This document shows, one piece after another, positions 1 to 64,000 of a stretch of DNA of 64,000 nt. The DNA comes from a virus (taxonomy: Duplodnaviria > Caudoviricetes): IMG/VR virus record IMGVR_UViG_3300044611_001018; one strand, given 5' to 3'. Made by a program: the position numbers and the translations under genes. Within the stretch, counting starts at the first letter, position 1. The number at the start of each line of letters is the position of its first letter. The notes under the pieces are model-generated. The model saw nothing but the letters and a program-made list of their open reading frames with translations. It searched no databases and was not told where the DNA came from.

Positions 1-1952
1 TGGTGAGGTTGAGTTGCTGTAAAGATATTAGAGGTAATACTATTAATACCAATTGCTGTTCTACCTACAGTAGATAATTTTGTAGCAGATACCTCATAAT
101 TACCAGTTCCCTGTGTCTCTGGCATTACAATTACAGATTCTTTGGTAACACCAATGTTACCAATATTAATAACAACTTTTAATTTGTCCTGATTTTTCGC
201 ACCAATTCGATATCCTTCTAATACTGATTTTGGTGGTATATTTCTATTGGTCTCATTATAAAGATAAAGTCTAGAAGTATTACCTACAGAAATTGTTTTC
301 TCAACGTCAATAGGAGCAAATTCAATAGTTATTTCATTATTATCAACTCTTTGTGGTGGTAAAATATGGGTAATATATCCAGTATCATCTCTTGGGAAAG
401 CGTCATTTCTGAATCCTCTACAAACAATTGCCTTTGCACCAAAGTTTGAGTTGGAGTTTGTAATCGAATGGTCTCCACCAGATTCTGCAACAAAGTGATT
501 TGCATATCCAATAGCAAACACAGAAACTAGTTGAAGGAATGCATCATTTGATGCTTTAATATGGAAGTTTTCGTATGCTGGTTTATATACTGCAGAAGAA
601 TTGGTATGAAGGTTTGAAACAGCAGTAGAATCTTCATAAACACCAGATACTGCATTATATTTTACAAATGCATTATCGTCTTTCTGTAGTCCAATACCAG
701 TGAACTGAGCAACCACCATGGATTTAAATCCATCAGCTTTGCTACCATCCGCATGAAGTCCACACATTCCATAAACGGAACGTAAAGAACAATTGAAGAT
801 ATATGGAGATGCAGAAGTAACACTGTCAACTACAATATTAAGAGTTGGAGCACCTGATACAATAGCAGGAAGAGGATTTACAGGTGCTGTAGAAACCTCA
901 TAAGTAACCCGAGTTGTAGATTCTACAGTTTTTACAACATAAGAACCATTGTATCCACCACTAGGAATACCTTCAATTCTAATCGGAGTATCTACATCCA
1001 ATCCATCAACAGATTCAACAAGATCTACTGTAATTTTCTTACTGGAAGTTACACCATCACCTGCTCTGATACTAGAAATTCCAATATTTTGACCTTTAGA
1101 ACCAACAATTCGGAATTCATCAATTTTTGATTGAACATCAATTGCAGCACTTGGATAATCAGGTGAAATAGATCTTCCACTAGAAGGACCATATACTAAA
1201 CCGATTTTTTCATAATAAATGTCAAGGTCGGTTCTAGTCGTATTGTAATTTAAATAAGTATCATTAAATTTTACAGGATTTACACCATCCGCATATTCAA
1301 AACAAGTTAGTTTATGGTGAGAGAAGTTGGGAACAAACTTTGATGTGCCATAATCTTTATATACATTTGAGTTTGGATCCGCATCAAAAAATGTAAACTG
1401 ATAAAAATAACAAGTACCAGTTACTCGAAATAAACAAGTTGAATCAACTGTATTGTCTTGAGGACTTGGAACAAACCTTGGACGAATCTTTGTTTTACGA
1501 AGATCCATACCAACGATTGATGTGCCACGAGGAATGATAACTCCACCATAAACGGAGTTCATTTTATAAAGATCATTCTCTGGAGAATCAATGTCAAAAT
1601 CAGAATTTAAAGTAAATTCTGTGAGGTCATTAGAAGATGCACCACTTCTAGTTAACCAATTATTACCAGAAATAGGAGCGTCATGTACAGGAATCCATCC
1701 TGGTCTATTGTCGATTACATGTTCGCCAGGATAAACAATGATAGTTGTTCTACTAAATCTATCATTATCAAATCCTTTTTGATATGAGAATCTTGCTGCC
1801 TCAATCAGTGCCCTTTGAATTGTTTTAAAAGGTCTAACTAATGAGTTACCTTGGTTTTCAATACTATCTGTAGAGTCTATACTGGAAGGATCGACGTATA
1901 GAATATCGCCTCTACTATTTTTCAGAAAATTATCTAAGCGACTAAGACCCAT
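1..1952 (-). CDS. Large virion structural/tail-fibre-like protein, 5' part only (runs off window start)
   Basis: ATG at 1952 reads MGLSRLDNFLKNSRGDILYVDPSSIDSTDSIENQGNSLVRPFKTIQRALIEAARFSY; frame appears open to position 1; the YVD..D..N.G.....FKT motif is typical of cyanomyophage fibre proteins. Missing from the ORF track because the stop lies outside the window. Confidence 0.75.
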   Translation of the reverse strand, partial: MGLSRLDNFLKNSRGDILYVDPSSIDSTDSIENQGNSLVRPFKTIQRALIEAARFSYQKGFDNDRFSRTTIIVYPGEHVIDNRPGWIPVHDAPISGNNWLTRSGASSNDLTEFTLNSDFDIDSPENDLYKMNSVYGGVIIPRGTSIVGMDLRKTKIRPRFVPSPQDNTVDSTCLFRVTGTCYFYQFTFFDADPNSNVYKDYGTSKFVPNFSHHKLTCFEYADGVNPVKFNDTYLNYNTTRTDLDIYYEKIGLVYGPSSGRSISPDYPSAAIDVQSKIDEFRIVGSKGQNIGISSIRAGDGVTSSKKITVDLVESVDGLDVDTPIRIEGIPSGGYNGSYVVKTVESTTRVTYEVSTAPVNPLPAIVSGAPTLNIVVDSVTSASPYIFNCSLRSVYGMCGLHADGSKADGFKSMVVAQFTGIGLQKDDNAFVKYNAVSGVYEDSTAVSNLHTNSSAVYKPAYENFHIKASNDAFLQLVSVFAIGYANHFVAESGGDHSITNSNSNFGAKAIVCRGFRNDAFPRDDTGYITHILPPQRVDNNEITIEFAPIDVEKTISVGNTSRLYLYNETNRNIPPKSVLEGYRIGAKNQDKLKVVINIGNIGVTKESVIVMPETQGTGNYEVSATKLSTVGRTAIGINSITSNIFTATQPH

Positions 1953-2016
1953 TTTATTACTCTAGGATGGCTACTATGATTTATTTATTCATAGTAAAAA
2001 CCATAAACAGAGGGTA

Positions 2017-2178
2017 TTATTTTGCTAACATATACTCAACAGTATTTGCAACATCGTTCATAGCATCACGTAAATCAGGTCTTTGACCAGATTCTTGTCT
2101 TAAAATAGGTCGGGAATCATCAACAAGGGTCCAACGCCATTGACCCATTTCTTTGCAGTGCCAAAGATTAATTTTCAT
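2017..2178 (-). CDS. Small hypothetical protein (53 aa), cyanophage type
   Basis: Hand translation MKINLWHCKEMGQWRWTLVDDSRPILRQESGQRPDLRDAMNDVANTVEYMLAK*; overlaps the 3' end of the upstream gene. Confidence 0.7.
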   Translation of the reverse strand: MKINLWHCKEMGQWRWTLVDDSRPILRQESGQRPDLRDAMNDVANTVEYMLAK

Positions 2179-3274
2179 ATGCAGGATTACTCCAATCGTT
2201 AGTAAAAGATCTAAGATATTCTATTTTTTCTAACATTTCTTGACTATCAAGAACAAATTCTTCATTAGCAAAATGAAGTTTGCAGTTGTGTTCTAATGCA
2301 AGATTCATTATATATGTTCTTCTGGATTTGTCATCAGGTAAAGAAAAAATACTAAACAAAATGATATGATCTAAATTTGTATGTTTTATAGAATACTCTA
2401 AAAATGAGTGATTTCTTCCTTCATTATCTCCAGTTTGATGTGGAAATTTATAACCCATCCTAGAACAATACTCCCTAACAGTTAATGTCTGAAAGTATAA
2501 ATCAATATGTTTGGTTTTAAATCCTTCATATTCTGCATAGGTTACCACATTTTCATGTGGTAAAATTTCAATCTTGCGAGACTGAATATCTGTATCATGC
2601 AATCTTCTAAAGTATGCCCCTGGCCATTTTCGATGAGGTTGTCCATCTCTTAGTAATAATCTTACATCAATACTCATTCTAGTTTTTCCAGTTCTATTTG
2701 GTACTCCACCATGAATATTTTCTTGAGTAAAAAGTAAAAATGTTCCAGGAGACATATTTACTGGATAACATTCTTGAGTACAAACCTCTTCTAGTTTTTC
2801 ATGAGACCATTTTTCTTTCTCAGACATACGAGTAATTTCTCTACTCTTATCAATTCCAATAATTTGGAGTGAATTTGTATCAAAAGTTTCTGTAAAAGGT
2901 AACCAAACAGTTCTTAATCCGAGACCATTACCAACCCATCTACCTTGATGGAATGGAAGAACAGTCCCATTCTTATCTTGATTGGGAATTGTTGCCCTAA
3001 TATTACCAAATTTTTGTATAAGAATATCAGTATTTAACTGCGGAACAACATATTCTTCTACCATCCTATCAAATAAAATATAAAAATCAGTATCAACAAG
3101 ATCTTTAGTTAAATGTTTTACTAGTTCTCCAATAGAATTTGAAGATACATGTTCATGGAGATATTGAAGATCTTTTACTTCTGGGTAATATTTTTGAACT
3201 AGAGATAACAAAATATCCCCAAAAGGATATTTGTTCATATCATATTGATTGTGAGTAGCGTCAAATATAAGCAT
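2168..3274 (-). CDS. Fe(II)/2-oxoglutarate oxygenase (PhyH/StrG-like) with an HQG metal motif (halogenase-like), fused to a C-terminal domain resembling the LIC12192 'sporadic carbohydrate cluster' family
   Basis: PFHQG...VWLP...NIHGG...RMSIDVR double-stranded beta-helix motifs; C-terminal VREYC...IILFSIFSLPDD...LHFANE segment. Confidence 0.65.
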   Translation of the reverse strand: MLIFDATHNQYDMNKYPFGDILLSLVQKYYPEVKDLQYLHEHVSSNSIGELVKHLTKDLVDTDFYILFDRMVEEYVVPQLNTDILIQKFGNIRATIPNQDKNGTVLPFHQGRWVGNGLGLRTVWLPFTETFDTNSLQIIGIDKSREITRMSEKEKWSHEKLEEVCTQECYPVNMSPGTFLLFTQENIHGGVPNRTGKTRMSIDVRLLLRDGQPHRKWPGAYFRRLHDTDIQSRKIEILPHENVVTYAEYEGFKTKHIDLYFQTLTVREYCSRMGYKFPHQTGDNEGRNHSFLEYSIKHTNLDHIILFSIFSLPDDKSRRTYIMNLALEHNCKLHFANEEFVLDSQEMLEKIEYLRSFTNDWSNPAYEN

Positions 3275-3290
3275 ATCTATTCTTAGTCTA

Positions 3291-3362
3291 AGCCCCCGAC
3301 TGGATTTGAACCAGCGACCAACGGTTTACAAAACCGTTGCTCTACCACTGAGCTACAAGGGC
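3291..3362 (-). tRNA. trnT: tRNA-Thr(UGU)
   Basis: GCCCTTG/CGGGGGC acceptor stem, D-arm AGCTCAGTGGTAGAGC, anticodon loop TTTGTAA, T-loop GGTTCAAATCC; no encoded CCA. Confidence 0.95.
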
Positions 3363-3363
3363 A

Positions 3364-3651
3364 TTAATAATCATCTAGTTCTGCTAAAACCTCAGGATTT
3401 TCTAAATCCATTTCAAAAAAACACGGATGTGCTTCTTCCATTATTAAGTATGCAGAAGCTCTGAATAAATCTTCTGCAGTATATGTAAGGTTATTATTAG
3501 CTTCAATAATAGTAGATGGGTCTGCTTCTTCCTCTTCGGTTAAATCATCCCAAGTGAACGGTATAGAATTAACAAAGTACATCATAACAACGTTCTTTAT
3601 ATTTATTTCTGGAGAATGCCAGCAATAAGCTTTGGTGATTCTAAGCTTCAT
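3364..3651 (-). CDS. Hypothetical protein, cyanophage type
   Basis: 95-aa ORF between two tRNAs, acidic C-terminus. Confidence 0.7.
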   Translation of the reverse strand: MKLRITKAYCWHSPEINIKNVVMMYFVNSIPFTWDDLTEEEEADPSTIIEANNNLTYTAEDLFRASAYLIMEEAHPCFFEMDLENPEVLAELDDY

Positions 3652-3726
3652 TCTCTACACCGTTTCTTTATATTTAGTTTAAGGAAGGCGGAGAGTTATA
3701 CTCAATCCCTTTAATATTCCTTCCAG

Positions 3727-3809
3727 TAGGAGCGGGGGGACTTGAACCCCCACAGGCAATGCCCGACAGATTTTAAGTCTGGTGTGTCTACCGATTCCAC
3801 CACGCTCCC
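3727..3809 (-). tRNA. trnL: tRNA-Leu(UAA)
   Basis: GGGAGCG/CGCTCCT acceptor stem, GGAATCGGTAGACAC D-arm, CTTAAAA anticodon loop, variable arm, GGTTCAAGTCC T-loop; no intron. Confidence 0.95.
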
Positions 3810-3817
3810 ATAAGAAC

Positions 3818-4021
3818 TTACACCTTGTAAGTGGGTGGATGATACTTCAAATATTCCCTAAAAGTCATTTTCATTTCTTTTTGGGTCATACCACAGTGTT
3901 TTGCTGCAGCAGGAAGTGTCATCGTACAATTGAAGAGACCTTTGTTTGCTTCCTTGACATTCTCTGGAGTTGTCTTTACAGGCATTTCAAATAGGTCAAT
4001 ATAAAGTGGTTTTGTTTTCAT
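3818..4021 (-). CDS. Small hypothetical protein with an HTH-like segment
   Basis: MTLPAAAKHCGMTQKEMKMTFREY; lies between tRNAs. Confidence 0.65.
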   Translation of the reverse strand: MKTKPLYIDLFEMPVKTTPENVKEANKGLFNCTMTLPAAAKHCGMTQKEMKMTFREYLKYHPPTYKV

Positions 4022-4055
4022 AAGTATTAAGTTTGTAAATCCCCAATTAAGGGGA

Positions 4056-4126
4056 AGCGAATGACGGGGATCGAACCCGTGACACCAACTTGGAAGGATG
4101 GGATGTTACCGCTACACCACATTCGC
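4056..4126 (-). tRNA. trnG: tRNA-Gly(UCC)
   Basis: GCGAATG/CATTCGC acceptor stem, CTTCCAA anticodon loop, GGTTCGATCC T-loop; one U-U mismatch in the anticodon stem. Confidence 0.9.
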
Positions 4127-4188
4127 AGATGTAATCATTAAGAGATCTAAACTGAGATTTGGGCGACCCCTCAACTGATTACCCTTAT

Positions 4189-4217
4189 ATTATAGGGCAT
4201 TGGTTCTGAGGTGTCAA
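4189..4217 (-). promoter_or_regulatory. Consensus sigma70-type promoter upstream of the tRNA cluster
   Basis: TTGACA (4217-4212), 17 nt, TATAAT (4194-4189). Confidence 0.85.
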
Positions 4218-4223
4218 CCCCCC

Positions 4224-4976
4224 CTACCAAGGTCCACCGTATGCTGGATCATTGGCATAACCAAGAGCCTCATTGAGTTCGGTTAATCTTTCAATATTTT
4301 CTTGCAGTTGCCTGTTAAGACCCCAAACTTGCAATTCATATTCTCCTTTTATCTTTTGTGTTGCTGTAGCAATACTATTCTGAGAAGACACTGTACCAAT
4401 TCCAGAATTATATTGAGATATAAGAGAACTTACATCTACTGCAGGACCAATAATATCAAACACCTTTCCTAACTCAGATCCACCATTTTGAAATAGTCTT
4501 GTGCTTACACCAAGTCCAACATTAGAAGATGTAACAGTGACATATCCCTCTCCATTAAATGGATAGTCGGACCCATAATTTCCTCCAGAAATTTTTGGGT
4601 AATCATAAGATTTAAGAACATCTGCTGTAATTGTCCCATATGCAATAATTACAGACCCCAATCCAACAATACCTAAAGATGAAGCAGTAGCAGTTCCTAC
4701 TCCAGATACAACACTTCCATATTGAGAGCTAATATTTGCCGTACTAGAACCATATCTTGTCGTTAATAAACCAGTATTCCCACCAATAGCAACAATTTGG
4801 ACTTTAATTGCATTTGCAGCATTTACAGTATTTAAACTTTGCTGAGCAGCATTTGCAGATGGTCCATTAAAAGCATCTCTTAAAGAAGAGGCAATAGAAA
4901 TTCTTTGTGGCAATATTTGATTTTGCCTTAAAAGAGTTTCCTTATCTTCTTGTAATTTAGTTACAACAATTCCCAT
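4224..4976 (-). CDS. Putative virion protein (G/S/T-rich core, coiled-coil ends)
   Basis: 250-aa ORF; composition like neighbouring structural genes. Confidence 0.6.
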   Translation of the reverse strand: MGIVVTKLQEDKETLLRQNQILPQRISIASSLRDAFNGPSANAAQQSLNTVNAANAIKVQIVAIGGNTGLLTTRYGSSTANISSQYGSVVSGVGTATASSLGIVGLGSVIIAYGTITADVLKSYDYPKISGGNYGSDYPFNGEGYVTVTSSNVGLGVSTRLFQNGGSELGKVFDIIGPAVDVSSLISQYNSGIGTVSSQNSIATATQKIKGEYELQVWGLNRQLQENIERLTELNEALGYANDPAYGGPW

Positions 4977-5006
4977 AAATCATTATATGTATTTTCTATA
5001 TTTATT

Positions 5007-5747
5007 GTGAAAGTTGCTCTATTATTAACTGGATATATGAGGAATTGGGAGAACCACTTCCAAAACATAAAAACCAATATTATTGACAAATATTCAACTG
5101 ATGTATACATCAGTTCTTACAGTTATTCTGAACTTTACATGGGTTCTGATATAGTTCAGATAGATGTAGATGACATAATAAAGAAATATAATCCAAAAAA
5201 TTATTTGTTTAGAGATAAAGAAACTCTTCCAGAATTTAAATTCAAATCAAATGGATTAGAGATAAATGGAAGAGAATGGTCATATAGAATATTAAGACAA
5301 TGGTATACAAATTATCTGGGATTACGAATATTTGATCCTAGAGAATATAATATTGTAATTAAATGCAGAGCAGACTTCTCTATAAAAAACTTTCACCTTC
5401 AAACAAATAAAGACTTGGTTTTGCCTGTGTGGAAGGTTCATCCAGGTCCATGCAATCCAGAAGATTCATATGTGGATTACTTTGCACATGGAAATGGATA
5501 TTGGATGAAAAAATATCTTAAATTGTATGAAAAAACAAAAGAGATGCATGATAATGATTGGGGTGATGTCTCCTTGGGAGAAACCCTAATCAAATCATAC
5601 ATCGATAGGTATATTGGTTCTGAACATATCACATTAGATTATGATATGGATTGGAAGATGAGAGATGAACCTTGGATGTCTGAGGTCCAGAACATTTATA
5701 AAAAACACGACCCTCTCAAAGTTGTAACCATTGAGAAGGATGTGTAG
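5007..5747 (+). CDS. Hypothetical glycosyltransferase-like protein (KVALLLTGYMR...VIKCRADF type)
   Basis: 246-aa ORF with GTG start; N-terminal beta-strand plus G.xR and later RxD motifs of a kind seen in glycan-locus proteins. Confidence 0.5.
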   Translation: MKVALLLTGYMRNWENHFQNIKTNIIDKYSTDVYISSYSYSELYMGSDIVQIDVDDIIKKYNPKNYLFRDKETLPEFKFKSNGLEINGREWSYRILRQWYTNYLGLRIFDPREYNIVIKCRADFSIKNFHLQTNKDLVLPVWKVHPGPCNPEDSYVDYFAHGNGYWMKKYLKLYEKTKEMHDNDWGDVSLGETLIKSYIDRYIGSEHITLDYDMDWKMRDEPWMSEVQNIYKKHDPLKVVTIEKDV

Positions 5748-6390
5748 AACCCTGATGGTAATCTGGATTTTGTGGTTTTAAAGTAACACGAATATCACCA
5801 GGAATCACAAGACGTTCACCCTTTCTCTCAGTAAACTTTTGAGTAAAGTGCCCAATTTTACTTGGAAAAATTACTACACTACCCTCGATAGGGGTAATAC
5901 TATAAACATTACAATTATAACGATTATATCCAGTGATTAAATTCTTTTGTAGTGCCTCAGTGAACATATCACCAACACATTCATTAGGATTTTTTTCTTG
6001 TGCTACGCAAAATTTATCAGAAGTCTCATCAGTTTTAACATAATAAACAAAACTCAAATCTGATGCATTATGATTATGGGGTTTAATTGATGGTGTATCA
6101 TCATCTTTATGGTATCCAACCCAAGACTTGATGATATGATAATCAAGTTTTGAATAGTCCACATTAAGATATCCAAAATAATTATCTACATGACTGCGAA
6201 GTTCTTCAAAAAATGGACGATAAATCTCATTTTGGTGTGCAAAAATCCTACCAGAATACTCTGGACTTTCGTTTTGATAACCATCAAACCAATAATCACG
6301 AAGTTCTTCCAAGTAAATCTTAATTTTATCCTGGGACTCCACCATTCCCTGATAAACAATCAGAGGGAATGCTTCATGTACTCGGTGCAT
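5716..6390 (-). CDS. Fe/2OG oxygenase, TIGR02466-like
   Basis: IIKSW...PHNH...SFVYYV...EGSVVIFPS..GH...R..I motifs. Confidence 0.75.
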   Translation of the reverse strand: MHRVHEAFPLIVYQGMVESQDKIKIYLEELRDYWFDGYQNESPEYSGRIFAHQNEIYRPFFEELRSHVDNYFGYLNVDYSKLDYHIIKSWVGYHKDDDTPSIKPHNHNASDLSFVYYVKTDETSDKFCVAQEKNPNECVGDMFTEALQKNLITGYNRYNCNVYSITPIEGSVVIFPSKIGHFTQKFTERKGERLVIPGDIRVTLKPQNPDYHQGSTHPSQWLQL

Positions 6391-7043
6391 TACTTACCGT
6401 TAATATTGTACTCTCTATTATCACCTGGATAGTCTGCTGGTGTCAAGCCACGATACTCAGAAATATTTTTGGTGGTGTCAATCCGTTCACCAAAAACAAC
6501 ATAATCACAATTAATAGCAGTTCCTGCATTATTCTTAACGTATATTCTATCTCCCCATTCAATCCTATCAACAAACAATTCTTGCCAGTGTCCATTAGGA
6601 GTTAAATTGATAACTAAAGTTTCCATATCAACAAAATCTTTCCAATAATCTGGCAATTGGATGTAAGACTCATTGACAAGTTTACCTTTTAAATAAACAT
6701 CTGCAGTAGGACCTTCAAGACAAATATATCTGAGACGATGGTCTTGTTTAGTTGGATGTTGAATATCAAAAGATTTCTTAGCATCCCAAACAGCAGCTTT
6801 TGCATTTAAAGACCCGACAGATGCTGTTTTAACGTCTTGTCCCTGAACAAGAGCATCTGCTTTTAGGTTACCAACTTTAACATTATAATGTATCCAAGGG
6901 GTACATGCTTCTACTGGATAATCTGGGTCACCAGTTGTTGACTTCAAAATATAATCATATTTTGAAGAAAATGGTCCTGTAATACCCTCGTCTTTACAAT
7001 TTGATTTATTCGTATTCTTTAAAATAAACTTTTCATCTGCCAT
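6390..7043 (-). CDS. Baseplate-spike-associated protein, paralogue B
   Basis: KSFDIQHPTK..HRLRYICLEGP..DVY.KG....LPDYW domain shared with 7046-7816. Confidence 0.6.
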   Translation of the reverse strand: MADEKFILKNTNKSNCKDEGITGPFSSKYDYILKSTTGDPDYPVEACTPWIHYNVKVGNLKADALVQGQDVKTASVGSLNAKAAVWDAKKSFDIQHPTKQDHRLRYICLEGPTADVYLKGKLVNESYIQLPDYWKDFVDMETLVINLTPNGHWQELFVDRIEWGDRIYVKNNAGTAINCDYVVFGERIDTTKNISEYRGLTPADYPGDNREYNINGK

Positions 7044-7045
7044 AA

Positions 7046-7816
7046 TTACCTCTTCGTATCATAGTGATATCCAGATACAGAATACTCATCATTATTACCA
7101 GGATAATCTGCAGGAGTTTGACCTTGATATTCTGGTATCAATCTCTCACCATCTTTGCGTTCACCAAAAACATGATAATGACAATCAATTGGTTTTGCAG
7201 CGTGAAGATATATTTTATTATCTTCTATCTTCTGAACAATAATACTTTGATGAGATCCAACTGGAGTAATAGAAACTGTAATTGAATCAACATCTACCAA
7301 TTCTCTCCAATAATCTGGAAGATCAATTATATTTAAATTCTTTAATTTACCTCTTATGTATACATCATTAGATGGGCCTTCTGGGCAAGTGTGGCGAAGT
7401 CTCCATCCATCTTTTGTAGGATGAGGGATATCAAAATTCTTTTTAGCGGAAAGAATATGTCCACCACAACGAGACATAACCTCACCTTGAGTAATTAAAT
7501 TGCCACCAACATTTACATTAGCGTTTGTATCAACAACGCCTAAAAATGCAGTTGATCCAGTAACAGCAAGAGAATATGGATTATTAATTCCTGTACACAA
7601 TGCCCCAGGTATTAATGGTGGTTTAAACAAATCAGAATTATTGCATTTTCCAATCATTACTGTAGCAGTAAGGAATGATGGAATTGCGCCAAAAACAGAA
7701 GGACCTTCCATAAATGAACCACCTCTAATTTGAAGCGGTCCTTTACCCAAAACAAGGGAAGGATCTCCTACACCAACATATAATGTTTTTTTAACTTCTA
7801 AATCAGGTACTTTCAT
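7046..7816 (-). CDS. Baseplate-spike-associated protein, paralogue A
   Basis: KNFDIPHPTKDGWRLRHTCPEGP..DVY.RG....LPDYW; follows the gp5 region. Confidence 0.6.
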   Translation of the reverse strand: MKVPDLEVKKTLYVGVGDPSLVLGKGPLQIRGGSFMEGPSVFGAIPSFLTATVMIGKCNNSDLFKPPLIPGALCTGINNPYSLAVTGSTAFLGVVDTNANVNVGGNLITQGEVMSRCGGHILSAKKNFDIPHPTKDGWRLRHTCPEGPSNDVYIRGKLKNLNIIDLPDYWRELVDVDSITVSITPVGSHQSIIVQKIEDNKIYLHAAKPIDCHYHVFGERKDGERLIPEYQGQTPADYPGNNDEYSVSGYHYDTKR

Positions 7817-8403
7817 TAAATAAATCCTCCACCTTTTTGTTGTTCCTCAAAATCAGATATACCTTTAGATTTTTTCAATGTTGTACAAGAATCTGCACAA
7901 TCAATCAATCCACCATAAAAGTTTAGTGTTCCATTACCAACTATTTCCATTACGCCAGAAGAAAGGAATTTTGCTACAGAATCTCCATTTACTTCTATAT
8001 TTTTTGATCTAATATTAATTTTTTCATTTGATTCAATATTAATATATCCACTTTTATTGCCACTACCATTAGCAATCATATCAATATTTTTAGCTTCAAA
8101 CCTAATTCTGCCTAAAGGAGCAGCAATAACAATATCACCATCAGAAGCTCTTAAAATAAAAGAAGTATTATCTACTGGTTTTTCACCACACATAATTTGA
8201 TAAACACCAGGACAACGATTAATCGTAGATCCCGTCATTTTTCCAGAAGACATAAACATCATATAATGTTCTGATGGTTGTCCAGGATGACCATTTCTCA
8301 ACATAACACCAGCATAGGTGTTATTCATATTAATATGACCTAGTTTTAAATGCCCGTAATTGCTTCCCAATTCTATTGGGTTATGAAGTTGTGGTTTTCC
8401 CAT
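7816..8403 (-). CDS. gp5 C-terminal/beta-helix spike-like protein
   Basis: Directly downstream of gp5; alternating beta-strand pattern (GDIVIAAPLGRIRFEAKNIDMIA). Confidence 0.55.
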   Translation of the reverse strand: MGKPQLHNPIELGSNYGHLKLGHINMNNTYAGVMLRNGHPGQPSEHYMMFMSSGKMTGSTINRCPGVYQIMCGEKPVDNTSFILRASDGDIVIAAPLGRIRFEAKNIDMIANGSGNKSGYINIESNEKINIRSKNIEVNGDSVAKFLSSGVMEIVGNGTLNFYGGLIDCADSCTTLKKSKGISDFEEQQKGGGFI

Positions 8404-10769
8404 TAATCAACTCTTCCTACACAATCGACAATTCTGATAACTTTAAACTTTTGCTCATCTGTTAATGTCCCTTCGGTGTCATCCCCAATTCTTCTTACAC
8501 AAAAAACTGGTGTAATAACAGCATTATATCCTGTCTCAGATTTAATGTAAATCTCTGGTCTTTCTACAAATCCATTTCCAGAATTAATAATTCTCAAAGA
8601 GGTTAAAACACCAAATGGTCCAAATGTAGCTTCAATTTCTGCACCAGAATTTGGTTCAATAACAACTTTATCTCCTGAAGAATAGTTAATTCCAGCATTT
8701 TCAATAACCAAATCACAAATATACAAGATTGCTGGATAACTTCCAATATTAATTACTGGGAATGCATCAAGTTCTGTTGCACCATTAGTACCTGTTCCAG
8801 GTATTGCTGTGATTCCAGTAGCATTTCCAATTTGATTTTCTGGAGGCAACCCAGCATCATTTTGATTATCACCACCAAATCCAGGAGGAGTAAGTCCAAT
8901 CACAGGCGCTACACCTTCCAATATTTGCTTATCTTCTGGTCTAATTACAACATCACCTTCTCTTTGAGGAATTTCTGTTCCTGGTGGATATTGTTCCCAT
9001 CTTCCATCGGGAGTCCTAATCACAGTATTTTCAGCTGGTGCCCAGACCCTACCATCACCACCCAAATCTCCATTAGGTCTTGTTGGATAATCTGCTCCAG
9101 GACTAGGAACAGCAACATTAACAACTTGATAAGTTGGTTGTCCAGTATTTGGATCTGTTCCTCCATCTGGTGCAATAATTGGAGTTGCATACGCCCCAGA
9201 ACCTTTACCACAATTATCACTAATGTCTATAAAAGGAGCTTTAGTATAACCAGATCCCCCAGCAATAATATCAACTCCTAAAATGTCTCCTGTTGCACTT
9301 AGGATTGCATTTCCTCTTGCACCACTTCCACCACCACCCCAAAAAGTAACAGTTGGAGGACCACAAAAAACAGGACCAACATTACACCCACTTGTTGCAC
9401 TAATTGCACTATTAATTAATCCACTAAAATCAACTGCTGCTGCAATAGTATCAACTACACCAGTCGCACTACCAACCAATCCACTAACTTGAGATGCTAT
9501 TCCTTGAGCAGAATTAATAATGGAATTAATATCAAAAATTGCTGCTGGTTTCCCACCTTCAAAAATATTCCATTCTTTTGTTTCTGGACACTCCTGTTCT
9601 TCTTCACAAGCAAAAAATCCAGCCAATGCTTTTAAAAGATTTAAAATTGAATTAGCAATACTGAATGCTCCTCCAATTAAACCAGATACAGAACTAATAA
9701 TAGAATCAACAGCACCTGCGATTCTTCCAATTGTATTTCCTAATAAGTCGGCAACAAAATTTTGAACAGCACAAGCAGGAACATTGATATAACGATTAAA
9801 GATTTGATTAAGAAAATTACCAATCATCTTAAAAAGATTTGAAATCAATTTATTAAATAGACAAGTAATCAACTCCATGAGGGCATCATGCCCTTTTTTG
9901 GCTTTGTCTCTATCGGGTGGATTTATATTCTCATATAATTTTTTAGTTTCTTTATTAATTTTCTCTTCGACAAATTTACGGATTTCTTTAAATACCCATT
10001 TTAAACCTTCAGCAATAAACTCTTGTGCTTTTTGAGTTTTTTCCTGAATCCATTTTTGCTTATCAGAAATCCATCCTTGAGCAGAAGATTCCCACTCTGA
10101 TAATTGTTTTTGAGCCTTTTCAATCTTTTGAATCAACTCCTGCATAGACTTCATAATTCCAGTTAATGGAATTTTTTCACAGTCTGTAGGGGATGCAACA
10201 CCAAAAGTATATTCTTGAACAACAGATTTATCGCTTATTCCCCAAAGGTTTGCATTAAATGTTGTTTCTAGTGGAAGACCTTTTACTAATGGAACATTAA
10301 AAGCTGCTACAATATCTTTTTCTCCATACCCACTATAAGATTCAAATCCATTCTGACCTTGAGTTCTTTTAATAGGAACTTCTTCGTTATTCCCTAAAGT
10401 ACCTAAAATTATAGGATTATTTAATTTTGAAATATCTCCCCAAATACCATAAACTCTAGACCCCTGAGTTATTCCACCAATTAAACCAGCTCCTTGATGA
10501 CCACTTCCAGCAGACCCCATTCTAACCTCTGCCCATGGAAGTTGATCATCTGGGAGAAGTTTTTTATCAGCTGGATGAACATTTTGTATCCTGACTTTTA
10601 CTCTTTTTCCCCAATTTTCAAGTTGTTTAGGATTTGTAATTCCTTTTTCTTGAGAATCAGTGCTCCATGTTTCTCTTGGCGCAACAATACCTTCCCACCA
10701 ATATTTTACAAGTGGATCTTTAAGAAAGTTGTAAGGTACATCTAAAGCAGCAGAATGTGAAAATGTCAT
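8403..10769 (-). CDS. gp5: Baseplate hub/spike protein gp5 (OB-fold N-terminus)
   Basis: WWEG...GKRVKVRIQNVH...LPWAEV...QGSRVYGIW...PIILG OB-fold; GxGY repeats in the C-terminal half. Confidence 0.85.
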   Translation of the reverse strand: MTFSHSAALDVPYNFLKDPLVKYWWEGIVAPRETWSTDSQEKGITNPKQLENWGKRVKVRIQNVHPADKKLLPDDQLPWAEVRMGSAGSGHQGAGLIGGITQGSRVYGIWGDISKLNNPIILGTLGNNEEVPIKRTQGQNGFESYSGYGEKDIVAAFNVPLVKGLPLETTFNANLWGISDKSVVQEYTFGVASPTDCEKIPLTGIMKSMQELIQKIEKAQKQLSEWESSAQGWISDKQKWIQEKTQKAQEFIAEGLKWVFKEIRKFVEEKINKETKKLYENINPPDRDKAKKGHDALMELITCLFNKLISNLFKMIGNFLNQIFNRYINVPACAVQNFVADLLGNTIGRIAGAVDSIISSVSGLIGGAFSIANSILNLLKALAGFFACEEEQECPETKEWNIFEGGKPAAIFDINSIINSAQGIASQVSGLVGSATGVVDTIAAAVDFSGLINSAISATSGCNVGPVFCGPPTVTFWGGGGSGARGNAILSATGDILGVDIIAGGSGYTKAPFIDISDNCGKGSGAYATPIIAPDGGTDPNTGQPTYQVVNVAVPSPGADYPTRPNGDLGGDGRVWAPAENTVIRTPDGRWEQYPPGTEIPQREGDVVIRPEDKQILEGVAPVIGLTPPGFGGDNQNDAGLPPENQIGNATGITAIPGTGTNGATELDAFPVINIGSYPAILYICDLVIENAGINYSSGDKVVIEPNSGAEIEATFGPFGVLTSLRIINSGNGFVERPEIYIKSETGYNAVITPVFCVRRIGDDTEGTLTDEQKFKVIRIVDCVGRVD

Positions 10770-10773
10770 CTAT

Positions 10774-10986
10774 TCAATCATCATATACTTTACATTCTAA
10801 TGCATGTGGATGAGAGTCACAATATAATTCCAATGATGTAGGATCATGGTCATCTTCTGGGTGACGTTGTTGATATGCCTCTAGATCCCTCAATTCTTCC
10901 TCAGTATGGCGACGCCTTTGTGGAGAAATAGTAGGATCATCAAGAATCATTTTATCATTGTCAATATGTTGTTGAATGTTATCCAT
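10774..10986 (-). CDS. cp12: Phage CP12 (Calvin-cycle inhibitor)
   Basis: HDPTSLELYCDSHPHALECKVYDD, the CP12 C-terminal Cys-pair motif. Confidence 0.85.
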   Translation of the reverse strand: MDNIQQHIDNDKMILDDPTISPQRRRHTEEELRDLEAYQQRHPEDDHDPTSLELYCDSHPHALECKVYDD

Positions 10987-10995
10987 TTAATTAAC

Positions 10996-12297
10996 CTATC
11001 TTGGTTTTCTACCGTAAGAATCTCTAACTAATGTCATTTTAGTTAAACATGCCTTAGGTGTCAAGTAATGACATATATCTGATATGATATATATGCCACT
11101 TAATTCTTTATTTGCTATCATTTCTTTCTTTCCAGATTGCTCTGGAAAATCACAATGTACAATTTGACCTGCCCTTAAACTAAAATCTCCTGGGATACTT
11201 ATCTCAACAGACAAAGTAAACAGTTTATTATAAGTCATTCCAGATTGAACTATTGTTCTTGCTGACTCCAAATTTTCTTCCTTTCTTTTTTCAAGTTGCC
11301 TTCCTTTATTTCCAGATGGCGTTTGTCCTACATCCATTCTATGGCTATACCTTCTAGTATATTCACCATAAACACTAAAGTCTGAAGAAATTTTGGGGAA
11401 TTCTTGCCCACCTCTTGGTTTTTGATCCTCATTACCAACTTCTTTTGCTTTTGGACTAAAGGATTGTGTATATGGATTAAAAGTTTCTAGTCTGCCACCA
11501 TATGCTCCAGAATCCAAATTCTTTTGAACATCTATTGTTTTTAACGATTTATAGTTAATAATTTTAGAATCATATCCTTGTGGTAATAATGTTGAATCGT
11601 TGTAGATGAATTTTTTCTTAGGACTTCCAGCAAATAATTTATCAATCGCTCTAAAATTAAATCCATCATAAGTTTCAAAGATTAGATATCCAGCAGAAGA
11701 CTTCGCTCCTTGAGGAACTCCCATTGTTCCAACTTCCGCTATCAAATCAAATGGTTTTTTACCAGACCCATAAAAATTATATTTGTTTTCTGTAGGGTCA
11801 CTTATAATATTTTTTTTAGTTTTTAAAATTTCTTTTAAAATAATACTAACTGATTGTGAGATTTCACCATCAAATCTCTGATATACTTCTGACTTTAAAA
11901 AATCATTTGCTAAAATTTCTTTTGAGCAAAGATCAATTGTATAAATCATCTGCTCAGATGATGATAATATATTTGAAATTTTGCTAATGTAAAGTGCGTT
12001 ATTTCCAGTAAATTTTAATGTGTTGTTATCATTATCATTAAAAGTTACTTCAACCCTTTCAAATCCAGATAATTTAAGTTTATATAAAATTGCAATATCA
12101 TCAGATTTTCCTTCATTATGTCCAGAATCCAAAACTATCAAAGAAAATCTAACAGAATTATCCAATATACTTTCAAAATATGAAAAATCCACAATACCGC
12201 CAGATATATCAGCAGTCCCACTGCCTCTATTAGAATGAATGAGACATTTTGATATATTACCTGATTCTGCTTTTGTATTTGGAGTATTACCAGCCAT
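10996..12297 (-). CDS. Baseplate hub protein, gp27-like
   Basis: YFESILD...GYLIFETYDGFNFRAID...IPGDFSLRAGQ...SGIYII..ICH..T motifs. Confidence 0.7.
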   Translation of the reverse strand: MAGNTPNTKAESGNISKCLIHSNRGSGTADISGGIVDFSYFESILDNSVRFSLIVLDSGHNEGKSDDIAILYKLKLSGFERVEVTFNDNDNNTLKFTGNNALYISKISNILSSSEQMIYTIDLCSKEILANDFLKSEVYQRFDGEISQSVSIILKEILKTKKNIISDPTENKYNFYGSGKKPFDLIAEVGTMGVPQGAKSSAGYLIFETYDGFNFRAIDKLFAGSPKKKFIYNDSTLLPQGYDSKIINYKSLKTIDVQKNLDSGAYGGRLETFNPYTQSFSPKAKEVGNEDQKPRGGQEFPKISSDFSVYGEYTRRYSHRMDVGQTPSGNKGRQLEKRKEENLESARTIVQSGMTYNKLFTLSVEISIPGDFSLRAGQIVHCDFPEQSGKKEMIANKELSGIYIISDICHYLTPKACLTKMTLVRDSYGRKPR

Positions 12298-12319
12298 TTT
12301 TGAAAGTTATATTTACTAT

Positions 12320-15300
12320 TTAACCAACTTCTACAATAAAAATATGAGTTGTCCCATCAGTATCATATGAAGCACGTTGGTTTAATGCCGCAATATTACC
12401 AGAATTTGGTCTATTTGTTGATATTGACGCTTGTGTTCCAAAAGCAGATGGGTGATTTTTTTTAACGGCATCATAATATGCTTTATCAACAGGTTTTCCA
12501 TTTTTAAAATATTTTCCACCTTCCCTTTCAGTGTAAGTTGTACCCCCAACATTGCTAGAACGTATCACTCTTCCCAACTGTGCTGGTTGAGATCTTGGTG
12601 GTTGAGATGAAGTTCCTATTCCCAGAACTCTTCTGACTTCCGCACTAAATTGTTTTTCCCCTGAAGAATTATCTGAATATCCTTTTTGAACTCCACCACC
12701 ACTAGGTTTATAAAGAGGAACATCAATTGCAAGATTTGAACCATGATAACCACGGTCTCCAGGTCTATATTCACTACCAATCTCAAATCCAGCTGCTCTT
12801 AATGCTGATTTTGCTCTCTCTTTATCCGCTTCTGTTCTAAATGCAATATGTTCATGATATTTAAGTCCCCCGTGACCACCTGGGTCATAATTTGACCCTT
12901 GAGTAGAATCACCAGTAATATATTCAACAGCATTAAAAAGTCCAGGTGTTGGTGGTTTATATCCAGATGAACTAGCTGTAGGATAAACAACAACCTGACC
13001 AGATCTGCGTCCAATATCAGGATTTCTTCCTGTTATATCAGCAATAAATTGTTTATTTAGATTCTCGTGTGCATTATTTGGATCATAAGCATTACCTTTA
13101 ACTGGTTTGCTATGAGCACCTCTTTCAAATTTATTATAAAAAATACTTGCCGCTTCTTCTGGACTTGAGGCAGACTTTAATTCTCCAGCGATTCCATGAT
13201 TGTTAATATCTATTGCAATATATTGTGCCTGAACATTTCTATTATAGGGGTCTAATCCTCTATCTTGCGCCCATTTTACAAATTTAGGCCATCTATGATT
13301 CCTATCCCATTGAACCATTCCTTCATAACTAGGATTATCAGGGGTTGCAGTTCTATACCCACTCTCTCGTCTTATATTTGCAACAATACCAATTGCTGCA
13401 TTTTTTCCATAAATTGCTGCAAAATAATCTAACAAGTCCGCTTCTATTTGGGCATTAGACCCACCACGAAGTCTTGCTCCAGGGGCACCTCCTCCAGGTT
13501 GAGTTGGATCTGTACGAGGAGTGGTTTTAATATTTAAAATAGCATTTAATACACTTAAATCTCTAGAAAGAGCATTTTCAATACCCTTCATCAATCCAAG
13601 TATAGATTCATTCTTTCGTTTTATATCTCTATTATCACTTAAAACTTCACCACCAGATGATAATGCTTGAATTGCTCTTGCAATTTCATTAGATATAGAA
13701 TTGGAAGATGAATCTTGTACAGAAGCAAACAAACTCGCAAATGCTTTTGCAACATTTCTTTGACTTGTTTTAGATGGTCTATGTCCCAACATTAAATCAA
13801 TACCCATTGACATAATCTTAGAAAAAACTGATGTCTTGGGTTGTTTTAATTTTTCAGCAGCAGATACTAAATTACGAACTGGTTGTTTATTAAAATCTGT
13901 TGTAGCATATAAATCTTTTATTTTTTTCTGACCAGTTGTTAATCCTGGTGTAGTTTTATCAACTTTTAATTTTGTAATTGGTACTGCTTTACTTTTTTTC
14001 TTTTTTCCATATTTTAATCCTGGATCACGTCTACTTTTATCTCCTACTCTACCACCTCTTGCTCTGCCTTCAATCTTATCTGGAGACGATTTTGTAATTA
14101 CATTATAAAGACTAGCTCCAATTTGGTCGCCAATCAATCCACCAATAATTCCACCAATTGTAGCACCAGCAGCTCCTCCAATTAAATTACCAACTACTGG
14201 AACCACAGATCCAGCAACAGTTCCAACAGTTCCACCCAACCAAGCACCAAGAGCCTGTCCAACACCAGCACCTACTGCACCTGCTGCAGCTTTACCTAGA
14301 GGTTCTTTAAAAACTAAAGACCTAATACCAAAATCAATTAGTGGTCCTACAATTGGAATTCTTCCAGCAATTCTTCCAACATTTTTACCAGCAATTTTAG
14401 TCGCTCCACGCTGAACTAATCTTTGGTCTAGTCCTTGAGTAGGTCTGGGTGTTTGACCCCTAAGTTTTCTTAAATTCCTATTACCAAATCTATCTCCATA
14501 TTGATTATCACCAAACCTTCTTCTATATCTCTCTTGTGTTCTTGCATTAACCCTTCTACCAGACCTATCAAAACCTCGTCTTTCTGGTCCCTTAAATCTT
14601 TTATCTTTAAGTGGGTCTTCGCCACCCATAGATGCCATTCCCGCAATAATTGCGAGATTCATAAACTTAGTAAAAGTACTTGTAAACTCAGTAAACTTTT
14701 TCTCACCATCATCACCAAATAATTCTTTAATTTTAGATTGAGCCCCATCTACAAGTTTATATCCAAGATCTATTGTCGTAACAAACTTATCAAACATTCC
14801 TTTAACAAAATCTTCTATAAATGCAGTTACTGGTTTTATATAATCCAAAAACTCAACCAACTTTGGCAGTAATCTGAATATTCTTAAGACTAAAAATCCT
14901 GTAAAGATAGTTCCCAAAAACTGCTTTATTCTATCAATAATACTCATTCCTGGGATAGGAATATTTGGTAGTCCTGGTCCCCTTTTCTTTTCTTTTTTTT
15001 GTTCTAACTTATCTTCTTGTTCTTTTCTCTTTTTATTTTCATCTTGTTTTGCACGAAGTTGTACTTTTTTAACGTTAATTTTAATTGTTTTCTTAAGTAT
15101 ATCTTCTATCTTAACTACTTTTTCACGTATAACTTTAATATCTTCAACAACTTGCCTTTCAGGATCGGACAAATCTTCATTATTAATTTGTTGCGATAAA
15201 TCTACAGTTTGCTTATATTCTGTATTCTTAACAGGGACCAAAAACATTTTTGGTTGAGAAACCTTTGCAACCCTTCCACCTTCATCTGATGCATTTAATA

Positions 15301-15325
15301 ATTTTTTAGCGTCAATAAATGCCAT
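12320..15325 (-). CDS. Tape-measure/hub (gp29-like) protein with a tail-lysozyme domain and a second putative hydrolase domain
   Basis: Coiled-coil and Gly/Ala-rich hydrophobic stretch; AAIGIVANIRRESG...GMVQW lysozyme-like motif; R.GD.GYHG..LAIDV motif. Confidence 0.65.
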   Translation of the reverse strand: MAFIDAKKLLNASDEGGRVAKVSQPKMFLVPVKNTEYKQTVDLSQQINNEDLSDPERQVVEDIKVIREKVVKIEDILKKTIKINVKKVQLRAKQDENKKRKEQEDKLEQKKEKKRGPGLPNIPIPGMSIIDRIKQFLGTIFTGFLVLRIFRLLPKLVEFLDYIKPVTAFIEDFVKGMFDKFVTTIDLGYKLVDGAQSKIKELFGDDGEKKFTEFTSTFTKFMNLAIIAGMASMGGEDPLKDKRFKGPERRGFDRSGRRVNARTQERYRRRFGDNQYGDRFGNRNLRKLRGQTPRPTQGLDQRLVQRGATKIAGKNVGRIAGRIPIVGPLIDFGIRSLVFKEPLGKAAAGAVGAGVGQALGAWLGGTVGTVAGSVVPVVGNLIGGAAGATIGGIIGGLIGDQIGASLYNVITKSSPDKIEGRARGGRVGDKSRRDPGLKYGKKKKSKAVPITKLKVDKTTPGLTTGQKKIKDLYATTDFNKQPVRNLVSAAEKLKQPKTSVFSKIMSMGIDLMLGHRPSKTSQRNVAKAFASLFASVQDSSSNSISNEIARAIQALSSGGEVLSDNRDIKRKNESILGLMKGIENALSRDLSVLNAILNIKTTPRTDPTQPGGGAPGARLRGGSNAQIEADLLDYFAAIYGKNAAIGIVANIRRESGYRTATPDNPSYEGMVQWDRNHRWPKFVKWAQDRGLDPYNRNVQAQYIAIDINNHGIAGELKSASSPEEAASIFYNKFERGAHSKPVKGNAYDPNNAHENLNKQFIADITGRNPDIGRRSGQVVVYPTASSSGYKPPTPGLFNAVEYITGDSTQGSNYDPGGHGGLKYHEHIAFRTEADKERAKSALRAAGFEIGSEYRPGDRGYHGSNLAIDVPLYKPSGGGVQKGYSDNSSGEKQFSAEVRRVLGIGTSSQPPRSQPAQLGRVIRSSNVGGTTYTEREGGKYFKNGKPVDKAYYDAVKKNHPSAFGTQASISTNRPNSGNIAALNQRASYDTDGTTHIFIVEVG

Positions 15326-15326
15326 C

Positions 15327-17711
15327 TTATGCTATCCCTCTTATACCATAAGTCATTATATTTTTAGTACGAGTTGTACTATTGTAAGTTCCAGGGAAAG
15401 ATGTATCAAGGTCACGAGAACCAACCCCATGTTGTGCTTTAATTTGTTTTTTAGCTTTATTAATTGTTGTAGAAGTAATTTCAATTCTTCTTGTTGGTGG
15501 TGAAATATTTGATGCAACTTCAATGTTTTTATTTGGTAGAACTCTAGATTGTGGTCCAATAACTGGTTGTCCACGGAGATTTACATATCCATCTGGTTCA
15601 TATCCCATTTGTCTCATCATTATTTCTTGGCGTCTTGCGGCACCTTTTATAGTCTGAACATTTTTTCCAAAATTTTTAAACGCCCCACCAACAAATGAAC
15701 CAGATTGTATTGGTCTTGGTTTTGGAAAACTTACCTGAACTGGGTCATAAGGACTCCAATCTCGTATCATACCTGCTGCCGAAGGAGATTGATTATATCT
15801 CTGAACCTGTTGTGGTGAGAATTGCTTTCCAGGAATTTGTGGAAGTCTAACTCGATTAAGATTTAATCCAAGAAATTTATTCCGATATCCCATATCAGCG
15901 TATCTTGGTGCCATTACTCTACCAGTTCCAGGCAGTCCAAGATTTCCCAAAAAGTCCAAAGCATTGCCAATAAGACCACCACCAGATGCAAGTTGAATAT
16001 TATTAACCATTTTAGGAACGTTGGTTCCTCCGCCAGATTTGTTTAATCTTAAGAAAAAGTTTGCTCCATACTTATTAACTGCCTCTTTTGAAATAACAAT
16101 TTCTCCAGGTCTTGCTGCAATCAATTGTGTATCTTTTCCTGCTCCCGTTATCCTTTGTCCAGAATCTTCAGTTACTTGTGCTCCCCCAGCAAATGCATCT
16201 GCTTTTATCGGTTCTTCTTTTACTCTACGAGATAAAATTCTACCACCACCACTTGCGCCTTGAAGAGACCCAAATTGAGTTGTTGGTCCCAAATTACCCA
16301 CACTAGGGGTTTTATCACCCATAGTATCAGTTCCCTGAACTCCTAAACCTTCTCCTCTTTGTGCTCTTGCTTTATTATCTGCTTGAACAGATGCTGCTTG
16401 ACGTTGCCCAGTAACCTCATTTGCGGCAATTGCCAATCCAGTGACTGCTAAAGCACCAGCAACATATGGATTTTTCTTTAAAAAGTTCAACAGCATAGGA
16501 ATTCCCTTCCTTGCCATTGTAAATGTTAATTTGGTTAAAGTACCAATGACTGTTCTAATTAATTTACCAGCAGAAGTTCCAAATAGTAAAAATCCAGCAA
16601 GTAAAGCAGGCCACCAATCTTTTATAAATCGAAGAATTGTATCTACTTTATTTTTGTTTTCTGGATTTGCAAACCACCTAAACAATTTTAATACCAAATG
16701 TCCAACAAGAACCGTGGTTAAAAATTGAATAATTTTATCTAAAAGACTCTGCACTGGTGATAACATTTTTTTAGCAAGTGCTAAAGCTGCTTTTCCACCT
16801 TTTTCTAACAGATTTTCCTTATCTTGTCTCTTCTTCCCTTCCTTTAGTCTCCTATCTTTCTCTAACTCCTTTCTAATCATAGAAATTTGTTGAGACATTA
16901 AATCTGCAATAGACTCAACAGTTTTTCTAATCGCAGCAATATCATCAGCAATTGCTGCAAGACCAACTAATTTTTTATCACCTTCTTCTTTTTCTGGAAA
17001 TGCTACTTTTTGAGCAACAAAAAATGAACCTGTTCTAATTGCTAAAGGACCTCCACCAAATCCTCCAGTATTAACAGTTTTTCTTTTAATTCTAAATCTA
17101 CCAACTTTACCCTTTACTCGCTTCCACTCATTTGTTAACAACTCTGCTTCTTCTGTTGGTATATTATTACCCGTCATTCTAGCAGCAGCCATTCTCTCCC
17201 TTAATAAAGAGAGGTATGTTGCATAATCAATGTCGAAGACATTATCGATCCCTAATAATTTTAATACCCTTTCATCAATATCTTCATCAACAAGGTCTTC
17301 TTCATTAACACCTTCATATAATCTTTCTTTACCTGGGGGTTCTTGTTGTGAACCATTAGTTTTATCAGTAGGAACTAATGCACCAGTATCCTTTTCTTTT
17401 GGTAATTTTTTCTTAGTTCCTAGATTTTCTACATAATATTCCCACAAGTATAAAATATAACTATTAAACGACTCCCATTCTTTTGAATTTTGTGGTCTAG
17501 CATATTTTGGTGACGGATAATCTTTTGTAGATTTGTCCCAAGCACTTAAAAAGATATCTTTAACTCTATCTGCATTTACATTATATGTGTTTGCAATCAA
17601 AAATTTAGCAAAGTCCATTCTTTCTGCAAGAATGGATCTCCACAGTCCACGCTTTGCCTGAACAGAAGAATAAGATATAAACTTTTCTACATACTTGGGT
17701 TTATCCGCCAT
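15327..17711 (-). CDS. Tape-measure/baseplate hub-associated protein
   Basis: 794 aa; coiled coils, hydrophobic helices, DTQLIAARPGEIVI motif; lies between gp51 and the 1001-aa protein. Confidence 0.6.
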   Translation of the reverse strand: MADKPKYVEKFISYSSVQAKRGLWRSILAERMDFAKFLIANTYNVNADRVKDIFLSAWDKSTKDYPSPKYARPQNSKEWESFNSYILYLWEYYVENLGTKKKLPKEKDTGALVPTDKTNGSQQEPPGKERLYEGVNEEDLVDEDIDERVLKLLGIDNVFDIDYATYLSLLRERMAAARMTGNNIPTEEAELLTNEWKRVKGKVGRFRIKRKTVNTGGFGGGPLAIRTGSFFVAQKVAFPEKEEGDKKLVGLAAIADDIAAIRKTVESIADLMSQQISMIRKELEKDRRLKEGKKRQDKENLLEKGGKAALALAKKMLSPVQSLLDKIIQFLTTVLVGHLVLKLFRWFANPENKNKVDTILRFIKDWWPALLAGFLLFGTSAGKLIRTVIGTLTKLTFTMARKGIPMLLNFLKKNPYVAGALAVTGLAIAANEVTGQRQAASVQADNKARAQRGEGLGVQGTDTMGDKTPSVGNLGPTTQFGSLQGASGGGRILSRRVKEEPIKADAFAGGAQVTEDSGQRITGAGKDTQLIAARPGEIVISKEAVNKYGANFFLRLNKSGGGTNVPKMVNNIQLASGGGLIGNALDFLGNLGLPGTGRVMAPRYADMGYRNKFLGLNLNRVRLPQIPGKQFSPQQVQRYNQSPSAAGMIRDWSPYDPVQVSFPKPRPIQSGSFVGGAFKNFGKNVQTIKGAARRQEIMMRQMGYEPDGYVNLRGQPVIGPQSRVLPNKNIEVASNISPPTRRIEITSTTINKAKKQIKAQHGVGSRDLDTSFPGTYNSTTRTKNIMTYGIRGIA

Positions 17712-17868
17712 TTTGTTGTTGCTTTAATTTCTCTTCTTCTAAGTGAGCCTTCAACAGAGCAACATAAACATCTCGCTCCCATGGCATTAGATTTTCAATT
17801 TCAGTTAATGAATATTTATGATACTGCATTAACGCAAAATTTAATTTATAATAATTCTCCAAGTCCAT
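17701..17868 (-). CDS. gp51: Baseplate hub assembly catalyst gp51
   Basis: Hand translation MDLENYYKLNFALMQYHKYSLTEIENLMPWERDVYVALLKAHLEEEKLKQQQNGG*; below the track length cut-off. Confidence 0.85.
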   Translation of the reverse strand: MDLENYYKLNFALMQYHKYSLTEIENLMPWERDVYVALLKAHLEEEKLKQQQNGG

Positions 17869-17879
17869 GTGAGAGAGGG

Positions 17880-18599
17880 CTATGCGAAAAAACTTGATAG
17901 TCCCTCCAGAACTACAGTACTTTCAACTCCAGTTTTAGGATTCTTAACTGCAATTTCATGAGATAATTTTGGCATAGTCTCAAAGAACTTTTCAATTTGT
18001 TTAAATTGAGATGAATTCATTTGATCTAAAAACTCAACAACTTCTTTTTTAGTTAAATCTGAAGTTGCCCAGGATTCCTCTTCGGTATAAATTTGATCAA
18101 TACAAGTAGCAATAAGGTCAAAAGATTGTTCAACTGTACCACCAGAGGCAAAATCAAAATTATTTTTAATAAATTGGTCTAATGATGGATACTTCATTTC
18201 CATCATAATACTATCATCAACTTTAATTTGTTTATTATGTTCTTCGTTCTTTTTAACACTAATATCATCAATATTAATTTTAACTGGCACTAATGTTTCT
18301 TCATCATCTGGACAAATCACATTAACTTCTAAATCTTCACCTACAGACTTTCCTCTAATATTAAGAAATAAATATTCAATATCAAATGTAGGCAATTCTT
18401 CTACTTTAATGCTTTTTGTTAAAACACAGTTTTTAATTACGGTTTTGATTGCCGTAGTAATTTGCTTAGTATCTTCACTTTCTAAAGCAAGAACAAGAAG
18501 TTTTTCCTCTCTTACCAAAAAAGGTCTATATTGAATTGTTTTACCAGTTGATGGCAATTCAAGTTCATAAGTTGGTGTAGATATCTTAGGTAAAGGCAT
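17880..18599 (-). CDS. gp26: Baseplate hub subunit gp26
   Basis: MPLPKISTPTYELELPS...YRPFLVREEK...RGKSVGE...EGLSSFF. Confidence 0.92.
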   Translation of the reverse strand: MPLPKISTPTYELELPSTGKTIQYRPFLVREEKLLVLALESEDTKQITTAIKTVIKNCVLTKSIKVEELPTFDIEYLFLNIRGKSVGEDLEVNVICPDDEETLVPVKINIDDISVKKNEEHNKQIKVDDSIMMEMKYPSLDQFIKNNFDFASGGTVEQSFDLIATCIDQIYTEEESWATSDLTKKEVVEFLDQMNSSQFKQIEKFFETMPKLSHEIAVKNPKTGVESTVVLEGLSSFFA

Positions 18600-18633
18600 G
18601 ATATTCTGATATAAGTTTCAGTATGTTTATTTA

Positions 18634-19533
18634 TCAGGCATTTCCGCCCCCAGTTGTTGTTCTATTATTAGTAGTTCCCCAATTTGAACCAAATCCCCTT
18701 AAATTAAATGGTTGCGTTCTAGAGTCATTACTAATATTTCTTTGCAATTCTTGCGATCTTAACTCTGAAGTAACATTATTTTGGGGATTTAATGTGCCAA
18801 GAGCACCAGCAGAAGGAACTTCTGGGTTACCTGGAGAGTTTTGATTGCGTTCTTGATTAGCAGATGTTGCTGTTAGTTGCCTATCCACATAATAACGACT
18901 GTAAGTAAAAGATACTGTTACTTTTAATAGATCAGACGCATCATAGGATACTGGAATGGAATTTATTGATTTAGGATAAGCATCAACAAAGTTGTAAATC
19001 AAAAGAGGTACACCTCCTACAGAAAATCTACTACCTAAATTTTTCTCAAATTTAACCACTTGAAGTGTACCTTTATATTCAGAAGGATACCTTGCTCTAG
19101 CATAAAAGGTACTTTGATTCAATCTAGAACTATCCTCTCTAACAATATATCTAAGCCATGCATCAAAGAATCTAATTTGCTGATAATTACTATCCTGAGT
19201 TACTAAAAAAGTAAAGTCTATTGTATCATCATACAATCTTCTATAGGCATGTTTTTCAGTAACTCCCATATAGTCAAGAGTTTCTATTGTAGCAAGACTA
19301 GACCCTGGAAGATTTGCTTCTGTGCATGTCAGTTCCATCAATGACAAATCGTAAATAATTCCAAATTCAGATCTTATATAATTTGCTAAAGTTGGTTCTC
19401 CGTCATTATTTCCTTGAGAAGACCCTTGAGGGGGATATATCATAACTGAATAATGAGAAGTTAAAGCAGGATTAAGAATCCTACTCTTCAAAGTATTCAT
19501 CGTAACTCCAGAAGATATTGGAGGCGTTGCCAT
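18634..19533 (-). CDS. Tail tube initiator, gp54-like
   Basis: C.EANLPG.SL...DFTFLV...FFDAW...AYPKSINSIPVSY...VSFTY tube fold. Confidence 0.7.
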   Translation of the reverse strand: MATPPISSGVTMNTLKSRILNPALTSHYSVMIYPPQGSSQGNNDGEPTLANYIRSEFGIIYDLSLMELTCTEANLPGSSLATIETLDYMGVTEKHAYRRLYDDTIDFTFLVTQDSNYQQIRFFDAWLRYIVREDSSRLNQSTFYARARYPSEYKGTLQVVKFEKNLGSRFSVGGVPLLIYNFVDAYPKSINSIPVSYDASDLLKVTVSFTYSRYYVDRQLTATSANQERNQNSPGNPEVPSAGALGTLNPQNNVTSELRSQELQRNISNDSRTQPFNLRGFGSNWGTTNNRTTTGGGNA

Positions 19534-19574
19534 CTAAATAAAGTTAACTGTTTATATTATATGTAGTACACTTA

Positions 19575-20018
19575 ATGAACGAAAGTATAAAGAGCAAGTA
19601 CAAACCATCCTATCCCCAAAAATATAAAGGAAATCCCAACAATATTATTTGCAGAAGCAGTTGGGAACGAAAATTTTGTGCTTGGTGTGATTTGAATGAA
19701 AATATAATTGAATGGGCAAGCGAAGAATTTTATATCCCTTACATATCACCATTAGATAAAAAAATTCATCGATACTTTCCAGATTTTATTATAAAAGTAA
19801 AAGAATCGACAGGACATATTAAAACTTACGTAGTTGAAGTGAAACCAAAGAGACAGACAGTTCCACCAACAAGAAAGTCAAGGGTTACAAAATCTTTTAT
19901 TTACGAAGCAAAAACATATGAAGTAAATAAAGCAAAATGGAGAGCTGCAGAAGAATGGTGTAAAGACCGAAGATTAGAGTTTAAAATTATTACAGAAGAC
20001 GAACTAGGAATCAAGTAA
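19575..20018 (+). CDS. gp4: Head completion nuclease gp4
   Basis: PQKYKG...RSSWE...WASEE..IPY...RYFPDF...EVKP...KW. Confidence 0.92.
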   Translation: MNESIKSKYKPSYPQKYKGNPNNIICRSSWERKFCAWCDLNENIIEWASEEFYIPYISPLDKKIHRYFPDFIIKVKESTGHIKTYVVEVKPKRQTVPPTRKSRVTKSFIYEAKTYEVNKAKWRAAEEWCKDRRLEFKIITEDELGIK

Positions 20019-20665
20019 TGTCTAAAAAAACTCTTTTTGAGGAACTAAAAGAAGAAGTAGAAGTAGAAGAAGGTAGATCACCTTTCTTTTATAGAAGAGC
20101 ATTTCGCAGATTAACAAGACAATATTTGAATAATCCCAAAAAATTTATTCTAGATGAGAGAAGAGATTCTGCTCAGGAAGACCCTGAAGATCAAGACGAA
20201 AATTTATTAAGAAGAGTTCCTCGTCAAGGTCACATTTATATGTTTGAATATAACCCACCATTTAAAAAAGATGTTAAGGTATTTGATCCATTTCCTTTAG
20301 TATATGTAATATCTTTTGATGGAAAATCTTTTATGGGATGTAATTTACATTACATTCACCCAATCAAAAGAAAGATGGTTCTTGACAATCTAAAAGATGG
20401 AAAATTAACATTACCTTATAGTTCAATATCTAAATATATAATAAGTCAAATTGATGGACTACTTTTAGATATTGCATTTAATGAGTGGACTGTCGCCGCC
20501 AACTTACCTATAGAAGGATTTGTTTCTATTACAAAAGGTGAGCAAAAAGATTTAATGTTAGAAGATATTTGGAAACAAACTAACAAATCTTTTAGGAATA
20601 TGTTGCGGGGATCAAGAATATATAAAAGTTATGGTCAAAACGATCAGGATTTTAAAGGAAAGTAA
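20018..20665 (+). CDS. DNA end protector-like (gp2-like) protein
   Basis: G.IYMFEY...DPFPLV...GCNLHYI motif; position next to gp4. Confidence 0.6.
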   Translation: MSKKTLFEELKEEVEVEEGRSPFFYRRAFRRLTRQYLNNPKKFILDERRDSAQEDPEDQDENLLRRVPRQGHIYMFEYNPPFKKDVKVFDPFPLVYVISFDGKSFMGCNLHYIHPIKRKMVLDNLKDGKLTLPYSSISKYIISQIDGLLLDIAFNEWTVAANLPIEGFVSITKGEQKDLMLEDIWKQTNKSFRNMLRGSRIYKSYGQNDQDFKGK

Positions 20666-20667
20666 AA

Positions 20668-22197
20668 ATGTCTAGAGCTACAAGACAACCAGGTTCAGTC
20701 ATATCGAATACTAATCCAGCTCTAGCTAATTCTGACGTTATAATTGGCGGAACTCAAAGATTACAATATCAAGGTCAACTAGACACAAATCAAAATTATA
20801 GAGTAGTTTATGTTCCATCAACCAGAGAAACAATAGTCGTATTGCAGACATTCAATCCTCTTGGTGCTGCAAACACACTAGATGCTAATCAAAGAATAGC
20901 TACTTTAGGTCCAAATAATAGATGGATTCCTTCAGAATATGCAAACACTTTAGGTGGACAACCTTTAGTAGATGCAATAAACCGTAATGGCACAACTGCA
21001 AATAATTTTACACAGTCGGCAAGAATTGCCATAAATCAAGACTCTGTAGATAGAACTGGAAGACAATTAACTTCCCAACAAATGTCTACAGCTCAAACTT
21101 CTGCTAATTCCAAATCACCATCATTAACAACCAATTCAAATGTTTTAGGTTCCTCTGCAACAGGTGCTCAACAGCAGCAACAACCACCACAGCAAGGTAA
21201 TTCAACTCAACCAGATGGAACAGTACCTCCAGGTGGAACTCCACCAGACCCTCAACAACAAACAACAGATGCTCGTGGGTCTGGTAGTGTAGTTGGAAAC
21301 AGATCTGCTGCAGCAGATGCGGTGTCTACCGTAGTGAGCATAGATTCTTTAACTGGTTCTGGGCAAGCAGCAACAGGAGGAGCAGGTGCAATAGAGTATC
21401 CATTAGCTTTTCCACCTAATATGGATTATATTAAATTTACTGAAAAAAATTACGGGAAGAAAACATTTAGTTCAGAAAATCTATCTTTTAATTCAAGAGC
21501 AAATACTGCAACTGGTAATAGTGTTAAATTACCAATACAAACTGGAATTAGTGATGCCAATACTGTTGGATGGAATGAAGAAACATTTAATCCTGCTCAG
21601 ATAGCTGGTTCTCAATTAGCAATTGGTGGAATACGTGATGGTATGGATGGATTTGTTGGTCAGATTGGAAATGTTGTTGATAAAATGAAAAGTGCAAATA
21701 CAGATATTGAAAAAGCAATCATTGCATACTTTACCGAACAAGCAGTAGGTGTTCAAATTTTACCTAAGATTGGTGGTGCAATTTTTAACCCAAATACAGA
21801 ATTATTATTCCAAGGACCTCAATTAAGATCATTTAATTTCTCATTTAGATTTACTCCAAGGTCAAAAGACGAGAGTATAAGAGTGAAGCAAATATTAAGA
21901 TTTTTTAAATCAAGTATGGCAGCACAAACCTCAGAAAAAGAATTATTCTTAAAAGCACCAAGAGTTTTTGGGATAGAGTTTTATCATGGAGGAAGTGGAA
22001 AACAACATTCTGGTATAGGTAAGATAAAAGATTGTGCATTACAGGCATGTAATGTTGATTACACACCAGATGGAAGTTACATGTCTTTTAAAGACGGTGG
22101 TATGGTTTCTTATACTGTGAATTTACAATTCATGGAGCTAGAACCAATTTATGCTAAAGACTATAACGAATCAGACAACCACCCAATAGGATATTGA
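20668..22197 (+). CDS. gp48: Baseplate tail-tube cap gp48 with a long low-complexity N-terminal region
   Basis: NPNTELLFQGPQLRSFNFSFRFTPRS...CAL....VDYTPDG...LQFMELEPI. Confidence 0.9.
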   Translation: MSRATRQPGSVISNTNPALANSDVIIGGTQRLQYQGQLDTNQNYRVVYVPSTRETIVVLQTFNPLGAANTLDANQRIATLGPNNRWIPSEYANTLGGQPLVDAINRNGTTANNFTQSARIAINQDSVDRTGRQLTSQQMSTAQTSANSKSPSLTTNSNVLGSSATGAQQQQQPPQQGNSTQPDGTVPPGGTPPDPQQQTTDARGSGSVVGNRSAAADAVSTVVSIDSLTGSGQAATGGAGAIEYPLAFPPNMDYIKFTEKNYGKKTFSSENLSFNSRANTATGNSVKLPIQTGISDANTVGWNEETFNPAQIAGSQLAIGGIRDGMDGFVGQIGNVVDKMKSANTDIEKAIIAYFTEQAVGVQILPKIGGAIFNPNTELLFQGPQLRSFNFSFRFTPRSKDESIRVKQILRFFKSSMAAQTSEKELFLKAPRVFGIEFYHGGSGKQHSGIGKIKDCALQACNVDYTPDGSYMSFKDGGMVSYTVNLQFMELEPIYAKDYNESDNHPIGY

Positions 22198-22201
22198 TAA
22201 G

Positions 22202-24583
22202 ATGACGCAAGAATATTTTAAAAAAGTACCTAATTTTGAATACATTTCTAGAGGATTAAATAAAAATTCTCTATCAGATTATACTACTGTCAAGAATTTG
22301 TTCAAAAGAGCAAAAATAAGAGATGATATTTTTAAAAATGTCTCCTACTTTCAAAAGTATACTATAATTGGAGAAGAGAGACCCGATCAAGTAGCTGATA
22401 AATTTTACAATGACCCCACATTAGATTGGTTAGTTTTATTGGCGAATAACGTCAATAATGTTTATGATGAGTGGCCAAAGACACAATATGCATTCAATGA
22501 CTATGTTCTACAAAAATACGGAAGTTACGAAAATTTATATTCTGGAATTCATCATTATGAAACTTCTGAGGTTAGGACAAGAGAAGGGTACATAATTGTA
22601 GAAGGTGGAAAAGAAGTCAATGAAGGATTTTTCAAAGCACCAGAATATGAAATAGAGCTAGACCCTAACGTTCAATTACCATCGGTTATTCCTGGTATTT
22701 TTGCAGCAGGATCAGCATCGGTTGATGCAGTCTCAGGAACAGTTACTCAACTAGCGATTACAAATCCTGGGGCAGGATATACTGGAATTGGATCTGTAAC
22801 AATTACTCCACCACCAAATCCAAGAAAAGGTACAATATCTGTAGAACTTAATAATCCACCAGATGATAGAGAAGTTGGTTTAATTACAATTATTGATAAT
22901 GGAACTGGTTATACGTTCCAACCACAAATTACATTTAGTCCTCCACCACCTACAATTACAGCAACATTAACACCTGTTATTGGTGCTGGAGGAACTATAA
23001 GATCTATAACGATTAGTAATCCTGGAGATGGATATACTTTTACACCAATAGTTACAATAGATCCACCTCCAGATGTTATCAGTAGTGCATTGTTTATTAC
23101 CGATTCAAACTTTACAGTAGAAGATGGATTTGAAGGATTCTTTATGGATGCTCTAGGTGTAAGAATATACACATGTCACGGAGCAAATACTTATACTAGT
23201 GGAGTTATTGAGCATTATGAATTATCATCACCTTACAATATAGCAAGTGGGACTAAGATTGCAACTCGAACTCTAAATTTTGGTGGAGTATCCTTCATAT
23301 ATCTAACTGGTATTGAATTTAAACCAGATGGATCGAGAATGTATGTCTCTGGTTTAACTGGATCTGGTTTTAAAATTGCACAATATGATTTATCAACAGA
23401 TTGGGATATAAGCACAGCAACTGTAGCTGGTGCGATTAGTATGCCCACATCATCAGGAATTAGAATGCAGGATGATGGGTTTTACTTGTATATTATTGAA
23501 ACTCAAGATCCAGATACAATCAAAAAATACGAATTACTTGTAGACTGGAATATTACAACATTAAAACCATTACCAACACAACAAGTTAACATACAATCAT
23601 TAACTGGAGAAACTTCTGTACGTGGTTTTGCGTTTAAAGACGATGGAACAAAATTATATGTCTCTGGAACAGATACAAAACAAATGCACGTATTAGAATT
23701 AGGTGCAAATTGGGATTTAGATAGTTTTACACTACTAGGTTCTCGTAATATTCAAACGGATAGTGGTGACACAATTCCTATGGATGCGTATGCTAATCCA
23801 ACAGAGACACTATTCATCGTTGGTGGTTCTAGTAATAGAAAATTATACCGTTATAGTACAGACATTACTGCAACAGCAACTGCAACTGTGGGTGTTGGAA
23901 CTACAACAACAGAAAAAATTGTCAATATCACGGTTACAAAAGCTGGAGCAGGATACACTACAAGTAATCCACCGAACATTTTTATTCAATCACCAATTCC
24001 ACACAGAACAGCAACTGGTTATGTTTTAATTAAAAATGGTGGTGTTGATGAAGTCATTATGGTAGACCGTGGTTATAACTACAGAACCCCTCCAACTGCT
24101 GTAATTGAAAATCCATTGCCACCAATTACAGCAAAAGCAGTTGTAAAAACAGAATCTGGTGAGGTTAAAGAAATAACATTAACAAATCCAGGAAGAGGAT
24201 ACAATTCTCCTCCAGATTTAATTTTTAGTAAACCTGGGAATCTATATGAACCTCAAGTTAATGAAATTTTTGAAAGAAGTGGACAAGAATGGAAGTATGA
24301 TGGATTCAACTGGAGAAAGAGACTTACTTATGGAACTGTTTATTTCGACACCAGAGCAGGAGAACTATTAGAGATAGTTGGTAAAGAATCTTGTGTTCCT
24401 GTAACAAATTATCAGTATGAAGAAAACCTCGAAAACAAAAAAAGAAATATTTACATTCTAAAACCAGAATTTTTAAGTATAGTTTTAGATGATATTGAAG
24501 GTATTATGGAATATAAAGAAGGTTCTGAACAGTATGTGTCCAGAACCATTAAGAGAGGAGATAATCCTCGTTTATATGAATAA
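22202..24583 (+). CDS. gp53: Baseplate wedge gp53 with a large internal insertion
   Basis: ERPDQVA..FY.DP.LDWLVLLANN at the N-terminus and TNYQYEE..E.KKRNIYILKP at the C-terminus, flanking GxGY repeats and a propeller-like block. Confidence 0.85.
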   Translation: MTQEYFKKVPNFEYISRGLNKNSLSDYTTVKNLFKRAKIRDDIFKNVSYFQKYTIIGEERPDQVADKFYNDPTLDWLVLLANNVNNVYDEWPKTQYAFNDYVLQKYGSYENLYSGIHHYETSEVRTREGYIIVEGGKEVNEGFFKAPEYEIELDPNVQLPSVIPGIFAAGSASVDAVSGTVTQLAITNPGAGYTGIGSVTITPPPNPRKGTISVELNNPPDDREVGLITIIDNGTGYTFQPQITFSPPPPTITATLTPVIGAGGTIRSITISNPGDGYTFTPIVTIDPPPDVISSALFITDSNFTVEDGFEGFFMDALGVRIYTCHGANTYTSGVIEHYELSSPYNIASGTKIATRTLNFGGVSFIYLTGIEFKPDGSRMYVSGLTGSGFKIAQYDLSTDWDISTATVAGAISMPTSSGIRMQDDGFYLYIIETQDPDTIKKYELLVDWNITTLKPLPTQQVNIQSLTGETSVRGFAFKDDGTKLYVSGTDTKQMHVLELGANWDLDSFTLLGSRNIQTDSGDTIPMDAYANPTETLFIVGGSSNRKLYRYSTDITATATATVGVGTTTTEKIVNITVTKAGAGYTTSNPPNIFIQSPIPHRTATGYVLIKNGGVDEVIMVDRGYNYRTPPTAVIENPLPPITAKAVVKTESGEVKEITLTNPGRGYNSPPDLIFSKPGNLYEPQVNEIFERSGQEWKYDGFNWRKRLTYGTVYFDTRAGELLEIVGKESCVPVTNYQYEENLENKKRNIYILKPEFLSIVLDDIEGIMEYKEGSEQYVSRTIKRGDNPRLYE

Positions 24584-24591
24584 CTACTTAA

Positions 24592-25539
24592 TCAACTTTC
24601 AGCAAGGCGCTGGAAGTAACTAAGGGCGTCATCATCCTCATCATTAGAAGAAGATGAAGAAGTCAACGATTCAAGTTGAGAACTCAACTCTTCTGGAAGT
24701 TGACTCTCTTGAGTTTGACGTGAACCGAAGTCTGGTTTGAAGGAACCACGAGTGGTATCTTCCTCTTCATATTCATCAGAATCTTGATACTTAGGAGTTC
24801 CCTTCTTACCAAGAACATAGTCAAGACGTTTTTGAAGTTCTTCAAAAGTTTTAAACTCAGAAGGAGAAACCAAAGTTTGTAGAGAATATTCTTTCTTCCA
24901 TACACCCTCTAGAGCATCATCGTCTTCAAGAAGAGGTGCTTGACGATCAAACTCGGACTTATCATAGTTCCAATAACCATCAACCTTACGAATCTTCAGT
25001 TTGAAGTTCGCACCCTGCCAGAAGTCAAAGGGATTGATGGGTTCTTCATCTTCAAACTCAGGTTGCATTGCTGCCATTACCTTATCAAAGATTTTAGCAC
25101 CATATTTGAAGAGGAATACTTTACCCTCATTCGCAGGATTTGTGGGGTCCTTTACAATATAGATGTTAGAATAATAAGACAGTTTACGCTTCTGCTTACG
25201 GACAGTTTCCTTATCCTTTTCGTTACCGCTATTCCAAAGTCCACGATTATATTCGGACACTGGATCCTTTTGTCCAATAGTAGTCAGGGAGTTTTCAATA
25301 TACCAACCACCAGGACCTTGGAATCCGTGGGAGTACATTTTTACCCAAGGAAGGTCTTCTCCTTCAGGAGCAGGGAGAAAACGAATAACTGCATAACCAT
25401 TACCAGTTTTGTCCATTTCTGGTTTCCAAAGGCGCTCATCTGCACCATTAGAACTTGTGTTCATCTTCTCAACTTCTTTTACCAACTTTTGAGTAAGAGA
25501 ACCAAGCGAAGATTGCTTTTTAAGATCTGCGAAAGACAT
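24592..25539 (-). CDS. gp32: ssDNA-binding protein gp32
   Basis: MSFADLKK...GNGYAVIRFLP...HGFQGPGGWYIEN...WNYDKSEF, acidic tail; start set at MSFADL, preceded by a GAGG SD. Confidence 0.97.
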   Translation of the reverse strand: MSFADLKKQSSLGSLTQKLVKEVEKMNTSSNGADERLWKPEMDKTGNGYAVIRFLPAPEGEDLPWVKMYSHGFQGPGGWYIENSLTTIGQKDPVSEYNRGLWNSGNEKDKETVRKQKRKLSYYSNIYIVKDPTNPANEGKVFLFKYGAKIFDKVMAAMQPEFEDEEPINPFDFWQGANFKLKIRKVDGYWNYDKSEFDRQAPLLEDDDALEGVWKKEYSLQTLVSPSEFKTFEELQKRLDYVLGKKGTPKYQDSDEYEEEDTTRGSFKPDFGSRQTQESQLPEELSSQLESLTSSSSSNDEDDDALSYFQRLAES

Positions 25540-25583
25540 TAGATTACCTCGTATTTTTGAGATTCGGCTTGTGTGTGTCCTTT

Positions 25584-25636
25584 GGGGACTTGCGGTGGAC
25601 ACTTACCAGTATAGTGCAAGTCCCCTAGTGCGTCAA
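25584..25636 (-). promoter_or_regulatory. gp32 promoter with a 10-bp inverted repeat bracketing the -10 box
   Basis: TTGACG (25636-31), 17 nt, TATACT (25613-08); GGGGACTTGC/GCAAGTCCCC at 25584-93 and 25616-25. Confidence 0.7.
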
Positions 25637-25971
25637 CCCTCTGTTTTGTTGACCTGATCCTTCATTTGTTGAATCAGTTTTTCCATATTTGAAAAAATAA
25701 TATTCATGTCCATTCCTTCTGGAAGTCCCATTGCCATTGCAGATTTAGATATATTTTCCTTCATCTTTTTTGCCTCTGGATCATCCGACAGAGACAATCT
25801 TGTATATAATACTTTTTGCTTCTCAAGCAAATCTTGGAGTACATTTACATGTTCAAGTTTTCCTTCCCTATCCATCTTAAAAAACTTGAACATATTATCG
25901 TATAGTTTTTCCTGAAGTTCGTTAATATGTGCAATTTCGGAGCGAACAACTTCAGAATCAAAAAAACTCAT
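25633..25971 (-). CDS. DUF1825-like conserved cyanophage protein
   Basis: MSFFDSEVVR...LLEKQKVLYTRLSLSDDPEAKKMK. Confidence 0.75.
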   Translation of the reverse strand: MSFFDSEVVRSEIAHINELQEKLYDNMFKFFKMDREGKLEHVNVLQDLLEKQKVLYTRLSLSDDPEAKKMKENISKSAMAMGLPEGMDMNIIFSNMEKLIQQMKDQVNKTEG

Positions 25972-26555
25972 AATACACACTCCTTTAAAATTTTCTTATA
26001 CTTGAATATATCAATATTTAGGAAGGAATTGTATTTTTTGATATTTTTTGAGACCAATTGCCAAACTGGATCTATCAATTTTTTATCAAAATCATTCCCA
26101 AAGAGAAATATTCTGTCATATATGACCATAGTTTCTATGCTAATTTTGCCATTTAAGAATTTTTTAAGTAAAGGTGGATGTCCCTTTGAGCAATCAAAAA
26201 CTTCTTTAAACTTATGCTCTGTAAACAAATCGGTAGTCTCTTCTTTAAAGATATATGCCAAAGACTCTTTTTTCTTCTTCCAATTGTTATACACAGATTC
26301 ACCTTCTCTAATTATTTGACCAATCCAAAGAGAATCTGCGTCTCCAGAGGAAACAAAATTAGCAACAAAAAAATCAATAATCTCTTTATCATTTTTTTGC
26401 CTACCTAACTTCTCAAACCAATATCTATCCTTCCTTTTATAAAAGGATTGCAAAGAGGCACGAGTTTTACCACAATACTTATGATAATCGTAATTATCTT
26501 TTGTAAAGTGATTTTTTAACGAAAGATATGTCTTATATACGTCAAACGGAGTCAT
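25968..26555 (-). CDS. gp59: Helicase loader gp59
   Basis: MTPFDVYKTYLSLKNHFTK..YDY.KY.GKTRAS..SFYKRKDRYWFEKL. Confidence 0.93.
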   Translation of the reverse strand: MTPFDVYKTYLSLKNHFTKDNYDYHKYCGKTRASLQSFYKRKDRYWFEKLGRQKNDKEIIDFFVANFVSSGDADSLWIGQIIREGESVYNNWKKKKESLAYIFKEETTDLFTEHKFKEVFDCSKGHPPLLKKFLNGKISIETMVIYDRIFLFGNDFDKKLIDPVWQLVSKNIKKYNSFLNIDIFKYKKILKECVL

Positions 26556-26615
26556 AATTTTAGAAGGGGGGTTTTCAAAATTTTCCCCGCGATGTTTTTT
26601 TCGACTTTTTTTGAA

Positions 26616-26885
26616 TCAAAAAACCAATTTTGCTCTAGAAGTCCTCTTTAAGAAGTTTAATTCCATCGCATCATACTTAATCTTTTCCTTTAAAGGTTTT
26701 GATATAAGTTTCGGAACTGATTCTAAATCAATACTATTCTTTTCACAGAAATGAATAATAGCATCAATATAATTCATATCTTTGTTATTTTTAACTAGAA
26801 CCTCAATCTCTTGAGCAAATTTTGTCGGGCAAAAAAACTTCTTCTCTAATACCCTTTCAAACTCGTCTTCTAGTTTAACTGGCAT
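26616..26885 (-). CDS. gp33: Late transcription co-activator gp33
   Basis: FAQEIE....YIDAIIHFCEKN.ID.ESVPKLISKPLKEKIKYDAMELNFLK; start set at MPVKLE. Confidence 0.9.
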   Translation of the reverse strand: MPVKLEDEFERVLEKKFFCPTKFAQEIEVLVKNNKDMNYIDAIIHFCEKNSIDLESVPKLISKPLKEKIKYDAMELNFLKRTSRAKLVF

Positions 26886-27555
26886 AGCTTTCCAATTTGT
26901 AGTTAAGAAACTCTCTAGTGTATTCCATGAGTAGTTTAATGTATTTTGTTTTGTCGTATTCTTCATAAACAACGCATTCTCCATTTTCACATGCCATAAT
27001 AATGACAAGTTTTTTTACTTGTAGTCCTGTCAATTCGTACAGCATACATCCATACGCCATACACTGTACAAAATAATGTTCAATCCACTCTACTGGTTTA
27101 GGTTTTTTTGATGTCTTGAAATCAATGATGGCAAGTTCCCCATCAAACTCAGCGATACAGTCTACAGTTCCAGCAATTCCTAGAACCTTGCTGTACATTG
27201 AACCTTCAAGTGCATGAATATTATTTATTCGATTTAGATCTGGTTGTGCAATTTTGAATAAAAATTCCGACAGTGGTTGAACCTTTGGAAGTTCTTCGTT
27301 TTTGAGATGATGCTCTGTCAAAAGGTGCATGTCAGTTCCACGACTTGTTGCTTGTCGTGTAATTTTATCTGCCTTCTCTGCACCAATTTTTTTACGCCAG
27401 TCCGCAAAGAACTGGCGATTTTTGTGACTAGTAACAGAAGTGATAGAGACTAGTTTTAATAGTTCGTTCTCTTCAGGAACAAAATAATATCGAACACCAT
27501 CTATAGTCTCCCTCTTAAGTTGAGGGAGTTTCAAATCAACGTGATTAAACATCAA
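26875..27555 (-). CDS. PD-(D/E)xK exonuclease
   Basis: SITSV...RGT.MH...E..MYS..LGIAGTVDCIAEFDG...IIDFKTS. Confidence 0.88.
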   Translation of the reverse strand: MMFNHVDLKLPQLKRETIDGVRYYFVPEENELLKLVSITSVTSHKNRQFFADWRKKIGAEKADKITRQATSRGTDMHLLTEHHLKNEELPKVQPLSEFLFKIAQPDLNRINNIHALEGSMYSKVLGIAGTVDCIAEFDGELAIIDFKTSKKPKPVEWIEHYFVQCMAYGCMLYELTGLQVKKLVIIMACENGECVVYEEYDKTKYIKLLMEYTREFLNYKLESYAS

Positions 27556-28307
27556 AATCCCAATTCGTGTTTTGCAATTAAGTATTCTTTACAGAGACCA
27601 GAACGAACGATATCCTCAAGACCAAACTCAACAATATCAAACGAAGGCATAACTCTAAGAATTTTCATAAAGTCAATAATACCATTTCTTTCATTGGTTT
27701 TTTGCAAGTCGGATTGAGTTGCATCACCACAGAAACAAATTTTAGTATTCTCACCAGACCTTGTAATTATACTATCAAGTTCATGGAAATTCAAGTTTTG
27801 GAATTCATCTACAATAATAATTGCTTTGTCTAACGTAGTTCCTCTAAGGAATGAAGTAGACCAAAAACTAACCGTGCCCTGAGTCTTTAGGTTGCCATAA
27901 AGCATTTCAAAATCAGCATCTGTTGCCATCTGGAACATGTATTTGACCATGTTCTTGTATGGAATCTGATAGATATCTGCTTTATCCTCATGTGTACCAG
28001 GAAGGAATCCGATTTCTCTAGTGGCAACAAGAGATCTTACGATATAAATTTTTTCATACGGTGTTGATTCATCAAGAACATCCTTCAAAGCGTTATAAAA
28101 AGTGATGAATGTCTTTCCAGTTCCAGCGGCACCATATGCAACTAAATTCTTATCATTATCAAACGTCTCAAACAATTTAGATTGATTATCGTTGAGAGGT
28201 TCAATATCAAGAAGAAAATCCATATTAATTGGTTTTCTTCTTTTCATTTGCTTAGCAGTCATGCCAACACCAATTGGTTGTAAATCGGGTCTTCTCTTTC
28301 TTGCCAT
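27552..28307 (-). CDS. phoH: PhoH-family ATPase
   Basis: Walker A GAAGTGKT; RSLVATREIGFLPG; LRGTT; VDEFQN; GD..QSD; start set at MARKRR. Confidence 0.95.
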   Translation of the reverse strand: MARKRRPDLQPIGVGMTAKQMKRRKPINMDFLLDIEPLNDNQSKLFETFDNDKNLVAYGAAGTGKTFITFYNALKDVLDESTPYEKIYIVRSLVATREIGFLPGTHEDKADIYQIPYKNMVKYMFQMATDADFEMLYGNLKTQGTVSFWSTSFLRGTTLDKAIIIVDEFQNLNFHELDSIITRSGENTKICFCGDATQSDLQKTNERNGIIDFMKILRVMPSFDIVEFGLEDIVRSGLCKEYLIAKHELGF

Positions 28308-28333
28308 AAGAATTTTAAAATTAATAGGGTTTA

Positions 28334-29446
28334 TTATCCACCAAGAAATAAATTCTTTAATGGATACTTTGTTTTTTTGTTTAGGAGATGATGCCAAACA
28401 TATTTGGCACCACCAACAGCAGTTCCACCATCATGAGATAATGGGTCAACATAAAAATTGACATTTGGAAATGCTTTAATATACTCATAATTATTAACAC
28501 AGTTTAAAAAGTAACCACCAGATAAAACAATGTTATTTGTTTGAACTTTATCAAGTAACATCTGTATTAGTCTAATAGTATGCTCTTTAGTTTCATTCTG
28601 TAGTTTTTTTGCAAGATTTGAATTTTGTTCAAAAGTTGGGTTTTTTAAAAAAGATTCATCAAAATTAGGATTTACATCATCATTTTCATAAATCTTTCTA
28701 ATAGTATTTAATACATTTTTATTGTTAGTATACCATCGATCCGTTTTTTGATCATAATCAAACCAAACATCATTATCAAGTTCACTTGAATTACCATAAG
28801 GTGCTAACCCCATAATCTTACCAGCAGAATGTAGTCTAGTAACTGCAGCAATAGAGTTAAACAACCAACCACAACTTCCAGTTGAAGATAAAATTTTATT
28901 ATCCTCAATTTCAAATGGTGGATCAAAGTAAGTAATACAACTTGGAGTAAAAACTTGACTAATCAATTCACACTTTCCAGTCTCTGAAAAGTAAAACATA
29001 GATTCAGATTCTCTATTGCGTATGTAATCTCTAACATATGCACCACCACCATCTAAAACTAATGCAGCCGCCTCATTAAATTCTGACCCATAAAAAGCAC
29101 TACATGCATGATACAAATGATGTTCCAGATAATAATGCTCTTCTCCGTAAGTTATTGTCCATTGAGATAATTGTTTTTTAACCTCCTCAATCATCTCCTT
29201 ATCAGATTCTTCAGCATAAAAATCTTCTGTATAACTATCACCTCTACAAAAGGATACAAAGATAATGTGGTCAAGATGTTTTGTATACTTTAAAATATCA
29301 GTGATAGAACGAATATAACTTTTTAACGTCCATGGTTCTTCCTTTCTTTTGTTCCATCTATCATCTTCCAAATAATATATGAGTTCTCCATCTTTAAGAA
29401 GAGCAAGAGATGGATGGTGTGATATGTTAACTCCAAGGATGTACAT
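28334..29446 (-). CDS. Carbamoyltransferase (CmcH/NodU/TobZ family), stand-alone Kae1-like half
   Basis: ILGVNISHH...HHLYHACSAFY...DGGG...GKIMGLAPYG...LSGGYFLNC..N...DGGTAVG. Confidence 0.85.
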   Translation of the reverse strand: MYILGVNISHHPSLALLKDGELIYYLEDDRWNKRKEEPWTLKSYIRSITDILKYTKHLDHIIFVSFCRGDSYTEDFYAEESDKEMIEEVKKQLSQWTITYGEEHYYLEHHLYHACSAFYGSEFNEAAALVLDGGGAYVRDYIRNRESESMFYFSETGKCELISQVFTPSCITYFDPPFEIEDNKILSSTGSCGWLFNSIAAVTRLHSAGKIMGLAPYGNSSELDNDVWFDYDQKTDRWYTNNKNVLNTIRKIYENDDVNPNFDESFLKNPTFEQNSNLAKKLQNETKEHTIRLIQMLLDKVQTNNIVLSGGYFLNCVNNYEYIKAFPNVNFYVDPLSHDGGTAVGGAKYVWHHLLNKKTKYPLKNLFLGG

Positions 29447-29448
29447 AA

Positions 29449-30033
29449 TCAGTCATTTAAACAAGTGTATAATTTATTTTCTTCTGGAAGATAAAGATAC
29501 TCTATACGACTATTAGAGATAGTGGTAAGAGCATCATAAAGAGTATGGCAAATTACTTCTCCCGCAAGATTAAACGAAGTATTAAACAACATTGGAATGT
29601 TTGTTCTACTATAAAAGGTTTTAATTAAATTATAGTAGTGATAATTTTGTTCTTCAGTTACAGTTTGAATTCTGCAAGTATCGTCAACATGAAGAACTCC
29701 TGGAATTAATTCTTTTTTTTCTTCTTTAACTGGAATTGCATACATCATAAACGGAGATTCTTTTATAGTCAACATTTCAAACCATTCATGAGCATGTTCA
29801 AGTAAGACTGAGGCAGCAAATGGTCTCCACCACTCTCTTCTTTTTACCGAATTAACAAATTCTTTAGCATCAGAATCTCTAGGGTCATAAAGAATAGACC
29901 TATTACCTAAAGCTCTTGGTCCTGCTTCAGTTTTACCTTGAAAGATTGAAACAATATTTTTTTTATCTATTAGATCTACAATGTCTGAGTACGTAACATT
30001 ATATTGTTCCGTTGTTTTATCATTCCCAACCAT
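29449..30033 (-). CDS. Carbamoyltransferase, stand-alone YrdC-like half
   Basis: GKTEAGPRALGNRSIL...KRREWWRPFA...HVDDTCRIQTV...NTSFNLAGE. Confidence 0.88.
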   Translation of the reverse strand: MVGNDKTTEQYNVTYSDIVDLIDKKNIVSIFQGKTEAGPRALGNRSILYDPRDSDAKEFVNSVKRREWWRPFAASVLLEHAHEWFEMLTIKESPFMMYAIPVKEEKKELIPGVLHVDDTCRIQTVTEEQNYHYYNLIKTFYSRTNIPMLFNTSFNLAGEVICHTLYDALTTISNSRIEYLYLPEENKLYTCLND

Positions 30034-30035
30034 GA

Positions 30036-30278
30036 TTAAATCTTTTTCACATTAGATTTTGGTGCTCTAGATGCCTTCTCAAGAACATCATTCCACCCAG
30101 GGTGCTTTTTAATCAATTGGTCTTTCCATTCACCAACCTCACCAGTAGAAGCACAACCTTCAGACCAATCTCGTCTCCATTCTGGGTTATCTTTATACCA
30201 CTGCATAATATCATTAACACTCATTTCAACGACCTTTTTTTCTCCAGTCTCAACATGAATAATAGGATAAATTGCCAT
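30036..30278 (-). CDS. Conserved hypothetical cyanophage protein
   Basis: MAIYPIIHVETGE...NPEW...GW.DVL. Confidence 0.75.
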   Translation of the reverse strand: MAIYPIIHVETGEKKVVEMSVNDIMQWYKDNPEWRRDWSEGCASTGEVGEWKDQLIKKHPGWNDVLEKASRAPKSNVKKI

Positions 30279-30303
30279 AACTTCTATAATAAAGATAACT
30301 TAT

Positions 30304-31020
30304 TTATTGGATGATAATAGATGGGGCATCAATACATTCTGGACAGTTCTCTGGTTCCCAACCAAGTGCTTTAGCAATATCAGGGAACTGACAGATAAAG
30401 ACGCAACGTGCTGCTTCTGCGATGTCCATATGCTCCTTCTGAGTGCCGTGAGCAGAGCGTAGGTCAATATAATGGATCCATGACCTTACAGAACCCTTCA
30501 TGTAGATTCTGGTGGGGGTTGCGAGTGGAAGCACAAACCTTGCACATTCCTTTGCAACACCTGCATCAAGCATCTTATCGTAAAGGCGTTGTGATTCTTC
30601 AAAGTGCTGTTCAATCATTCCCTCAAACTTTTCCCTTACATGTTCATCCAAATCATTAGTTGAGTTCTGACGATTCTTTTCGTCTTGCCTGCGAAGTTCA
30701 GGAACCTCAGGAAGATCAGTAAGTAGTTTTGTATCTGCGTAACGTTGTGAAAATTCCTGATATGTGAAGGACCTATGACGAAGCACTTGAGCTGCGATAC
30801 CACGAGTCGTATTGATTTCAAGAGTCATATCTGCTTGCTCGAAGATAGACCAATGATTTTGCTTAATACAATAACGAAGAAGTCCAGCAGCAGTATCAAA
30901 TTTAAGTTGATTACTTGGATTGCTTACACGAGCATTGTATGTAATTACTTCCTGTGCAGACTTTCCAGCAAGTTCTCCTGCACCTTGAGTAACAGCAATC
31001 AATTTAACAATATTAGACAT
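30304..31020 (-). CDS. thyX: Flavin-dependent thymidylate synthase
   Basis: ARVS...HWSIFE...RHRSFTYQEFSQRY...ECARFVLP...RSWIHYIDLR. Confidence 0.97.
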   Translation of the reverse strand: MSNIVKLIAVTQGAGELAGKSAQEVITYNARVSNPSNQLKFDTAAGLLRYCIKQNHWSIFEQADMTLEINTTRGIAAQVLRHRSFTYQEFSQRYADTKLLTDLPEVPELRRQDEKNRQNSTNDLDEHVREKFEGMIEQHFEESQRLYDKMLDAGVAKECARFVLPLATPTRIYMKGSVRSWIHYIDLRSAHGTQKEHMDIAEAARCVFICQFPDIAKALGWEPENCPECIDAPSIIIQ

Positions 31021-31590
31021 TTAACTCTCCAAATAATTTTTAAAAATTTCTAAAGCAGAATCCCAGTGTATAAACTGTCCCGCTTGGTTGACTGGAACAA
31101 AGCATAACGTCCATCTACCATGCGGTGTGGGATTATTTGTACCGTGCAAAACACCCACGTTAACTAAACTAGGTCGATTTGTATTTGCCTCATAAAGAAG
31201 TTCAGAATCTTCCTCATTTGCCCAAAGATTATCATGGTATTCATCGGTGCTACCCTGATAACCATTCAGTTGCATTCTTTTAGTTTTATCAGACTTCCAC
31301 CATTGTATCACACCTTCTTCAGGTCCCCAAGACATATTAATCTTGGCATGATTTGTATAGTGACCATGATCGGTATGAATCGGAATCTTAGAGAATGGTG
31401 GGGTATAAAATACTTCTTTAAGATGAAGAGTCAATCCAAGGTCAACAAAAAATTCTTCCATTGGATAGAATGGATAATCATTAATATAAAAATGTCTGAT
31501 TTGATTACCCTGTTCCTTAAATAACGGAAGAGGACCAATAGTGAAAGGTAAGTTAAGGTATCTATGATAGGTATTAATCGCAGTATCCAT
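31021..31590 (-). CDS. Fe/2OG-like cupin protein
   Basis: IHTD...LVNVGVLHG...RWTL facial-triad pattern; start set at MDTAIN. Confidence 0.55.
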   Translation of the reverse strand: MDTAINTYHRYLNLPFTIGPLPLFKEQGNQIRHFYINDYPFYPMEEFFVDLGLTLHLKEVFYTPPFSKIPIHTDHGHYTNHAKINMSWGPEEGVIQWWKSDKTKRMQLNGYQGSTDEYHDNLWANEEDSELLYEANTNRPSLVNVGVLHGTNNPTPHGRWTLCFVPVNQAGQFIHWDSALEIFKNYLES

Positions 31591-31738
31591 CGTCATCCTC
31601 AAAGACTTCATCGTAATCGGTTATACTATAATCATATTCTTGTACATAACTTTCTGTATCTGAAAGAACTTCAGATTCTATTTCTTCAATAAGTTGTTTA
31701 AGAGTATTAATTAATAGCTTTAGCTTTTCTCTATCCAT
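31574..31738 (-). CDS. Small acidic hypothetical protein
   Basis: MDREKLKLLINTLK...EIESEVLSD...YDEVFEDDDG. Confidence 0.7.
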   Translation of the reverse strand: MDREKLKLLINTLKQLIEEIESEVLSDTESYVQEYDYSITDYDEVFEDDDGYCD

Positions 31739-31761
31739 TTTTATTAACCTCAACAAAGGTA

Positions 31762-31790
31762 ATTATAGATAAAAAAAAGAGGGGAGTCAA
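31762..31790 (-). promoter_or_regulatory. Sigma70-type promoter built into the terminator hairpin
   Basis: TTGACT (31790-85), 17 nt, TATAAT (31767-62). Confidence 0.65.
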
Positions 31791-31802
31791 GTCCCCTCTT
31801 TA
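31771..31802. terminator. Intrinsic terminator (hairpin with A- and T-tracts)
   Basis: AAAAAAAAGAGGGGA-GTCAAG-TCCCCTCTTTT. Confidence 0.8.
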
Positions 31803-31804
31803 TA

Positions 31805-31906
31805 TTAAGCAATTTGTGGTTGTTTTGCCATATTTAACTGTGCAGCTTTAAGAAGACTTTCCTTCTTTGCTTTTTTCTTGAGGTAACGAACGAAGTAAGT
31901 ATTCAT
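31805..31906 (-). CDS. 33-aa basic peptide
   Basis: MNTYFVRYLKKKAKKESLLKAAQLNMAKQPQIA*; ATGA overlap with the upstream ORF; GGAGG SD. Confidence 0.65.
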   Translation of the reverse strand: MNTYFVRYLKKKAKKESLLKAAQLNMAKQPQIA

Positions 31907-32070
31907 TTTACATTACCTCCCTTTGACTTTTCCATAGAGAATTTGTTTCCATTTTCATCCACCCAGAACATTGTTCCGCGATAGATTTCTACATGAGGTT
32001 CTCTTTTCAAAGTTTGATTTGGGCGGTCGTTGGTGTCATATTCGACACCACGATATACGACTTTAGACAT
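31903..32070 (-). CDS. DUF4278-like small protein (55 aa)
   Basis: MSKVVYRGVEYDT...EIYRGT; two YRG motifs; AAGGAG SD. Confidence 0.8.
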   Translation of the reverse strand: MSKVVYRGVEYDTNDRPNQTLKREPHVEIYRGTMFWVDENGNKFSMEKSKGGNVK

Positions 32071-32101
32071 TAGGGTTCTCCTTAATTTTGAGGCTAAAGA
32101 G

Positions 32102-32270
32102 CGTTCCTTCAGTCGGCTTTTGCGTCTATTTTACACTCTTTGGGAGAGATTTGTTTAATCTCCCAAATTAAATCATTCTTAATCTGTTTAGGAATGTCTT
32201 GTTTATTAACTCTCCCAGCAATTAACTGTGCCTGTAAGCATGAAAGAATGAGTGCTTCCATAGATGAACG
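32102..32270 (-). ncRNA. Glutamine-riboswitch-like aptamer 2 with a 130-nt ORF-containing P2 loop
   Basis: CGTTCA-TCTAT[130 nt]ATAGA-CGCAAAAGCCGACTGAAGGAACG; P1 CGTTC/GAACG and P2 TCTAT/ATAGA. Confidence 0.65.
32109..32261 (-). CDS. 50-aa ORF nested in riboswitch aptamer 2
   Basis: MEALILSCLQAQLIAGRVNKQDIPKQIKNDLIWEIKQISPKECKIDAKAD*. Confidence 0.6.
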   Translation of the reverse strand: MEALILSCLQAQLIAGRVNKQDIPKQIKNDLIWEIKQISPKECKIDAKAD

Positions 32271-32273
32271 TTC

Positions 32274-32313
32274 CGTTCCGAGTCGGCTTACTTCCGTCCC
32301 ATAGGGATGAACG
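32274..32313 (-). ncRNA. Glutamine-riboswitch-like aptamer 1 (glnA-motif-like)
   Basis: CGTTCA-TCCC-TAT-GGGA-CGGAAGTA-AGCCGACT-CGGAACG; P1 CGTTC/GAACG, P2 hairpin, GGAAGUA junction. Confidence 0.75.
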
Positions 32314-32320
32314 TAAGGTC

Positions 32321-32349
32321 ATTATAGACCTATTGCATTATATAGGCAA
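32321..32349 (-). promoter_or_regulatory. Sigma70-type promoter starting just upstream of aptamer 1
   Basis: TTGCCT (32349-44), 17 nt, TATAAT (32326-21). Confidence 0.7.
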
Positions 32350-32356
32350 GTCTTTT

Positions 32357-32372
32357 TGTAAAATGTAATACA
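32357..32372. promoter_or_regulatory. Candidate NtcA box
   Basis: TGTA-AAATGTAA-TACA matches TGTA-N8-TACA. Confidence 0.4.
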
Positions 32373-32374
32373 TT

Positions 32375-32701
32375 TTAATCTCTTTGTCTCCAATCGTCAG
32401 GCTTATCTCTATCTTCCGAAAAGAAATCTACAATATCATCAACACTTTCAAATCTACGAATACCAAAACGTTCGTGACCCAATCCACCAATGTCAAGTTG
32501 ATTTAAAAAATCATCCATATCACCCTTCTTCATGTCGGGATTTTCTGCTGTTCTTCTTGCTTGGCGGAGCATTGTACCTGCGGTCCTATTTGCCTTGGCA
32601 AGTTTCTCTGCCCAAATCATATCATCTAAAGTGACTTCTTGATGTTTAGCAATTTTGTCGCAGATTGCTTCCAAACGAAGTCGATATTGTGTAGAGAGCA
32701 T
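32375..32701 (-). CDS. Conserved hypothetical cyanophage protein
   Basis: MLSTQYRLRLEAIC...DMIWAEKLAKAN...DDFLNQLD. Confidence 0.8.
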   Translation of the reverse strand: MLSTQYRLRLEAICDKIAKHQEVTLDDMIWAEKLAKANRTAGTMLRQARRTAENPDMKKGDMDDFLNQLDIGGLGHERFGIRRFESVDDIVDFFSEDRDKPDDWRQRD

Positions 32702-32736
32702 ATGTAGTCTCCATATAGGGTTATTTAGTATTCAAA

Positions 32737-32940
32737 TCAATATGGAAGAGATTTTAATCCATCCAAAACTTCTTGAAATTTTTCTGCGCGAGTCTTGTGA
32801 TGTTCAACATTCTTCTCCAGAACATCCACAATGTCATCTAAAATAGTGTCTGCCGAAGCATCAGTATTAAAATACTGTTGAATTGCTTCAGCAAGGTATC
32901 TATGCCTATTCCATTCCATACTATAAGGTTTATATGTCAT
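32737..32940 (-). CDS. Hypothetical protein
   Basis: 67-aa ORF downstream of a consensus promoter. Confidence 0.7.
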   Translation of the reverse strand: MTYKPYSMEWNRHRYLAEAIQQYFNTDASADTILDDIVDVLEKNVEHHKTRAEKFQEVLDGLKSLPY

Positions 32941-32962
32941 GATAAGAAAGATATATTTTTCA

Positions 32963-32991
32963 ATTATAGAAGGAAAAATTTATTTTGTCAA
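32963..32991 (-). promoter_or_regulatory. Consensus sigma70-type promoter
   Basis: TTGACA (32991-86), 17 nt, TATAAT (32968-63). Confidence 0.8.
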
Positions 32992-33473
32992 CCAATAGTA
33001 TCAAAGAAAAAAACTTGGGTGAGTCTACCAGTTTCAACAGAATCTCCAAACCCAGGAATCATACTTCTATGATATAGAGTTCCGCGATATAATATTAATC
33101 TATTATATACGTTACCCATCATTGTCACTAATTTTTTTTCTTCATTATAAATTCCTGTTCCAGAATTTATTGGAGCACCTGGAGTTAAAAATAATACTCC
33201 TGCCCATTCAACATCATCTTTATGAATCCAAGTGGAATCATCTCTTAAACAAAGTTGAAATCTAAAACAATCTCTATCTCTCCTAAATTCAATTTTTTTT
33301 CCTATTACTGGTTCTATTTTTGCACGCACCATTTCCTGGTAGTCATGGTCTGCTGCATCTGTACGACTACCAGGAAATGTTCCAGTATTTTTAAATGGCA
33401 AACAAATAACAGAAGACCTTACCAAATCTGGTTTATCTAAAAAATTATCAATTATAATAGTATCAATTTTCAT
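32988..33473 (-). CDS. Fe/2OG oxygenase (DUF6445-like)
   Basis: IIDNF...FPG.R...WIHKD...WAGVLFLTP...YNRLILY....H......G..RLTQVFF. Confidence 0.75.
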   Translation of the reverse strand: MKIDTIIIDNFLDKPDLVRSSVICLPFKNTGTFPGSRTDAADHDYQEMVRAKIEPVIGKKIEFRRDRDCFRFQLCLRDDSTWIHKDDVEWAGVLFLTPGAPINSGTGIYNEEKKLVTMMGNVYNRLILYRGTLYHRSMIPGFGDSVETGRLTQVFFFDTIG

Positions 33474-33601
33474 TTATGATTATACTTATCGGGATTCTTC
33501 TCTGAATCGTAAATAAAAAATGCAAATGGGAACAATAATGAAATTCCCAAAATAGTCCCAACTACAATAGGACCAAATGCATCAACAATTTTAGCAATCA
33601 T
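33470..33601 (-). CDS. Small membrane protein (43 aa)
   Basis: MIAKIVDAFGPIVVGTILGISLLFPFAFFIYDSEKNPDKYNHK*; 4-nt overlaps with both neighbours. Confidence 0.55.
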   Translation of the reverse strand: MIAKIVDAFGPIVVGTILGISLLFPFAFFIYDSEKNPDKYNHK

Positions 33602-33924
33602 CTTTCTATGTAACTAAGTGTATGATTCGTAGCATATAATTGTTCGATTATCATATCACACCCAATCTTTGGGTTACAATCGCCGCATGTAAATAGATCT
33701 ACTGCAGCCTCTCCCTTTTCTGGCCAAGTATGAATACTAATATGACTTTCAGACAGCAAAGTTAGTACAGTAACTCCTTGAGGATCAAATTTTTTAAAAA
33801 TTGTATTAACTACAGTAGCGCCGCTAATACTAGCTGCTTCTTCTAATAACTTTATTAGGTATTCTTGATCGTCTAACAATACAAAAGAACACCCATACAA
33901 ATTTAATAAGTAATGTTTCCCCAT
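33598..33924 (-). CDS. speD: S-adenosylmethionine decarboxylase proenzyme
   Basis: MGKH...F.PQGVT...LSESHISIHTWPE.G.AAVDLFTCG. Confidence 0.95.
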   Translation of the reverse strand: MGKHYLLNLYGCSFVLLDDQEYLIKLLEEAASISGATVVNTIFKKFDPQGVTVLTLLSESHISIHTWPEKGEAAVDLFTCGDCNPKIGCDMIIEQLYATNHTLSYIER

Positions 33925-33950
33925 CTCTACTTTAAATATTTGACATTTTT

Positions 33951-34685
33951 TTATTTAGAATTGTTGTACAAGACATAATCTTGACTGTATACATCTATAA
34001 ATTTTTGATGCCTTAAACAATAGTCATTAAAAATCTTACAACATAATTCATAGTTTTTAATTTTTAAATACTCACCATCCATTAAATTTTTTTTCTTTAT
34101 TGGAACTTCGCAACCAATAAAATCAGATATTTTTTGTTCAAAAAACTCATCGATTCTAATAAGATTAATGTCAAAGTTTATTTTTGATGGTTGAAAGCAG
34201 TAATCTATAAATCTAAACTGTGGCAAAGTATGCCCATCAAATATAAATTTTTTGTTTCTTAACTCTAATAATATATCTCTAGAGTTTGGTGTAGAAAGAT
34301 AAACCCCAACCTCGCTAAGAAATTGATTGAATCCAGAAATCCATCTATCCTTTGGATGCCTAGTAACAACTAAAATTTTATATTCTTTTTTATATTCTTC
34401 TGGTATTTCTAAATCAAATTGACTCTGAACATTTGGTACTTGGTACACAGGTTCAAAGTCAATTAAATTCTTTAAAGAAGTTGATGCATTTTTTGATATT
34501 GGTATGTATAGAATTTTATATCTTTTAGATATGTAAAATGCATCAAATTCAACTGTCTCTATACCATCTGGTGTATAATCTAAAAAATATTTTTTAGATA
34601 CACATTTATCTATTTGTTCCCTATACTGGTCCCAATCAAAATTATAACAATCAGATGAGTTCATCCGAATCGCCACCATATTCAT
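33951..34685 (-). CDS. Sulfotransferase family 2-like protein
   Basis: YIPISKNASTS (5'-PSB-like), VTRHPKDRWISGF (3'-PB-like), HTLPQ. Confidence 0.7.
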   Translation of the reverse strand: MNMVAIRMNSSDCYNFDWDQYREQIDKCVSKKYFLDYTPDGIETVEFDAFYISKRYKILYIPISKNASTSLKNLIDFEPVYQVPNVQSQFDLEIPEEYKKEYKILVVTRHPKDRWISGFNQFLSEVGVYLSTPNSRDILLELRNKKFIFDGHTLPQFRFIDYCFQPSKINFDINLIRIDEFFEQKISDFIGCEVPIKKKNLMDGEYLKIKNYELCCKIFNDYCLRHQKFIDVYSQDYVLYNNSK

Positions 34686-34866
34686 CCAGAAGATTTTTTA
34701 CTACATCTTCTGTACCATCAATAGTTTTTACTTTGTATAAAGAAGATCTCATATATTTTTTAATCTTCTTATATTCTTTTAGAAGTTTATTAACTTCATT
34801 ATCATTAATAACAACTACTGCCTTACCATTTTTAGGTTTATCCGCGCCAAATCCACTAGACATCAC
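34651..34866 (-). CDS. Hypothetical protein
   Basis: 71 aa, GFG...YKKIKKYM pattern. Confidence 0.65.
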   Translation of the reverse strand: MMSSGFGADKPKNGKAVVVINDNEVNKLLKEYKKIKKYMRSSLYKVKTIDGTEDVVKNLLDEYGGDSDELI

Positions 34867-35147
34867 TCCCCCCTTTTTTTACTCTTAGTTTCTTTTGGAG
34901 TTATATTCCAAAGTTTAGGGTTAACTCTTCCTTCCGATTGTTTATACCACTTTAATCCTTCTCTATACAGATCCCAATAATAATCAAAAATGTCTATCTT
35001 TTTATTTGCGATAACAATATCATAACAAAGTGAATCATCAATACAATAATGCACTAGATATGCATTGTAAGGTAGATTTCTATCATTAGATAATTCAGGA
35101 TCACAATTTTGTTGAAGAATTTTGATATTCAAGAGCGACCTCCCCAT
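34863..35147 (-). CDS. Hypothetical protein
   Basis: 94 aa, CDP....LPYNAYLV.Y...DIFD.YWD.Y...G..NPKLW. Confidence 0.7.
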   Translation of the reverse strand: MGRSLLNIKILQQNCDPELSNDRNLPYNAYLVHYCIDDSLCYDIVIANKKIDIFDYYWDLYREGLKWYKQSEGRVNPKLWNITPKETKSKKRGE

Positions 35148-35698
35148 TGAATATCTGGGTATGCCTCAGCAACAATATCTTTAGTAATCTTATATTTTTC
35201 TTGAAGTTTTTTGTCCTTAACAAGAACCATAATCTCAGCTTCTTTTGGATGAAGTCCTTCAAGCATTTGAATAAACATAGTCTCTCTACGGAGACTTGAC
35301 AAAGATGGGTTACCACCTTGAAGATAATTATAAAAGTTCTCCCACTCATTGCGAATGGAAGTTGCCCTGTTACGGATAAATTCATCTGCATTAGAAAGTC
35401 CTTGAACTTTGTTCAATTTTTCTACTGATGCAGATAGAGTATCATTAAATGCAGATTGCTCCTCAACTCTTGAGTAAGGAACATCTCCTTGTGGCAATAG
35501 TGAGATTGCCGTATCATCAAAATTCCAAATAAGAATTGCAGTAAGTCCTTCATTTCTATATTTTTGAAGGACTTCTACTTTTTTTACACTAGATCTTTGC
35601 TTAGAAACTAATTCTAAAATTTCAAATTGAAAAGAATTTGGTTGCAATTCAATAGGAGATTCAGTCTTCGTCTCCTTCTTCGTCTTCGTAATAGTCAT
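35129..35698 (-). CDS. Conserved T4-like hypothetical protein (DUF6433-like)
   Basis: EILELVSK...LPQGDVPY...RRETMFIQMLEGLHPKEAE. Confidence 0.75.
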   Translation of the reverse strand: MTITKTKKETKTESPIELQPNSFQFEILELVSKQRSSVKKVEVLQKYRNEGLTAILIWNFDDTAISLLPQGDVPYSRVEEQSAFNDTLSASVEKLNKVQGLSNADEFIRNRATSIRNEWENFYNYLQGGNPSLSSLRRETMFIQMLEGLHPKEAEIMVLVKDKKLQEKYKITKDIVAEAYPDIQWGGRS

Positions 35699-35891
35699 TT
35701 GTGTTTTCAAATCGTACAGCTACTATTTCATCGGGAATAATATTCCCATTTTCATCAAACATTTCGGGGTGTGTATAAGCAATTGCAGTTCCTTCATAGA
35801 AGTGTTGCTTTGCGATCCATCCGATTACTCCACCCAAAAATAAAAACATTATTGAGAATAGGGCAGAGAATGTGAGAGTTACTGCTAACAT
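35661..35891 (-). CDS. Small membrane protein
   Basis: N-terminal TM helix, then HPEMFDENGN. Confidence 0.7.
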   Translation of the reverse strand: MLAVTLTFSALFSIMFLFLGGVIGWIAKQHFYEGTAIAYTHPEMFDENGNIIPDEIVAVRFENTNDYYEDEEGDED

Positions 35892-35908
35892 TGGACTTCT
35901 CCCGAGAG

Positions 35909-36127
35909 TTATAGTTTGTTAATAATACCAAGTGAAATTTCAAATCGGAAGTGTATCTCTCGTTTAAGGAGCGAGATTACCTTCCCAAACATTATACCAA
36001 ATGTTCTAGGTTCTGGTGCCTTCTCCCTCCTGCTACGATGTCGCAACATTAACTCAAATCCACGATTAATATCAGAGGATTCAATTTTATTTATTTGACT
36101 TTTTCCTTCTTCCTGGTCGTTTGTCAT
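35909..36127 (-). CDS. Hypothetical protein
   Basis: INRGFELMLR...FGKVISLLKREIHF. Confidence 0.55.
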   Translation of the reverse strand: MTNDQEEGKSQINKIESSDINRGFELMLRHRSRREKAPEPRTFGIMFGKVISLLKREIHFRFEISLGIINKL

Positions 36128-36482
36128 GACTATATCTCCAGGCATCTTGAAGAATACCATAAAGATATTCTTTTATTTTCCTTGCTTGTGGTTTTGGTAT
36201 ATGACCATACGCCTCACGAAGAAGTTTATGTTCTGGATCTTGACCTCCTTTTAAATATTCATCTAACTCTAAAATTAGACTGTTAATGCTTTCTGCTGTT
36301 TTGCTGTCAATAAATTGCTCAGCATGACGACGCTTTGCATTATTTGTTTTGAGGTATTGATAGAAATTTAATATAAACTTTCCTTGAAAAGCAAAGTCTA
36401 CTGCCTTCTCCACGTCGTAATGGAGTGTGACAACTTCTTCTTCCATGAAAACGAATGCTCCCATTTGTAAATTATATATCAA
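36087..36482 (-). CDS. Hypothetical protein (start possibly 36446)
   Basis: VEKAVD.AF...L.FYQYLK...LREAYGHIPKPQARKIK. Confidence 0.75.
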   Translation of the reverse strand: MIYNLQMGAFVFMEEEVVTLHYDVEKAVDFAFQGKFILNFYQYLKTNNAKRRHAEQFIDSKTAESINSLILELDEYLKGGQDPEHKLLREAYGHIPKPQARKIKEYLYGILQDAWRYSHDKRPGRRKKSNK

Positions 36483-38098
36483 AAAGTAAAATTAAACAAC
36501 TGTTTCGTTTCGTAAAACCAAAGATAATCGAGAGAAGAAGAATTTAAAGTCCTAAATGCATCTTGTGGGGTTTCGACTAAAGGTTCTCCTGCCAAATTAA
36601 AACTGGTATTTAATAGGATACCATGCCCTGTCAAGTTTTTAAATTCATTTAAAATAGAATGTAAATGCCCAGAATTTACTGTCTGTATTCTACAAGTATT
36701 ATCGACATGTGTAACTCCTGGAATTAAATTTGTCTTGACAGGAAAGCAAACTGTCATGTGTGGATTTGGAATCACATTGTCAAAATAGAGATGCGCGTCC
36801 TCTTCAAGAACTATAGCAGCAAATGGTCGATACCACTCTCTATTTTTAATTTTATTAACAATATCTTTAGCATTTGGATTTAGTGCATTAAACAGTATAG
36901 AACGGTTCCCCAATGCCCTCTGACCCGCTTCTGCAAGATGATTATATACTGCAACAGACTTATTATTATAAAGTAGTCTTGCCACCTCTTTTTCATCAGC
37001 AAATGCACCTTGGTATTGTGATACATCATGGGTTAAACCATGGAAAAAAGTATCTTTAGATGGTAGTATTCTAGAGTCTCCAGACAATTGTCTATAAGAA
37101 TACATAGAAGCTCCTATGCTTAATCCACTGTCATCACACATAGGATCAAAATAAAATTTAACGTCAGGAAATCTAATGGTCAATTCATAATTGGTAATAA
37201 TATTCATACCATAACCACCAGTAATACAAACTTTTTTTATTCCAGTTTTATCTACATGTTTTTTAACCAGATTACAAACTTGTTCTTGACATTGACGTTG
37301 AACTTCGTAACAATAGTTTGAAAAAAATTGATAATTATCTTTTGTTATCTCAACCTTATAGTTTGCATCATCATTAAAATCCAGCATATAATCTAATAAT
37401 TCTGGATAATTCTTAAAATATTTTTTAATTGCTGCATCTGCCGATATTCTTTTACCAAAAAACTTTAATTTTTCTATCGCAACTCCATAGGAAGACAATC
37501 CCATTGCTTTACCACAATCATCAATTGTTTGTCCTATCGCAAGTGCAGCACTATTGTAAAGATTTCCTATATTAATTTCATCAGTATGATGTTTACAAAT
37601 ATGTCTACATCCATTTACAACTTTATCAAATCTTTTTTGTAAGTTTGCAGTCCAATATCTTTTATATAGAGGAGTGAATTTACATGGATATTCTGCAACA
37701 TATACAGAATCACATTCAAAAACTTCTGGGTCAATTGGATATCCACCTGCAGAATCAACACATATAATTAAAGACTTTTCAAATCCACTATTATAAAATG
37801 CACCAGATGCATGAAATAAATGATGGTGATACTTTGGATTTATGAATTTAATTTTAGGATTTGATAATTTAATTAATGAATCTTTTTTATCTTTATCCTC
37901 TTGACTTTCTCCAGATGAAAAAATAATATAATCAATATCGTGCAAAAAATTTTTTGAGATAATATCAAAAATAAATTTGTGCCCACCAGAGTGTTTCTTC
38001 TTATTGTACCTCTCTTCCTTAAAGTAATATTCAATTACACCATCCTTTATGACAGTTGCAGATGCATCATGTCCAGAAAAAATGGTTAGAACTTTCAT
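36479..38098 (-). CDS. Carbamoyltransferase, full-length (CmcH/NodU family)
   Basis: GHDAS...KEER...HHLFHA...GKAMGLSSYG...EAGQRALGNRS...NTSFNLAGEP. Confidence 0.9.
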   Translation of the reverse strand: MKVLTIFSGHDASATVIKDGVIEYYFKEERYNKKKHSGGHKFIFDIISKNFLHDIDYIIFSSGESQEDKDKKDSLIKLSNPKIKFINPKYHHHLFHASGAFYNSGFEKSLIICVDSAGGYPIDPEVFECDSVYVAEYPCKFTPLYKRYWTANLQKRFDKVVNGCRHICKHHTDEINIGNLYNSAALAIGQTIDDCGKAMGLSSYGVAIEKLKFFGKRISADAAIKKYFKNYPELLDYMLDFNDDANYKVEITKDNYQFFSNYCYEVQRQCQEQVCNLVKKHVDKTGIKKVCITGGYGMNIITNYELTIRFPDVKFYFDPMCDDSGLSIGASMYSYRQLSGDSRILPSKDTFFHGLTHDVSQYQGAFADEKEVARLLYNNKSVAVYNHLAEAGQRALGNRSILFNALNPNAKDIVNKIKNREWYRPFAAIVLEEDAHLYFDNVIPNPHMTVCFPVKTNLIPGVTHVDNTCRIQTVNSGHLHSILNEFKNLTGHGILLNTSFNLAGEPLVETPQDAFRTLNSSSLDYLWFYETKQLFNFTF

Positions 38099-38127
38099 AA
38101 TAAATACAAGATATTAGTGTTGTGATA

Positions 38128-38772
38128 ATGAATGTAAGAGATATATTATTTAAAGTTTATCCTAACCTAATTGAAGTAGATCTTCCCAAGTGGTTAGATA
38201 AAGAAGTAAAAGATAATAACTCAATTATAAAATCTTACGTTTGGAAAACTGATGAATTAAGAAGAATTAGACTCTGCGAATTAAACATAAGGGATAAATT
38301 TATCGCAGAGTCTCTTGTTATGTATCCAGACTTTCAATATATCAATCCAGTTTTTGGCACTGAGTATGTTTCATGTGCCAATAAAAAGTTTTTTGGCACC
38401 ATTGATTTTCATCCATTAAAAATGGACAGTGACTACGAGAACAAGTATATCAAAAAATATCTTGGCGATCAACCAAATAGAACTAAAGAAGATTCAAAAA
38501 TATACGATTTAAATACTTACTTTTCTAAAAAATTATGGTTAAAAACAAATGACCACGATTTTTATGAAGAGTACTTAGACAAATTAGAATTATATTTAAA
38601 CAGATATAATGATTGCACAAAAAAATGTGAGATGGAACTATCCCACATTTATCAAAAAGGTTATGATTATCACTTATCATATACAGACCCAGCTTATGGA
38701 ATCTTAAAGTCGTATTATGATAAATCTTTTGCTAGAAAATATATCAATGAATTTTTATTTGATCTTGCTTAA
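38128..38772 (+). CDS. Ferredoxin-dependent bilin reductase (PcyA/PebS/PcyX-like)
   Basis: LRRIR...SLVMYPD....PVFG.E....IDFHPL...YFSK...DPA.GILKSYY......YI.EFLF. Confidence 0.7.
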   Translation: MNVRDILFKVYPNLIEVDLPKWLDKEVKDNNSIIKSYVWKTDELRRIRLCELNIRDKFIAESLVMYPDFQYINPVFGTEYVSCANKKFFGTIDFHPLKMDSDYENKYIKKYLGDQPNRTKEDSKIYDLNTYFSKKLWLKTNDHDFYEEYLDKLELYLNRYNDCTKKCEMELSHIYQKGYDYHLSYTDPAYGILKSYYDKSFARKYINEFLFDLA

Positions 38773-39008
38773 TTAATAATATTATTTTCTTTTAAATATC
38801 TTGCAGTATCTGTACATCCACCAAGGTGTTTATCATCCATAATTACTTGAGGAAAAGTTGATCCTGAACCAAACTCAGCATAAAATTCCTCACGATTAAA
38901 ATCTCTACCAAGTTTATATACTACATGTTGAAGTTCTGCTACTTTAAGTAGTTGTTCAATTTTGTTGCAGTATGGGCAACCGTCCTTAGAATATACTGTA
39001 AATTTCAT
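38769..39008 (-). CDS. nrdC: Glutaredoxin
   Basis: YSKDGCPYC...TFPQV...LGGC. Confidence 0.93.
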   Translation of the reverse strand: MKFTVYSKDGCPYCNKIEQLLKVAELQHVVYKLGRDFNREEFYAEFGSGSTFPQVIMDDKHLGGCTDTARYLKENNIIN

Positions 39009-39010
39009 TA

Positions 39011-39667
39011 TTACCTATGAGTTGTTTTTCCTAATGCGACAATGTTTACATTCGTTGAAGTAGACTTGACAAAAATAATCTCCCCTGCGCCCAACTTAAT
39101 ATCGTCTTGACAGAAAAAGTGTCCAGGTTCTACTCTTTGATTATACACCAAATAATGATTGGAGCCAATAGTAGTTCCAATACCAACACTTACTTCAACA
39201 TAATCTGGAGAAGTGTTTGTAATATACAGATTAGCGTCAGTTTCTACCATCGATACTGGTAGATTAAACACAGTCTGACCTGCACCTATTTTTAAACTTG
39301 TTGATGGACTGAATGCTGATATAATTCCACAAACAGTGGTTGTTAAACCAACTTCAGATCCACGAAAACTAAATTTTACACCTGGAGAATCTGCACGTAC
39401 CACAACAGATTCACCATTCTTTAAAAATATTCCATCAGATATAAATCTATCACCAGTTGGTATTAAATGATTATATATAATGTAATCTGATATTGCTAGG
39501 TCGTTTATATTAGCGGTTCCCAGAACTGCAACCCTAATTTTTACTGGAACAGAACTCATATTAACAGCGTAAACTTTACCTTCTACAAAATTCGATGAAG
39601 GTGATGTGTAAAGTATATGAGCAAAATTATCTGTGGTTGGGTATGATGCTAGAGATCCAAACGCCAT
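39011..39667 (+). CDS. Putative virion protein with two tandem ~100-aa beta-sandwich repeats
   Basis: Internal duplication (..N.S..PVKIRVAV...DYIIYN.. versus ..N.S...VEVSVG...HYLVYN..). Confidence 0.55.
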
Positions 39668-39718
39668 GGATATACTTTTAGACTTTTTTATGTTATTATT
39701 TATTATAATAGGAAAATT

Positions 39719-40531
39719 ATGATCATACTTACTGGTTCGTCAGGATTTATTGGAAGTCATTTTGCAAATAAGTTAAATACTGGTGAAGATATACTTTTAA
39801 TTGATCAAGAAGATTCTTGGCGTCTGTTTAAAGATTTTGATGATTGGAAAAATGTCAGTCTAATCCTTCATCAAGGGGCAATTTCATCAACTACAGAAAA
39901 GGATTTACAAAAACTTTGGCACTATAATGTAGCCTTTTCATGCGCCCTTTTAAACAAAGCAATTGAATATGAGATTCCAGTGAAGTATGCTTCGTCAGCA
40001 TCAGTTTATGGCAATCAAAGTATTCATCAAACAAAAGGATCAATCAATCCTTTAAATCAATATGCCATTTCAAAACTACAGGTTGATTATACAGTCTTAG
40101 ATAACATAGAAAAATTTCCTCTTGTGCAGGGATTTAGGTACTTTAATGTATATGGTGATGGAGAAGACCACAAAGGTAACCAAGCAAGTCCTGTAAGTAA
40201 ATTTACAAAGGAAGTTAAAGAATCTGGTCAATTGAATCTTTTTGAAGGTTCTGATCGCTTCCTGAGAGACTTTGTGTGCGTTGATGACGTTGTTAATATT
40301 GTTCTCCATAACAACGCTGGAAGCGGCATCTACGACCTTGGAACAGGGTCTCCAGTATCATTTAAACATGTTGCAGAGTTAGTTGCAAAAAAAGAGAATG
40401 GCACTATTAATACCATTCCCTTTCCAGATCATTTAAAAGGCAAATACCAAACATATACATGTGCAGATATGAAGTGGATTGGTAATTATAAATTTAAAAG
40501 TATTGAAGAATATATTAATCTCCCAGAATAA
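39719..40531 (+). CDS. hldD: ADP-L-glycero-D-manno-heptose 6-epimerase
   Basis: TGSSGFIGS, HQGAISSTTE, YASSASVYG, YAISK, RYFNVYG..E.HKG..AS, RDFV.V.DV. Confidence 0.88.
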   Translation: MIILTGSSGFIGSHFANKLNTGEDILLIDQEDSWRLFKDFDDWKNVSLILHQGAISSTTEKDLQKLWHYNVAFSCALLNKAIEYEIPVKYASSASVYGNQSIHQTKGSINPLNQYAISKLQVDYTVLDNIEKFPLVQGFRYFNVYGDGEDHKGNQASPVSKFTKEVKESGQLNLFEGSDRFLRDFVCVDDVVNIVLHNNAGSGIYDLGTGSPVSFKHVAELVAKKENGTINTIPFPDHLKGKYQTYTCADMKWIGNYKFKSIEEYINLPE

Positions 40532-40868
40532 TCCTGTAACTATCTTCTTCAAAATGCTCCGTAGAAAATTCAAATAATTCAGAATCTTCTAGAGCAATCA
40601 TCTGATGCTTAAGACCCACAGAAACATGAAATGCATCTCCTGGTTCTAATATTTTCATGTTTGCTTTTGCTAAATCATCATCCCATCCATACCACAAATA
40701 TATTTTGCCACTCTGTAAATAAAATGTTTCTTCTTTAATCTTATGATAATGCCAAGAACATCTCTTATTTCTTTCAAAAAATAAAAGTTTACCACAATAC
40801 CTTTCATTATTGACTATCCATTTTTCATATCCCCATCCTTTGGGGACAAACTTATTTAAAGAAGTCAT
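40515..40868 (-). CDS. Cupin (sugar isomerase-like)
   Basis: VPKGWGYEKW...CGKLL...SWHYH..KEETFY...H...ALEDS..FE.ST.H. Confidence 0.8.
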   Translation of the reverse strand: MTSLNKFVPKGWGYEKWIVNNERYCGKLLFFERNKRCSWHYHKIKEETFYLQSGKIYLWYGWDDDLAKANMKILEPGDAFHVSVGLKHQMIALEDSELFEFSTEHFEEDSYRIILGD

Positions 40869-41184
40869 CTGAATTTATTGCTTTATCATCTATATAGTAG
40901 TCCGCAGATGGCTTACCCATAATAAGATAATGATATTTGCATCCCCAAATTCTTAATTGAAGTTCAGTAAAGTCTTTCCACCTTGCAGAAGCAAGTTTAG
41001 CGTCATCTTGATATGTTCCCATACCTCTTGCAGTAAAATATTTGATTATATGACCTTCATCATATAATTTGTTTATCCTTTCAATATTTTCTATTATAGG
41101 AACAGATGACTCATATTTACAAGTTTTGCATATCCCATTTTGTTTAGCAATTACACCATCAATATCAATACAATATGTTTTCAT
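40852..41184 (-). CDS. HAD phosphatase (capsule-biosynthesis-phosphatase type)
   Basis: YCIDIDGVI...FTARG...GKP.ADYYIDDKA; start set at MKTYC. Confidence 0.8.
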   Translation of the reverse strand: MKTYCIDIDGVIAKQNGICKTCKYESSVPIIENIERINKLYDEGHIIKYFTARGMGTYQDDAKLASARWKDFTELQLRIWGCKYHYLIMGKPSADYYIDDKAINSDDFFK

Positions 41185-41203
41185 TTTAATATACCTCCAA
41201 GTA

Positions 41204-42280
41204 TTATATGTTTGAGTGATATGTAAATTGAGCATATCCAAGAGATGTCCCTTCATCTCCACACATTGGTTCTATGTATAATTCAACATCTTTTGGAAGA
41301 ATATTTAGATATTCGTAGTTAGCAACACAATTTAAAGCACACCCACCACTCAAGACTATTTTTTTTATTCCAGTAAACTGATAAGATTTTAAAATTAAAT
41401 TTGACATATATGATTCAAAATCCTTTTGCATTCTATATGCTAAATTTGCTGCTATTTTAAATTTATTTTTATTGTTCATCCATATACTAGCATCATTTGC
41501 ACCAAAGTCAATATAATCATATGGAATTAGATTGGCACCAAATGTAGACTTATAGAATAATTTAGAATTTATTGTGCCATCTAAATTTAAAAAAGATTTA
41601 ATATTGGGATCATATTCACCATATGACGATAATCCCATCAATTTTCCAGAATTTTGAGATCCAAGACCAAGATGAGATGCAACTGCAGGATATGCCATGC
41701 CAATACCCATATCCCACTCACCATGATGCTCGGAATTATTCTTTGATATAGTACTATATTTTAAACTAGTACCACAATGTATTAAATTAAATTTATCTGG
41801 ATACTCTACAATATATACAGATTCAAATTCATGGTCGTCCAAATTACCAAATCCAGTTGTAGTTTCATTTCCAAGACCATCAACTACAATTACTACAGCT
41901 TTATCAAATCCAGAATTATAAAATCCAGTGCAGGCATGTAAAATATGATGCTTATCAGATATAGACATCATATTAGTCAATTGATTTAAATTATTATAAC
42001 CAATTTTGTTGGTCATAACTTTTGTAATAACGTTCCTATAAAATGCCCACATATCGTCAACAATATGTTGATACTTTTTTGAATAGTAGGATAGAGAACA
42101 AAAACAATAATTATCATATTCAAAAAATTTATGGGATAAAAATTCAAATACTTTTGAAGGCCACCCATCTTTTTTTATCCTACTAAGTCTCTCTTCACTT
42201 AAATGTGTATCAATTTTTCCAGTACCATCAACTATAGTAATTGAAGCATCATGACTCAGATTAATTCCAATGTAATTCAT
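41204..42280 (-). CDS. Carbamoyltransferase Kae1-like half with no adjacent partner
   Basis: GINLSHDAS...SEERLSRIK.D...HHILHA..GFY...DGLG...GKLMGLSSYG...LSGGCALNCVAN...DEGTSLG, then stop. Confidence 0.85.
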   Translation of the reverse strand: MNYIGINLSHDASITIVDGTGKIDTHLSEERLSRIKKDGWPSKVFEFLSHKFFEYDNYCFCSLSYYSKKYQHIVDDMWAFYRNVITKVMTNKIGYNNLNQLTNMMSISDKHHILHACTGFYNSGFDKAVVIVVDGLGNETTTGFGNLDDHEFESVYIVEYPDKFNLIHCGTSLKYSTISKNNSEHHGEWDMGIGMAYPAVASHLGLGSQNSGKLMGLSSYGEYDPNIKSFLNLDGTINSKLFYKSTFGANLIPYDYIDFGANDASIWMNNKNKFKIAANLAYRMQKDFESYMSNLILKSYQFTGIKKIVLSGGCALNCVANYEYLNILPKDVELYIEPMCGDEGTSLGYAQFTYHSNI

Positions 42281-43050
42281 AATCCCTCAATATCAGATTC
42301 AGTAAGAACGTAGCATCCATAATTTTGAACTGCTATTGCAGATGCTTTGTTTGCAATAACAATAGCAGAAGTAATATCTTGATATCTCAAATAAGCATAA
42401 GTCAATGCAGATAAAAAAGTATCTCCAGCACCAACTACATCAAATACATTTACTTTTTCCGTAAAATAAAGGTTATCCATATATGATGCTCCATTTTCAC
42501 CAAGAGTGATAATAAGATTTTCTTTATCTGGTTTTTTTAAAAGTCTACTATATTCCTTTTGATTAATTTTAAAAAATACATTTGGATAACTAAACAACGA
42601 GGTTTTTTTAGTATCAATAAAAACTGGTCCAGAAAAATTTTGGCAAAAAACCTCCAGATCATTAGTTGTTAAATACCCCTTATCATAATCAGATATTACA
42701 ACAGCATCATATTGCATGTGAAGAAATGCAGATTTAACTTCAGATACTCTAAGTGGATCAACTTTATCTTCATCATCAATCCTAAGTAATTGTTGATTGC
42801 TATTTTTATCTACTATTCGCCTTTTAATAATACGATTTTTATTTGTAATATGATTTACAAATACTCCAAAAGATTCTAAATTTTTTTTGACATTTGCAGA
42901 CATACCTAAAGAGGTTTCTGTTCTCTCATAACTTAGAACAGGAACAGGAGCTTCTGGACTAATTCTATCTACTGTTCCATAAACATATTCATCCTCACAG
43001 GTTTCCCCGATCAATAATACTTTGAATTGTTTTTGTTGTTGAATATCCAT
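42277..43050 (-). CDS. hldA: Heptose-7-phosphate kinase (HldE/RfaE domain I, PfkB family)
   Basis: G..DRISPEAPVPV...G...NV..N...ISDYDKG...DVVGAGDTF. Confidence 0.85.
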   Translation of the reverse strand: MDIQQQKQFKVLLIGETCEDEYVYGTVDRISPEAPVPVLSYERTETSLGMSANVKKNLESFGVFVNHITNKNRIIKRRIVDKNSNQQLLRIDDEDKVDPLRVSEVKSAFLHMQYDAVVISDYDKGYLTTNDLEVFCQNFSGPVFIDTKKTSLFSYPNVFFKINQKEYSRLLKKPDKENLIITLGENGASYMDNLYFTEKVNVFDVVGAGDTFLSALTYAYLRYQDITSAIVIANKASAIAVQNYGCYVLTESDIEGL

Positions 43051-43402
43051 GAATTCTATCGAAAAATTTTAATTGTTTTGCATATTCGCTTCCGATTACT
43101 TTTTTATTTTTATAATCGCTGCCTACAATCATTATATCGGGATTAAATCCTTTTATCAAATTTTCCAACTCTTCATCAGTAGAAAACAATTCAACTTGGT
43201 CAACAGGTTTTAACATCCTTAAAAAGAATCTGCGTTCATCTTGATTATGTATTGGTCTGAATTGACCTTTTTTTTCCTTTACTCTTTCATCAGTGTCTAT
43301 GGCAACGATCAAATAATCACCATAGGACTTTGCAAAGTTTAATAATTGCAAGTGTCCCAGGTGTAAAATATCAAAAGTTCCATTAACAAAGATTTTTTTC
43401 AT
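42995..43402 (-). CDS. hldC: Heptose-1-phosphate adenylyltransferase (HldE/RfaE domain II)
   Basis: NGTFDILHLGH..LL..AK..GD.LIVAI.TD..V...KG..RPI...GSDY...STT. Confidence 0.85.
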   Translation of the reverse strand: MKKIFVNGTFDILHLGHLQLLNFAKSYGDYLIVAIDTDERVKEKKGQFRPIHNQDERRFFLRMLKPVDQVELFSTDEELENLIKGFNPDIMIVGSDYKNKKVIGSEYAKQLKFFDRIHGYSTTKTIQSIIDRGNL

Positions 43403-43404
43403 AA

Positions 43405-45210
43405 TCAATCAGTATTTTTTACTACAATTAACCTATTATATTCTGGAAGATATAGGTATTCAATTTTAGAATTTGCAAGTGTGCGAAGAGCATCATCTAA
43501 AGTTTCAACCAAAGGTTCTCCACCTAAATTAAATGATGTATTAAAAATTATTGGGCATCCAGTTTGATTATAAAATTCATTAATTAATCCATAATAATGG
43601 AGATTAACATCTTCAGTAACTGTTTGGATTCTACAAGTACCATCAACATGAATAATTGCAGGTATTTTTTCTTCAATTCCATCCTGACACTTAACAGCAT
43701 ACATCATAAATGGAGTATCTTCCATTCCACGAAGATCAAACCAATCATGAACATGCTCTTTAAGAATTGACCCAGCAAATGGGCGGAAGTATTCTCTTCG
43801 TTTTACAAGATTTACATGGTCTTTACCATTTAGGTCTCTTGGATCATATAGAATAGATCGATTACCCAGTGCTCTAGGTCCCGCTTCCGATTTCCCTTGG
43901 AACAAAGCAACAATATTTTTTTCAGTAATTAATTTTACAACATCACTATACTGAACTCCTTCAATTATTTTAGTAGCACCATATTTGTTACAGGTGTCTT
44001 CAATTTCTTCATCAGAATAATTATATTCTGGACCATAATATAGATTAGTAATTCTATTCATAATATTCATATTACCATTTATTTGATGATGAATTAAAAG
44101 AGCTGCTCCAATTGCAGTTCCAGCATCATTACTGACAGGTTCAACAAAAAGATTTATACCATCTTTTTTAAGTTTATCAAGATACCAGTAATTAGCAACA
44201 CAATTTAATCCATATCCACCAGAAAGAACAACATTTTTATTACCAGAAATCTCAACGGCTTTATAAATCAAATCAAGAACCATTTGTTGAGATTCTACCT
44301 GAATGGCATATGCCAAATCTCTTCTATTTTGAAGTTTAGTTAAATCCTCACAATCTTTGGGGGTGGTTAGAAATTCATATCGACCTTCATTAACAACAGC
44401 ACCATTCGGATAAGTTGGAACTATAACATTTCTATCAGCAGTTTTCCAAGACCCACCACCACCATCAGTATAAATTTTTGGTACATTTTTATTTGGTTTT
44501 CCGTATGGGAATAAACCCATAGTTTTACCAGCTTCAATAGGTGCCCATCCACAATACTGAGTTACTGCTTCATATGCCTTTGTAATTCCAGCACTCTCAT
44601 CAAGAATTAATTCATGAGTACCTTCTTCACCCTCACCGTCGCTGGGAAATTCTTTAATTTTAGCAGACCCCCAAGGACCTCTTCCCGCTTGGTGTTTATA
44701 TAATGTTTTAAAATTTGCAGGATACCCACAAGAAAATATTGACTCCAACTCCCAAGTCATTTCTAATTCATTTTTTCTACCAAAGCTCATCGGGATGAAT
44801 GTTCCAGCACCATCAACAACTAAAGACACAGCACTATCAAATCCAGATCTGTAAAAAGCACAGGCAGCATGTAATTTATGATGGGTTCTACTCAAATCAA
44901 TTACTTGAGGATGATTATATGGATCTTCATTTCTACTAATCAGTCCAAGCTTTCTTGCAAGTCCCGTATAGATATCATCTCCAGTAAAATCAATTCTTCC
45001 AGAATCTCCAAGTGGTTGAGTATGTGCAATTACAAGATAGTCAAGTTTATCAGTATATTCTAATATCTTTACCATAGAGGCAAGAGGTCCACCATCATAC
45101 TTATGCCTGGATAATCTCTCTTCTTCTATAGAAATAACCAGTTCACCATCTTTAAGTAAACAAATGCCAGAGTTATGCCCTCTGGCAACAGCAGCAATCC
45201 ATTGTGTCAT
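43405..45210 (-). CDS. Carbamoyltransferase, full-length
   Basis: GHNSG...EEERLSR.KYD...HHKLHA...DGAG...GKTMGL.PYG...GPRALGNRS...RPFAGS...NTSFNLGGEP. Confidence 0.93.
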   Translation of the reverse strand: MTQWIAAVARGHNSGICLLKDGELVISIEEERLSRHKYDGGPLASMVKILEYTDKLDYLVIAHTQPLGDSGRIDFTGDDIYTGLARKLGLISRNEDPYNHPQVIDLSRTHHKLHAACAFYRSGFDSAVSLVVDGAGTFIPMSFGRKNELEMTWELESIFSCGYPANFKTLYKHQAGRGPWGSAKIKEFPSDGEGEEGTHELILDESAGITKAYEAVTQYCGWAPIEAGKTMGLFPYGKPNKNVPKIYTDGGGGSWKTADRNVIVPTYPNGAVVNEGRYEFLTTPKDCEDLTKLQNRRDLAYAIQVESQQMVLDLIYKAVEISGNKNVVLSGGYGLNCVANYWYLDKLKKDGINLFVEPVSNDAGTAIGAALLIHHQINGNMNIMNRITNLYYGPEYNYSDEEIEDTCNKYGATKIIEGVQYSDVVKLITEKNIVALFQGKSEAGPRALGNRSILYDPRDLNGKDHVNLVKRREYFRPFAGSILKEHVHDWFDLRGMEDTPFMMYAVKCQDGIEEKIPAIIHVDGTCRIQTVTEDVNLHYYGLINEFYNQTGCPIIFNTSFNLGGEPLVETLDDALRTLANSKIEYLYLPEYNRLIVVKNTD

Positions 45211-45220
45211 ATATTATTCC

Positions 45221-46345
45221 TCACTTAAGATTTTTTAGAACGTCAGTTACTTGAGAATTTAAATTTGAATTTGAAGATGTATTTTGAAGTTGATTCAAAA
45301 ATCCTTTAGATTTTTTAATCATAGGTTTATTATTGCCAGAAGGCAAGTTTAATGGGGGAGTTGTTGGTTGAGTGTTTCTGGTATTATTATAATTTGTATA
45401 GGCAACAGATTTGCCCATTCTTTTACGAACAGATTCAATGACAGTTTTTATCTGTTCTTTTGTCATTTCCATTGCCTGATCATTATATCTATCAACTTCC
45501 TCATCCATAGAAATTCTAATTGGGGCATATTTCCTTCTATCAAATCCAATATCAATTATATCAAAATCTTTACTATTTGGATAAGATATATTAATTGGAT
45601 ATGTAGAACCAGTTACAACGGTTGCAGTTTTACCAAATGCCTTTGCAATATGTTGTCCAACACTATCACACCCCAAGAAATGGTCTGCAGCATTTATAAT
45701 TCCAGCCCAAAGTCTAATGTCCGTGATTTGGGGTCTGGCAACTTTATAATTAGAATTTTCTTCATTCTCTTCTAGTGGAAAATGAACTTCACTCATAATA
45801 ACAATACCATAATCCTTCTTAAGTTCATTGATAATATCAACAATACTTGTTAAAGAAAAACTTCTTGAGGATGGATCAGCAATAAAATCACTTCCTACTT
45901 GTTCAATAGATCTACCAAAAGGTTGGACAACTAGTACTTTATCTTTCCCAGTTACTGTTTTAACTTCTTCTATAGTATTAAATCCAGTAATTGCTTCCAT
46001 CTTGCTCAAATGTATAGATGGATCTTTAAGTTCTCTTGGTTCATCAAGATTATTAATGATAATATCAAAAGCTTGAGACAAGCTACATTTTTGATTATAG
46101 TAATTCCACTCTCTATAGGGTTCAGGACTTACACAATCTCTAGGTTTAATATATTCTTCAAAAAGTCCCTTATGCCAATTGTCATAAACTTTATTATGAA
46201 GTACGGGATGTCCCTTAAAAAAATCTGTTCCCCCCTCACAAACAATTATAAAATCATCATGGGTTTCTGCATATTTTTCAAGTGCAGGGATAGAACAAAC
46301 AACTCTGCCAGCTCCACCATTAATAAAAAATGCTTTTGATCTCAT
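45221..46345 (-). CDS. GT-B glycosyltransferase, GT9 (heptosyltransferase)-like
   Basis: GG.G..V...PAL at the N-terminus; VVQPFG; I..ADHFLGCDS..QHIAKAFGK.A.VV.GST, matching the GT9 D(S/T)G..H.A pattern. Confidence 0.65.
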   Translation of the reverse strand: MRSKAFFINGGAGRVVCSIPALEKYAETHDDFIIVCEGGTDFFKGHPVLHNKVYDNWHKGLFEEYIKPRDCVSPEPYREWNYYNQKCSLSQAFDIIINNLDEPRELKDPSIHLSKMEAITGFNTIEEVKTVTGKDKVLVVQPFGRSIEQVGSDFIADPSSRSFSLTSIVDIINELKKDYGIVIMSEVHFPLEENEENSNYKVARPQITDIRLWAGIINAADHFLGCDSVGQHIAKAFGKTATVVTGSTYPINISYPNSKDFDIIDIGFDRRKYAPIRISMDEEVDRYNDQAMEMTKEQIKTVIESVRKRMGKSVAYTNYNNTRNTQPTTPPLNLPSGNNKPMIKKSKGFLNQLQNTSSNSNLNSQVTDVLKNLK

Positions 46346-46385
46346 TAGATAACCTCAGTTAAAAATTATTAATCCTGTGTATTTA

Positions 46386-46991
46386 TTACATGAACATGAT
46401 CTGGACTAATCGATCATGATTTTTAAACATATTTCTATCCATAATGGCTCCATGAACCATATTTGCATCATACAATACTGCCTTATTATACTCCATTTTT
46501 GAGGCATATTCAATCTTTGTTCTGTCATATTTTTCATCATATGAATAAAATTCAGTACCACCAGCACATTCATTTGGGGTATTTAAATACACAACACAAG
46601 CCCATTTATTATCTGGACCATCAACATGGGCAATATATTCCCTTCCATCTTCTATTATTTCTTTATTGTTTGTGACATTAACCATAAACCTCATTCCAGA
46701 CCAACGATATTCGTGATGTTTTTTTTCAAATTTAATGTGCCATCCAGAATGACTGCACAATTGTTCAAACACATCCTTCATAAAAAAAGATAATCTCAAA
46801 TCATCCTCACATACTCTACGACCTATAGAATATGCTAAGAGATCTTGATTATCTTTTTTTGTATATTTTTTTGATTTTAATGCATACTCACGAACACCAT
46901 CTGGATTAAGATAAAAATTTTTTATCTCAAATAATTGCTTTCCATTAACAACTTTAATTTTTACATTTAAATTTGAATTTAATTCAAACAT
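46386..46991 (-). CDS. Fe/2OG oxygenase (DUF6445-like)
   Basis: NFY.NPD.VR...AHVD...WACVVYLN....GGT.FY...YNKAVLY...VH...RLVQIMF. Confidence 0.75.
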   Translation of the reverse strand: MFELNSNLNVKIKVVNGKQLFEIKNFYLNPDGVREYALKSKKYTKKDNQDLLAYSIGRRVCEDDLRLSFFMKDVFEQLCSHSGWHIKFEKKHHEYRWSGMRFMVNVTNNKEIIEDGREYIAHVDGPDNKWACVVYLNTPNECAGGTEFYSYDEKYDRTKIEYASKMEYNKAVLYDANMVHGAIMDRNMFKNHDRLVQIMFM

Positions 46992-47527
46992 TACAATAAA
47001 GGAATAGAACCATAATTTTTAGTCGGCATATTAAGTTCATAGCAACTTTCTGGCATTACATCAAATCCAATAGTAATTCGTTTACCAGAATATTTTGATT
47101 TATTAACTACTCTATGGCGTATATTACCACGTCCAAAATATATATTTCCTACTTCATTTTCAATGTTCCAATCTCCAAATTCAGTAGTTGTATCCTGAGG
47201 TTCTATTGAAACATACCCATGATAAGGTGCCGAATGATTGTGCCAATCTAATACTTGATCATAATCATGATAATTTAACCAAGATTGCATCCAAACTTTA
47301 TCTTCTTTTATATTTTCTCTGATTATATCATTTAGTTTTTTAAAAATATTCCAAAAATGAATGGATGGAGAAGATACACTAAAGATATTATACAAATAAT
47401 AATTCCAAGTAGTATCTCCAAATCCATCAGAAAGCAAAGATTGGTGGCAAAAACTTGCCACCTTTATAATCTCTGCTTGATTTTCTTTTATATAATCAAA
47501 TTTGTATAATTTATAATCTTGATTCAT
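46991..47527 (-). CDS. Fe/2OG-like oxygenase
   Basis: WMQSWLN...WHNH...HGY.SI...RHRV...RITIGFD. Confidence 0.65.
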   Translation of the reverse strand: MNQDYKLYKFDYIKENQAEIIKVASFCHQSLLSDGFGDTTWNYYLYNIFSVSSPSIHFWNIFKKLNDIIRENIKEDKVWMQSWLNYHDYDQVLDWHNHSAPYHGYVSIEPQDTTTEFGDWNIENEVGNIYFGRGNIRHRVVNKSKYSGKRITIGFDVMPESCYELNMPTKNYGSIPLL

Positions 47528-47545
47528 ATTAAAAATAAAGCAAAA

Positions 47546-48256
47546 TCAAATAGTTAATCCACCATTAGTTGGTTCTTTTATTGCGTCTGGATTTTCTGGG
47601 AACATATAGTATGCAATATTAGGAGGAACTCCATTAGATTGCATTATTTCTGGAAAATCTCTTAACTTCTGACGATATTCCTTCCAAGCATCCTTCAATG
47701 TTTGTGGCATATCTTCAGTAACTCTACCATCTGTTCCTTGTAAGTGACCATCTCTGTGGCGTCTAATATCATCCCAAGTTAGATCAGTATCTCTGTCCAA
47801 TAATTTTTGAATTACTGTCCAGGTTTTAATTGTAAGTTCACCATCAACAACTTTTACGGAGTACTTATCATAAATATCACCAGGCATTAATGGTGTTTGA
47901 TAGGTAAATTGAGGAAATCCATCAATTTCTGGAGATTGTTCATGTACAACTTCTCCAGTATATTGCTCTTCTAATTCATTTATTGGTTGTCCTCTTAATT
48001 GACAAATCAAAGGATTTGTTGTGCAGTCAACCTCAAACCATTCTACAACATCCTCTGGCATTGGTCTGCCGTCAAGGATATCATCTTCGATCAATGGACC
48101 ATACTTTTCTGTTCCATCTTCACCAATTTGAAGATAGATTTTATCTGGACCATCATATGCAGATGTTCTAGTGTTTCCTTCGCTAAATGAATGATCTACC
48201 AAAAAATTATTAGGTAATGGTAGTTCATATTCTACGTGAATGATCTCTGTTGCCAT
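47546..48256 (-). CDS. Tail-fibre assembly chaperone-like protein
   Basis: C-terminal WDDIRRHRD..L..TD......P......W..YRQKLRDFP. Confidence 0.75.
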   Translation of the reverse strand: MATEIIHVEYELPLPNNFLVDHSFSEGNTRTSAYDGPDKIYLQIGEDGTEKYGPLIEDDILDGRPMPEDVVEWFEVDCTTNPLICQLRGQPINELEEQYTGEVVHEQSPEIDGFPQFTYQTPLMPGDIYDKYSVKVVDGELTIKTWTVIQKLLDRDTDLTWDDIRRHRDGHLQGTDGRVTEDMPQTLKDAWKEYRQKLRDFPEIMQSNGVPPNIAYYMFPENPDAIKEPTNGGLTI

Positions 48257-48294
48257 AATAGTTTCTGTTTTGTTCAGGTTTTCTCCCTCGTTAA

Positions 48295-48302
48295 TATTTA
48301 TA
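48295..48302 (-). promoter_or_regulatory. T4-type late promoter TATAAATA
   Basis: Exact TATAAATA on the minus strand, ~39 nt upstream of the chaperone ATG. Confidence 0.7.
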
Positions 48303-48304
48303 AT

Positions 48305-48330
48305 AAAAAAAGGTATGGTTTCCCATACCC
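48305..48330 (-). terminator. Intrinsic terminator after the Cys-rich genes
   Basis: GGTATGG-GAAA-CCATACC-TTTTTTT. Confidence 0.85.
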
Positions 48331-48366
48331 CAATAAAACTTCCTTCACACGGATATATTTATTATA

Positions 48367-49155
48367 CTACACAAAAGTAATTTTAACAAGTCCTGGTCCA
48401 CCAGTTCCACCTTGTCCACAACAAGAAGATCCACAATAATTAGTCATTCCATTCTGTCCACCATGTCCATATGGAACAGTCCAACATCCACAACGCATCC
48501 AGCAAAAGTTATTAACTTGCATTACATTTGTTCCAATAAATGGTGCTGCAGATGGAATGCTATACTTTCCGTGACAATGACATGCCCAACCTTTTGGTCT
48601 CCAATAAATTGATTGGTGATTTCCCATTCCAAAATCACCTCCCATAGCACCAGGAGACATGCAACACCTACCGTTAGTAGAATAACAAGCTAATGACCAA
48701 TTATTTTCAGCAAATCCATACTCTCCGCCAATAGCACAAAAATTACTTAAATTACAACCATTCACAAAGGAAGCACAACCAGCACATGCAGTAGTCTCAA
48801 ATGAACAACATGGATAAACACCACCAGCACAAATTGTATAAGTCCAACCTGGACATACATCAATCGTTTTTGTATTATAGTATCCTCCCTGAGCACCAGC
48901 GTATATGTGACATCTGCTGCAAGAGCAGGCACCTGATCCATTGCCACCAGAACCCCAAAGCTCAAAAGTAACTCTTCTTACGTTAGTGGGAACTGTCCAA
49001 AGACAGCAGCATCCACTAGAAGTAGATCCTGGAGCACCATGAAACCATTTAACGCACCAAGTATCTAATCCAGTTGGATTAAGTGCAGAAGGAGTTATTG
49101 TGTTATCTGGAATTGATGCTCCATCAATTTTTTTGTAACTAGCATAAGTTGCCAT
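48367..49155 (-). CDS. Cys/Gly-rich tail-type protein, paralogue 3
   Basis: WTVP..V.RVTFELWGSGG...GG.GG.GLVKI glycine-rich tail domain; 26 Cys counted by hand. Confidence 0.75.
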   Translation of the reverse strand: MATYASYKKIDGASIPDNTITPSALNPTGLDTWCVKWFHGAPGSTSSGCCCLWTVPTNVRRVTFELWGSGGNGSGACSCSRCHIYAGAQGGYYNTKTIDVCPGWTYTICAGGVYPCCSFETTACAGCASFVNGCNLSNFCAIGGEYGFAENNWSLACYSTNGRCCMSPGAMGGDFGMGNHQSIYWRPKGWACHCHGKYSIPSAAPFIGTNVMQVNNFCWMRCGCWTVPYGHGGQNGMTNYCGSSCCGQGGTGGPGLVKITFV

Positions 49156-49174
49156 TGTGATTTATTCTCCTTCT

Positions 49175-49969
49175 TTAAAAATAGGTAATTTTAACAAGAC
49201 CTGGACCACCTGTGCCACCTTGCCCACAGTTACCACCACAGTAAGTGCTGTGTCCATTCTGACCCCCATTACCATAAGGAACTGTCCAACAACCACAACG
49301 AATCCAACATTCTCTAAGAGACATTGTTACGTTTGTGCCGATTAGGGCTGCTCCACTCGCATACCAGGCATAATTGTAACAATGGCAGAATCCCCTATCA
49401 TAAACAAACTCTCCTCCACTGAAATTTCCAGATTGCGTGGGCTGATACCAATCTCCTCCATCATCTCCAGGTTGTCTGCAGCAATAATTTTCCGAGTTAC
49501 ATAACGCAGGCCAGTTATCATTTGAATAACCATCATGACCACCAATGGCACAAAAATTACTCAAATTATACCCATTTACATACGATGAACACCCAAAACA
49601 TGCGCGACATTCTATTGAATAACATGGATATACACCACCAGCACAAACAGTATATTGACATCCTGGAGCAGTATTAATGGTTTTTACATTATAATATCCA
49701 CCAGCAGCACCCATTGCGTGTTGGCATCTATTACATGAGCATGAACCTCCACCATTACCACCAGAACCCCACAATTGAATGTGAAGTTTCTTTACTCCAG
49801 AAGGAACTGTCCAAAGGCAACAACATCCACTAGAACATGCCCCTGGATTCCCAAAAAACCATTTAACTCCATATGCAGTGTTGAGTGGCGAGGAAAAGTC
49901 AGCAGCATCCACTGAAGCAGTAGTAAGAGATTCTGAACTAATTTTTTTGTAGCTTGAGTATGTTGCCAT
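49175..49969 (-). CDS. Cys/Gly-rich tail-type protein, paralogue 2
   Basis: Same scaffold; 24 Cys counted by hand. Confidence 0.75.
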   Translation of the reverse strand: MATYSSYKKISSESLTTASVDAADFSSPLNTAYGVKWFFGNPGACSSGCCCLWTVPSGVKKLHIQLWGSGGNGGGSCSCNRCQHAMGAAGGYYNVKTINTAPGCQYTVCAGGVYPCYSIECRACFGCSSYVNGYNLSNFCAIGGHDGYSNDNWPALCNSENYCCRQPGDDGGDWYQPTQSGNFSGGEFVYDRGFCHCYNYAWYASGAALIGTNVTMSLRECWIRCGCWTVPYGNGGQNGHSTYCGGNCGQGGTGGPGLVKITYF

Positions 49970-49973
49970 TTTT

Positions 49974-50759
49974 TTAACTGTATGTAATTTTTACAAGACC
50001 TGCACCACCAGTTCCACCTTGTCCACAACAAGAAGTTCCACAATAAGTAGTCGTAGCACCTTGTCCCCCAGTGCCATATGGAACTCTCCAACATCCACAA
50101 CGCATCCAGCAGAGAGCCATTGCTTGAGATGTTCCACTACCTCCAGCAAGGAATGGTGCATTAGTTGTACAAGTCCAGTGGTAATTACAATGGCAAAAGA
50201 TAGATCCACCCCAATGACCTCTGTGATTGCCCATTCCAAAATCCCCATCAAAAGTTTGTGGGGCGACACAGCAATGCCAGTCGGAATAGCAACCTTCTTG
50301 CCAGTTAGTCTCTGCTCTTCCAGTATCACCACCAATGGCACAAAAATTACTTAAATTACAACCATTGACATAAGATGAGCATCCATTACATGCGGTACAT
50401 TCAAATGAACAACATGGATAAACACCAGCAGCACAAATGGTATAAGTCCAACCTGGAGTTACGCTAATTGTTTTGCTATTATAAAATCCACCGCCAGCAC
50501 CTTGATAGTGATGACAACGACTACATGAACAAGCACCGTGTCCGTTACCACCAGCACCCCAAAGTTCAAAGGTAACTCTTTTTACTCCAGAAGGAACCGT
50601 CCAGAGACAGCAACATCCAGGAGAACACATATTTGGTTGACCAAATACATGGAAGACATTGTAAGCATATCCAGCACCAGATTGAAGAGCTGATGTTGCA
50701 ACAGTTCCATCAACAATTTGACCAGATACTATTTTTTTGTAACTTCCGTATGATGCCAT
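49974..50759 (-). CDS. Cys/Gly-rich tail-type protein, paralogue 1
   Basis: Same scaffold; 27 Cys counted by hand. Confidence 0.75.
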   Translation of the reverse strand: MASYGSYKKIVSGQIVDGTVATSALQSGAGYAYNVFHVFGQPNMCSPGCCCLWTVPSGVKRVTFELWGAGGNGHGACSCSRCHHYQGAGGGFYNSKTISVTPGWTYTICAAGVYPCCSFECTACNGCSSYVNGCNLSNFCAIGGDTGRAETNWQEGCYSDWHCCVAPQTFDGDFGMGNHRGHWGGSIFCHCNYHWTCTTNAPFLAGGSGTSQAMALCWMRCGCWRVPYGTGGQGATTTYCGTSCCGQGGTGGAGLVKITYS

Positions 50760-50778
50760 TTTTTAAACCATTTGTTAC

Positions 50779-50786
50779 TATTTATA
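50779..50786 (-). promoter_or_regulatory. T4-type late promoter TATAAATA
   Basis: Exact motif ~20 nt upstream of the first Cys-rich gene. Confidence 0.75.
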
Positions 50787-50793
50787 TATTGAC

Positions 50794-50815
50794 AAAGGGG
50801 GGCATAGTGCCCCCC
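50794..50815 (-). terminator. Intrinsic terminator after the large fibre gene
   Basis: GGGGGGCA-CTA-TGCCCCCC-TTT. Confidence 0.75.
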
Positions 50816-50822
50816 AGAAGCA

Positions 50823-53800
50823 TTAGACGGTGAAGATTCTCCATCCAAAAGTATTTCCAGAGAAGACTAATTCAAATGCAGCTCCTTCTGTAGAAACTGT
50901 CAGGTCTGCAGCATCACCTTGAATTAACTTACCGTTTCTTCCAACAGTAAGATTGTTTGTGTCAAATGTTTTAGCAACATCATAAACTCTAATCTTATCA
51001 CCAACTGCAGGTGATGCTGGGAGAGTAAGAGTAACAGCTCCTCCATTAGTATTTACAAAATACTGTCCCCAAGATACCGCAGTAAGATTACCAGTTACGT
51101 CAGTTGGAGTTACTTCACCTGTAGGAATCCAAGAAGTTCCATTATAATACTCCATAGTCTTCAGAGTACTATTGTATCTGAACTGTCCTTCGATTAGAGA
51201 TACAGGTCTCTCAGCAGTTGTTCCTTTAGGTGGAACCATTGCCTCAACACCCATCTTATCTCTAAGTAAGAATCCACGAACTGCAAATTCAGTTGGACAA
51301 GCGGTATTAGAGTTACCGCTCATAGTTTCGTCAGATGAGAATTCATTAATTGCTTCACCAATCTGACCACCCAGCGAACCCAGTCTCAGTTCTGTCAGAC
51401 CTGACAGGTTGAATGCGTTAGCATCCAGGGTTGCAGCACCAGTTAACTGGTTAACAGAGAAGAATTGACCAACACGGAAGTTACCACCTTGGTCAGTGGA
51501 GACGAAGAATACTCTACCAGGACCAAAGTTATTGGTCTCTCTACCCTGCTGTACGTTTGCTTCATTAACATTTGGATAGTTGGTCTCAGTCTTGTTACCA
51601 ACACCAATTGAGAGGAAGTCGTGACCAGTCAGACGAGCGTTAGAGAATCTTGTTCTAACTTCAGTAAATGATCCACCATCAGTACTAGTAGTACCAACTC
51701 CTGCACGAGTGTCAAATGTCTGAACAGTCTTCTCAGGTGAGAACGTTACAGTTACTCTACCCGAATACGTAACAGGTGGAAGACCAACAGATCCTCTGTG
51801 CTGTACATAAGAAGTTGTAAATCCAGTTACGTTATTAACAATATAGAATCTTGGTAGACCATTAACCAAATCACTACCTACTCCTACTTGAGTAGTAGTA
51901 AATCCAATAGCATCACCAACTATAGGAAGATTACTACCATCAGCAAGATCAAGTTCAACCAGAACACCCTTTTGTCCACCTACAGCATTTGCAGCAGTTG
52001 CAACTCTAATAGCACCAGTTGTTCCAGCACCAATGAAGCTAATCCACTCACCAGGAATAAAACTTGTAGTACCAATACCTGCACTTGGTGAACCATATCC
52101 AGGATAATACTTAAAGTAAATTGCATCAGCAGAGATTTGATCGTTAATAAAGGTTGCGTATGCACCCGAAGTTTCACCTCTCATGGTCATACCAACACCA
52201 ACAGTACCACTGACTGTACCAACAACAGTAGAAAGTTTGTCACCAAATACTCTTAATGTTCTTGCAGTCTCAGCAGTAGAGAATCCAGAAGCAATAACAC
52301 CATAATCACCATAAGAGTTGTTACCACCAACGGAACGAATTCTTGAACCGCCACCAGCATAATAACCCCAACGGCAATAGTAGGTGAAGGAAGAAACGAT
52401 TTCAGAACCCGCATCATTATCAAGAATAAATCCAGCACCATCACTAAGAACGTTAGTGAAGGCATCAAATACCATTGTCTTAAATCCTGATGCATGGACA
52501 TTGCCATCAATGAATACACCAACACCAGCACCACCTGAACCACCATCAGTTGGAGGATTACCGAATGCAGTACAATCCTTAACGTAAGGAGACTTATTCA
52601 GAATTGGTGAGTTGGGGTTGAATGCAAAATAAACACCACAAGCAGTTGAACCAATACCAGTTCTTACGGTTGTTGCGGCCAACTCGTATGGTCTATTTGG
52701 GTCATAATCAAATCCAACTAAACCATCAACGTTTAGACCCTGAACGGTTGTAGCATCAGACAACCTAAACATTGTCTGACGATTATTTGGAGTAAGACCA
52801 TCAGTAGATAATCCAGAAGCAGGACGAATCTTAGAAGATCTAAGGGTAGAACCTACAAGTGAAGTGAATGGTGGAACTGTAATTGGAAGTTGCTCCACAA
52901 ATTCAGATGCTGAAAGCTTAACAACAGCAGGTGAGAGGTTAATTACTTGACCACCACTTACATAATCATGATCAATTGTTGAAATACCAGCGTTAACTGT
53001 GAATGTATTATTGTTAACAACATCGATGACATTATAATATGAGGTAAGAACACTTCTTGGGAATACCGTTGTATCAACACCAACAAAACATGTACCACCA
53101 GATACATAAATGTGATTAATTGTTGATACACCAACGTTCATTGAGAATGAAGTTGGACTGATAACATTAGTAACTACATAGTCATATCCAAGTGCTCTTG
53201 TTCCATCAGGGAAGATTGTAGTAGTAATACCAGAACCACCAGTACAAGTAAATTCAAGATTTCTCAGTCTAATCTTTGTTCCATTCGTAATTCCAGTTGC
53301 ACCAGCACCAATTGTTACTGTACCAACACCAGAAGATGCATCATACTGGAATCCAGTAACGTTATAAGATCTACCACCACTCAAACACTCAAACTGAATA
53401 TCTGCAAGTCTAACAGTAATATTTGGATAGAGAATACCGTGAGATGGTGCAGTAATAGTTGTGAGTCCTGTAATATGATCATAAACAACATTTGTAATAT
53501 TGGTAATAGCACTTGCATTATCACATGCATACTTCAGAGTTCTAAATGACATATCTGGAGTACTGCCATTATAAGTATCAGAACCAAGTTCTGGGTCAAC
53601 ATAGTAAATACGAGTAGAATCGCCAATGGTCATCCAGGTTGGAACTCTATCTGTACCAACACCTAAAGATTGGAAGGTCATACCAATTCCAAGTCTTGCA
53701 GGAGCAGATGCATCTCTAATGAGAACATCACCCTTAGTTGTTAGAAGGGCGTTAGAATCTCCGATTGATAATGCACCCCAAATGGCAGCGTTAGTTCCTG

Positions 53801-54641
53801 GAGTAATATTTCTATATGAAGTGGATCCAATACCAACGTAGGAAGATGATGCATATTCAACAACATCATTTTTGTAATACTCAGTTGCAGTTGAATATGT
53901 ACCAGCGTATCTTAATCCACTATTAAATAGAACCCAAGCAGTTTGTGCAATTCCAACAACTGTAGATCCAATACCAGTCGTTAGACCTTTAGTTGGATGT
54001 ACATTAAATGTAGATGTTGCTGATAATCTATAAGTATCTCCACCAACAGTTACTAATTCTCCTTGATAATATGTTCTTGCAGCCTCATAAGTTGTCAAAC
54101 CAACTGCATTAATACCTTCAGATAATAGTTCCCACTCAGTTAATAGTTTTAGAGATGGTTGTTGTCCTTGAGTGGTAGTTGTAATTGCAACATATGAATT
54201 TCCAGAAAATATAACAACATCACCAGTTTCATATGAAGTTCCAGCATCCCAACTACCTTCTCCAGTAAATCCTGAGACATAAGATACAACGTTTGGATTT
54301 GCTGGACCAGTAGTTCCAATTCCAGCAAACACCAACCCCGCAGTTGTTCCAATACCAGCAGTTACACGGTATTGTGTGTTACCAAAAAGAACAACGTCGT
54401 TCTTTTTATAGAACGTTCCGCCACTATATAAACCTACATTTCTGATTCCCTCAACATGTAAGGACCAGTATGATTCGTCAGTAGCATACCAATTAACTTC
54501 ACTTGCCGTTGAAGTATGATTGGTAGTACAGACGTAGGTATTAGCACCAAATTTTACGATATCATCAATGACGTAAGCGGTGCTAGGAGCCCAATTGCTT
54601 CTCCAATTGAATTTTAGTCTTCCTAATCTAAAATCAGCCAT
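50823..54641 (-). CDS. Large tail-fibre/virion protein (1272 aa)
   Basis: N-terminal W.....Y...D.V...G..Y repeats (CBM5/12-like); YYVDPELGSD..NG motif before a beta-helix-like region; PKGTTAERP...RYN and YFVNT.GGAVT.TLPASP modules at the C-terminus. Confidence 0.8.
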   Translation of the reverse strand: MADFRLGRLKFNWRSNWAPSTAYVIDDIVKFGANTYVCTTNHTSTASEVNWYATDESYWSLHVEGIRNVGLYSGGTFYKKNDVVLFGNTQYRVTAGIGTTAGLVFAGIGTTGPANPNVVSYVSGFTGEGSWDAGTSYETGDVVIFSGNSYVAITTTTQGQQPSLKLLTEWELLSEGINAVGLTTYEAARTYYQGELVTVGGDTYRLSATSTFNVHPTKGLTTGIGSTVVGIAQTAWVLFNSGLRYAGTYSTATEYYKNDVVEYASSSYVGIGSTSYRNITPGTNAAIWGALSIGDSNALLTTKGDVLIRDASAPARLGIGMTFQSLGVGTDRVPTWMTIGDSTRIYYVDPELGSDTYNGSTPDMSFRTLKYACDNASAITNITNVVYDHITGLTTITAPSHGILYPNITVRLADIQFECLSGGRSYNVTGFQYDASSGVGTVTIGAGATGITNGTKIRLRNLEFTCTGGSGITTTIFPDGTRALGYDYVVTNVISPTSFSMNVGVSTINHIYVSGGTCFVGVDTTVFPRSVLTSYYNVIDVVNNNTFTVNAGISTIDHDYVSGGQVINLSPAVVKLSASEFVEQLPITVPPFTSLVGSTLRSSKIRPASGLSTDGLTPNNRQTMFRLSDATTVQGLNVDGLVGFDYDPNRPYELAATTVRTGIGSTACGVYFAFNPNSPILNKSPYVKDCTAFGNPPTDGGSGGAGVGVFIDGNVHASGFKTMVFDAFTNVLSDGAGFILDNDAGSEIVSSFTYYCRWGYYAGGGSRIRSVGGNNSYGDYGVIASGFSTAETARTLRVFGDKLSTVVGTVSGTVGVGMTMRGETSGAYATFINDQISADAIYFKYYPGYGSPSAGIGTTSFIPGEWISFIGAGTTGAIRVATAANAVGGQKGVLVELDLADGSNLPIVGDAIGFTTTQVGVGSDLVNGLPRFYIVNNVTGFTTSYVQHRGSVGLPPVTYSGRVTVTFSPEKTVQTFDTRAGVGTTSTDGGSFTEVRTRFSNARLTGHDFLSIGVGNKTETNYPNVNEANVQQGRETNNFGPGRVFFVSTDQGGNFRVGQFFSVNQLTGAATLDANAFNLSGLTELRLGSLGGQIGEAINEFSSDETMSGNSNTACPTEFAVRGFLLRDKMGVEAMVPPKGTTAERPVSLIEGQFRYNSTLKTMEYYNGTSWIPTGEVTPTDVTGNLTAVSWGQYFVNTNGGAVTLTLPASPAVGDKIRVYDVAKTFDTNNLTVGRNGKLIQGDAADLTVSTEGAAFELVFSGNTFGWRIFTV

Positions 54642-54659
54642 CGTTTTTAAATTCCTTTT

Positions 54660-55016
54660 TTACTTAGGTCCTTGAGTTGCATGATCATAACTGCCATTAA
54701 TTCTGGCAACTAAATATCCATCATCATCAATAAAATAGTTTAGATTTCTAAAATCAAACCTATACTGTTGGTATTTATCATGCGGATGATTCTTATAAGA
54801 TTTCTCTTCTGTAGTTTCATCAACATAATCAACACCATCTAGGAACCCTGGATATTGAGTTCCATCTGTTCTATGAAAATCTCCAATTTCTGTGCTTCCC
54901 GCACCAACCTTAGTATAACGTAACATACCGTCCTCATCTCTACGAAGAGCATGGACAATAAAATCATTTGATTGTGCCACCGATTTGGTGGAATTATCCA
55001 TTCTGCTTAGATTCAT
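54660..55016 (-). CDS. Hypothetical virion-associated protein
   Basis: ATGA overlap with the upstream gene; YQQYRFD.R.L.Y.IDDDGYLV. Confidence 0.6.
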   Translation of the reverse strand: MNLSRMDNSTKSVAQSNDFIVHALRRDEDGMLRYTKVGAGSTEIGDFHRTDGTQYPGFLDGVDYVDETTEEKSYKNHPHDKYQQYRFDFRNLNYFIDDDGYLVARINGSYDHATQGPK

Positions 55017-55471
55017 GTGAACAGTCTCCAGTAAGTTCCTTCCCAAATTAACTCAACATACGCACCAGCCAAATCACAGTTTAAAAATGTATCAATGAAC
55101 CCAGTGCCGTCCTTAATTAAGTCACTGCCTTGAGCATTTACTGTAAGATTATTTAGATTCCAAGTGTATTTGGAGTCTGCTATATGAATAGTATCTCCAA
55201 CAAATCGGAGAGTGGGTAAGTATACCGAAAAAGGACCGCTTGATGTATCAGAAAAATATTTAATATTTGTTCTTAATGTATCTCCATTATTACTAGAATT
55301 AAGAGTTGTTAATCTAGATTTTTGGATTTCAGTGCCAGATAACGTAAGTCCATCATGAACTCTAATTGTACCTTTATCAGTATCGAATGTGACTTCAGCT
55401 AATGCACCAGTAAATGACGAATGTTCAAGCTCTGTCCCTTTACGTAATTGTACCCGTTTGGTATTAGACAT
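55013..55471 (-). CDS. Virion protein with a major-tropism-determinant N-terminal-like domain
   Basis: VQLRKGT..EH..FTGA.AE.T.DTDK.T.RVHDG.T..G. Confidence 0.7.
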   Translation of the reverse strand: MSNTKRVQLRKGTELEHSSFTGALAEVTFDTDKGTIRVHDGLTLSGTEIQKSRLTTLNSSNNGDTLRTNIKYFSDTSSGPFSVYLPTLRFVGDTIHIADSKYTWNLNNLTVNAQGSDLIKDGTGFIDTFLNCDLAGAYVELIWEGTYWRLFT

Positions 55472-55511
55472 TAAAGAGATGTTAATAATGCACTTATCTT
55501 TATTTATCAGT

Positions 55512-58500
55512 TTAAATAACTACGATTCTAGTAGGTTGTGGTCTTTCAAATTCAACGTATCTTGACTTAGTATTTGCTGGCAGAATATCAATGAGACCTT
55601 CAGCAATATGAGGTGCAGGAGTAAAGGATTCTGCCTTAGTTCCACTAAACTTAACAACTGGTCCTTGTGGGAATGTTCTGAGGCGGAAGACAGTAATACC
55701 TCTGGAAATATCTCCTGGAATTCCTGGGTTGCTGAGACCAACTCTGATTTGTCCAACACCAACATTGGAACCAATAAATCTGACAATTGGGGTTCCAGTA
55801 ACCGTGAAGAGAGTATACTTGACTTCTGTATTTGATTTGCTTTCGGATGCACCAACAAATCCAAAGATACTGCCAGATCCAGTTTGTGGAACAGTGATAG
55901 AATCTTTGCCTGTTCCGCGAACAGTAAATAGGTTCTGAAGATTTGGTGGAATAACAACTCTGGATTCTGTTGTGCTTGAGAATCCAAAGAGTCCACCAGA
56001 ACCAAGATGTGCGAATGTAGATCTCTCGACCAGAGACCCATTGATATCCAGACCAGGAGTTCCAGATCCAACTTCCGAATTTGTTTCTCTTTCTTGTAAT
56101 TTACCAGTAATTTTGAAGAGAAGTGTTTCGTCTGGTGGATTAACAACTCTAGATTCTGTTGTGCTAGAGAATCCAAAGAGAGATCCTGTTCCAACATGAG
56201 GAGCAGGGGATACTCTTTCAGAAAGTTTTCCAGAGAATTTAAATAGAGTTGTGAATGTCTCAGATACAACTTTTGTCTCGGTAAAGGAGACATATGTAAA
56301 TAGTGATCCTCTTCCAACTTCACTATTAACATCCTTCTCTTTAGCATTACCAGTGAATGTGAATAGAGTTGTTTTATCTGGTGGATTAACAACTCTAGAT
56401 TCTGTTGCACTAGAGAATCCAAAGAGAGATCCACTACCAGTATAATTACCTTTGGTAAGAGACTCTGTTGCATTACCATGAATTTCAACTGGTTGTAATC
56501 CAACAGGATTTCCACTAAGACTAAATCTAACAAGATTCCCATTATCACCATAGAATCTTGCCTGTACAAACTTCTCTTCAGAGAATGTAAGCAATGGAGT
56601 GTCAACTCCACCAACGACATTAAATAGAGTGAAGTTGTCTGGTGGATTTGAACCAACTGCCTCTGCTGCACCAACATAACCAAATAGTGATCCAGACCCA
56701 GCAGGAATCCATGGAGTAAATGATTCTGGTGAAATTCTGACACCAGAAGACCGAATGAATATTTCTCCAGATCCCAAATGTTTTGGAAGAACATATACTG
56801 AAGCATTGCCAAGAATTCTAAGTTGAGATTCATTGGTTGTTTGCCAAGCAAATCTTGCTTTAATATTAGTAGCAGAACCAGAGAAATTAAATAGAACCTT
56901 TTTACTGGATTCAGATACTGCCTTTGTTTCGGTAAAGGAGACGTAACTGAAGAGTGAACCAGATCCAATTTCAGTAGTTGGAGTTGTGGATTCAAATCCT
57001 CTACCAGAAATATTAATCGTACCTTCAGCAATAAAGATACGGGTACGTGATGGGTCAGTCTCGGAGAACTTAAAGAGAGAACCAGAACCATTCCAAGCAG
57101 CAGTAAACTTAAGATCAGATACTTGTTCGTTAATTCCACTAAGAACAAGTCCACCACTAATATTAAATAGAGGATCTACTTTACCTGGAGTAAATGCAGT
57201 TGTCTCGGTAAAGGAGACATAACTGAAGAGTGAACCAGTTCCAATCTCAGTTGCAGGAGTTGTAGACTCTGCTGCATTTCCAGCAAACCTGAATATACCA
57301 ACTGATTCTGATTCAACACCAATAGATTCTGCTGCTCCAGTGAATCCAAATATACGTCCACTACCAACATACACATTGGTACGAGATTCATCAACACCAT
57401 TATGGAACTTAAATTTACCTTGAGGTTCAAGGCAATCATCTGGGTAGAGATTACCATAATCTTCATGGTTGTATTGATAGTATTCACCAATTGCACCATA
57501 ATCTATTAAATCATAAGATATATCAGAAATGAATCCATAATCATCACCATCACATGCACCAAATCCAGAGTCTTCATTATAAGAGAAAGTAATTGATTCT
57601 CCAGCACCATCAAATCCAAATAGTGTGCCACTTCCAACTTCAACAAATGTAGATTTCTCTTCTAACTTACCTGTAATATTAAAGAGTTCGCCAAATCCAT
57701 CTCTAACAAGTCTTGTCTCAGTTGTGCTTGAATAACCAAAGAGAGTTCCAGATGCATCATAGTTACCCTTACCAAATTTCTCAACAAGTTCACCTGCAAA
57801 GGAGAAGATACGTTGTTGAGAATAATCAATTGGTGGTTGAACAAGAGTTGTCTCTGTTGAAGCATCAAATCCAAATAGAGATCCTGTTCCAACTTCAGAA
57901 TTGGTTCTACTATCAGTTGTCGAGGATGTGATATTAATAAGATCACCTTTGGAGGTGAACTTAGGAAGAACATAAATCTTGGCACTACCACGAAGCAGAA
58001 GATGAGTTTCTTCAAGATTACCAATAAAGGTTCTGGATCTTGGGGTGCTAGTAAAGCTATAGAATCTTGCAAGACCAAATGGTGTTCTAGTCTCTCTAGG
58101 ATCAAGAATACCAAAATCTTCAACTTCCCATGGGAATTCTAAATCTTGATTACCAATGAATCCATAATCTTCAGATAGGGTTACAGTATCTGTAATGTAA
58201 CCATAGTCAATTCCTTCAACATTAACAATTGAAGATTCATTATAAGCATATGCCCTTCTATTAATTTCAACGTTGCGGAAGGTGAATACTCTATCAACTT
58301 GATTAAAGATGACGGTGTAAACTGCACCACCTCTAACCAAAATATCATTTTCACTAACTCCAACTTCACTACGACCAGCTTTAAATGTTGTGGTACTATT
58401 AATACTAAAGAGTTTGGCAGTTGCAGATTCACTAACAATTGAAGTTTCTGTAGCACTACTTAATCCAAATAGAGATCCTCCACGGAATCTTGGTGGATAG

Positions 58501-59477
58501 AAGTCCCATCCACCATCCGCCTTATAGTGCATCCTGATTTGGACACGAGGCGTACCTTCAAGACTAATTTTACCAACACCATTAATTTTTGGTGTTGAAT
58601 AATCTTTTGCAGTTCCGAGCAGTCTTGGTTGTTTGTTACCAACCGATCCTTCATAATTTGCGAATATAAATTTCTCTTCTGCACTACCAGCAAATCTAGA
58701 TCTACCATAGACTTTGGTGGTAGTATTCTCTGTAATAAGGCCCCAATCCTCAATATTGGAGTAATCCCATACAGGAATATCCTGAAGATCTGTAATTAAA
58801 CCATAATCTTCACTTCTAAGAACTGGCTCTGTAAGGAATCCCCAATCATCAGAACCAAAGTCTATATCATCACTTTGATCGTATTGGTAAGTTCTCTTCT
58901 CCTCTGCCTCACCAATAAAGTTAAATACTCTATCTTGTGGATTAAATATAACTTGCTCTACACCTTCTCCAGATATTTTTAAATGGAGGGTAGATGCTGG
59001 TGGTGTTGCGGATACAACATCTATTCCCTCCGATTCAACTGTAGATAGATTTCCTCTACCCAACCAGGAAGAGGAAATCTTATTATATGCTTCCCCCTGG
59101 AAGTCAAAGACCCTATTAATTGGACTGAAGAATACTGTTGTTATTGCTCTTCCATACAATGCAAATTCAACACCGCCAACACTTATCCTTGTGGTGCTAT
59201 CATTTGCTGCTAAGTGAATACCAAATTTACCCATTGGTACTCTTGCAGTATCCAATGTAATAGTTCCAAAGTCTTGAATTTGATAGTATTGTTCAATAGT
59301 AGCAGTAATTTCTCCGTAATCTTCTGCTTCTATTACAGCATCAACAATACTACCATAATCAAGTTCTTCATAATTAACAATAGAAAATTGGCTATACGAG
59401 TACACCGCCCTCTGGGAACTCAGTTTATTCCCTAAAGAGCGCAGGCTTCCTATTCCCTCGTATTGGAATAATGCCAT
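55512..59477 (-). CDS. Highly repetitive virion protein (1321 aa)
   Basis: ~41-aa G.GSLF repeats plus acidic DYG clusters. Confidence 0.75.
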   Translation of the reverse strand: MALFQYEGIGSLRSLGNKLSSQRAVYSYSQFSIVNYEELDYGSIVDAVIEAEDYGEITATIEQYYQIQDFGTITLDTARVPMGKFGIHLAANDSTTRISVGGVEFALYGRAITTVFFSPINRVFDFQGEAYNKISSSWLGRGNLSTVESEGIDVVSATPPASTLHLKISGEGVEQVIFNPQDRVFNFIGEAEEKRTYQYDQSDDIDFGSDDWGFLTEPVLRSEDYGLITDLQDIPVWDYSNIEDWGLITENTTTKVYGRSRFAGSAEEKFIFANYEGSVGNKQPRLLGTAKDYSTPKINGVGKISLEGTPRVQIRMHYKADGGWDFYPPRFRGGSLFGLSSATETSIVSESATAKLFSINSTTTFKAGRSEVGVSENDILVRGGAVYTVIFNQVDRVFTFRNVEINRRAYAYNESSIVNVEGIDYGYITDTVTLSEDYGFIGNQDLEFPWEVEDFGILDPRETRTPFGLARFYSFTSTPRSRTFIGNLEETHLLLRGSAKIYVLPKFTSKGDLINITSSTTDSRTNSEVGTGSLFGFDASTETTLVQPPIDYSQQRIFSFAGELVEKFGKGNYDASGTLFGYSSTTETRLVRDGFGELFNITGKLEEKSTFVEVGSGTLFGFDGAGESITFSYNEDSGFGACDGDDYGFISDISYDLIDYGAIGEYYQYNHEDYGNLYPDDCLEPQGKFKFHNGVDESRTNVYVGSGRIFGFTGAAESIGVESESVGIFRFAGNAAESTTPATEIGTGSLFSYVSFTETTAFTPGKVDPLFNISGGLVLSGINEQVSDLKFTAAWNGSGSLFKFSETDPSRTRIFIAEGTINISGRGFESTTPTTEIGSGSLFSYVSFTETKAVSESSKKVLFNFSGSATNIKARFAWQTTNESQLRILGNASVYVLPKHLGSGEIFIRSSGVRISPESFTPWIPAGSGSLFGYVGAAEAVGSNPPDNFTLFNVVGGVDTPLLTFSEEKFVQARFYGDNGNLVRFSLSGNPVGLQPVEIHGNATESLTKGNYTGSGSLFGFSSATESRVVNPPDKTTLFTFTGNAKEKDVNSEVGRGSLFTYVSFTETKVVSETFTTLFKFSGKLSERVSPAPHVGTGSLFGFSSTTESRVVNPPDETLLFKITGKLQERETNSEVGSGTPGLDINGSLVERSTFAHLGSGGLFGFSSTTESRVVIPPNLQNLFTVRGTGKDSITVPQTGSGSIFGFVGASESKSNTEVKYTLFTVTGTPIVRFIGSNVGVGQIRVGLSNPGIPGDISRGITVFRLRTFPQGPVVKFSGTKAESFTPAPHIAEGLIDILPANTKSRYVEFERPQPTRIVVI
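55944..57240 (-). repeat. Intragenic near-identical direct repeats
   Basis: For example, 56131-56186 versus 56377-56432 (31 + 22 identical nt, 246 nt apart); (t/g)t(c/t)tcggtaaaggagac recurs near 56274, 56926 and 57201. Confidence 0.8.
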
Positions 59478-59531
59478 ACTCTTACTTTTATTTTATTTAT
59501 TGTGAAGACTGTATAACAATTCTTATCTCTT

Positions 59532-59567
59532 AAAAAAATAGGAGGGATCGCCAAAAGCAACCCCCCC
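59532..59567 (-). terminator. Intrinsic terminator
   Basis: GGGGGGGTTGC-TTTTG-GCGATCCCTCC followed by TATTTTTTT. Confidence 0.75.
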
Positions 59568-59593
59568 ATAATAAAGTATAGACCTTGAATAAA

Positions 59594-60979
59594 TCAGTCG
59601 AGGCTGACGTTCAGAGTAACTTTGATTTGGTCACCATTGTTCTGAATGTTGTAAGGACCATTTGTAAATCTCTCAGCAAAGAAGATGCTGCTGTAGAGAG
59701 TTGCACTTCCAATACCAGTCAGAGCAGGTACAGTGCTGAATGTGCTTGTGCTTGGTACTTGGTGAATGGTATAGGTTCCAGAAGTTGTGGTGGTGTTAGC
59801 AGCACCAGCAGCAATGTAAACAATATCACCTTCTACCAATCCATGGGTAGTTCCAGCAGTGCTAACTTGAGCATAGTTGAAGTATACTGTGTTACCAGTT
59901 GCAGACTGAATGTTGTTTAACAGAGTGCTGCTTAGATATACAATTCCAGTTCTCTCATCAATACCAGTAATAGTTGTACCTGCAGGGATAGCAGCAGTCT
60001 CACCAGCAAGGTTGCCGTGAGTAACACCCATACCTACACAGATATTTTCTGTGATTTCTTGGAAGAATGTAGCAACACCAGATACTGCACCAGTATTCTT
60101 TCTATCAAGAACGATTGTGGTGGTATTCATAATACCAACAACTCTTGCTCCATCAGCAATGTTAGTACCAATTACTCTTTGTCTGGTATTAATGCCGACA
60201 TTGCTAGATACAGTTAGAGTAAATTCCGAACCAACACCAGATACAGTTGGAGTGTAGCTAAATGGGAACAAAGTTACATAAGTCTGTCCAATAGTACCAC
60301 TAGTCTGAGACTTAGCAATAGTAGTTGCAGTACTAACATTAACTGCATGAAGAACACCATTCAGGGAGATTGGAAGATTGTTCGATCTTACCAAGTAGTA
60401 TCCGTAAATATTGTTAGCAGCAGAAGTGAATGTAAATGTCTGCTCAGGATATGATGCAGTGGTTGTACCAACACCAAATGTTAATGATTGGTTAGAGAAG
60501 GTAGAGGCGTTCTTAACAGTAAGAACAAGAGTGTTGCCATCAATAGCAGCAACAACTGCATTGGTTCCAACTCCACCACCACTTACATAATGACCAACCG
60601 CAATATTGGAAACAGATGCTACGGTAATTGTATATTCGTTAATATTACCACTTCCAGTTGTAGTGGCAATTGCAGATAGAATGGTTCTTACATTCCACTG
60701 ACTTCCATTTAAAAGAATTCCATACTGTCTGGTATAATCTTCGTCATTTCTTGCGTTGATAACTGGAGGATATCCAGTTGAAGGTGCAGTACCATATCCT
60801 ACCAGTCCAGTAGAATCATATGGTTCAAAATACTTGGTTTGTGATGGAACGTCAGTCTCAACTGGAACTGTATTTGAAGTGTACAGTTTAAGAATTAAGT
60901 TCCTTGGAATATTGCGATTTGAATTAACAAGGTATCTTAGCGACTGAAGTTCACCTGCGTCGGATACTAATAAAGCCAT
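59594..60979 (-). CDS. Virion structural protein
   Basis: MALLV...LILKLY.SN..P.E.D at the N-terminus and ERF..GPY.I.N.GD.IKVT at the C-terminus; T/G-rich insert. Confidence 0.7.
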   Translation of the reverse strand: MALLVSDAGELQSLRYLVNSNRNIPRNLILKLYTSNTVPVETDVPSQTKYFEPYDSTGLVGYGTAPSTGYPPVINARNDEDYTRQYGILLNGSQWNVRTILSAIATTTGSGNINEYTITVASVSNIAVGHYVSGGGVGTNAVVAAIDGNTLVLTVKNASTFSNQSLTFGVGTTTASYPEQTFTFTSAANNIYGYYLVRSNNLPISLNGVLHAVNVSTATTIAKSQTSGTIGQTYVTLFPFSYTPTVSGVGSEFTLTVSSNVGINTRQRVIGTNIADGARVVGIMNTTTIVLDRKNTGAVSGVATFFQEITENICVGMGVTHGNLAGETAAIPAGTTITGIDERTGIVYLSSTLLNNIQSATGNTVYFNYAQVSTAGTTHGLVEGDIVYIAAGAANTTTTSGTYTIHQVPSTSTFSTVPALTGIGSATLYSSIFFAERFTNGPYNIQNNGDQIKVTLNVSLD

Positions 60980-61020
60980 GTGAGCGGACTCCGTTTAATT
61001 GACATTTGCTTCCTATCAGT

Positions 61021-61028
61021 TATTTATA
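61021..61028 (-). promoter_or_regulatory. T4-type late promoter TATAAATA
   Basis: Exact motif 42 nt upstream of the 60979 start. Confidence 0.7.
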
Positions 61029-61047
61029 CAAAAGTATACTTTTTATT

Positions 61048-61812
61048 TTAGATGTTTAACCTTAAAAATAAAGAGCATTTTGTAATTCCTGTACATGAAA
61101 TAACTCTAAAATCAAGTATATCTCCAGCAACAACATCAGTTGCCCATGTTGAAAGAGATTCATCTCTATTTTTTGATTGATTAATCAACCTAGGATATTC
61201 ACTTCCAACAATTGAGGTTAAATTGTCTGGATATGTATTGTATTGGTCTTTTCTAATGTCTATAACAATAGACCCTGTTTCTTCAGATACTATTGTCCAC
61301 GACTCAATTCTTCCAGATACATCCAATCCAAGAGATCCTTTTACTCCTGGAGTAATATCAAATGATCCATTATCCAAAACAAAATTAATTGTCCTAGTAA
61401 GATCAGCAACTGTTCTAAGAGCAACTCCCCAAAATTCATTAGACCCACCAACATTTGCTGCTGGAGGATTGGTAAAAATTATGGTGCTTCCAGAAACATT
61501 ATAGTCTATTCCTGGACTTAGAATAGTATCATTTAAAGATATAATTAATTGTTGAGCATTAATTGGGGTATATGATTCACCATTTACAGTTAAATTAAAT
61601 GTATTTCTTGACCCATTAAATTCTGATGATATATCATCTAGAATAAGATTTGTATACTGAACACTTTTTGAAGGTATCTCAAAATTAACCCCAATCCTGT
61701 AATCGGGACTTCCAATACTCGCATCTTGTCCATTATCTAGAGTAATTATATAATCTTCTCTAGCAATACTTATTCCTTGGTCTTCATCTAAAGTAATTGT
61801 ATAATCAGACAT
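61048..61812 (-). CDS. Virion structural protein
   Basis: LDDISS.FNG.R.TF.L...QLIISLN...Q/SPG.DY; C-terminal GSIVIDI...L..W..GD domain. Confidence 0.65.
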   Translation of the reverse strand: MSDYTITLDEDQGISIAREDYIITLDNGQDASIGSPDYRIGVNFEIPSKSVQYTNLILDDISSEFNGSRNTFNLTVNGESYTPINAQQLIISLNDTILSPGIDYNVSGSTIIFTNPPAANVGGSNEFWGVALRTVADLTRTINFVLDNGSFDITPGVKGSLGLDVSGRIESWTIVSEETGSIVIDIRKDQYNTYPDNLTSIVGSEYPRLINQSKNRDESLSTWATDVVAGDILDFRVISCTGITKCSLFLRLNI

Positions 61813-62147
61813 TAGAAACTAACTCCTGGATGAACTAATACCATACCAGCAATTACTTTTGTTTTTGTTCCATTAGAAGATTCAATAAACACATCATATA
61901 CGTACCTACCTTCTGGAATAGTTGCAGTTATTGCATCTGACATACCAATGGAAATCTTACCCTGTACTCTATCAACAAAGGTAATACTAAAAGAGTAACT
62001 TCTAGTAGAGGTATGATGTTTTCTCATTTCACTAGAAGCAGTATAACCCAACAAGTTAAGTGGGGTTAAATCTTTATTCCTTACTGTAAAATTTACATTA
62101 AAATCTGCCCCTTGTTCTAGAGTAAGGTTCAAAGGTACTGCTGCCAT
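61812..62147 (-). CDS. Small virion protein (BppU-like beta-sandwich)
   Basis: NL.LEQGADF...LNL.GYTA...GRYVYDV.I...G.K..V..G.V.V.PGV. Confidence 0.6.
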   Translation of the reverse strand: MAAVPLNLTLEQGADFNVNFTVRNKDLTPLNLLGYTASSEMRKHHTSTRSYSFSITFVDRVQGKISIGMSDAITATIPEGRYVYDVFIESSNGTKTKVIAGMVLVHPGVSF

Positions 62148-62175
62148 TTATATTACCTTTAGGGTCTCAATATAT

Positions 62176-62340
62176 TTATCTAGCATACTCATCAAGTTTA
62201 TCTAATACCTTATTTAAATAATGATGAGCTAACCACTTTGGGTCGTATCCAGATTTATTCATCCATTCCTTATCTAACTCTAATTTTAATTTAAGAATCT
62301 CACATTTTATAATGTCTTTAGTTACGTTTCCTCTAGGCAT
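62176..62340 (-). CDS. Small hypothetical protein
   Basis: MPRGNVTKDIIKCEILKLK..L...K.LAH.YLN.VLD. Confidence 0.65.
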   Translation of the reverse strand: MPRGNVTKDIIKCEILKLKLELDKEWMNKSGYDPKWLAHHYLNKVLDKLDEYAR

Positions 62341-62458
62341 AAGCGTTATTAACTCCCCAATATGCAAATAGTAAAATTAAAGAAAAAATAATAAAAAAAG
62401 AAATCCAAGTTGACTGTGTTGGCATAATCAATTCATTGCTGCTCTCTATTTTATACAT
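62333..62458 (-). CDS. Possible small membrane peptide
   Basis: ...MPTQSTWISFFIIFSLILLFAYWGVNNAYA*; start uncertain (62458 or 62425). Confidence 0.4.
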   Translation of the reverse strand: MYKIESSNELIMPTQSTWISFFIIFSLILLFAYWGVNNAYA

Positions 62459-62536
62459 TAATGTTCTTTACAACATGATTTGTGTTTTGATTTCAAAATT
62501 AATGTTATAATTATAGAATATATTTAATTATATCCG

Positions 62537-63154
62537 ATGACGCTATTTGTTAAAGACAACATTAAAGCATTTCATGTCCATATTCCAAGGACTGGTGGGA
62601 GATTTATAACTCAAACACTCGTTCACAATAACTATGAAGTCTTGCATTGTAGCGACGATTTACATTTATATGGAATAGAGTGTTTTCATTTACATTATCC
62701 ATTATATGAATACCTAGAGGATGTTGCAGAATCCATTCAGTTTGCAGTAATAAGAAATCCAATAGATAGGTTTAAATCAGAATTTTCTAATGTTGCTATT
62801 AAAAGAGGATATGGTAAAGAAGATTTAGATCAATTAGAAGATTATGATGGGTTTTGTTATTGGATTGAATATGAGCGTATGACTAGTCATTATGCTAAAA
62901 ATTGGTTTAGACCACAACATGAATTCATTGGTCCAAACACTTTAATATGGAGATTTGAAAATGGTCTAACAAAAAATTTTAGATCTTGGTATTATGAATT
63001 AACTAGAGATGTTCTAGAAGATAAAGAATATTCTTATTGGGGAGACGAAGATACAGAATTAAATCCGAAAAGAAAAGAATATTCAATGACAAAAAATATT
63101 GTGAAGAATATAGAAGAATATTACAAAAAAGATTTTGAAGTATTTAGTTATTAG
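62537..63154 (+). CDS. Sulfotransferase family 2-like protein
   Basis: HVHIPRTGG (5'-PSB-like), VIRNPIDRFKS (3'-PB-like), FRPQ.EF. Confidence 0.75.
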   Translation: MTLFVKDNIKAFHVHIPRTGGRFITQTLVHNNYEVLHCSDDLHLYGIECFHLHYPLYEYLEDVAESIQFAVIRNPIDRFKSEFSNVAIKRGYGKEDLDQLEDYDGFCYWIEYERMTSHYAKNWFRPQHEFIGPNTLIWRFENGLTKNFRSWYYELTRDVLEDKEYSYWGDEDTELNPKRKEYSMTKNIVKNIEEYYKKDFEVFSY

Positions 63155-63251
63155 TTTTTTTCTTGGGTTCTTTTTTTGATGGTCGATACAATTGGGGCCA
63201 AGTGTCTCTAACAATTTCTGCTAGTTTATAAGGGGTTTCTGAACTAATCAT
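63144..63251 (-). CDS. Small hypothetical protein (35 aa)
   Basis: MISSETPYKLAEIVRDTWPQLYRP...; begins 1 nt after the gnd stop. Confidence 0.55.
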   Translation of the reverse strand: MISSETPYKLAEIVRDTWPQLYRPSKKEPKKKTNN

Positions 63252-63252
63252 T

Positions 63253-64000
63253 TTATCTAACGTGGTGTCCTCCAAACATGTAACGCATTCCATTTAGGAT
63301 TTTTGCTCCGAACGATCCGAGATTGCGTGAGTTAAATCTTTCAAATAGGGCAGTAGTAATGACAGGAGCGGGAATCCCCAGATCCACAGCGGCAGAAACA
63401 GTCCAACGACCCTCACCGCTGTCGGATACGCCTCCAGAGAACTGTTTAAGGACACCATCCCTGCGTAACACATCAGCAGTAAGGTCAAGTAACCAAGACC
63501 CAACCACGCTACCACGACGCCATAACTCAGCAACCTCAGCAACGTCAATATCATAGCAGTAACTTTCTGGATCCGCCATAGGGGCAACCTCTGCATCTCC
63601 TTCTCTGACATACTGGGCACCTGCATTAGCGTTCTTGATGATGTTAAATCCTTCTGCGTATGCTTGCATAATACCATACTCAATACCATTATGCACCATC
63701 TTTACAAAGTGTCCTGCACCAGGACCACCACAATGCAACCAACCATGTTCTGCAGAGGTTATGTCTGAGTCAAATTGAGTCCTGGGGGCAGCGTCAATTC
63801 CTGGGGAGAGGGCATCAAAAATGCGCGAACAAGTGGCGACTGCAATATTTCCACCCCCAACCATAAGACAGTATCCACGATCCAAACCATAAACACCACC
63901 GCTAGTGCCACAATCAATATATTGGATACCCAGTTTTGCCAGACGTTCTGCTCTCTTCCGACTGTCTTTAAAATTGCTATTGCCATGATCAATAATAATA
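63253..64000 (-). CDS. gnd: 6-phosphogluconate dehydrogenase (short, phage type); 5' end outside the window
   Basis: IIDHGNSNF.D...DCGTSGGV.G...LMVGG...GAGHFVKMVHNGIEYG.MQAYAEG...DSGEGRWT...R..FGGH; frame open to 64000. Confidence 0.97.
   Translation of the reverse strand, partial: IIIDHGNSNFKDSRKRAERLAKLGIQYIDCGTSGGVYGLDRGYCLMVGGGNIAVATCSRIFDALSPGIDAAPRTQFDSDITSAEHGWLHCGGPGAGHFVKMVHNGIEYGIMQAYAEGFNIIKNANAGAQYVREGDAEVAPMADPESYCYDIDVAEVAELWRRGSVVGSWLLDLTADVLRRDGVLKQFSGGVSDSGEGRWTVSAAVDLGIPAPVITTALFERFNSRNLGSFGAKILNGMRYMFGGHHVR

What the first reader, a model, noticed from the sequence alone, without database searches (positions are those of the whole stretch)
2168..3274. Phage Fe/2OG enzyme with an H-Q-G metal motif: candidate radical halogenase
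Seen: the first iron motif is CAT CAA GGT (His-Gln-Gly, 2950-2942). The distal His (NIHGG, ~2711) and the 2OG-binding R-x-S (RMS) are intact. Known: Fe/2OG hydroxylases use H-x-D/E, while Fe/2OG halogenases (SyrB2, CytC3, WelO5, BesD) replace the carboxylate with Ala or Gly to free a site for halide. Inference: this phage gene may encode a halogenase or another non-hydroxylating Fe/2OG enzyme, possibly acting on a sugar or sugar-nucleotide. I know of no characterised phage halogenase.
Basis: partly seen in the sequence, partly recalled or inferred. Interest (0 to 1): 0.82.

Follow-up and report, generated by a model that had tools for sequence, protein, structure and literature searches.

The report
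Phage sugar oxygenase with shifted iron site
A gene common in uncultured marine cyanophages encodes an iron/2-oxoglutarate enzyme that has swapped its usual aspartate iron ligand for glycine while gaining a Gln-Glu pair beside the second histidine. It could be a sugar halogenase, but more likely it is an oxygenase whose third ligand has moved.

Summary
ORF 2168-3274 (-) encodes 368 aa with H109-Q110-G111 (2950-2942), distal H188 and R199-M-S201. The N-terminal domain is a confident PhyH-type double-stranded beta-helix. It is fused to a TIGR04323 domain that folds like a serine-recombinase catalytic domain.

H-Q-G is invariant in 80/80 homologues and in 72/72 viral loci that cover the motif. 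More distant relatives, including every true TIGR04324 member tested, carry canonical H-x-D.

The Asp-to-Gly switch is tightly coupled to one other position, Gln184, four residues before the distal His. Gln184 is present in 23/23 Gly rows and 5/104 Asp rows. The switch needs 9 changes on a careful tree, at least 6 of them on well-supported branches. Glu185 follows less strictly.

A review states that HygX, a sugar-modifying H-x-G enzyme, places its relocated iron-binding Glu at this -4 position. The halogenases SyrB2 and CytC3 keep a small Ser there.

Bacterial homologues lie in glycan clusters. In phages the gene lies next to a giant tail-fibre gene.

My reading is a sugar-tailoring Fe/2OG enzyme with a migrated third ligand (about 0.4). 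Halogenase is the main rival (about 0.27). I could not read model coordinates, so the ligand set is inferred. The same stretch was noted once more by this scan, in an overlapping window of the same genome.

The parts
2168..3274 (-). Whole gene: 368-aa two-domain protein (P0001), stop codon included
   Evidence: ORF list and translation. 81 homologues found. 288 IMG/VR stretches encode a relative.
2579..3274 (-). N-terminal domain, residues 1-232: PhyH-type double-stranded beta-helix Fe/2OG oxygenase fold
   Evidence: AF2 model with pLDDT 91.5. VIA-align: PtlH Z 14.9 (rmsd 3.3, 203 aligned), AviO1 12.7, EvdO1 12.4, CurA Hal 11.1, HygX 11.0, SyrB2 11.0. Pfam PhyH 24.4 bits against cut-off 22. 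TIGR04324 88 bits against cut-off 150.
2942..2950 (-). H109-Q110-G111: proximal iron His, with Gly where Asp/Glu normally binds iron
   Evidence: Sequence. Invariant in 80/80 homologues and 72/72 viral loci. Aligned to the HxD of PtlH. Relatives read H-x-D at the same columns.
2711..2725 (-). Q184-E185-N186-I187-H188: distal iron His preceded by the Gln-Glu pair that co-varies with Gly111
   Evidence: Q184 is present in 80/80 homologues and E185 in 78/80. Q184 is found in 23/23 Gly rows against 5/104 Asp rows. The co-switch is repeated on a careful tree. Column 184 is the best covariate of column 111.
2672..2680 (-). R199-M200-S201: predicted 2OG C5-carboxylate binding strand
   Evidence: R199 is present in 80/80 homologues and S201 in 73/80. 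The stretch aligns to PtlH 'RMSMD'. The role is inferred by homology.
2171..2578 (-). C-terminal domain, residues 233-368: TIGR04323 (LIC12192 family) with a resolvase-like alpha/beta fold and unknown role
   Evidence: TIGR04323 58.8 bits against cut-off 55. Separate AF2 model with pLDDT 87.9. PhiC31 integrase catalytic domain Z 11.5, rmsd 3.8, 128 aligned. Foldseek hit to TP901-1 integrase at 2e-5.
2017..2178 (-). 53-aa ORF whose start overlaps the end of the oxygenase gene (phrog_2818, function unknown)
3364..3651 (-). 95-aa ORF upstream (phrog_4134, function unknown), a conserved neighbour in 52 of 80 viral loci
3..1952 (-). N-terminal part of a giant tail-fibre gene (phrog_529), a conserved downstream neighbour in 49 of 80 viral loci. 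It runs off the window.

Best explanation
The gene encodes an active Fe(II)/2-oxoglutarate enzyme of the PhyH structural class that tailors a sugar, sugar nucleotide or glycan. Iron is held by His109 and His188, and 2OG is anchored by Arg199/Ser201. The usual Asp two residues after His109 has been replaced by Gly. The vacated coordination position is served from the loop just before His188, by Gln184 (position -4) together with Glu185 (-3). This is a ligand migration of the kind reported for the sugar-modifying enzyme HygX. On this reading the enzyme still forms a ferryl intermediate and performs an oxygenase-type reaction (hydroxylation, keto formation, epimerisation or oxidative cyclisation) on a carbohydrate C-H bond. 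The fused resolvase-fold TIGR04323 domain would bind or further process the same substrate. In the phage the product probably changes a host-cell glycan during infection. Shown here: the fold, the conserved motifs, the Asp/Gly-Gln184 coupling and the gene contexts. Inferred: which atoms bind iron, the reaction, the substrate and the role in infection.
For: (1) Fold and catalytic residues: AF2 pLDDT 91.5. The closest structures are PhyH-type oxygenases, several of which act on sugars: EvdMO1 Z 13.0, AviO1 12.7, EvdO1 12.4, SnoK 12.0. H109, H188 and R199 are invariant.
(2) Among 127 cluster representatives, 104 have Asp and 23 have Gly at position 111. Gln184 is present in 23/23 Gly rows and 5/104 Asp rows. 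Glu185 is present in 16/23 against 3/104. Column 184 is by far the strongest covariate of column 111.
(3) On a careful ML tree with the trait columns removed, Gly/Asp needs 9 changes, at least 6 forced by starred branches, and 0 of 200 bootstrap trees allow a single change. In 6 independent pairs, Gln184 moves the same way in 5 and never the opposite way. Repeated swapping inside one clade with the same architecture fits two equivalent ways of building one site.
(4) HygX is described as H-X-G...E-X3-H with the acidic ligand relocated (PMC13374393). Gln184 has exactly that spacing.
(5) Position -4 is small in enzymes that do not use it: PtlH Ala; EasH, PrhA and TlxI Gly; the halogenases CytC3 and SyrB2 Ser.
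(6) Carbohydrate context: Roseivirga chromosome locus L008 and locus L091, and phage locus L001 next to an epimerase, DegT and radical SAM genes.
Against: I could not read model coordinates, so no Fe-ligand geometry was measured. The HygX comparison rests on motif spacing quoted from a review, not on a residue-level alignment. HygX was not reached by HMMER, and its fold score (Z 11.0) only ties with SyrB2 and CurA Hal. The residue at -4 is always Gln and never Glu in more than 100 sequences, although Gln-to-Glu is a single base change. That is odd for a simple relocated carboxylate, and fits a hydrogen-bond donor to a bound anion at least as well. Glu185 is Gly or Ala in five Gly-type cluster representatives (P0089, P0093, P0098, P0102, P0105), so it cannot be a universal ligand. 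I found no paper in the held library describing a 2-His-1-Gln site. The sign test on independent pairs only reaches p = 0.06.
Confidence: 0.4

Rival explanations
1. Radical halogenase. Gly111 leaves a coordination site for chloride or bromide. Gln184 donates a hydrogen bond to the halide and Glu185 acts as a second-sphere gate. The ferryl abstracts a hydrogen from a sugar carbon and the radical rebounds onto the halide.
For: H-x-G is strictly conserved. It replaces H-x-D in relatives together with second-sphere changes, which working halogenases are known to need, because loss of the carboxylate alone does not give halogenation (PMC2767507). The -4 residue is always the neutral amide Gln and never Glu, which suits anion binding. 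BesD-family halogenases keep a conserved non-ligand Glu (E119) next to the halide site, so Glu185 is compatible. The top Foldseek E-values are to the CurA halogenase domain at 1.2e-8. From my own knowledge (not tested here), the BesD family also mixes hydroxylases and halogenases.
Against: The PhyH-fold halogenases CytC3 and SyrB2 keep Ser at -4, which leaves room for chloride. A Gln there has the reach of the HygX Glu ligand and would sit where the halide should be (inference from geometry). By Z-score, hydroxylases rank above halogenases: PtlH 14.4-14.9 against CurA Hal 11.1, SyrB2 11.0, HalB 10.0 and WelO5 9.8. TIGR01762 'chlorinating enzyme' scores 12.5 bits against a cut-off of 226. At least six Asp/Gly switches in one clade with unchanged architecture and glycan-cluster context would mean repeated changes between C-OH and C-Cl products. 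I know of no halogenated sugars in bacterial surface glycans (own knowledge).
Confidence: 0.27
2. Substrate-completed iron site. The vacated position is taken by an anionic group of the substrate (a carboxylate, sulfate or phosphate of a sugar or sugar nucleotide). Gln184 hydrogen-bonds to that group, and turnover is gated by substrate binding.
For: A strictly conserved amide at -4 and a cationic residue (Arg/Lys) at 112 in most close homologues (R 57, K 5 of 80). Sulfotransferase genes lie in the bacterial cluster and in the phage window. Nucleotide-sugar genes are nearby.
Against: There is no direct evidence. Residue 112 is Ile or Val in the bacterial members. The substrate is unknown.
Confidence: 0.15
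3. Non-catalytic or non-iron protein. Loss of the carboxylate has abolished normal iron chemistry, and the domain serves only as a sugar-binding module for the C-terminal domain.
For: Asp-to-Ala/Gly variants of prolyl 4-hydroxylase lose activity, and the TauD Asp-to-Ala variant does too.
Against: Both His residues, the 2OG-binding Arg and some 35 other positions of the N-domain are invariant down to 32% identity. That would not be expected if catalysis had been lost.
Confidence: 0.05

Closest known systems
HygX (hygromycin B orthoester synthase, Streptomyces hygroscopicus; PDB 4XCB)
   Same: PhyH-type Fe/2OG fold (Z 11.0, rmsd 4.3, 202 aligned). Acts on a carbohydrate. Has H-X-G in place of H-X-D/E. 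Carries a long polar residue four positions before the distal His, described as H-X-G...E-X3-H in PMC13374393.
   Different: The -4 residue here is Gln, never Glu, and an adjacent Glu185 is usually present. No sequence similarity was detectable by HMMER. This protein is fused to a TIGR04323 domain and is encoded by phages and glycan clusters, not an antibiotic cluster.
TIGR04324 'sporadic carbohydrate cluster 2OG-Fe(II) oxygenase' together with TIGR04323 (LIC12192 family)
   Same: These are the nearest named families, with the same two modules. The C-domain passes the TIGR04323 cut-off (58.8 against 55). JGI annotates homologues with both names. The carbohydrate-cluster context is the same.
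   Different: The N-domain scores 88 bits against a cut-off of 150. True members are standalone proteins of about 250 aa scoring 208-323 bits, and they carry canonical H-x-D. Here the two modules are fused and the Asp is Gly. Neither family has a known function; a literature search found no paper.
PtlH (1-deoxypentalenic acid 11-beta-hydroxylase; PDB 2RDN)
   Same: Best structural match (Z 14.4-14.9) and the only PDB sequence hit at E of about 1e-3. It shares F-H-Q, W-x-P and R-M-S-x-D.
   Different: PtlH has the normal H-Q-D triad, Ala at -4, a terpenoid substrate and a single domain.
SyrB2 / CytC3 / CurA Hal (PhyH-fold Fe/2OG halogenases)
   Same: Same fold (Z 11.0-11.1) and no carboxylate at position +2 after the first His.
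   Different: They have Ala rather than Gly, Ser rather than Gln at -4, and carrier-protein-tethered amino-acid substrates. The TIGR01762 model is not matched (12.5 bits against 226).
VirX1 (flavin-dependent halogenase of cyanophage Syn10)
   Same: A characterised halogenase encoded by a cyanophage.
   Different: It belongs to an unrelated enzyme class (FAD-dependent, electrophilic halogenation of aromatics). It is relevant only to the claim that no phage halogenase is known.

Membership tests
Fe(II)/2OG oxygenase superfamily, PhyH structural class | Double-stranded beta-helix fold | tested here: met
   AF2 pLDDT 91.5. PtlH Z 14.9, rmsd 3.3, 203 aligned; many PhyH-type hits at Z 11-13. Pfam PhyH 24.4 bits against cut-off 22, covering residues 150-200 only.
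Fe(II)/2OG oxygenase superfamily, PhyH structural class | Two iron-binding His (proximal and distal) and an Arg for the 2OG C5 carboxylate | tested here: met
   H109, H188 and R199 are invariant in 80/80 homologues. They align to the H-x-D, distal His and R-M-S-M-D of PtlH.
Fe(II)/2OG oxygenase superfamily, PhyH structural class | [quoted passage not shown] | tested here: not met
   Gly111 in 80/80 homologues and 72/72 viral loci. Relatives have Asp at this column.
TIGR04324 (sporadic carbohydrate cluster 2OG-Fe(II) oxygenase) | Score above the curated cut-off of 150 bits | tested here: not met
   88.3 bits. True members score 208-323 bits and are standalone H-x-D proteins.
TIGR04323 (LIC12192 family sporadic carbohydrate cluster protein) | Score above the curated cut-off of 55 bits | tested here: met
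   58.8 bits over residues 245-354
Fe/2OG radical halogenases (SyrB2 type) | Ala/Gly in place of the carboxylate ligand | tested here: met
   Gly111
Fe/2OG radical halogenases (SyrB2 type) | Match to the chlorinating-enzyme model TIGR01762 | tested here: not met
   12.5 bits against a cut-off of 226.3
Fe/2OG radical halogenases (SyrB2 type) | Open halide pocket: small residue four positions before the distal His | tested here: not met
   CytC3 and SyrB2 have Ser (F-W-S-x-x-M-H); this family has Gln184. That this residue lines the chloride pocket in SyrB2 is recalled from Blasiak et al. 2006 and was not verified here.
Fe/2OG radical halogenases (any type) | Halide bound to iron and a halogenated product | not testable with these tools
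   Needs protein chemistry or a metal-aware structure
HygX-type relocated facial triad | H-X-G plus an acidic ligand at E-X3-H | tested here: inconclusive
   H-X-G is met. Position -4 is Gln184, not Glu, and Glu185 sits at -3. The HygX motif is taken from a review. No residue-level alignment to HygX could be made.
Serine recombinase catalytic domain (C-terminal domain only) | Resolvase-like alpha/beta fold | tested here: met
   4bqq_B Z 11.5, rmsd 3.8, 128 aligned. Eleven recombinase entries have Z of at least 8.3, well above the sugar-binding lobes at Z 5-6.5.
Serine recombinase catalytic domain (C-terminal domain only) | Nucleophilic Ser after the first strand, and a DNA-binding domain | tested here: inconclusive
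   The first strand reads V-T-Y-A-E-Y-E-G with no Ser, and nothing follows the domain. The tools gave no residue-level structural alignment.

The most novel reading that the evidence does not exclude
The enzyme is a genuine Fe/2OG radical halogenase that chlorinates or brominates a sugar or glycan. [quoted passage not shown] A second novel reading is not excluded either: a 2-His-1-Gln iron site that has repeatedly interchanged with 2-His-1-Asp.
Probability: 0.27. Interest if true: 0.85.

Novelty: new variant of a known kind. Interest (0 to 1): 0.6.

Why it matters
The 2-His-1-carboxylate triad is the hallmark of Fe/2OG enzymes. Natural departures from it have so far meant either halogenases or the single relocated-ligand case of HygX. 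This is an uncharacterised family, abundant in environmental sequence, in which Asp-to-Gly has switched back and forth at least six times, each time together with one specific residue (Gln184). That gives a natural experiment on how the third ligand position controls reactivity. If the enzyme is a halogenase, it would add a viral, carbohydrate-directed radical halogenase for biocatalysis, and would imply halogenated glycans in the sea. If Gln or Glu binds iron, it would extend the HygX exception to a whole family and add a neutral-amide variant of the triad. Either way it identifies a conserved accessory gene next to the tail-fibre gene of uncultured cyanophages. That gene probably remodels glycans during infection.

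Tried and rejected
(1) Fe-site geometry. The AF2 models could not be read as coordinates (only FASTA files reach the script box).
(2) Residue-level alignment to HygX. HMMER profiles of the family did not reach HygX. The McCulloch 2015 paper is not held. The motif comes from a review only.
(3) Asp203 as the substitute ligand: rejected, because the H-x-D enzyme PtlH has the same R-M-S-M-D.
(4) Asp69 and His40 are invariant in close homologues. They lie in the N-terminal helical part and co-vary only weakly with Gly111. They are not excluded as lid or substrate residues.
(5) Using the fold to separate halogenase from oxygenase failed. CurA Hal 11.1, HygX 11.0 and SyrB2 11.0 are tied, while hydroxylases score higher. 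Foldseek E-values put CurA Hal first, but only marginally.
(6) Cultured phages: tblastn against 50,697 GenBank phage records found no homologue, even at E up to 1. PHROGs gave no family.
(7) Literature on TIGR04324, TIGR04323 or LIC12192: no paper found. Searches for '2-His-1-Gln' and SyrB2 Ser231 found nothing useful.
(8) A recombinase function for the C-domain was considered and set aside. The domain has no Ser after strand 1, no DNA-binding domain, and a carbohydrate context.
(9) Complex prediction was not used, because no protein-protein claim is made.

Full report
**The observation**

The minus-strand ORF 2168..3274 encodes a 368-aa protein, P0001. I read the codons directly.
- CAT CAA GGT at 2950-2942 gives His109-Gln110-Gly111.
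- CAA GAA AAT ATT CAT at 2725-2711 gives Gln184-Glu185-Asn186-Ile187-His188.
- Arg199-Met-Ser201 lies at 2680-2672.

**What the protein is**

Pfam finds only the C-terminal part of a PhyH domain, at 24.4 bits against a cut-off of 22. NCBIfam splits the protein in two.
- Residues 32-206 resemble TIGR04324, 'sporadic carbohydrate cluster 2OG-Fe(II) oxygenase'. The score is 88 bits, below the cut-off of 150.
- Residues 245-354 match TIGR04323, the LIC12192 family, at 58.8 bits against a cut-off of 55.

An AlphaFold2 model built on 28 homologues is confident: pLDDT 91.5 and pTM 0.89. Only the Gly-rich loop 111-120 is weaker, at about 67.

Residues 1-231 form a PhyH-type double-stranded beta-helix. 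An unbiased VIA-align search gave these Z-scores:

| Structure | Z |
|---|---|
| PtlH | 14.4 |
| EvdMO1 | 13.0 |
| ColD | 12.7 |
| AviO1 | 12.7 |
| EvdO1 | 12.4 |
| SnoK | 12.0 |
| CurA halogenase | 11.1 |
| HygX | 11.0 |
| SyrB2 | 11.0 |
| HalB | 10.0 |
| WelO5 | 9.8 |

One search agrees. Foldseek E-values put the CurA halogenase first, but only marginally. The fold therefore places the protein in the class but cannot separate oxygenase from halogenase.

The C-terminal domain was modelled alone (pLDDT 87.9). It folds like the catalytic domain of serine recombinases: phiC31 integrase gives Z 11.5, and eleven recombinase entries have Z of at least 8.3, well above the next group of hits. Its first strand reads VTYAEYEG and has no Ser.

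**Is the Gly real and conserved?**

Among 80 full-length homologues down to 32% identity, H109, Q110, G111, Q184, H188, R199 and D203 are each invariant. E185 is present in 78/80, the other two having Cys and His. IMG/VR holds 288 viral stretches that encode a relative. Of the 80 loci fetched, all 72 that cover the motif read H-Q-G, and 71 of the 72 read Q-E-x-[IL]-H-G. HMMER aligns the family's 'pfHQ-Grwv' with PtlH 'PFHQDGFYI'. Relatives of the same length read H-x-D in the same columns. Gly therefore sits exactly where the carboxylate ligand belongs, and it is under selection.

**The wider family and the key result**

A profile of the N-domain found 1239 proteins among 1.84 billion cluster representatives. 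I aligned the best 150 to the profile; 127 of them cover both motifs. Of these, 104 have Asp and 23 have Gly at position 111.

All true TIGR04324 members tested are standalone proteins of about 250 aa, score 208-323 bits and read H-x-D. Fused proteins of about 370 aa occur with either residue and score 58-105 bits.

One other column tracks the Asp/Gly choice almost perfectly, and a second follows it less strictly.
- Gln184 is present in 23/23 Gly rows and 5/104 Asp rows.
- Glu185 is present in 16/23 Gly rows and 3/104 Asp rows.

No other column comes close.

I built a careful maximum-likelihood tree of 47 rows with the trait columns removed.
- Asp/Gly needs 9 changes, and at least 6 of them are forced by well-supported branches.
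- None of 200 bootstrap trees allows a single change.
- In six independent pairs on supported branches, Gln184 changes in the same direction five times and never in the opposite direction. The sign test gives p = 0.06, close to the best that so few pairs can give.

The two positions have therefore been exchanged together, repeatedly, inside a clade that keeps the same two-domain architecture.

**What position -4 means**

[quoted passage not shown] Gln184 has exactly this spacing to His188.

In structurally known enzymes that do not use this position, it is small.
- PtlH has Ala.
- EasH, PrhA and TlxI have Gly.
- The halogenases CytC3 (FWSNTMH) and SyrB2 (FWSTLMH) have Ser.

The Asp-type relatives here mostly have Pro, Ser, Ala, Gly or Thr. 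I recall that the SyrB2 Ser lines the chloride pocket (Blasiak et al. 2006). I could not verify that in the held library.

A long polar side chain at -4 thus appears only where the Asp is missing. In the one solved precedent, that side chain is the metal ligand. This is why I rank ligand migration first. Two points weaken it.
- The residue is always Gln and never Glu, though one base change would convert it.
- Glu185 is Gly or Ala in five Gly-type representatives.

A neutral amide suits a hydrogen bond to a bound anion at least as well as it suits direct coordination. BesD-type halogenases also keep a conserved non-ligand Glu beside the halide site. The halogenase reading therefore stays open. 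A third possibility is that an anionic group of the substrate completes the site.

**Substrate and biology**

The window belongs to a T4-like cyanomyovirus.
- It carries gp32, gp59, PhoH, ThyX, baseplate and tail-tube genes and a bilin reductase.
- Its gp32 is 69% identical to that of Synechococcus phage S-SM2.
- The source record is a 125.8-kb IMG/VR virus.

In 80 viral loci the gene keeps the same neighbours.
- A 95-aa ORF (phrog_4134) lies upstream.
- A 53-aa ORF (phrog_2818) overlaps its end.
- A giant tail-fibre gene (phrog_529) lies downstream.

No cultured phage in GenBank has a homologue, even at E = 1.

Bacterial members sit in glycan clusters.
- In a 957-kb Roseivirga contig the gene lies between two NodZ/FUT8-like fucosyltransferases. 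Nearby are a sulfotransferase, a GT2, an ABC-2 exporter, GDP-mannose 4,6-dehydratase and an epimerase.
- A second metagenomic locus shows the same set of genes.
- In another phage lineage the gene follows an epimerase, a DegT aminotransferase and a B12-binding radical SAM gene.

The window itself carries four carbamoyltransferase loci, a sulfotransferase-like gene, an NDP-sugar epimerase-like gene and a PfkB-like fragment. A carbohydrate substrate is thus well supported by context, but the actual molecule is unknown.

**Comparison and verdict**

The protein works like a PhyH-type Fe/2OG sugar-tailoring enzyme. It fails the curated cut-off of TIGR04324 and lacks the canonical triad. It does not match the chlorinating-enzyme model (12.5 bits against 226). 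I found no paper on the family and none on a 2-His-1-Gln site. The statement that no phage halogenase is characterised needs correcting: VirX1 of cyanophage Syn10 is one, though it is flavin-dependent.

I rate the readings as follows:

| Reading | Confidence |
|---|---|
| Migrated-ligand oxygenase | about 0.40 |
| Halogenase | about 0.27 |
| Substrate-completed site | about 0.15 |
| Inactive module | about 0.05 |

The rest is left for readings not considered here. The finding is a new variant of a known kind. It gives a clear and cheap experimental test.

Noticed in passing
window 2171-2578 (-), residues 233-368 of P0001: The TIGR04323 domain, a family of unknown function, is predicted to fold like the catalytic domain of serine recombinases (phiC31 integrase Z 11.5). 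It has no Ser after the first strand. Its invariant residues are Q262, Y269, C270, N284, E285, S308, L312, D314, H334 and N337.
   Followed up: partly
window 3291-3362, 3726-3809, 4056-4126 (-): Three tRNA genes lie just upstream of the oxygenase gene, interleaved with small conserved ORFs: Thr-TGT, Leu-TAA and Gly-TCC.
   Followed up: no
window 5716-6390 (-) and 46386-46991 (-): The same window holds two further 2OG-Fe(II) oxygenase-like genes. One matches PF13759 / phrog_81, the other DUF6445 / 2OG-FeII_Oxy_3.
   Followed up: no
window 28334-30033, 36479-38098, 41204-42280, 43405-45210 (-); 33951-34685 (-); 39719-40531 (+); 42277-43050 (-): The window carries several genes of sugar-tailoring type: four carbamoyltransferase loci (one split into N and C halves), a sulfotransferase-like gene, an NDP-sugar epimerase/dehydratase-like gene and a PfkB-like fragment.
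   Followed up: partly
window 38122-38772 (+): A ferredoxin-dependent bilin reductase gene (PF05996, 96 bits). This is a typical cyanophage auxiliary gene and supports a cyanobacterial host.
   Followed up: no
L001 1-21137 (JGI 3300049819 contig, another phage lineage): The homologue P0053 follows an epimerase, a DegT aminotransferase and a B12-binding radical SAM gene. It precedes GTP cyclohydrolase I, PTPS, a cytidylyltransferase-like gene and a phosphoribosyltransferase. This looks like a larger nucleotide or sugar modification island.
   Followed up: no
P0094 and P0099 (cluster representatives): Two intermediate site designs exist. P0094 has H-S-D together with Glu at position -4. P0099 has H-N-D together with the Gln-Glu pair. 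These may be snapshots of the ligand switch.
   Followed up: no
window 2017-2178 (-): A 53-aa ORF (phrog_2818) starts 11 bases before the end of the oxygenase ORF, stop codon included, and so overlaps it. This suggests translational coupling between the oxygenase and the tail-fibre gene.
   Followed up: no

Follow-up and report, generated by a model that had tools for sequence, protein, structure and literature searches.

Carbamoyltransferase gene content

The question raised by this locus is what a single phage does with several carbamoyltransferases, and on which acceptors they act. The window (the whole stretch of 64,000 nucleotides that was analysed) derives from an uncultured lake cyanophage with five mutually diverged copies of class III (TobZ/NodU-type) carbamoyltransferases. 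Pfam domain assignment confirmed the four loci that the initial annotation had placed in the window, and a fifth is located outside it on the same contig (Table 1); at most four (S-SSM7) were found in the five complete cyanophage genomes scanned. Three of the five loci encode fused N+C enzymes (539, 601 and 474 aa), and two are unfused. As first noted, the HH..H motif is present in every N domain and the G..MGL..YG motif in all four N domains of the window; the catalytic histidine and the His-His-Asp-Asp metal site are retained in all five Kae1-like transferase domains. The window carbamoyltransferase proteins scored under the cut-offs of the TsaD, Sua5 and HypF models. Contigs identical to the window were recovered from lake metagenomes of 2016, 2020, 2023 and 2024, with zero differences over every carbamoyltransferase gene and the split junction, although these samples may include the window's source. 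The sequences directly show the domain content, the intact state of the catalytic residues, orthology and synteny, and purifying selection.

Table 1. Carbamoyltransferase loci and neighbouring features.
Feature	Coordinates	Strand	Evidence or remark
phoH (context)	27552-28397		PhoH E 1e-40
Split pair, Kae1-like half (Carbam_trans_N only)	28334..29446	-	PF02543 E 2.2e-21; 370 aa
Split pair, YrdC-like half (Carbam_trans_C only)	29449..30033	-	PF16861 E 1.7e-58; 194 aa
thyX (context)	30304..31020	-	Thy1 E 5e-43
Full-length carbamoyltransferase, 539 aa	36479..38098	-	PF02543 + PF16861 (N+C)
ADP-glyceromanno-heptose 6-epimerase-like SDR	39719..40531	+	TIGR02197 E 6e-67, below curated cut-off; Epimerase
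Cupin (T4-GC 307)	40515..40868	-	Cupin_2 E 3e-7; weak Lyx_isomer match
Small HAD-type phosphatase (GmhB-like step)	40852..41262	-	phrog_1238; polynucleotide-kinase phosphatase PHROG; TIGR01689 (capsule biosynthesis phosphatase) E 8e-7
Stand-alone Kae1-like transferase ("orphan half"), 358 aa	41204..42280	-	PF02543 E 4.5e-20; C domain absent
Heptose-7-phosphate kinase-like (HldE domain I, PfkB)	42277..43050	-	TIGR02198 E 2e-46, below curated cut-off; PfkB
Heptose-1-phosphate adenylyltransferase-like (HldE domain II)	42995..43408	-	TIGR02199 E 4e-32, below curated cut-off
Full-length carbamoyltransferase, 601 aa, cyanophage T4-GC 303 type	43405..45210	-	PF02543 + PF16861 (N+C)
GT9-like heptosyltransferase-fold protein (T4-GC 302)	45221..46345	-	Atlas cluster names + Foldseek; Pfam: none
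T4-type late-promoter-like box TATAAATA	48295..48302	-	Consensus match only
Fifth carbamoyltransferase, 474 aa, N+C	G000:C1:109900-111324		Outside window, same contig

Divergence of the transferase domains

The five N (transferase) domains share only 22-33% pairwise identity, compared with 40-61% for the C (activating) domains, a pattern that fits one donor chemistry combined with several acceptors. The N domains fall into five separate orthologue clades, each with at least 100/99 support and common to other phage genera; together with the identity gap, these clades support, at the level of sequence, the earlier suggestion of several distinct acceptors. The 601-aa enzyme groups with Sf-FS3, S-SSM7, P-SSM2 and S-CAM1 (100/99) and matches NovN, GdmN and TobZ at E values of 1e-46 to 1e-52. 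The orthologue of the 539-aa gene, SSCSM2R_235 (45% identity), heads a glycan cluster of S-SCSM2R comprising NDP-sugar epimerases, GT10, GT11 and UGDH; in the window this gene is divergently transcribed from pebS, a pairing that recurs in L134. A radical SAM enzyme accompanies the fifth copy; Pelagibacter phage Mosig shows this pairing too, in addition to an aminotransferase and a methyltransferase.

The heptose operon and its carbamoyltransferases

The initial annotation had three loci flanking heptose genes. Two are indeed interleaved with them, but the 539-aa gene lies 1.6 kb off, past a fibre-like gene, a glutaredoxin gene and pebS. The NCBIfam matches of the heptose-pathway genes are all under the curated cut-offs. 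The HAD phosphatase, whose true start is likely the ATG at 41184, displays DIDGV and GKP...DD motifs in its translation; its relatives carry the annotation "phosphoheptose isomerase". A search of the pathway for a bona fide sedoheptulose-7-P isomerase found none; the cupin, with Lyx_isomer or MannoseP_isomer in 12-17% of the members of its Atlas clusters, may be the missing sugar-phosphate isomerase and is offered as a lead only.

In the syntenic phages compared, T4-GC 302 is invariably located directly upstream of the 601-aa enzyme. Its nearest Atlas clusters are named ADP-heptose:LPS heptosyltransferase (PF01075 in 22% of one cluster). Its AlphaFold model is confident solely in the C-terminal half, and in a Foldseek comparison with TM-scores of 0.3-0.4 the list is topped by GT9 structures (the GT9 enzyme 3tov, WaaF and WaaC; best E 7e-7), the protein heptosyltransferase TibC standing lower and the protein O-fucosyltransferase POFUT1 also being present. 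T4-GC 302 and the 601-aa gene belong to a tight minus-strand string of ten genes (48256 to 40515, intergenic gaps of -59 to +40 nt), and the box TATAAATA lies 38 nt upstream of the first of these. This box, a bare consensus match, has three exact copies in the window, a number below chance expectation; all are intergenic and each is upstream of minus-strand genes. The operon adjoins tail-fibre and Cys-rich fibre-associated genes, and the heptose-carbamoyltransferase cluster is conserved in Sf-FS3, S-SSM7, P-SSM2, S-CAM1 and L134. The initial proposal of a glycan target draws support from this context, namely the ADP-heptose pathway and GT9-like transferase beside two loci, the glycan clusters beside the S-SCSM2R and S-SCSM1 orthologues, and the late-type box operon next to fibre genes.

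The "orphan half" in this operon was not borne out as a remnant: its catalytic residues, N-only relatives and position in L134 identify a conserved stand-alone form. The TobZ ligands H114, H118, D137 and D338 align in it, and S-SSM7_123 and SfFS3_107 group with it in one clade (100/99); both S-SSM7 and Sf-FS3 have this orthologue and lack a free C domain. All five of its closest representatives (42-46% identity) consist of the N domain alone; among the 150 nearest, 57 are fused and 83 measure 300-430 aa, 80 of the latter being without C-domain motifs. In the window, as in L134, its gene is located between those of the heptose kinase and the HAD phosphatase. It is missing in G001, a close syntenic relative, and is thus dispensable.

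The same chemistry might be aimed at the host envelope (LPS, EPS or S-layer glycan) instead of the virion, remodelling the infected cell's surface, for example to block superinfection or the adsorption of progeny to debris, which we consider unlikely. The label "LPS genes" for the cluster dates from Sullivan et al. 2010 (PMC3037559), WaaC and WaaF, which top the fold matches, are LPS heptosyltransferases, the only known carbamoyl-heptose belongs to an LPS core (PMC8005017), and the split pair, together with thyX and phoH, is found behind a sigma-70-like promoter without a late-type box. Against such a target speak the position of the heptose module inside or directly behind the tail-fibre block in six phages, the late-type box that heads it in the window, and the presence of the protein-modifying TibC and POFUT1 among the same fold matches. 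Marine picocyanobacterial LPS has been reported without heptose, which also counts against it.

Less probable still is that the enzymes yield soluble small molecules during infection (carbamoylated nucleotide-sugars, or aminoglycoside- or nucleoside-like metabolites) rather than macromolecule-attached glycans. All biochemically characterised class III enzymes use tobramycin, novobiocin, ansamycins, Nod factors or similar compounds, the fifth copy has its radical SAM partner as in Mosig, and the place of the stand-alone transferase between kinase and phosphatase genes would fit a heptose-phosphate or ADP-heptose acceptor. However, the invariable coupling of the 601-aa enzyme to a glycosyltransferase-fold gene implies transfer onto an acceptor, and the cluster showed neither export nor resistance genes.

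The split pair and the thyX-phoH island

The "split pair" of the initial annotation does consist of two adjacent half genes, yet their order is permuted, a two-gene form rather than the outcome of a nonsense mutation. The C-domain gene lies upstream, its TGA stop being followed after 2 nt by the ATG of the N-domain gene; with the YrdC half encoded first, the pair is not a broken gene, since a single mutation of a fused N-C gene cannot yield this order. We predict that the upstream gene encodes a carbamoyl-AMP synthase and the downstream gene an acceptor-specific transferase. S-RIM44 and S-SCSM1 have the same layout, as do many uncultured phages, and the N half, which retains its catalytic His together with the H-H-D-D metal ligands, belongs to an orthologue clade with S-RIM44 and S-SCSM1 (100/100). 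Homologues of the C subunit in the 106-340 aa range comprise 5273 clusters and, among the matches listed, nearly all are C-domain only. The blocks E.G.RAL.NRS, HVD.T.R.QT and NTSFN are invariant in 25 stand-alone C homologues.

The pair resides in a variable island bracketed by thyX and phoH, an arrangement also seen in S-RIM44 and S-SCSM1 and at 25 of 42 evaluable IMG/VR loci of the split-N subfamily. Among these 42 loci, 18 have a lone N between thyX and phoH, 12 have N-C as two ORFs, eight have C-N and five have N-C-(thyX)-N; none has a fused form, so two-gene forms are the rule in this subfamily. IMG/VR contigs with a lone N encode fused enzymes elsewhere.

It was also proposed initially that a locus near thyX might act on DNA bases. 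That at least one copy, especially this pair, carbamoylates a hydroxymethylated pyrimidine in phage DNA (cf. Yang et al. 2021) recalls the phage family member that carbamoylates 5hmC in vitro (PMC8670742) and the mere 270 nt between the pair and thyX, but we regard it as very improbable. A gene of the ThyA/dCMP-hydroxymethylase family is absent from the contig (about 61% complete) and from all five complete cyanophage genomes carrying orthologues, whereas two such genes occur in each of two phages whose carbamoyltransferases have a DNA-modification context. In our phylogeny, where these two context-defined proxies stood in for the assayed enzyme of Yang et al., both fell in a clade separate from the window enzymes (100/99), with 22-30% identity to them. 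The island of S-SCSM1 contains two split pairs and an NDP-sugar epimerase; such freely varying content makes adjacency to thyX a matter of location, not function.

Decay of fused genes into functionless remnants could be argued for the split pair and the "orphan half" from the fused two-domain structure of every characterised family member (PMC9633730) and from the absence of the latter in G001, but runs against the C-then-N order, dN/dS values of 0.15 in the C half (versus L051) and 0.155 in the N half, the invariance of the catalytic His and four metal ligands in all 48 distinct stand-alone N proteins from IMG/VR and in 50 stand-alone N proteins overall, and of 43 positions in the 25 stand-alone C homologues, stand-alone homologues numbering in the thousands, and identical sequence in lake samples from 2016 to 2024. 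These conservation data effectively refute it.

Comparison with known systems

In t6A synthesis, TsaC/Sua5 (YrdC fold) makes threonylcarbamoyl-AMP and a separate Kae1-fold metalloprotein (TsaD/Kae1/Qri7) carries out the transfer. This is the division of labour proposed for the stand-alone halves, but the window proteins are Carbam_trans_N/C, with presumably a plain carbamoyl donor and a hydroxyl acceptor, not tRNA A37. HypF has its YrdC-like module before the Kae1-like module, matching the gene order of the split pair, but is fused and carries acylphosphatase and zinc-finger domains. TobZ, NovN and GdmN (3VEN, 9S2T, 7VYJ) share the Kae1-like N domain with its His-His-Asp-Asp metal site and the YrdC-like C domain; they are single fused polypeptides with antibiotic acceptors, in contrast to the phage proteins (about 25-35% identity), which occur among glycan genes and are unfused at two of five loci, one of these reverse-ordered.

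The closest functional precedent for the 601-aa and stand-alone N loci, by genetic context and proposed product, is WapO (PA5005), a family member genetically coupled to GT9 heptosyltransferases; it acts on the bacterial LPS inner core as a putative heptose 7-O-carbamoyltransferase, to which the 7-O-carbamoyl heptose of the Pseudomonas LPS core is attributed (PMC8005017). The phage-encoded 5-hydroxymethylcytosine carbamoyltransferase of the same family (Yang et al. 2021, eLife, PMC8670742) is accompanied by a dCMP hydroxymethylase of the ThyA type and by a dCMP deaminase, neither of which is present here; the same authors found carbamoyltransferases flanked by glycosyltransferases on unmodified contigs. 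The 601-aa gene and its neighbours are orthologous to and syntenic with the T4-GC 302-308 "LPS gene" set (P-SSM2 307-313, S-SSM7 120-133, S-CAM1 216-222) of Sullivan et al. 2010 (PMC3037559), who listed the cyanomyovirus carbamoyltransferases T4-GC 303, 721 and 1350, tabulating three copies for one phage, without discussion of split, permuted or N-only forms or of the HAD identity of the "isomerase".

Proposed mechanism

We consider it fairly probable that one donor chemistry is common to the five class III O-carbamoyltransferases and that their hydroxyl acceptors differ, sugars from glycan pathways encoded by the phage being the likeliest; donor and acceptor chemistry, the provision of carbamoyl-AMP in trans and the ultimate target are what we infer. 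As known for TobZ and GdmN, the YrdC-like module would convert carbamoyl phosphate and ATP to carbamoyl-AMP, and the metal-containing Kae1-like module would then carbamoylate the acceptor. In TobZ the labile carbamoyl-AMP passes between two sites within one protein, so that supply in trans is an assumption; by analogy with TsaD and TsaC/Sua5, the free Kae1-like transferase would have to obtain it from a separate YrdC module, whether the free subunit or that of a fused neighbour. The 601-aa enzyme and the stand-alone N transferase would probably carbamoylate a heptose-containing glycan, most likely carried by a virion (fibre) protein, and the 539-aa enzyme, the split pair and the fifth enzyme would serve other sugar pathways. 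Multiple carbamoyltransferase copies in cyanophages, and the "LPS gene" cluster, have been on record since 2010 (PMC3037559). The less-described part is the two-component, mix-and-match architecture, in which YrdC and Kae1 modules would be interchangeable parts within the phage lineage: three fused, one encoded by two genes and one a free Kae1-like transferase.

Carbamoyltransferase loci of the source phage

The window corresponds to the minus strand of G000:C1:33091-97090, part of an IMG/VR contig of 125.8 kb that was judged to be ~61% complete. Based on its gene content, which includes PhoH, ThyX, a bilin reductase, an SAM decarboxylase, many 2OG-Fe(II) oxygenases and long fibre genes, and on its best DNA and protein matches, which are to Synechococcus and Prochlorococcus myoviruses, the source phage is classified as a T4-like cyanomyovirus.

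The initial annotation placed four carbamoyltransferase loci in the window; Pfam confirms every one, and the HH.xH and G..MGL..YG motifs quoted for them are present. A search of the whole contig revealed a fifth, fused copy outside the window (see table). All five N domains (Carbam_trans_N, PF02543, the Kae1-like transferase half) reach 50-115 bits (cut-off 24), and the four C domains (Carbam_trans_C, PF16861, the YrdC-like activating half) 171-201 bits (cut-off 27); the split N and orphan N proteins are themselves without a C domain. Matches to the TsaD model (16.6 bits, cut-off 24.8) and to the Sua5_yciO_yrdC model (21.4 bits, cut-off 25.1) stayed below threshold. In an alignment of the five N domains the catalytic histidine and the four metal ligands (two His, two Asp) are invariant, with H10, H111, H115, D134 and D342 of the orphan N corresponding to H14, H114, H118, D137 and D338 of TobZ, and another 48 distinct stand-alone N proteins from IMG/VR keep these residues without exception.

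The loci match the class III O-carbamoyltransferases (TobZ, NodU, NovN, GdmN), a class whose reaction depends on ATP and carbamoyl phosphate and passes through carbamoyl-AMP. Every characterised class III enzyme is described as a fused two-domain protein (PMC9633730). An N domain followed by a C domain on one polypeptide is found here in the 601-, 539- and 474-aa proteins only; the split pair consists of two genes with the C domain first, and the orphan N is a single domain. By their domains the split pair and the orphan N belong to the family, yet with an architecture that appears to be undescribed.

The fifth copy is directly preceded by a radical SAM gene that overlaps its start, and a second radical SAM gene is located 4 kb upstream (the region is also listed as L050:9074-11324). 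The nearest relative of the fifth copy, with 43% identity, is found in Ralstonia phage RsoM2USA, and in Pelagibacter phage Mosig a carbamoyltransferase is similarly paired with a radical SAM enzyme and a methyltransferase.

Carbamoyltransferase genes and neighbouring features (window coordinates unless a contig is named; string genes in order of transcription)
Feature	Coordinates	Strand	Content	Source
Split N	28334-29446	-	N-only gene	Pfam
Split C (P0122)	29449-30033	-	C-only gene	Pfam
Terminator	31801-31776		strong terminator	
Variable interval	31800-32530		gene-poor, downstream of terminator	
Downstream of 539-aa gene	33951-34685; 35129-35710	-	sulfotransferase-like (Sulfotransfer_2, E 5e-5) and DUF6433 genes	
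539-aa protein	36479-38098	-	fused N+C gene	Pfam
String, gene 1		-	fibre-assembly-like	
String, gene 2		-	unknown function	
String, gene 3		-	2OG oxygenase	
String, T4-GC 302	45221-46345	-	T4-GC 302 protein	
String, 601-aa protein	43405-45210	-	fused N+C gene	Pfam
String, next		-	HldE-II-like adenylyltransferase	
String, next		-	HldE-I-like kinase	
String, orphan N	41204-42280	-	N-only gene	Pfam
String, phosphatase	40852-41262	-	small HAD phosphatase	
String, cupin	40515-40868	-	cupin	
Epimerase			HldD-like, divergent to the string	
phrog_4205 paralogues	48367-50759	-	three tandem genes, 261-264 aa	
Fifth copy (474 aa)	G000:C1:109900-111324		fused N+C gene	whole-contig search
Radical SAM gene and fifth copy	G000:C1:109074-111324			

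The stretch is present word for word in 20 lake or freshwater metagenome runs from 2016-2024, and all four window loci and the split junction showed zero differences in identical contigs from runs of 2016, 2020, 2023 and 2024, samples that may include the window's own source. Among lake metagenome contigs, the variable interval listed in the table is the sole variable part of positions 28000-47600, with a summed depth up to ~9-fold higher. The exact split C protein has been recorded from 57 contigs, of which the longest measures 258,262 bases, so that the complete genome is probably about twice the length of G000:C1; it may carry further carbamoyltransferase copies.

Divergence and orthology of the copies

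Pairwise identities are 22-33% for the N domains and 40-61% for the C domains. In maximum-likelihood trees each copy falls in a separate clade with support of 100/99 or better: the 601-aa protein with T4-GC 303 of Sf-FS3, S-SSM7, P-SSM2 and S-CAM1, the orphan N with SfFS3_107 and SSSM7_123, the split N with S-RIM44 and S-SCSM1, the 539-aa protein with SSCSM2R_235, and the fifth copy with Ralstonia phage RsoM2USA. The copies are old paralogues rather than products of recent duplication. With one donor and several acceptors, the activating half would be expected to stay conserved and the transferase halves to diverge, as seen here, and the proposal of the initial annotation that there are several distinct acceptors, taken here to be sugars, is reasonable in view of the diverged N domains versus conserved C domains and of the separate clade of each copy.

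Unfused forms of the enzyme

The C-domain gene of the split pair ends in a TGA stop, which is followed by two bases and the ATG of the N-domain gene, an order that no single stop codon or frameshift could create from a fused N-C gene. Between the split C and 24 stand-alone homologues 43 positions are invariant, among them the E.G.RAL.NRS, HVD.T.R.QT and NTSFN blocks, and with L051, a relative of 84% identity, as reference, dN/dS comes to 0.15 for each split half, against 0.08 for thyX and 0.03 for phoH. Decay into pseudogenes is thus excluded by the gene order, the dN/dS values and the invariant catalytic residues.

Similar arrangements occupy the same position in other cyanophages. S-RIM44 has the order thyX, C gene, N gene, phoH, and the thyX-phoH interval of S-SCSM1 holds two C-N pairs followed by an NDP-sugar epimerase; RefSeq labels the separate halves in both genomes "Nol-like carbamoyltransferase". 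Of the IMG/VR relatives of the split N locus, 42 could be evaluated: an N gene alone between thyX and phoH was found in 18, N-C as two ORFs in different frames in 12, the C-N arrangement in eight, N-C-(thyX)-N in five, and the fused form in none. Long contigs with a lone N gene carry fused enzymes elsewhere on the same contig. The IMG/VR contigs L095-L098 and L104-L105 have the order N-C-thyX-N-phoH or N-C-N, with one YrdC-like gene between two different Kae1-like genes; these contigs are the clearest hint of one activating subunit serving two transferases.

The orphan N also has N-only relatives. Its 150 nearest 50%-cluster representatives comprise 57 fused proteins and 83 proteins of 300-430 aa, 80 of the latter without any C-domain motif, and the five closest are all N-only; a related-locus search among viral contigs recovered two distant loci only. 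S-SSM7 and Sf-FS3 possess the orphan-N orthologue and have no free C domain. Stand-alone C proteins form thousands of 90% clusters. Unfused forms constitute a regular architecture.

The heptose operon and proposed sugar acceptors

The 601-aa protein and the orphan N are encoded in a tight string of minus-strand genes that extends from 48256 to 40515 with intergenic gaps of -59 to +40 nt (see table). A T4-type late box (TATAAATA) is located 38 nt upstream of its first gene, one of three copies in the window, all intergenic and upstream of minus-strand genes. Directly upstream of the operon are three paralogous proteins of ~262 aa with ~10% Cys and fibre genes of 1272 and 1321 aa. The paralogues (phrog_4205, 9-10% Cys), placed between the long fibre genes and the operon, have a TATAAATA box of their own at 50779 and a common C-terminal tail, rich in Gly and Cys, whose last residues are LVKITF, LVKITY or a similar sequence; they are candidate substrates or fibre-tip proteins.

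The T4-GC 302 protein (T4-GC numbers denote cyanomyovirus gene clusters) has no Pfam match, and a PDB profile search gave nothing meaningful. Its Atlas neighbours are named ADP-heptose heptosyltransferases, with PF01075 in 22% of one cluster, and Foldseek placed GT9 structures first (3tov, WaaF, WaaC; E 7e-7) and the protein heptosyltransferase TibC lower, at TM-scores of 0.3-0.4 and with a model that is confident in its C-terminal half only. The same T4-GC 302-308 module, composed of the T4-GC 302 protein, carbamoyltransferase, adenylyltransferase, kinase, 'isomerase', cupin and divergent epimerase, lies next to fibre or neck genes in five others (Sf-FS3, S-SSM7, P-SSM2, S-CAM1 and the Logan contig L134), with orthology established by tree, and in the Logan contig the orphan-N orthologue is again located between kinase and phosphatase. 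The gene named 'phosphoheptose isomerase' in relatives and PHROGs is the HAD phosphatase of the string: its motifs are DIDGV...GKP...DD, and the models it matches are those of phosphatases and not of SIS/GmhA. The gene probably encodes a GmhB-like step and probably starts at the ATG at 41184; as a lead only, the cupin may take the isomerase step.

The orthologue of the 539-aa protein, SSCSM2R_235, heads a cluster of S-SCSM2R with NDP-sugar epimerases, GT10, GT11 and UDP-glucose dehydrogenase. Its GenBank name, '2OG-Fe(II) oxygenase', is wrong: L048:7001-8593 encodes a full-length carbamoyltransferase, 45% identical to the 539-aa enzyme, preceded by an annotated wcaG RNA motif and followed by the glycan genes. 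Rfam, applied to the whole window at gathering thresholds, returned three tRNAs and nothing else, so that neither the wcaG motif nor any RNA element in the variable interval (31800-32530) was found. Downstream of the 539-aa gene are sulfotransferase-like and DUF6433 genes, speD and another 2OG oxygenase; the combination of sulfotransferase-like and carbamoyltransferase genes recalls the tailoring of Nod factors.

A carbamoylated heptose is known from the Pseudomonas LPS core, where it is ascribed to the putative carbamoyltransferase WapO (PMC8005017). Based on this precedent, the heptose operon context and the glycan cluster of the 539-aa orthologue, it is reasonable to predict that the enzymes are sugar O-carbamoyltransferases. 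The 601-aa protein and the orphan N would act on a heptose-containing glycan, whose carrier is most likely a fibre-associated virion protein. The host envelope as the target instead is a serious alternative.

Proposed carbamoylation of DNA bases

That the carbamoyltransferases act on DNA bases, an acceptor proposed in the initial annotation because one locus sits by thyX, is very improbable. The 5hmC carbamoyltransferase that has been characterised is accompanied by a ThyA-type hydroxymethylase and by deaminases (PMC8670742). The ThyA family (PF00303) is absent from contig G000:C1 and from five complete cyanophage genomes carrying orthologues, and is found twice in each of two control phages whose carbamoyltransferase is beside hydroxymethylase or deaminase genes. 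These controls, Acinetobacter phage MD-2021a and Bacteroides phage BF503P1, provided proxies for the 5hmC enzyme that are defined by their context, the assayed enzyme being left out of the tree; the proxies are 22-30% identical to the window's proteins and separate from all 24 other sequences as a clade of their own (100/99), so that the window copies do not group with them.

ThyX as hydroxymethylase partner is rejected, since the region between thyX and phoH is a variable island of many different contents. A scan for sigma-70 promoters gave 96 sites against 105 expected by chance, and thus no excess; a single 11-of-12 match beside the strong terminator at ~31790 is a weak candidate that may drive the island.

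Two-component reading and significance

Most simply, the unfused forms can be read as a two-component system whose YrdC-like module would supply carbamoyl-AMP to one or more Kae1-like transferases. In the proposed mechanism a free or fused YrdC-like carbamoyl-AMP synthase would feed several free-standing Kae1-like transferases, and the N-C-N triads, lone N genes and C-N pairs would be the visible forms of a mix-and-match system in aquatic phages, so that one phage could apply several kinds of carbamoyl mark. Labour is divided in this way in t6A synthesis by TsaC/Sua5 and TsaD/Kae1, the likeness being limited to this point. Co-folding of the 601-aa enzyme with the orphan N gave a score of 0.01, a value that speaks neither for binding nor against it. 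The window's phage would place the marks on a heptose glycan of its own making that is attached to its fibre proteins. Both parts taken together, mix-and-match enzymes and carbamoyl marks on this glycan as a new virion decoration, are a tentative and rather doubtful proposition.

Sullivan et al. (2010) counted carbamoyltransferase among the genes enriched in cyanophages, one phage having three copies, and noted co-occurring "LPS genes", including T4-GC 304, 305, 307 and 308, of unknown use (PMC3037559); cyanophages or marine viruses account for 126 of the 136 phage records matched here. The family and its multiplicity were already known, and the modular architecture is modestly new: unfused, permuted or N-only forms as the rule in one subfamily, their catalytic intactness and selection, and the two-component reading were not found in the literature searched.

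Among the "host-like" genes of cyanomyoviruses that lack an explanation, those for carbamoyltransferases are some of the commonest, and the analysis removes a tempting link to DNA hypermodification that is unsupported. If stand-alone halves do exchange carbamoyl-AMP, they would represent a natural two-component version of an antibiotic-tailoring enzyme class, and swapping the transferase half would be a simple evolutionary route to new acceptor specificities. Decoration of fibre proteins by the heptose module, if it occurs, would matter for host recognition by very abundant aquatic viruses, and also for grazing on them or for their immune-like recognition.

What the first reader, a model, noticed from the sequence alone, without database searches (positions are those of the whole stretch)
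32102..32313. Tandem glutamine-riboswitch-like aptamers, the second with a complete ORF in its P2 loop
Seen (minus strand): aptamer 1 is CGTTCA-TCCC(TAT)GGGA-CGGAAGTA-AGCCGACT-CGGAACG. Three nt later aptamer 2 is CGTTCA-TCTAT[130 nt]ATAGA-CGCAAA-AGCCGACT-GAAGGAACG. The ATG of a 50-codon ORF starts within the 5' P2 arm, and its last codons (IDAKAD-TGA) are the 3' P2 arm and conserved strand. Known: glnA and Downstream-peptide motifs are glutamine riboswitches found in cyanobacteria and their phages, and tandem glnA aptamers are reported. Inference: a ribosome on the nested ORF would unfold aptamer 2, so ligand binding and translation compete. That is a riboswitch/attenuator hybrid sensing host nitrogen status. 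I do not know of a described riboswitch with a whole CDS in its loop.
Basis: partly seen in the sequence, partly recalled or inferred. Interest (0 to 1): 0.9.

Follow-up and report, generated by a model that had tools for sequence, protein, structure and literature searches.

The report
Gene inside a double glutamine riboswitch
A lake cyanophage starts a small operon with a glutamine-sensing RNA built from two interlocked sensor cores, and one stem closes around a real 50-codon gene; this layout is common in cyanophages, I found no description of it, and it should make nitrogen sensing and translation compete on one RNA.

Summary
On the minus strand, a short glnA-type unit lies at 32313-32274. 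Three nucleotides later comes a second unit whose P2 arms (32264-32260 and 32129-32125) enclose 130 nt. A 50-codon ORF starts in the 5' arm and stops at a UGA in the conserved 3' strand.

The ORF is a real gene. In about 120 related phage loci, 122 of 123 long loops hold such an ORF. dN/dS is 0.14-0.29. All 47 subfamilies keep exactly two Cys. P2 covaries across the insert.

"Tandem" is the wrong word. Three features join the two units: a covarying inter-unit P3 helix, a loop-E motif with one half in each unit, and a covarying long-range G:C pair (136 of 136 sequences). Together they form one nested fold. The outer part is a canonical glutamine-I core spanning 32313-32101. The inner part is a permuted core that carries the gene. 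C32101 also begins an anti-SD helix over the ribosome site of a DUF4278/IF17-like gene.

The mechanism is inferred, not shown. Glutamine would turn the IF17-like gene on and hide the nested start codon. Ribosomes on the nested ORF would unfold the sensor.

I found no published description. Other agents of this scan reported the same layout in other phages.

The parts
32321..32349 (-). Sigma-70-type promoter, TTGCCT-17 nt-TATAAT. The predicted start is about 32314, one base before the riboswitch.
   Evidence: 10 of 12 matches. The same layout stands upstream of the first CGTTCA in related loci. Metatranscriptome contigs cover 31879-32319 and none cover 32320-32443 (weak).
32309..32313 (-). Outer P1, 5' strand CGUUC (strand 1). 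It pairs with 32102-32106.
   Evidence: Invariant, so there is no covariation. The partner is assigned from the linchpin covariation, from RNAalifold, and from the Rfam model's alignment of the S-CREM1 homologue as one aptamer.
32297..32307 (-). P2a hairpin, UCCC-UAU-GGGA, of the outer junction.
   Evidence: The pairs covary in homologues (AU/UA/GC, CG/UA).
32289..32296 (-). J2/3, CGGAAGUA. It holds G32295 and G32294 (positions 22 and 23 of the solved aptamer) and the 5' half of loop E (GAAGUAA runs into 32288).
   Evidence: The sequence matches the Rfam consensus. The loop-E strands are named in PMC5393176 and PMC6698751. G32294 covaries with the base after strand 4.
32281..32288 (-). P3 strand a, AGCCGACU. 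It pairs antiparallel with 32111-32118, giving six standard pairs and two C/A mismatches.
   Evidence: Inter-unit covariation in 184 loci, with variants A..A/U..U, A..G/C..U, C..U/A..G, GGACGACG/CGCCGCCC and the 5-bp AGUCG/CGACU of Syn9. Within-unit pairing fails in 8 of 17 sequences.
32266..32278 (-). Inner P1 hairpin, GAACG-GAA-CGUUC (strands 2 and 3 capped by the linker).
   Evidence: Predicted by RNAfold and RNAalifold. The linker is 3-4 nt in 99 of 105 loci and nearly always starts with G. The pairs are invariant, so this element is inferred.
32260..32264 (-). P2b 5' arm, UCUAU. It contains the A and U of the nested start codon.
   Evidence: P2 covaries across 130-225-nt inserts: 96.5% paired against 73.9% in shuffles, with 3-5 pair types at pairs 3-5.
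32109..32261 (-). Nested gene of 50 codons plus UGA. The product is a two-Cys helical-hairpin protein of the PHROG 504 family.
   Evidence: dN/dS 0.14 in this subfamily; C8 and C43 invariant; AlphaFold2 pLDDT 86, two helices; 307 clusters.
32125..32129 (-). P2b 3' arm, AUAGA (codons Ile-Asp). It is extended by GAGUGU at 32133-32138, which pairs with GCACUC at 32250-32255.
   Evidence: The ends of each insert are more complementary to their own partner than to those of other subfamilies (-12.2 against -9.1 kcal/mol). DSL-LC03 shows a compensatory change in the extension.
32119..32124 (-). Inner J2/3, CGCAAA, which resembles glutamine-II. C32122 can pair with G32273, the first base of the linker.
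   Evidence: Paired in 133 of 136 sequences, but both sides are nearly invariant. This pairing is inferred.
32111..32118 (-). P3 strand b, AGCCGACU. Its last U is the first base of the UGA stop.
   Evidence: In S-SRM01 a compensatory P3 change turns UGA into GGA and the ORF runs on for 5 codons.
32107..32110 (-). J3/1, GAAG. This is the 3' half of loop E (UGAAG including 32111).
32102..32106 (-). Outer P1, 3' strand GAACG (strand 4).
32095..32101 (-). Linchpin C32101, partner of G32294, followed by UCUUUA. Together they form the anti-SD strand CUCUUUA.
   Evidence: The position-23 base and the base after strand 4 are G:C in 52 and C:G in 84 of 136 distinct sequences, and never unpaired. The hairpin is predicted and conserved in the window's group.
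32078..32084 (-). Shine-Dalgarno region UAAGGAG of the downstream gene. It pairs with 32095-32101.
31903..32070 (-). Gene for a 55-aa protein that resembles DUF4278/IF17 and has two YRG motifs. This is the regulated output.
   Evidence: Pfam DUF4278 E 7e-4, below the cut-off; PHROG 5049 E 1.4e-9. Context from PMC6212724.
31805..31906 (-). Lys-rich 33-codon ORF that overlaps the DUF4278-like gene by ATGA.
   Evidence: The same MNTYF... start is seen in S-SRM01 and L055.
31776..31801 (-). Intrinsic terminator with a 10-bp stem and a T run. It ends the roughly 540-nt unit.

Best explanation
The stretch is the 5' leader of a small, probably early phage operon: promoter, riboswitch with nested gene, IF17-like gene, 33-codon ORF, terminator. 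The RNA is one composite glutamine riboswitch rather than two aptamers side by side.

Shown by comparison of sequences:
- An outer core has every feature of the glutamine-I (glnA) aptamer. These are P1 (32313-32309 with 32106-32102), P2a, J2/3 CGGAAGUA, loop E, P3 and the long-range pair G32294:C32101.
- The outer P3 is not a hairpin. It is a helix between the two AGCCGACU octamers.
- This helix opens into an inner, circularly permuted core. That core consists of a capped P1 hairpin (GAACG-GAA-CGUUC), P2b, and a glutamine-II-like CGCAAA.
- P2b closes around a translated-looking gene for a 50-aa two-Cys helical protein. Its AUG lies in the 5' arm of P2b. Its UGA lies at the boundary of P3 and loop E.

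Inferred:
- As in the Synechocystis gifB switch, glutamine fixes the linchpin pair. This pulls C32101 out of the anti-SD helix CUCUUUA/UAAGGAG and turns on translation of the IF17-like protein.
- The same folded state buries the nested start codon.
- A ribosome reading or terminating on the nested ORF strips P2b, P3, loop E and the outer P1.
- The nested protein would therefore be made mainly when glutamine is low or before the 3' half is transcribed, and the IF17-like protein when glutamine is high. Translation rate would set how much RNA is free to sense.

My confidence is about 0.85 for the structure and the gene, and about 0.4 for the reciprocal control.
For: Sequence and Rfam match of unit 1.

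Loop sizes and the nested ORF:
- Loop length is bimodal, 10-39 nt or 130-229 nt, with nothing between.
- 122 of 123 long loops hold an ORF whose ATG lies 9-12 nt after the first C of CGTTCA. Only 2.3% of shuffled inserts are open.
- dN/dS is 0.14-0.29 in 8 subfamilies.
- There are exactly two Cys, 31-40 residues apart, in all 47 subfamilies.
- The AlphaFold2 model is a helical hairpin with pLDDT 86.
- Loci chosen by protein alone: 41 of 41 have CGTTCA before the ATG, and 39 of 41 match the 3'-strand pattern after the stop (a 40th, L131, carries the compact Syn9-type form); only L195 lacks it.

Fold:
- P2 covaries across the insert.
- The inter-unit P3 covaries, while the within-unit alternative fails.
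- The two loop-E strands defined in the literature, GAAGUAA and UGAAG, sit in different units.
- The linchpin covaries in 136 of 136 distinct sequences. The tandem pairing gives only 84 of 136.
- RNAalifold predicts the outer P1 and the inner hairpin.
- The Rfam glnA model aligns the short S-CREM1 homologue as one aptamer with a 56-nt insert in P3.

Expression platform: the anti-SD hairpin starts at the linchpin C, which matches the mechanism proposed for gifB (PMC6212724).

Metatranscriptome contigs bridge the aptamer strands, the ORF and the start of the downstream gene.
Against: - No ligand binding, structure probing or translation data exist for this RNA.
- The P1 strands are invariant, so the P1 partners rest on the linchpin, loop E and analogy with the solved aptamer, not on P1 covariation.
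- Nearest-neighbour energies do not favour the nested fold: -51.7 against -54.8 kcal/mol for the tandem fold.
- The nested ORF has no clear Shine-Dalgarno sequence.
- The anti-SD helix is conserved only in the window's group and shows no covariation.
- One locus (L195) keeps both ORFs after losing the inner strands and the downstream gene, so the proteins can function without the switch.
- A ribosome terminating at UGA could open the anti-SD helix and couple the two genes positively, the opposite of reciprocal control.
- RNA contigs may include DNA carry-over and reads from relatives.
Confidence: 0.6

Rival explanations
1. The nested fold is the same, but the ORFs are passengers. The P2 loops of the riboswitch tolerate insertions, and a compact phage genome has parked small genes there. 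The switch controls only the IF17-like gene, and the overlap of start and stop codons with aptamer strands reflects genome streamlining rather than regulation.
For: P2 loops vary in short forms. All four combinations of short and long loops exist: s-L 53, L-L 27, s-s 16, L-s 9. The C-terminal residues are dictated by the RNA (DAKAD or GRK) and are replaced when the RNA context changes (L069 and L195). The ORFs persist in a locus that has lost the switch (L195).
Against: A ribosome on the ORF cannot coexist with P2b, P3, loop E and the outer P1, so some coupling is physically unavoidable. The ATG lies inside the 5' arm in 122 of 123 cases. Nearly all family members found lie inside aptamers. 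The ends of the ORFs have co-evolved complementarity.
Confidence: 0.25
2. These are two side-by-side aptamers, each closing its own P1 (strand 1 with 2, strand 3 with 4), that merely touch through a kissing helix between their AGCCGACU segments.
For: The P1 sequences are identical, so this pairing is possible. Nearest-neighbour energy is slightly better at -54.8 kcal/mol. Each unit alone scores about 33 bits against Rfam. Unit 1 can fold before unit 2 is transcribed, so this may be a transient or ligand-free state.
Against: The long-range pair of unit 1's J2/3 covaries with the base after strand 4, not the base after strand 2 (136 of 136 against 84 of 136). Neither unit has both halves of loop E. 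The Rfam model and RNAalifold choose the outer P1.
Confidence: 0.07
3. This is the first reader's model: two independent tandem glutamine aptamers giving a more digital response, with the second simply having a large P2 loop.
For: Tandem glnA RNAs are reported (PMC2864571). The motifs read well as two units.
Against: Within-unit P3 pairing is broken in 8 of 17 distinct short tandems, while the inter-unit pairing is kept in all of them. Syn9-type phages have a 5-nt P3 strand per unit that can pair only between units. The linchpin and loop-E evidence applies as above.
Confidence: 0.03
4. The split 'aptamer' is not a working sensor. Its halves are kept for other reasons, such as coding or protein binding, and the ORF is just an ordinary small gene between relics.
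For: Rfam does not detect unit 2. There is no biochemical evidence.
Against: The RNA-level covariation in P2, P3 and the linchpin cannot be explained by coding. The core strands are identical to those of short-loop homologues at all 30 invariant columns. The elements always stand upstream of a DUF4278-like gene, as cellular glutamine riboswitches do.
Confidence: 0.03

Closest known systems
Glutamine-I riboswitch (glnA RNA motif, Rfam RF01739). Examples are the Synechocystis gifB leader (Klahn 2018, PMC6212724) and the solved Synechococcus aptamer of Ren 2015, as cited in PMC6698751.
   Same: P1 CGUUC/GAACG, a P2 hairpin, J2/3 CGGAAGUA, loop E, P3, and a long-range G:C pair whose C begins a helix over the ribosome binding site. 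It stands upstream of a DUF4278/IF17-type gene. By analogy it is probably an ON switch.
   Different: P3 is not a hairpin. It is a helix formed with a second copy of the motif and opens into an inner, permuted core. P2 of either core can hold a 45-68-codon gene. The sensor spans 213 nt instead of about 60. It is found in phages.
Glutamine-II riboswitch (Downstream-peptide motif, RF01704; structure in PMC6698751)
   Same: The inner core has the CGCA-type linker and a C:G rather than G:C long-range pair, as in glutamine-II. It has the same CGUUC/GGAACG ligand-site helix and the same class of downstream gene.
   Different: The pseudoknot that defines glutamine-II is absent. The Rfam score is only 14.1 bits in the window.
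Tandem riboswitch arrangements, such as tandem glnA RNAs in Weinberg 2010 and the two-aptamer glycine riboswitch (the glycine case is from my own knowledge)
   Same: Two ligand-site cores lie in one leader and may act cooperatively.
   Different: Here the cores share a helix and are nested, with one circularly permuted, rather than being adjacent domains that dock.
Structured RNAs with ORFs in peripheral loops: group I and II introns with homing-endonuclease or maturase ORFs (own knowledge), and HEARO RNA 'contains an ORF' (Weinberg 2010 supplement)
   Same: A conserved RNA fold closes around a protein-coding insert, and translation and folding exclude each other.
   Different: Those are ribozymes or guide RNAs of mobile elements. 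Here the fold is a metabolite sensor in an mRNA leader, and the ORF's start and stop codons are built from core aptamer nucleotides.
Leader-peptide attenuation and regulatory upstream ORFs (own knowledge)
   Same: A short ORF in a leader whose translation remodels the downstream RNA structure.
   Different: The nested product is a conserved folded protein under purifying selection. There is no run of regulatory codons: Gln content is 3.6% against a background of 3.4%. No terminator or antiterminator pair is present.

Membership tests
Glutamine-I riboswitch (glnA RNA, RF01739) | P1 helix CGUUC/GAACG bearing the ligand site | tested here: met
   Four copies of the strands are present. They are invariant in all relatives, so there is no covariation. 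The outer pairing of strand 1 with strand 4 is chosen by RNAalifold and by the Rfam model on the S-CREM1 homologue.
Glutamine-I riboswitch (glnA RNA, RF01739) | P2 hairpin next to P1, supported by covariation | tested here: met
   P2a and P2b covary. P2b covaries across inserts of 130-225 nt.
Glutamine-I riboswitch (glnA RNA, RF01739) | Loop-E motif (GAAGUAA opposite UGAAG) flanking P3 | tested here: met
   Both strands are present, but one lies in each unit (32294-32288 and 32111-32107). The motif is defined in PMC5393176 and PMC6698751. It is met only for the composite fold.
Glutamine-I riboswitch (glnA RNA, RF01739) | P3 helix of a three-way junction | tested here: met
   It is present as an inter-unit helix with compensatory changes. 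A within-unit hairpin is not supported.
Glutamine-I riboswitch (glnA RNA, RF01739) | Long-range Watson-Crick pair (G23:C60 of the solved aptamer) capping P1 | tested here: met
   G32294 pairs with C32101. The pair is G:C in 52 and C:G in 84 of 136 distinct relatives and is never unpaired.
Glutamine-I riboswitch (glnA RNA, RF01739) | Score at or above Rfam's gathering threshold (35 bits) | tested here: not met
   Unit 1 scores 33.2 bits and unit 2 is not detected. The composite cannot be scored because the insert exceeds what the model can span. Relatives score 34.2-35.6 bits.
Glutamine-I riboswitch (glnA RNA, RF01739) | Selective binding of L-glutamine | not testable with these tools
   This needs in-line probing, ITC or SHAPE.
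Glutamine-I riboswitch (glnA RNA, RF01739) | Location in the 5' leader of a DUF4278/IF17-type or nitrogen-metabolism gene | tested here: met
   The downstream 55-aa protein has two YRG motifs, Pfam DUF4278 E 7e-4 and PHROG 5049 E 1.4e-9. The association is documented in PMC6212724.
Glutamine-II riboswitch (RF01704) | Pseudoknot helix formed by the strand 3' of GGAACG | tested here: not met
   The score is 14.1 bits against a threshold of 33. No pseudoknot partner was seen.
PHROG 504 (phage protein family of unknown function) for the nested ORF | Profile match | tested here: met
   The window ORF has E 2.8e-4 and the P-RSM6 homologue has E 3e-17. A profile of 36 nested ORFs finds 307 clusters.
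Pfam DUF4278 (IF17-like) for the downstream gene | Score above the Pfam cut-off (25.3 bits) | tested here: not met
   The score is 20.3 bits, E 7e-4. YRG motifs are present. It is best called DUF4278-like.
Leader-peptide attenuator | Regulatory codons for the sensed amino acid, and alternative terminator and antiterminator hairpins | tested here: not met
   Gln content is at background across 47 subfamilies. No terminator lies between the ORF and the next gene.

The most novel reading that the evidence does not exclude
The leader is a two-site, mechanically coupled glutamine sensor. A canonical outer core and a circularly permuted inner core share one P3 helix. Its folding is gated by ribosomes on genes carried inside its stems. 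One ligand therefore gives opposite outputs: the two-Cys small proteins when glutamine is low, and an IF17-like inhibitor of glutamine synthetase when it is high. The translation rate of the nested genes acts as a second input. What the literature lists as 'tandem' phage glnA riboswitches would be this single nested device.
Probability: 0.35. Interest if true: 0.92.

Novelty: new variant of a known kind. Interest (0 to 1): 0.85.

Why it matters
Riboswitch aptamers are regarded as compact non-coding domains of about 35-200 nt that lie upstream of the genes they control. In this natural case, which is abundant in cyanophages, the stems of the sensor close around translated genes, and two sensor cores are nested through a shared helix. 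This has four consequences.

- Covariance-model scans under-count and mis-annotate these switches. Rfam sees at most one weak half.
- The layout gives a physical way to integrate metabolite sensing with ribosome traffic.
- It suggests that cyanophages tune host nitrogen metabolism, through IF17-like proteins that may inhibit glutamine synthetase, according to the host's glutamine level.
- It defines a family of over 300 clusters of two-Cys small proteins whose expression is tied to that sensor.

The layout occurs in model phages with genetic and transcriptomic resources (Syn9 gp196-198, P-SSM4, P-HM2), so it can be tested directly.

Tried and rejected
- The Rfam scan at gathering thresholds found only three tRNAs in the window.
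- A covariance model built from 23 short-loop unit-2 aptamers hit unit 1 at 26.7 bits. For unit 2 it hit only the 3' half, through a spurious local alignment.
- Nearest-neighbour folding does not separate the nested fold from the tandem fold. The z-score of the whole leader is only -2.0.
- The nested protein has no Pfam family, no PDB fold match, and no informative ESM Atlas neighbour.
- Gln-codon enrichment, which would point to a leader-peptide sensor, is rejected. Only the window's own subfamily is Q-rich at 10%, and the family mean equals the background.
- The N-terminal hydrophobic segment is too variable to be called a signal peptide. The first Cys lies anywhere from residue 8 to residue 32.
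- A scan of 185,579 species genomes for the unit-2 strand gave 3 hits. All are small MAG contigs or a 189-kb phage-sized contig in a single-cell assembly, so there is no evidence for a cellular version.
- Metatranscriptome contigs cover 31879-32319 and leave 32320-32443 empty. This is consistent with the predicted start site, but the contigs come from mixed relatives, could include DNA, and cannot show RNA ends, so I do not count the gap as evidence.
- The Ames and Breaker 2011 paper is not held in the library, so I could not check whether it mentions large P2 inserts. The glnA alignment file of Weinberg 2010 carries no ORF annotation.
Full report
OBSERVATION

- Unit 1 is CGTTCA-TCCC-TAT-GGGA-CGGAAGTA-AGCCGACT-C-GGAACG at 32313-32274.
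- A GAA linker follows.
- Unit 2 starts with CGTTCA-TCTAT at 32270-32260, has a 130-nt insert at 32259-32130, and ends with ATAGA-CGCAAA-AGCCGACT-GAAG-GAACG at 32129-32102.
- The ORF at 32261-32109 has 50 codons. Its ATG lies in the 5' arm and its TGA in the conserved 3' strand.

At gathering thresholds Rfam finds only three tRNAs in the window. At relaxed thresholds unit 1 matches the glutamine riboswitch model RF01739 at 33.2 bits, just under the 35-bit cut-off. Unit 2 is not reported at all.

SETTING

The window comes from an uncultured virus record of 125.8 kb. Near-identical DNA is found in lake-water metagenomes. Its neighbours (thyX, speD, 2OG oxygenases) and its closest isolates are T4-like cyanophages.

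The transcription unit is laid out as follows.
- A sigma-70-type promoter, TTGCCT-17-TATAAT, ends at 32321. The transcript should therefore begin about one base before the first CGTTCA.
- After the riboswitch comes a 55-aa protein with two YRG motifs. It resembles DUF4278 (Pfam E 7e-4, PHROG 5049 E 1.4e-9).
- A 33-codon ORF overlaps that gene by ATGA.
- A strong terminator lies at 31801-31776.

DUF4278 marks IF17, the inactivating factor of glutamine synthetase. It is the usual gene downstream of cellular glutamine riboswitches, which act as ON switches (PMC6212724).

THE ORF-IN-LOOP LAYOUT IS GENERAL

Four isolates have the same split unit 2 with an ORF: DSL-LC02, DSL-LC03, S-SRM01 and P-RSM6. 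S-CREM1 has an ordinary short hairpin at the same place, annotated as a glnA riboswitch.

Across these loci:
- P2-loop length is bimodal, 10-39 nt or 130-229 nt, with nothing between.
- 122 of 123 long loops contain an ORF whose ATG lies 9-12 nt after the first C of CGTTCA and which fills the loop. Only 2.3% of shuffled inserts are open.
- Either unit can carry a gene. The architectures are short-long 53, long-long 27, short-short 16 and long-short 9.
- ORFs in unit 2 end ...DA(K/N)AD-UGA in 80 of 86 cases.
- ORFs in unit 1 end ...GRK-UAA inside CGCAAGUAAG, or stop a few bases before the 3' arm.

In both units the conserved RNA core supplies the stop codon at the boundary of loop E and P3.

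Model phages have the long-long form. Examples are Syn9 gp196 and gp197 followed by the YRG protein gp198, P-SSM4 169.2 and 169.3, P-HM2 179 and 180, S-TIM5, S-CAM1 and S-IOM18.

THE NESTED ORF IS A GENE

- dN/dS is 0.14-0.29 in eight subfamilies, and third-position changes dominate.
- An alignment of 36 diverse members has only two invariant columns, both Cys.
- All 47 subfamilies have exactly two Cys, 31-40 residues apart, after a hydrophobic N-terminus.
- AlphaFold2 gives a two-helix hairpin with pLDDT 86.
- The family is PHROG 504, of unknown function. It has 307 clusters at 50% identity. No Pfam family or PDB relative was found.
- In loci chosen by protein sequence alone, 41 of 41 have CGTTCA directly before the ATG. 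39 of 41 match the 3'-strand pattern after the stop, and a 40th (L131) carries the compact Syn9-type form.
- The one exception, L195, has lost the inner strands and the downstream gene but keeps both ORFs.
- The same protein subfamily occurs in either unit with its tail rewritten as GRK or DAKAD (L011 and L069). The last residues are therefore dictated by the RNA.

RNA STRUCTURE AROUND THE INSERT

I assigned partners by position only, without any complementarity filter. The five P2 pairs are then standard pairs in 96.5% of cells over 40 distinct arm pairs. Shuffles give 73.9% (sd 2.4). Pairs 3-5 show three to five pair types each.

Beyond the arms, the first and last 30 nt of each insert are more complementary to each other than to the ends of other subfamilies: -12.2 against -9.1 kcal/mol, and p about 1e-7 when each subfamily counts once. 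In the window this extension is GCACUC at 32255-32250 pairing with GAGUGU at 32138-32133. DSL-LC03 carries a compensatory change in it.

NOT TANDEM BUT NESTED

Notes from other agents of this scan suggested a nested fold. I tested that here in five ways.

1. P3. The two AGCCGACU octamers pair with each other antiparallel.
   - In 184 loci the end positions covary between units. The variants are AGCCGACA with UGCCGACU (19 loci), AGCCGACG with CGCCGACU (20), CGCCGACU with AGCCGACG (S-SRM01, where this change removes the UGA stop), and GGACGACG with CGCCGCCC.
   - Syn9-type phages have a clean 5-bp AGUCG/CGACU.
   - On 17 distinct short tandems, the inter-unit pair is UA 9, AU 6 and GC 2. The within-unit alternative is unpaired in 8 of 17.
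2. Loop E. The loop-E motif of the glutamine-I aptamer is GAAGUAA opposite UGAAG (PMC5393176, PMC6698751). Unit 1 has only the first strand and unit 2 only the second. They flank the same end of the inter-unit P3.
3. Linchpin. The long-range pair that glutamine stabilises is G23:C60 in the solved aptamer.
   - The J2/3 base of unit 1 (G or C) pairs with the first base after the last GAACG (C or G) in 136 of 136 distinct sequences: 52 G:C and 84 C:G.
   - With the base after unit 1's own GAACG, it pairs in only 84 of 136.
4. RNAalifold on the short tandems predicts strand 1 pairing with strand 4, and a GAACG-loop-CGUUC hairpin inside.
5. On a small search space, Rfam's own model aligns the S-CREM1 tandem as one aptamer with a 56-nt insert in P3 (34.4 bits). 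This agrees with the 99-nt annotation in that phage's paper.

The outer core is therefore a complete glutamine-I aptamer spanning 32313-32101. The inner core (capped P1, P2b with the gene, CGCAAA, and the shared P3) is a circular permutation with glutamine-II-like features. Whether it binds a second glutamine is unknown.

The linker that caps the inner P1 is 3-4 nt in 99 of 105 loci. The P1 strands never vary, so the P1 partners rest on points 2 to 5. A tandem-plus-kissing fold may exist as a transient state.

EXPRESSION PLATFORM

C32101, the linchpin partner, is the first base of CUCUUUA (32101-32095). This strand pairs with UAAGGAG (32084-32078), the ribosome site of the DUF4278-like gene. 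The design matches the one proposed for gifB, where glutamine binding melts the helix attached to P1 and frees the ribosome site.

The helix is conserved in the window's group but has no covariation. Other groups have different sequences there.

HOW IT MOST LIKELY WORKS (INFERENCE)

With glutamine, the whole 213-nt fold locks. C32101 leaves the anti-SD helix and the IF17-like protein is made. At the same time the AUG of the nested gene is held in P2b, directly after the inner P1 hairpin.

Without glutamine, or during the seconds before the 3' half is transcribed, the AUG is free.

A ribosome reading the ORF unwinds P2b. When it terminates at UGA it covers P3, loop E, the outer P1 and probably the anti-SD strand. 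Sensing and translation therefore exclude each other.

The sign of the coupling between the two genes is open. It could be reciprocal control, or positive coupling through the terminating ribosome. Gln codons are not enriched in the family, so this is not a classical leader-peptide sensor.

RNA EVIDENCE

Contigs from metatranscriptomes bridge unit 1, the ORF, the 3' strand and the start of the downstream gene. They come from close relatives rather than from this phage alone. This fits one transcript but proves neither the RNA ends nor translation.

NOVELTY

I searched the open literature. I also searched the first 200 of the 438 supplementary files of Weinberg 2010 that are held as text, which include its glnA alignment file. 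I found tandem glnA RNAs, phage glnA annotations and the gifB mechanism. I found no description of genes inside the aptamer or of a nested double core.

The Ames and Breaker 2011 paper could not be read. Several agents of this scan reached the same reading on other cyanophage windows, so the scan has found this before on other DNA. My tests are independent of theirs.

I class the finding as a new variant of a known riboswitch class, with high interest.

Noticed in passing
window 31805-31906 (-): A Lys-rich 33-codon ORF (MNTYFVRYLKKKAKK...) overlaps the DUF4278-like gene by ATGA and ends just before the terminator. The same start is seen in S-SRM01 and in contig L055, so it is probably a real third small gene of the operon.
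   Followed up: partly
L002 (S-SRM01) 640-830: A compensatory change in the inter-unit P3 helix (unit 1 A to C, unit 2 U to G) converts the nested ORF's UGA stop to GGA. The ORF runs on for 5 codons to a UAA. This is a case where RNA pairing overrode the stop codon.
   Followed up: yes
L195 330-1004: This is a degenerate locus. The 3' strand of unit 1, the 5' strand of unit 2, the unit-2 core and the DUF4278-like gene are all gone, yet both nested ORFs are intact. The second now ends KIPSINNDT instead of KIDAKAD.
   Followed up: partly
L011 3074-3265 and L069 1690-1887: The same protein subfamily (MP.L.YLSLLASHEPVHWTIKC...) sits in unit 1 in one phage, with tail ...GRK, and in unit 2 in another, with tail ...DAKAD. 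Gene cassettes have therefore moved between the two stems.
   Followed up: partly
L003 (DSL-LC03) 637-792: The nested ORF is not annotated in the GenBank record of this isolate, although it is intact and 61% identical to the window's protein.
   Followed up: no
L004 (P-RSM6) 1069-1254: A strong manA RNA (188 bits) lies directly downstream of the riboswitch operon and upstream of the transaldolase gene. L110 also shows a manA-like sequence just upstream of its riboswitch. No manA RNA is present in this window.
   Followed up: no
window 31762-31790 (-): A near-consensus promoter, TTGACT-17-TATAAT (11 of 12 matches), overlaps the terminator hairpin of the riboswitch operon. It could drive the next small acidic ORF at 31574-31756.
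   Followed up: no
window 3291-4126 (-): A cluster of three tRNA genes scores 56-72 bits.
   Followed up: no
window 32109-32261 (-): The window's subfamily of the nested protein is unusually Gln-rich (5 of 50 residues, 10%) compared with a family mean of 3.6%. I have no explanation.
   Followed up: partly
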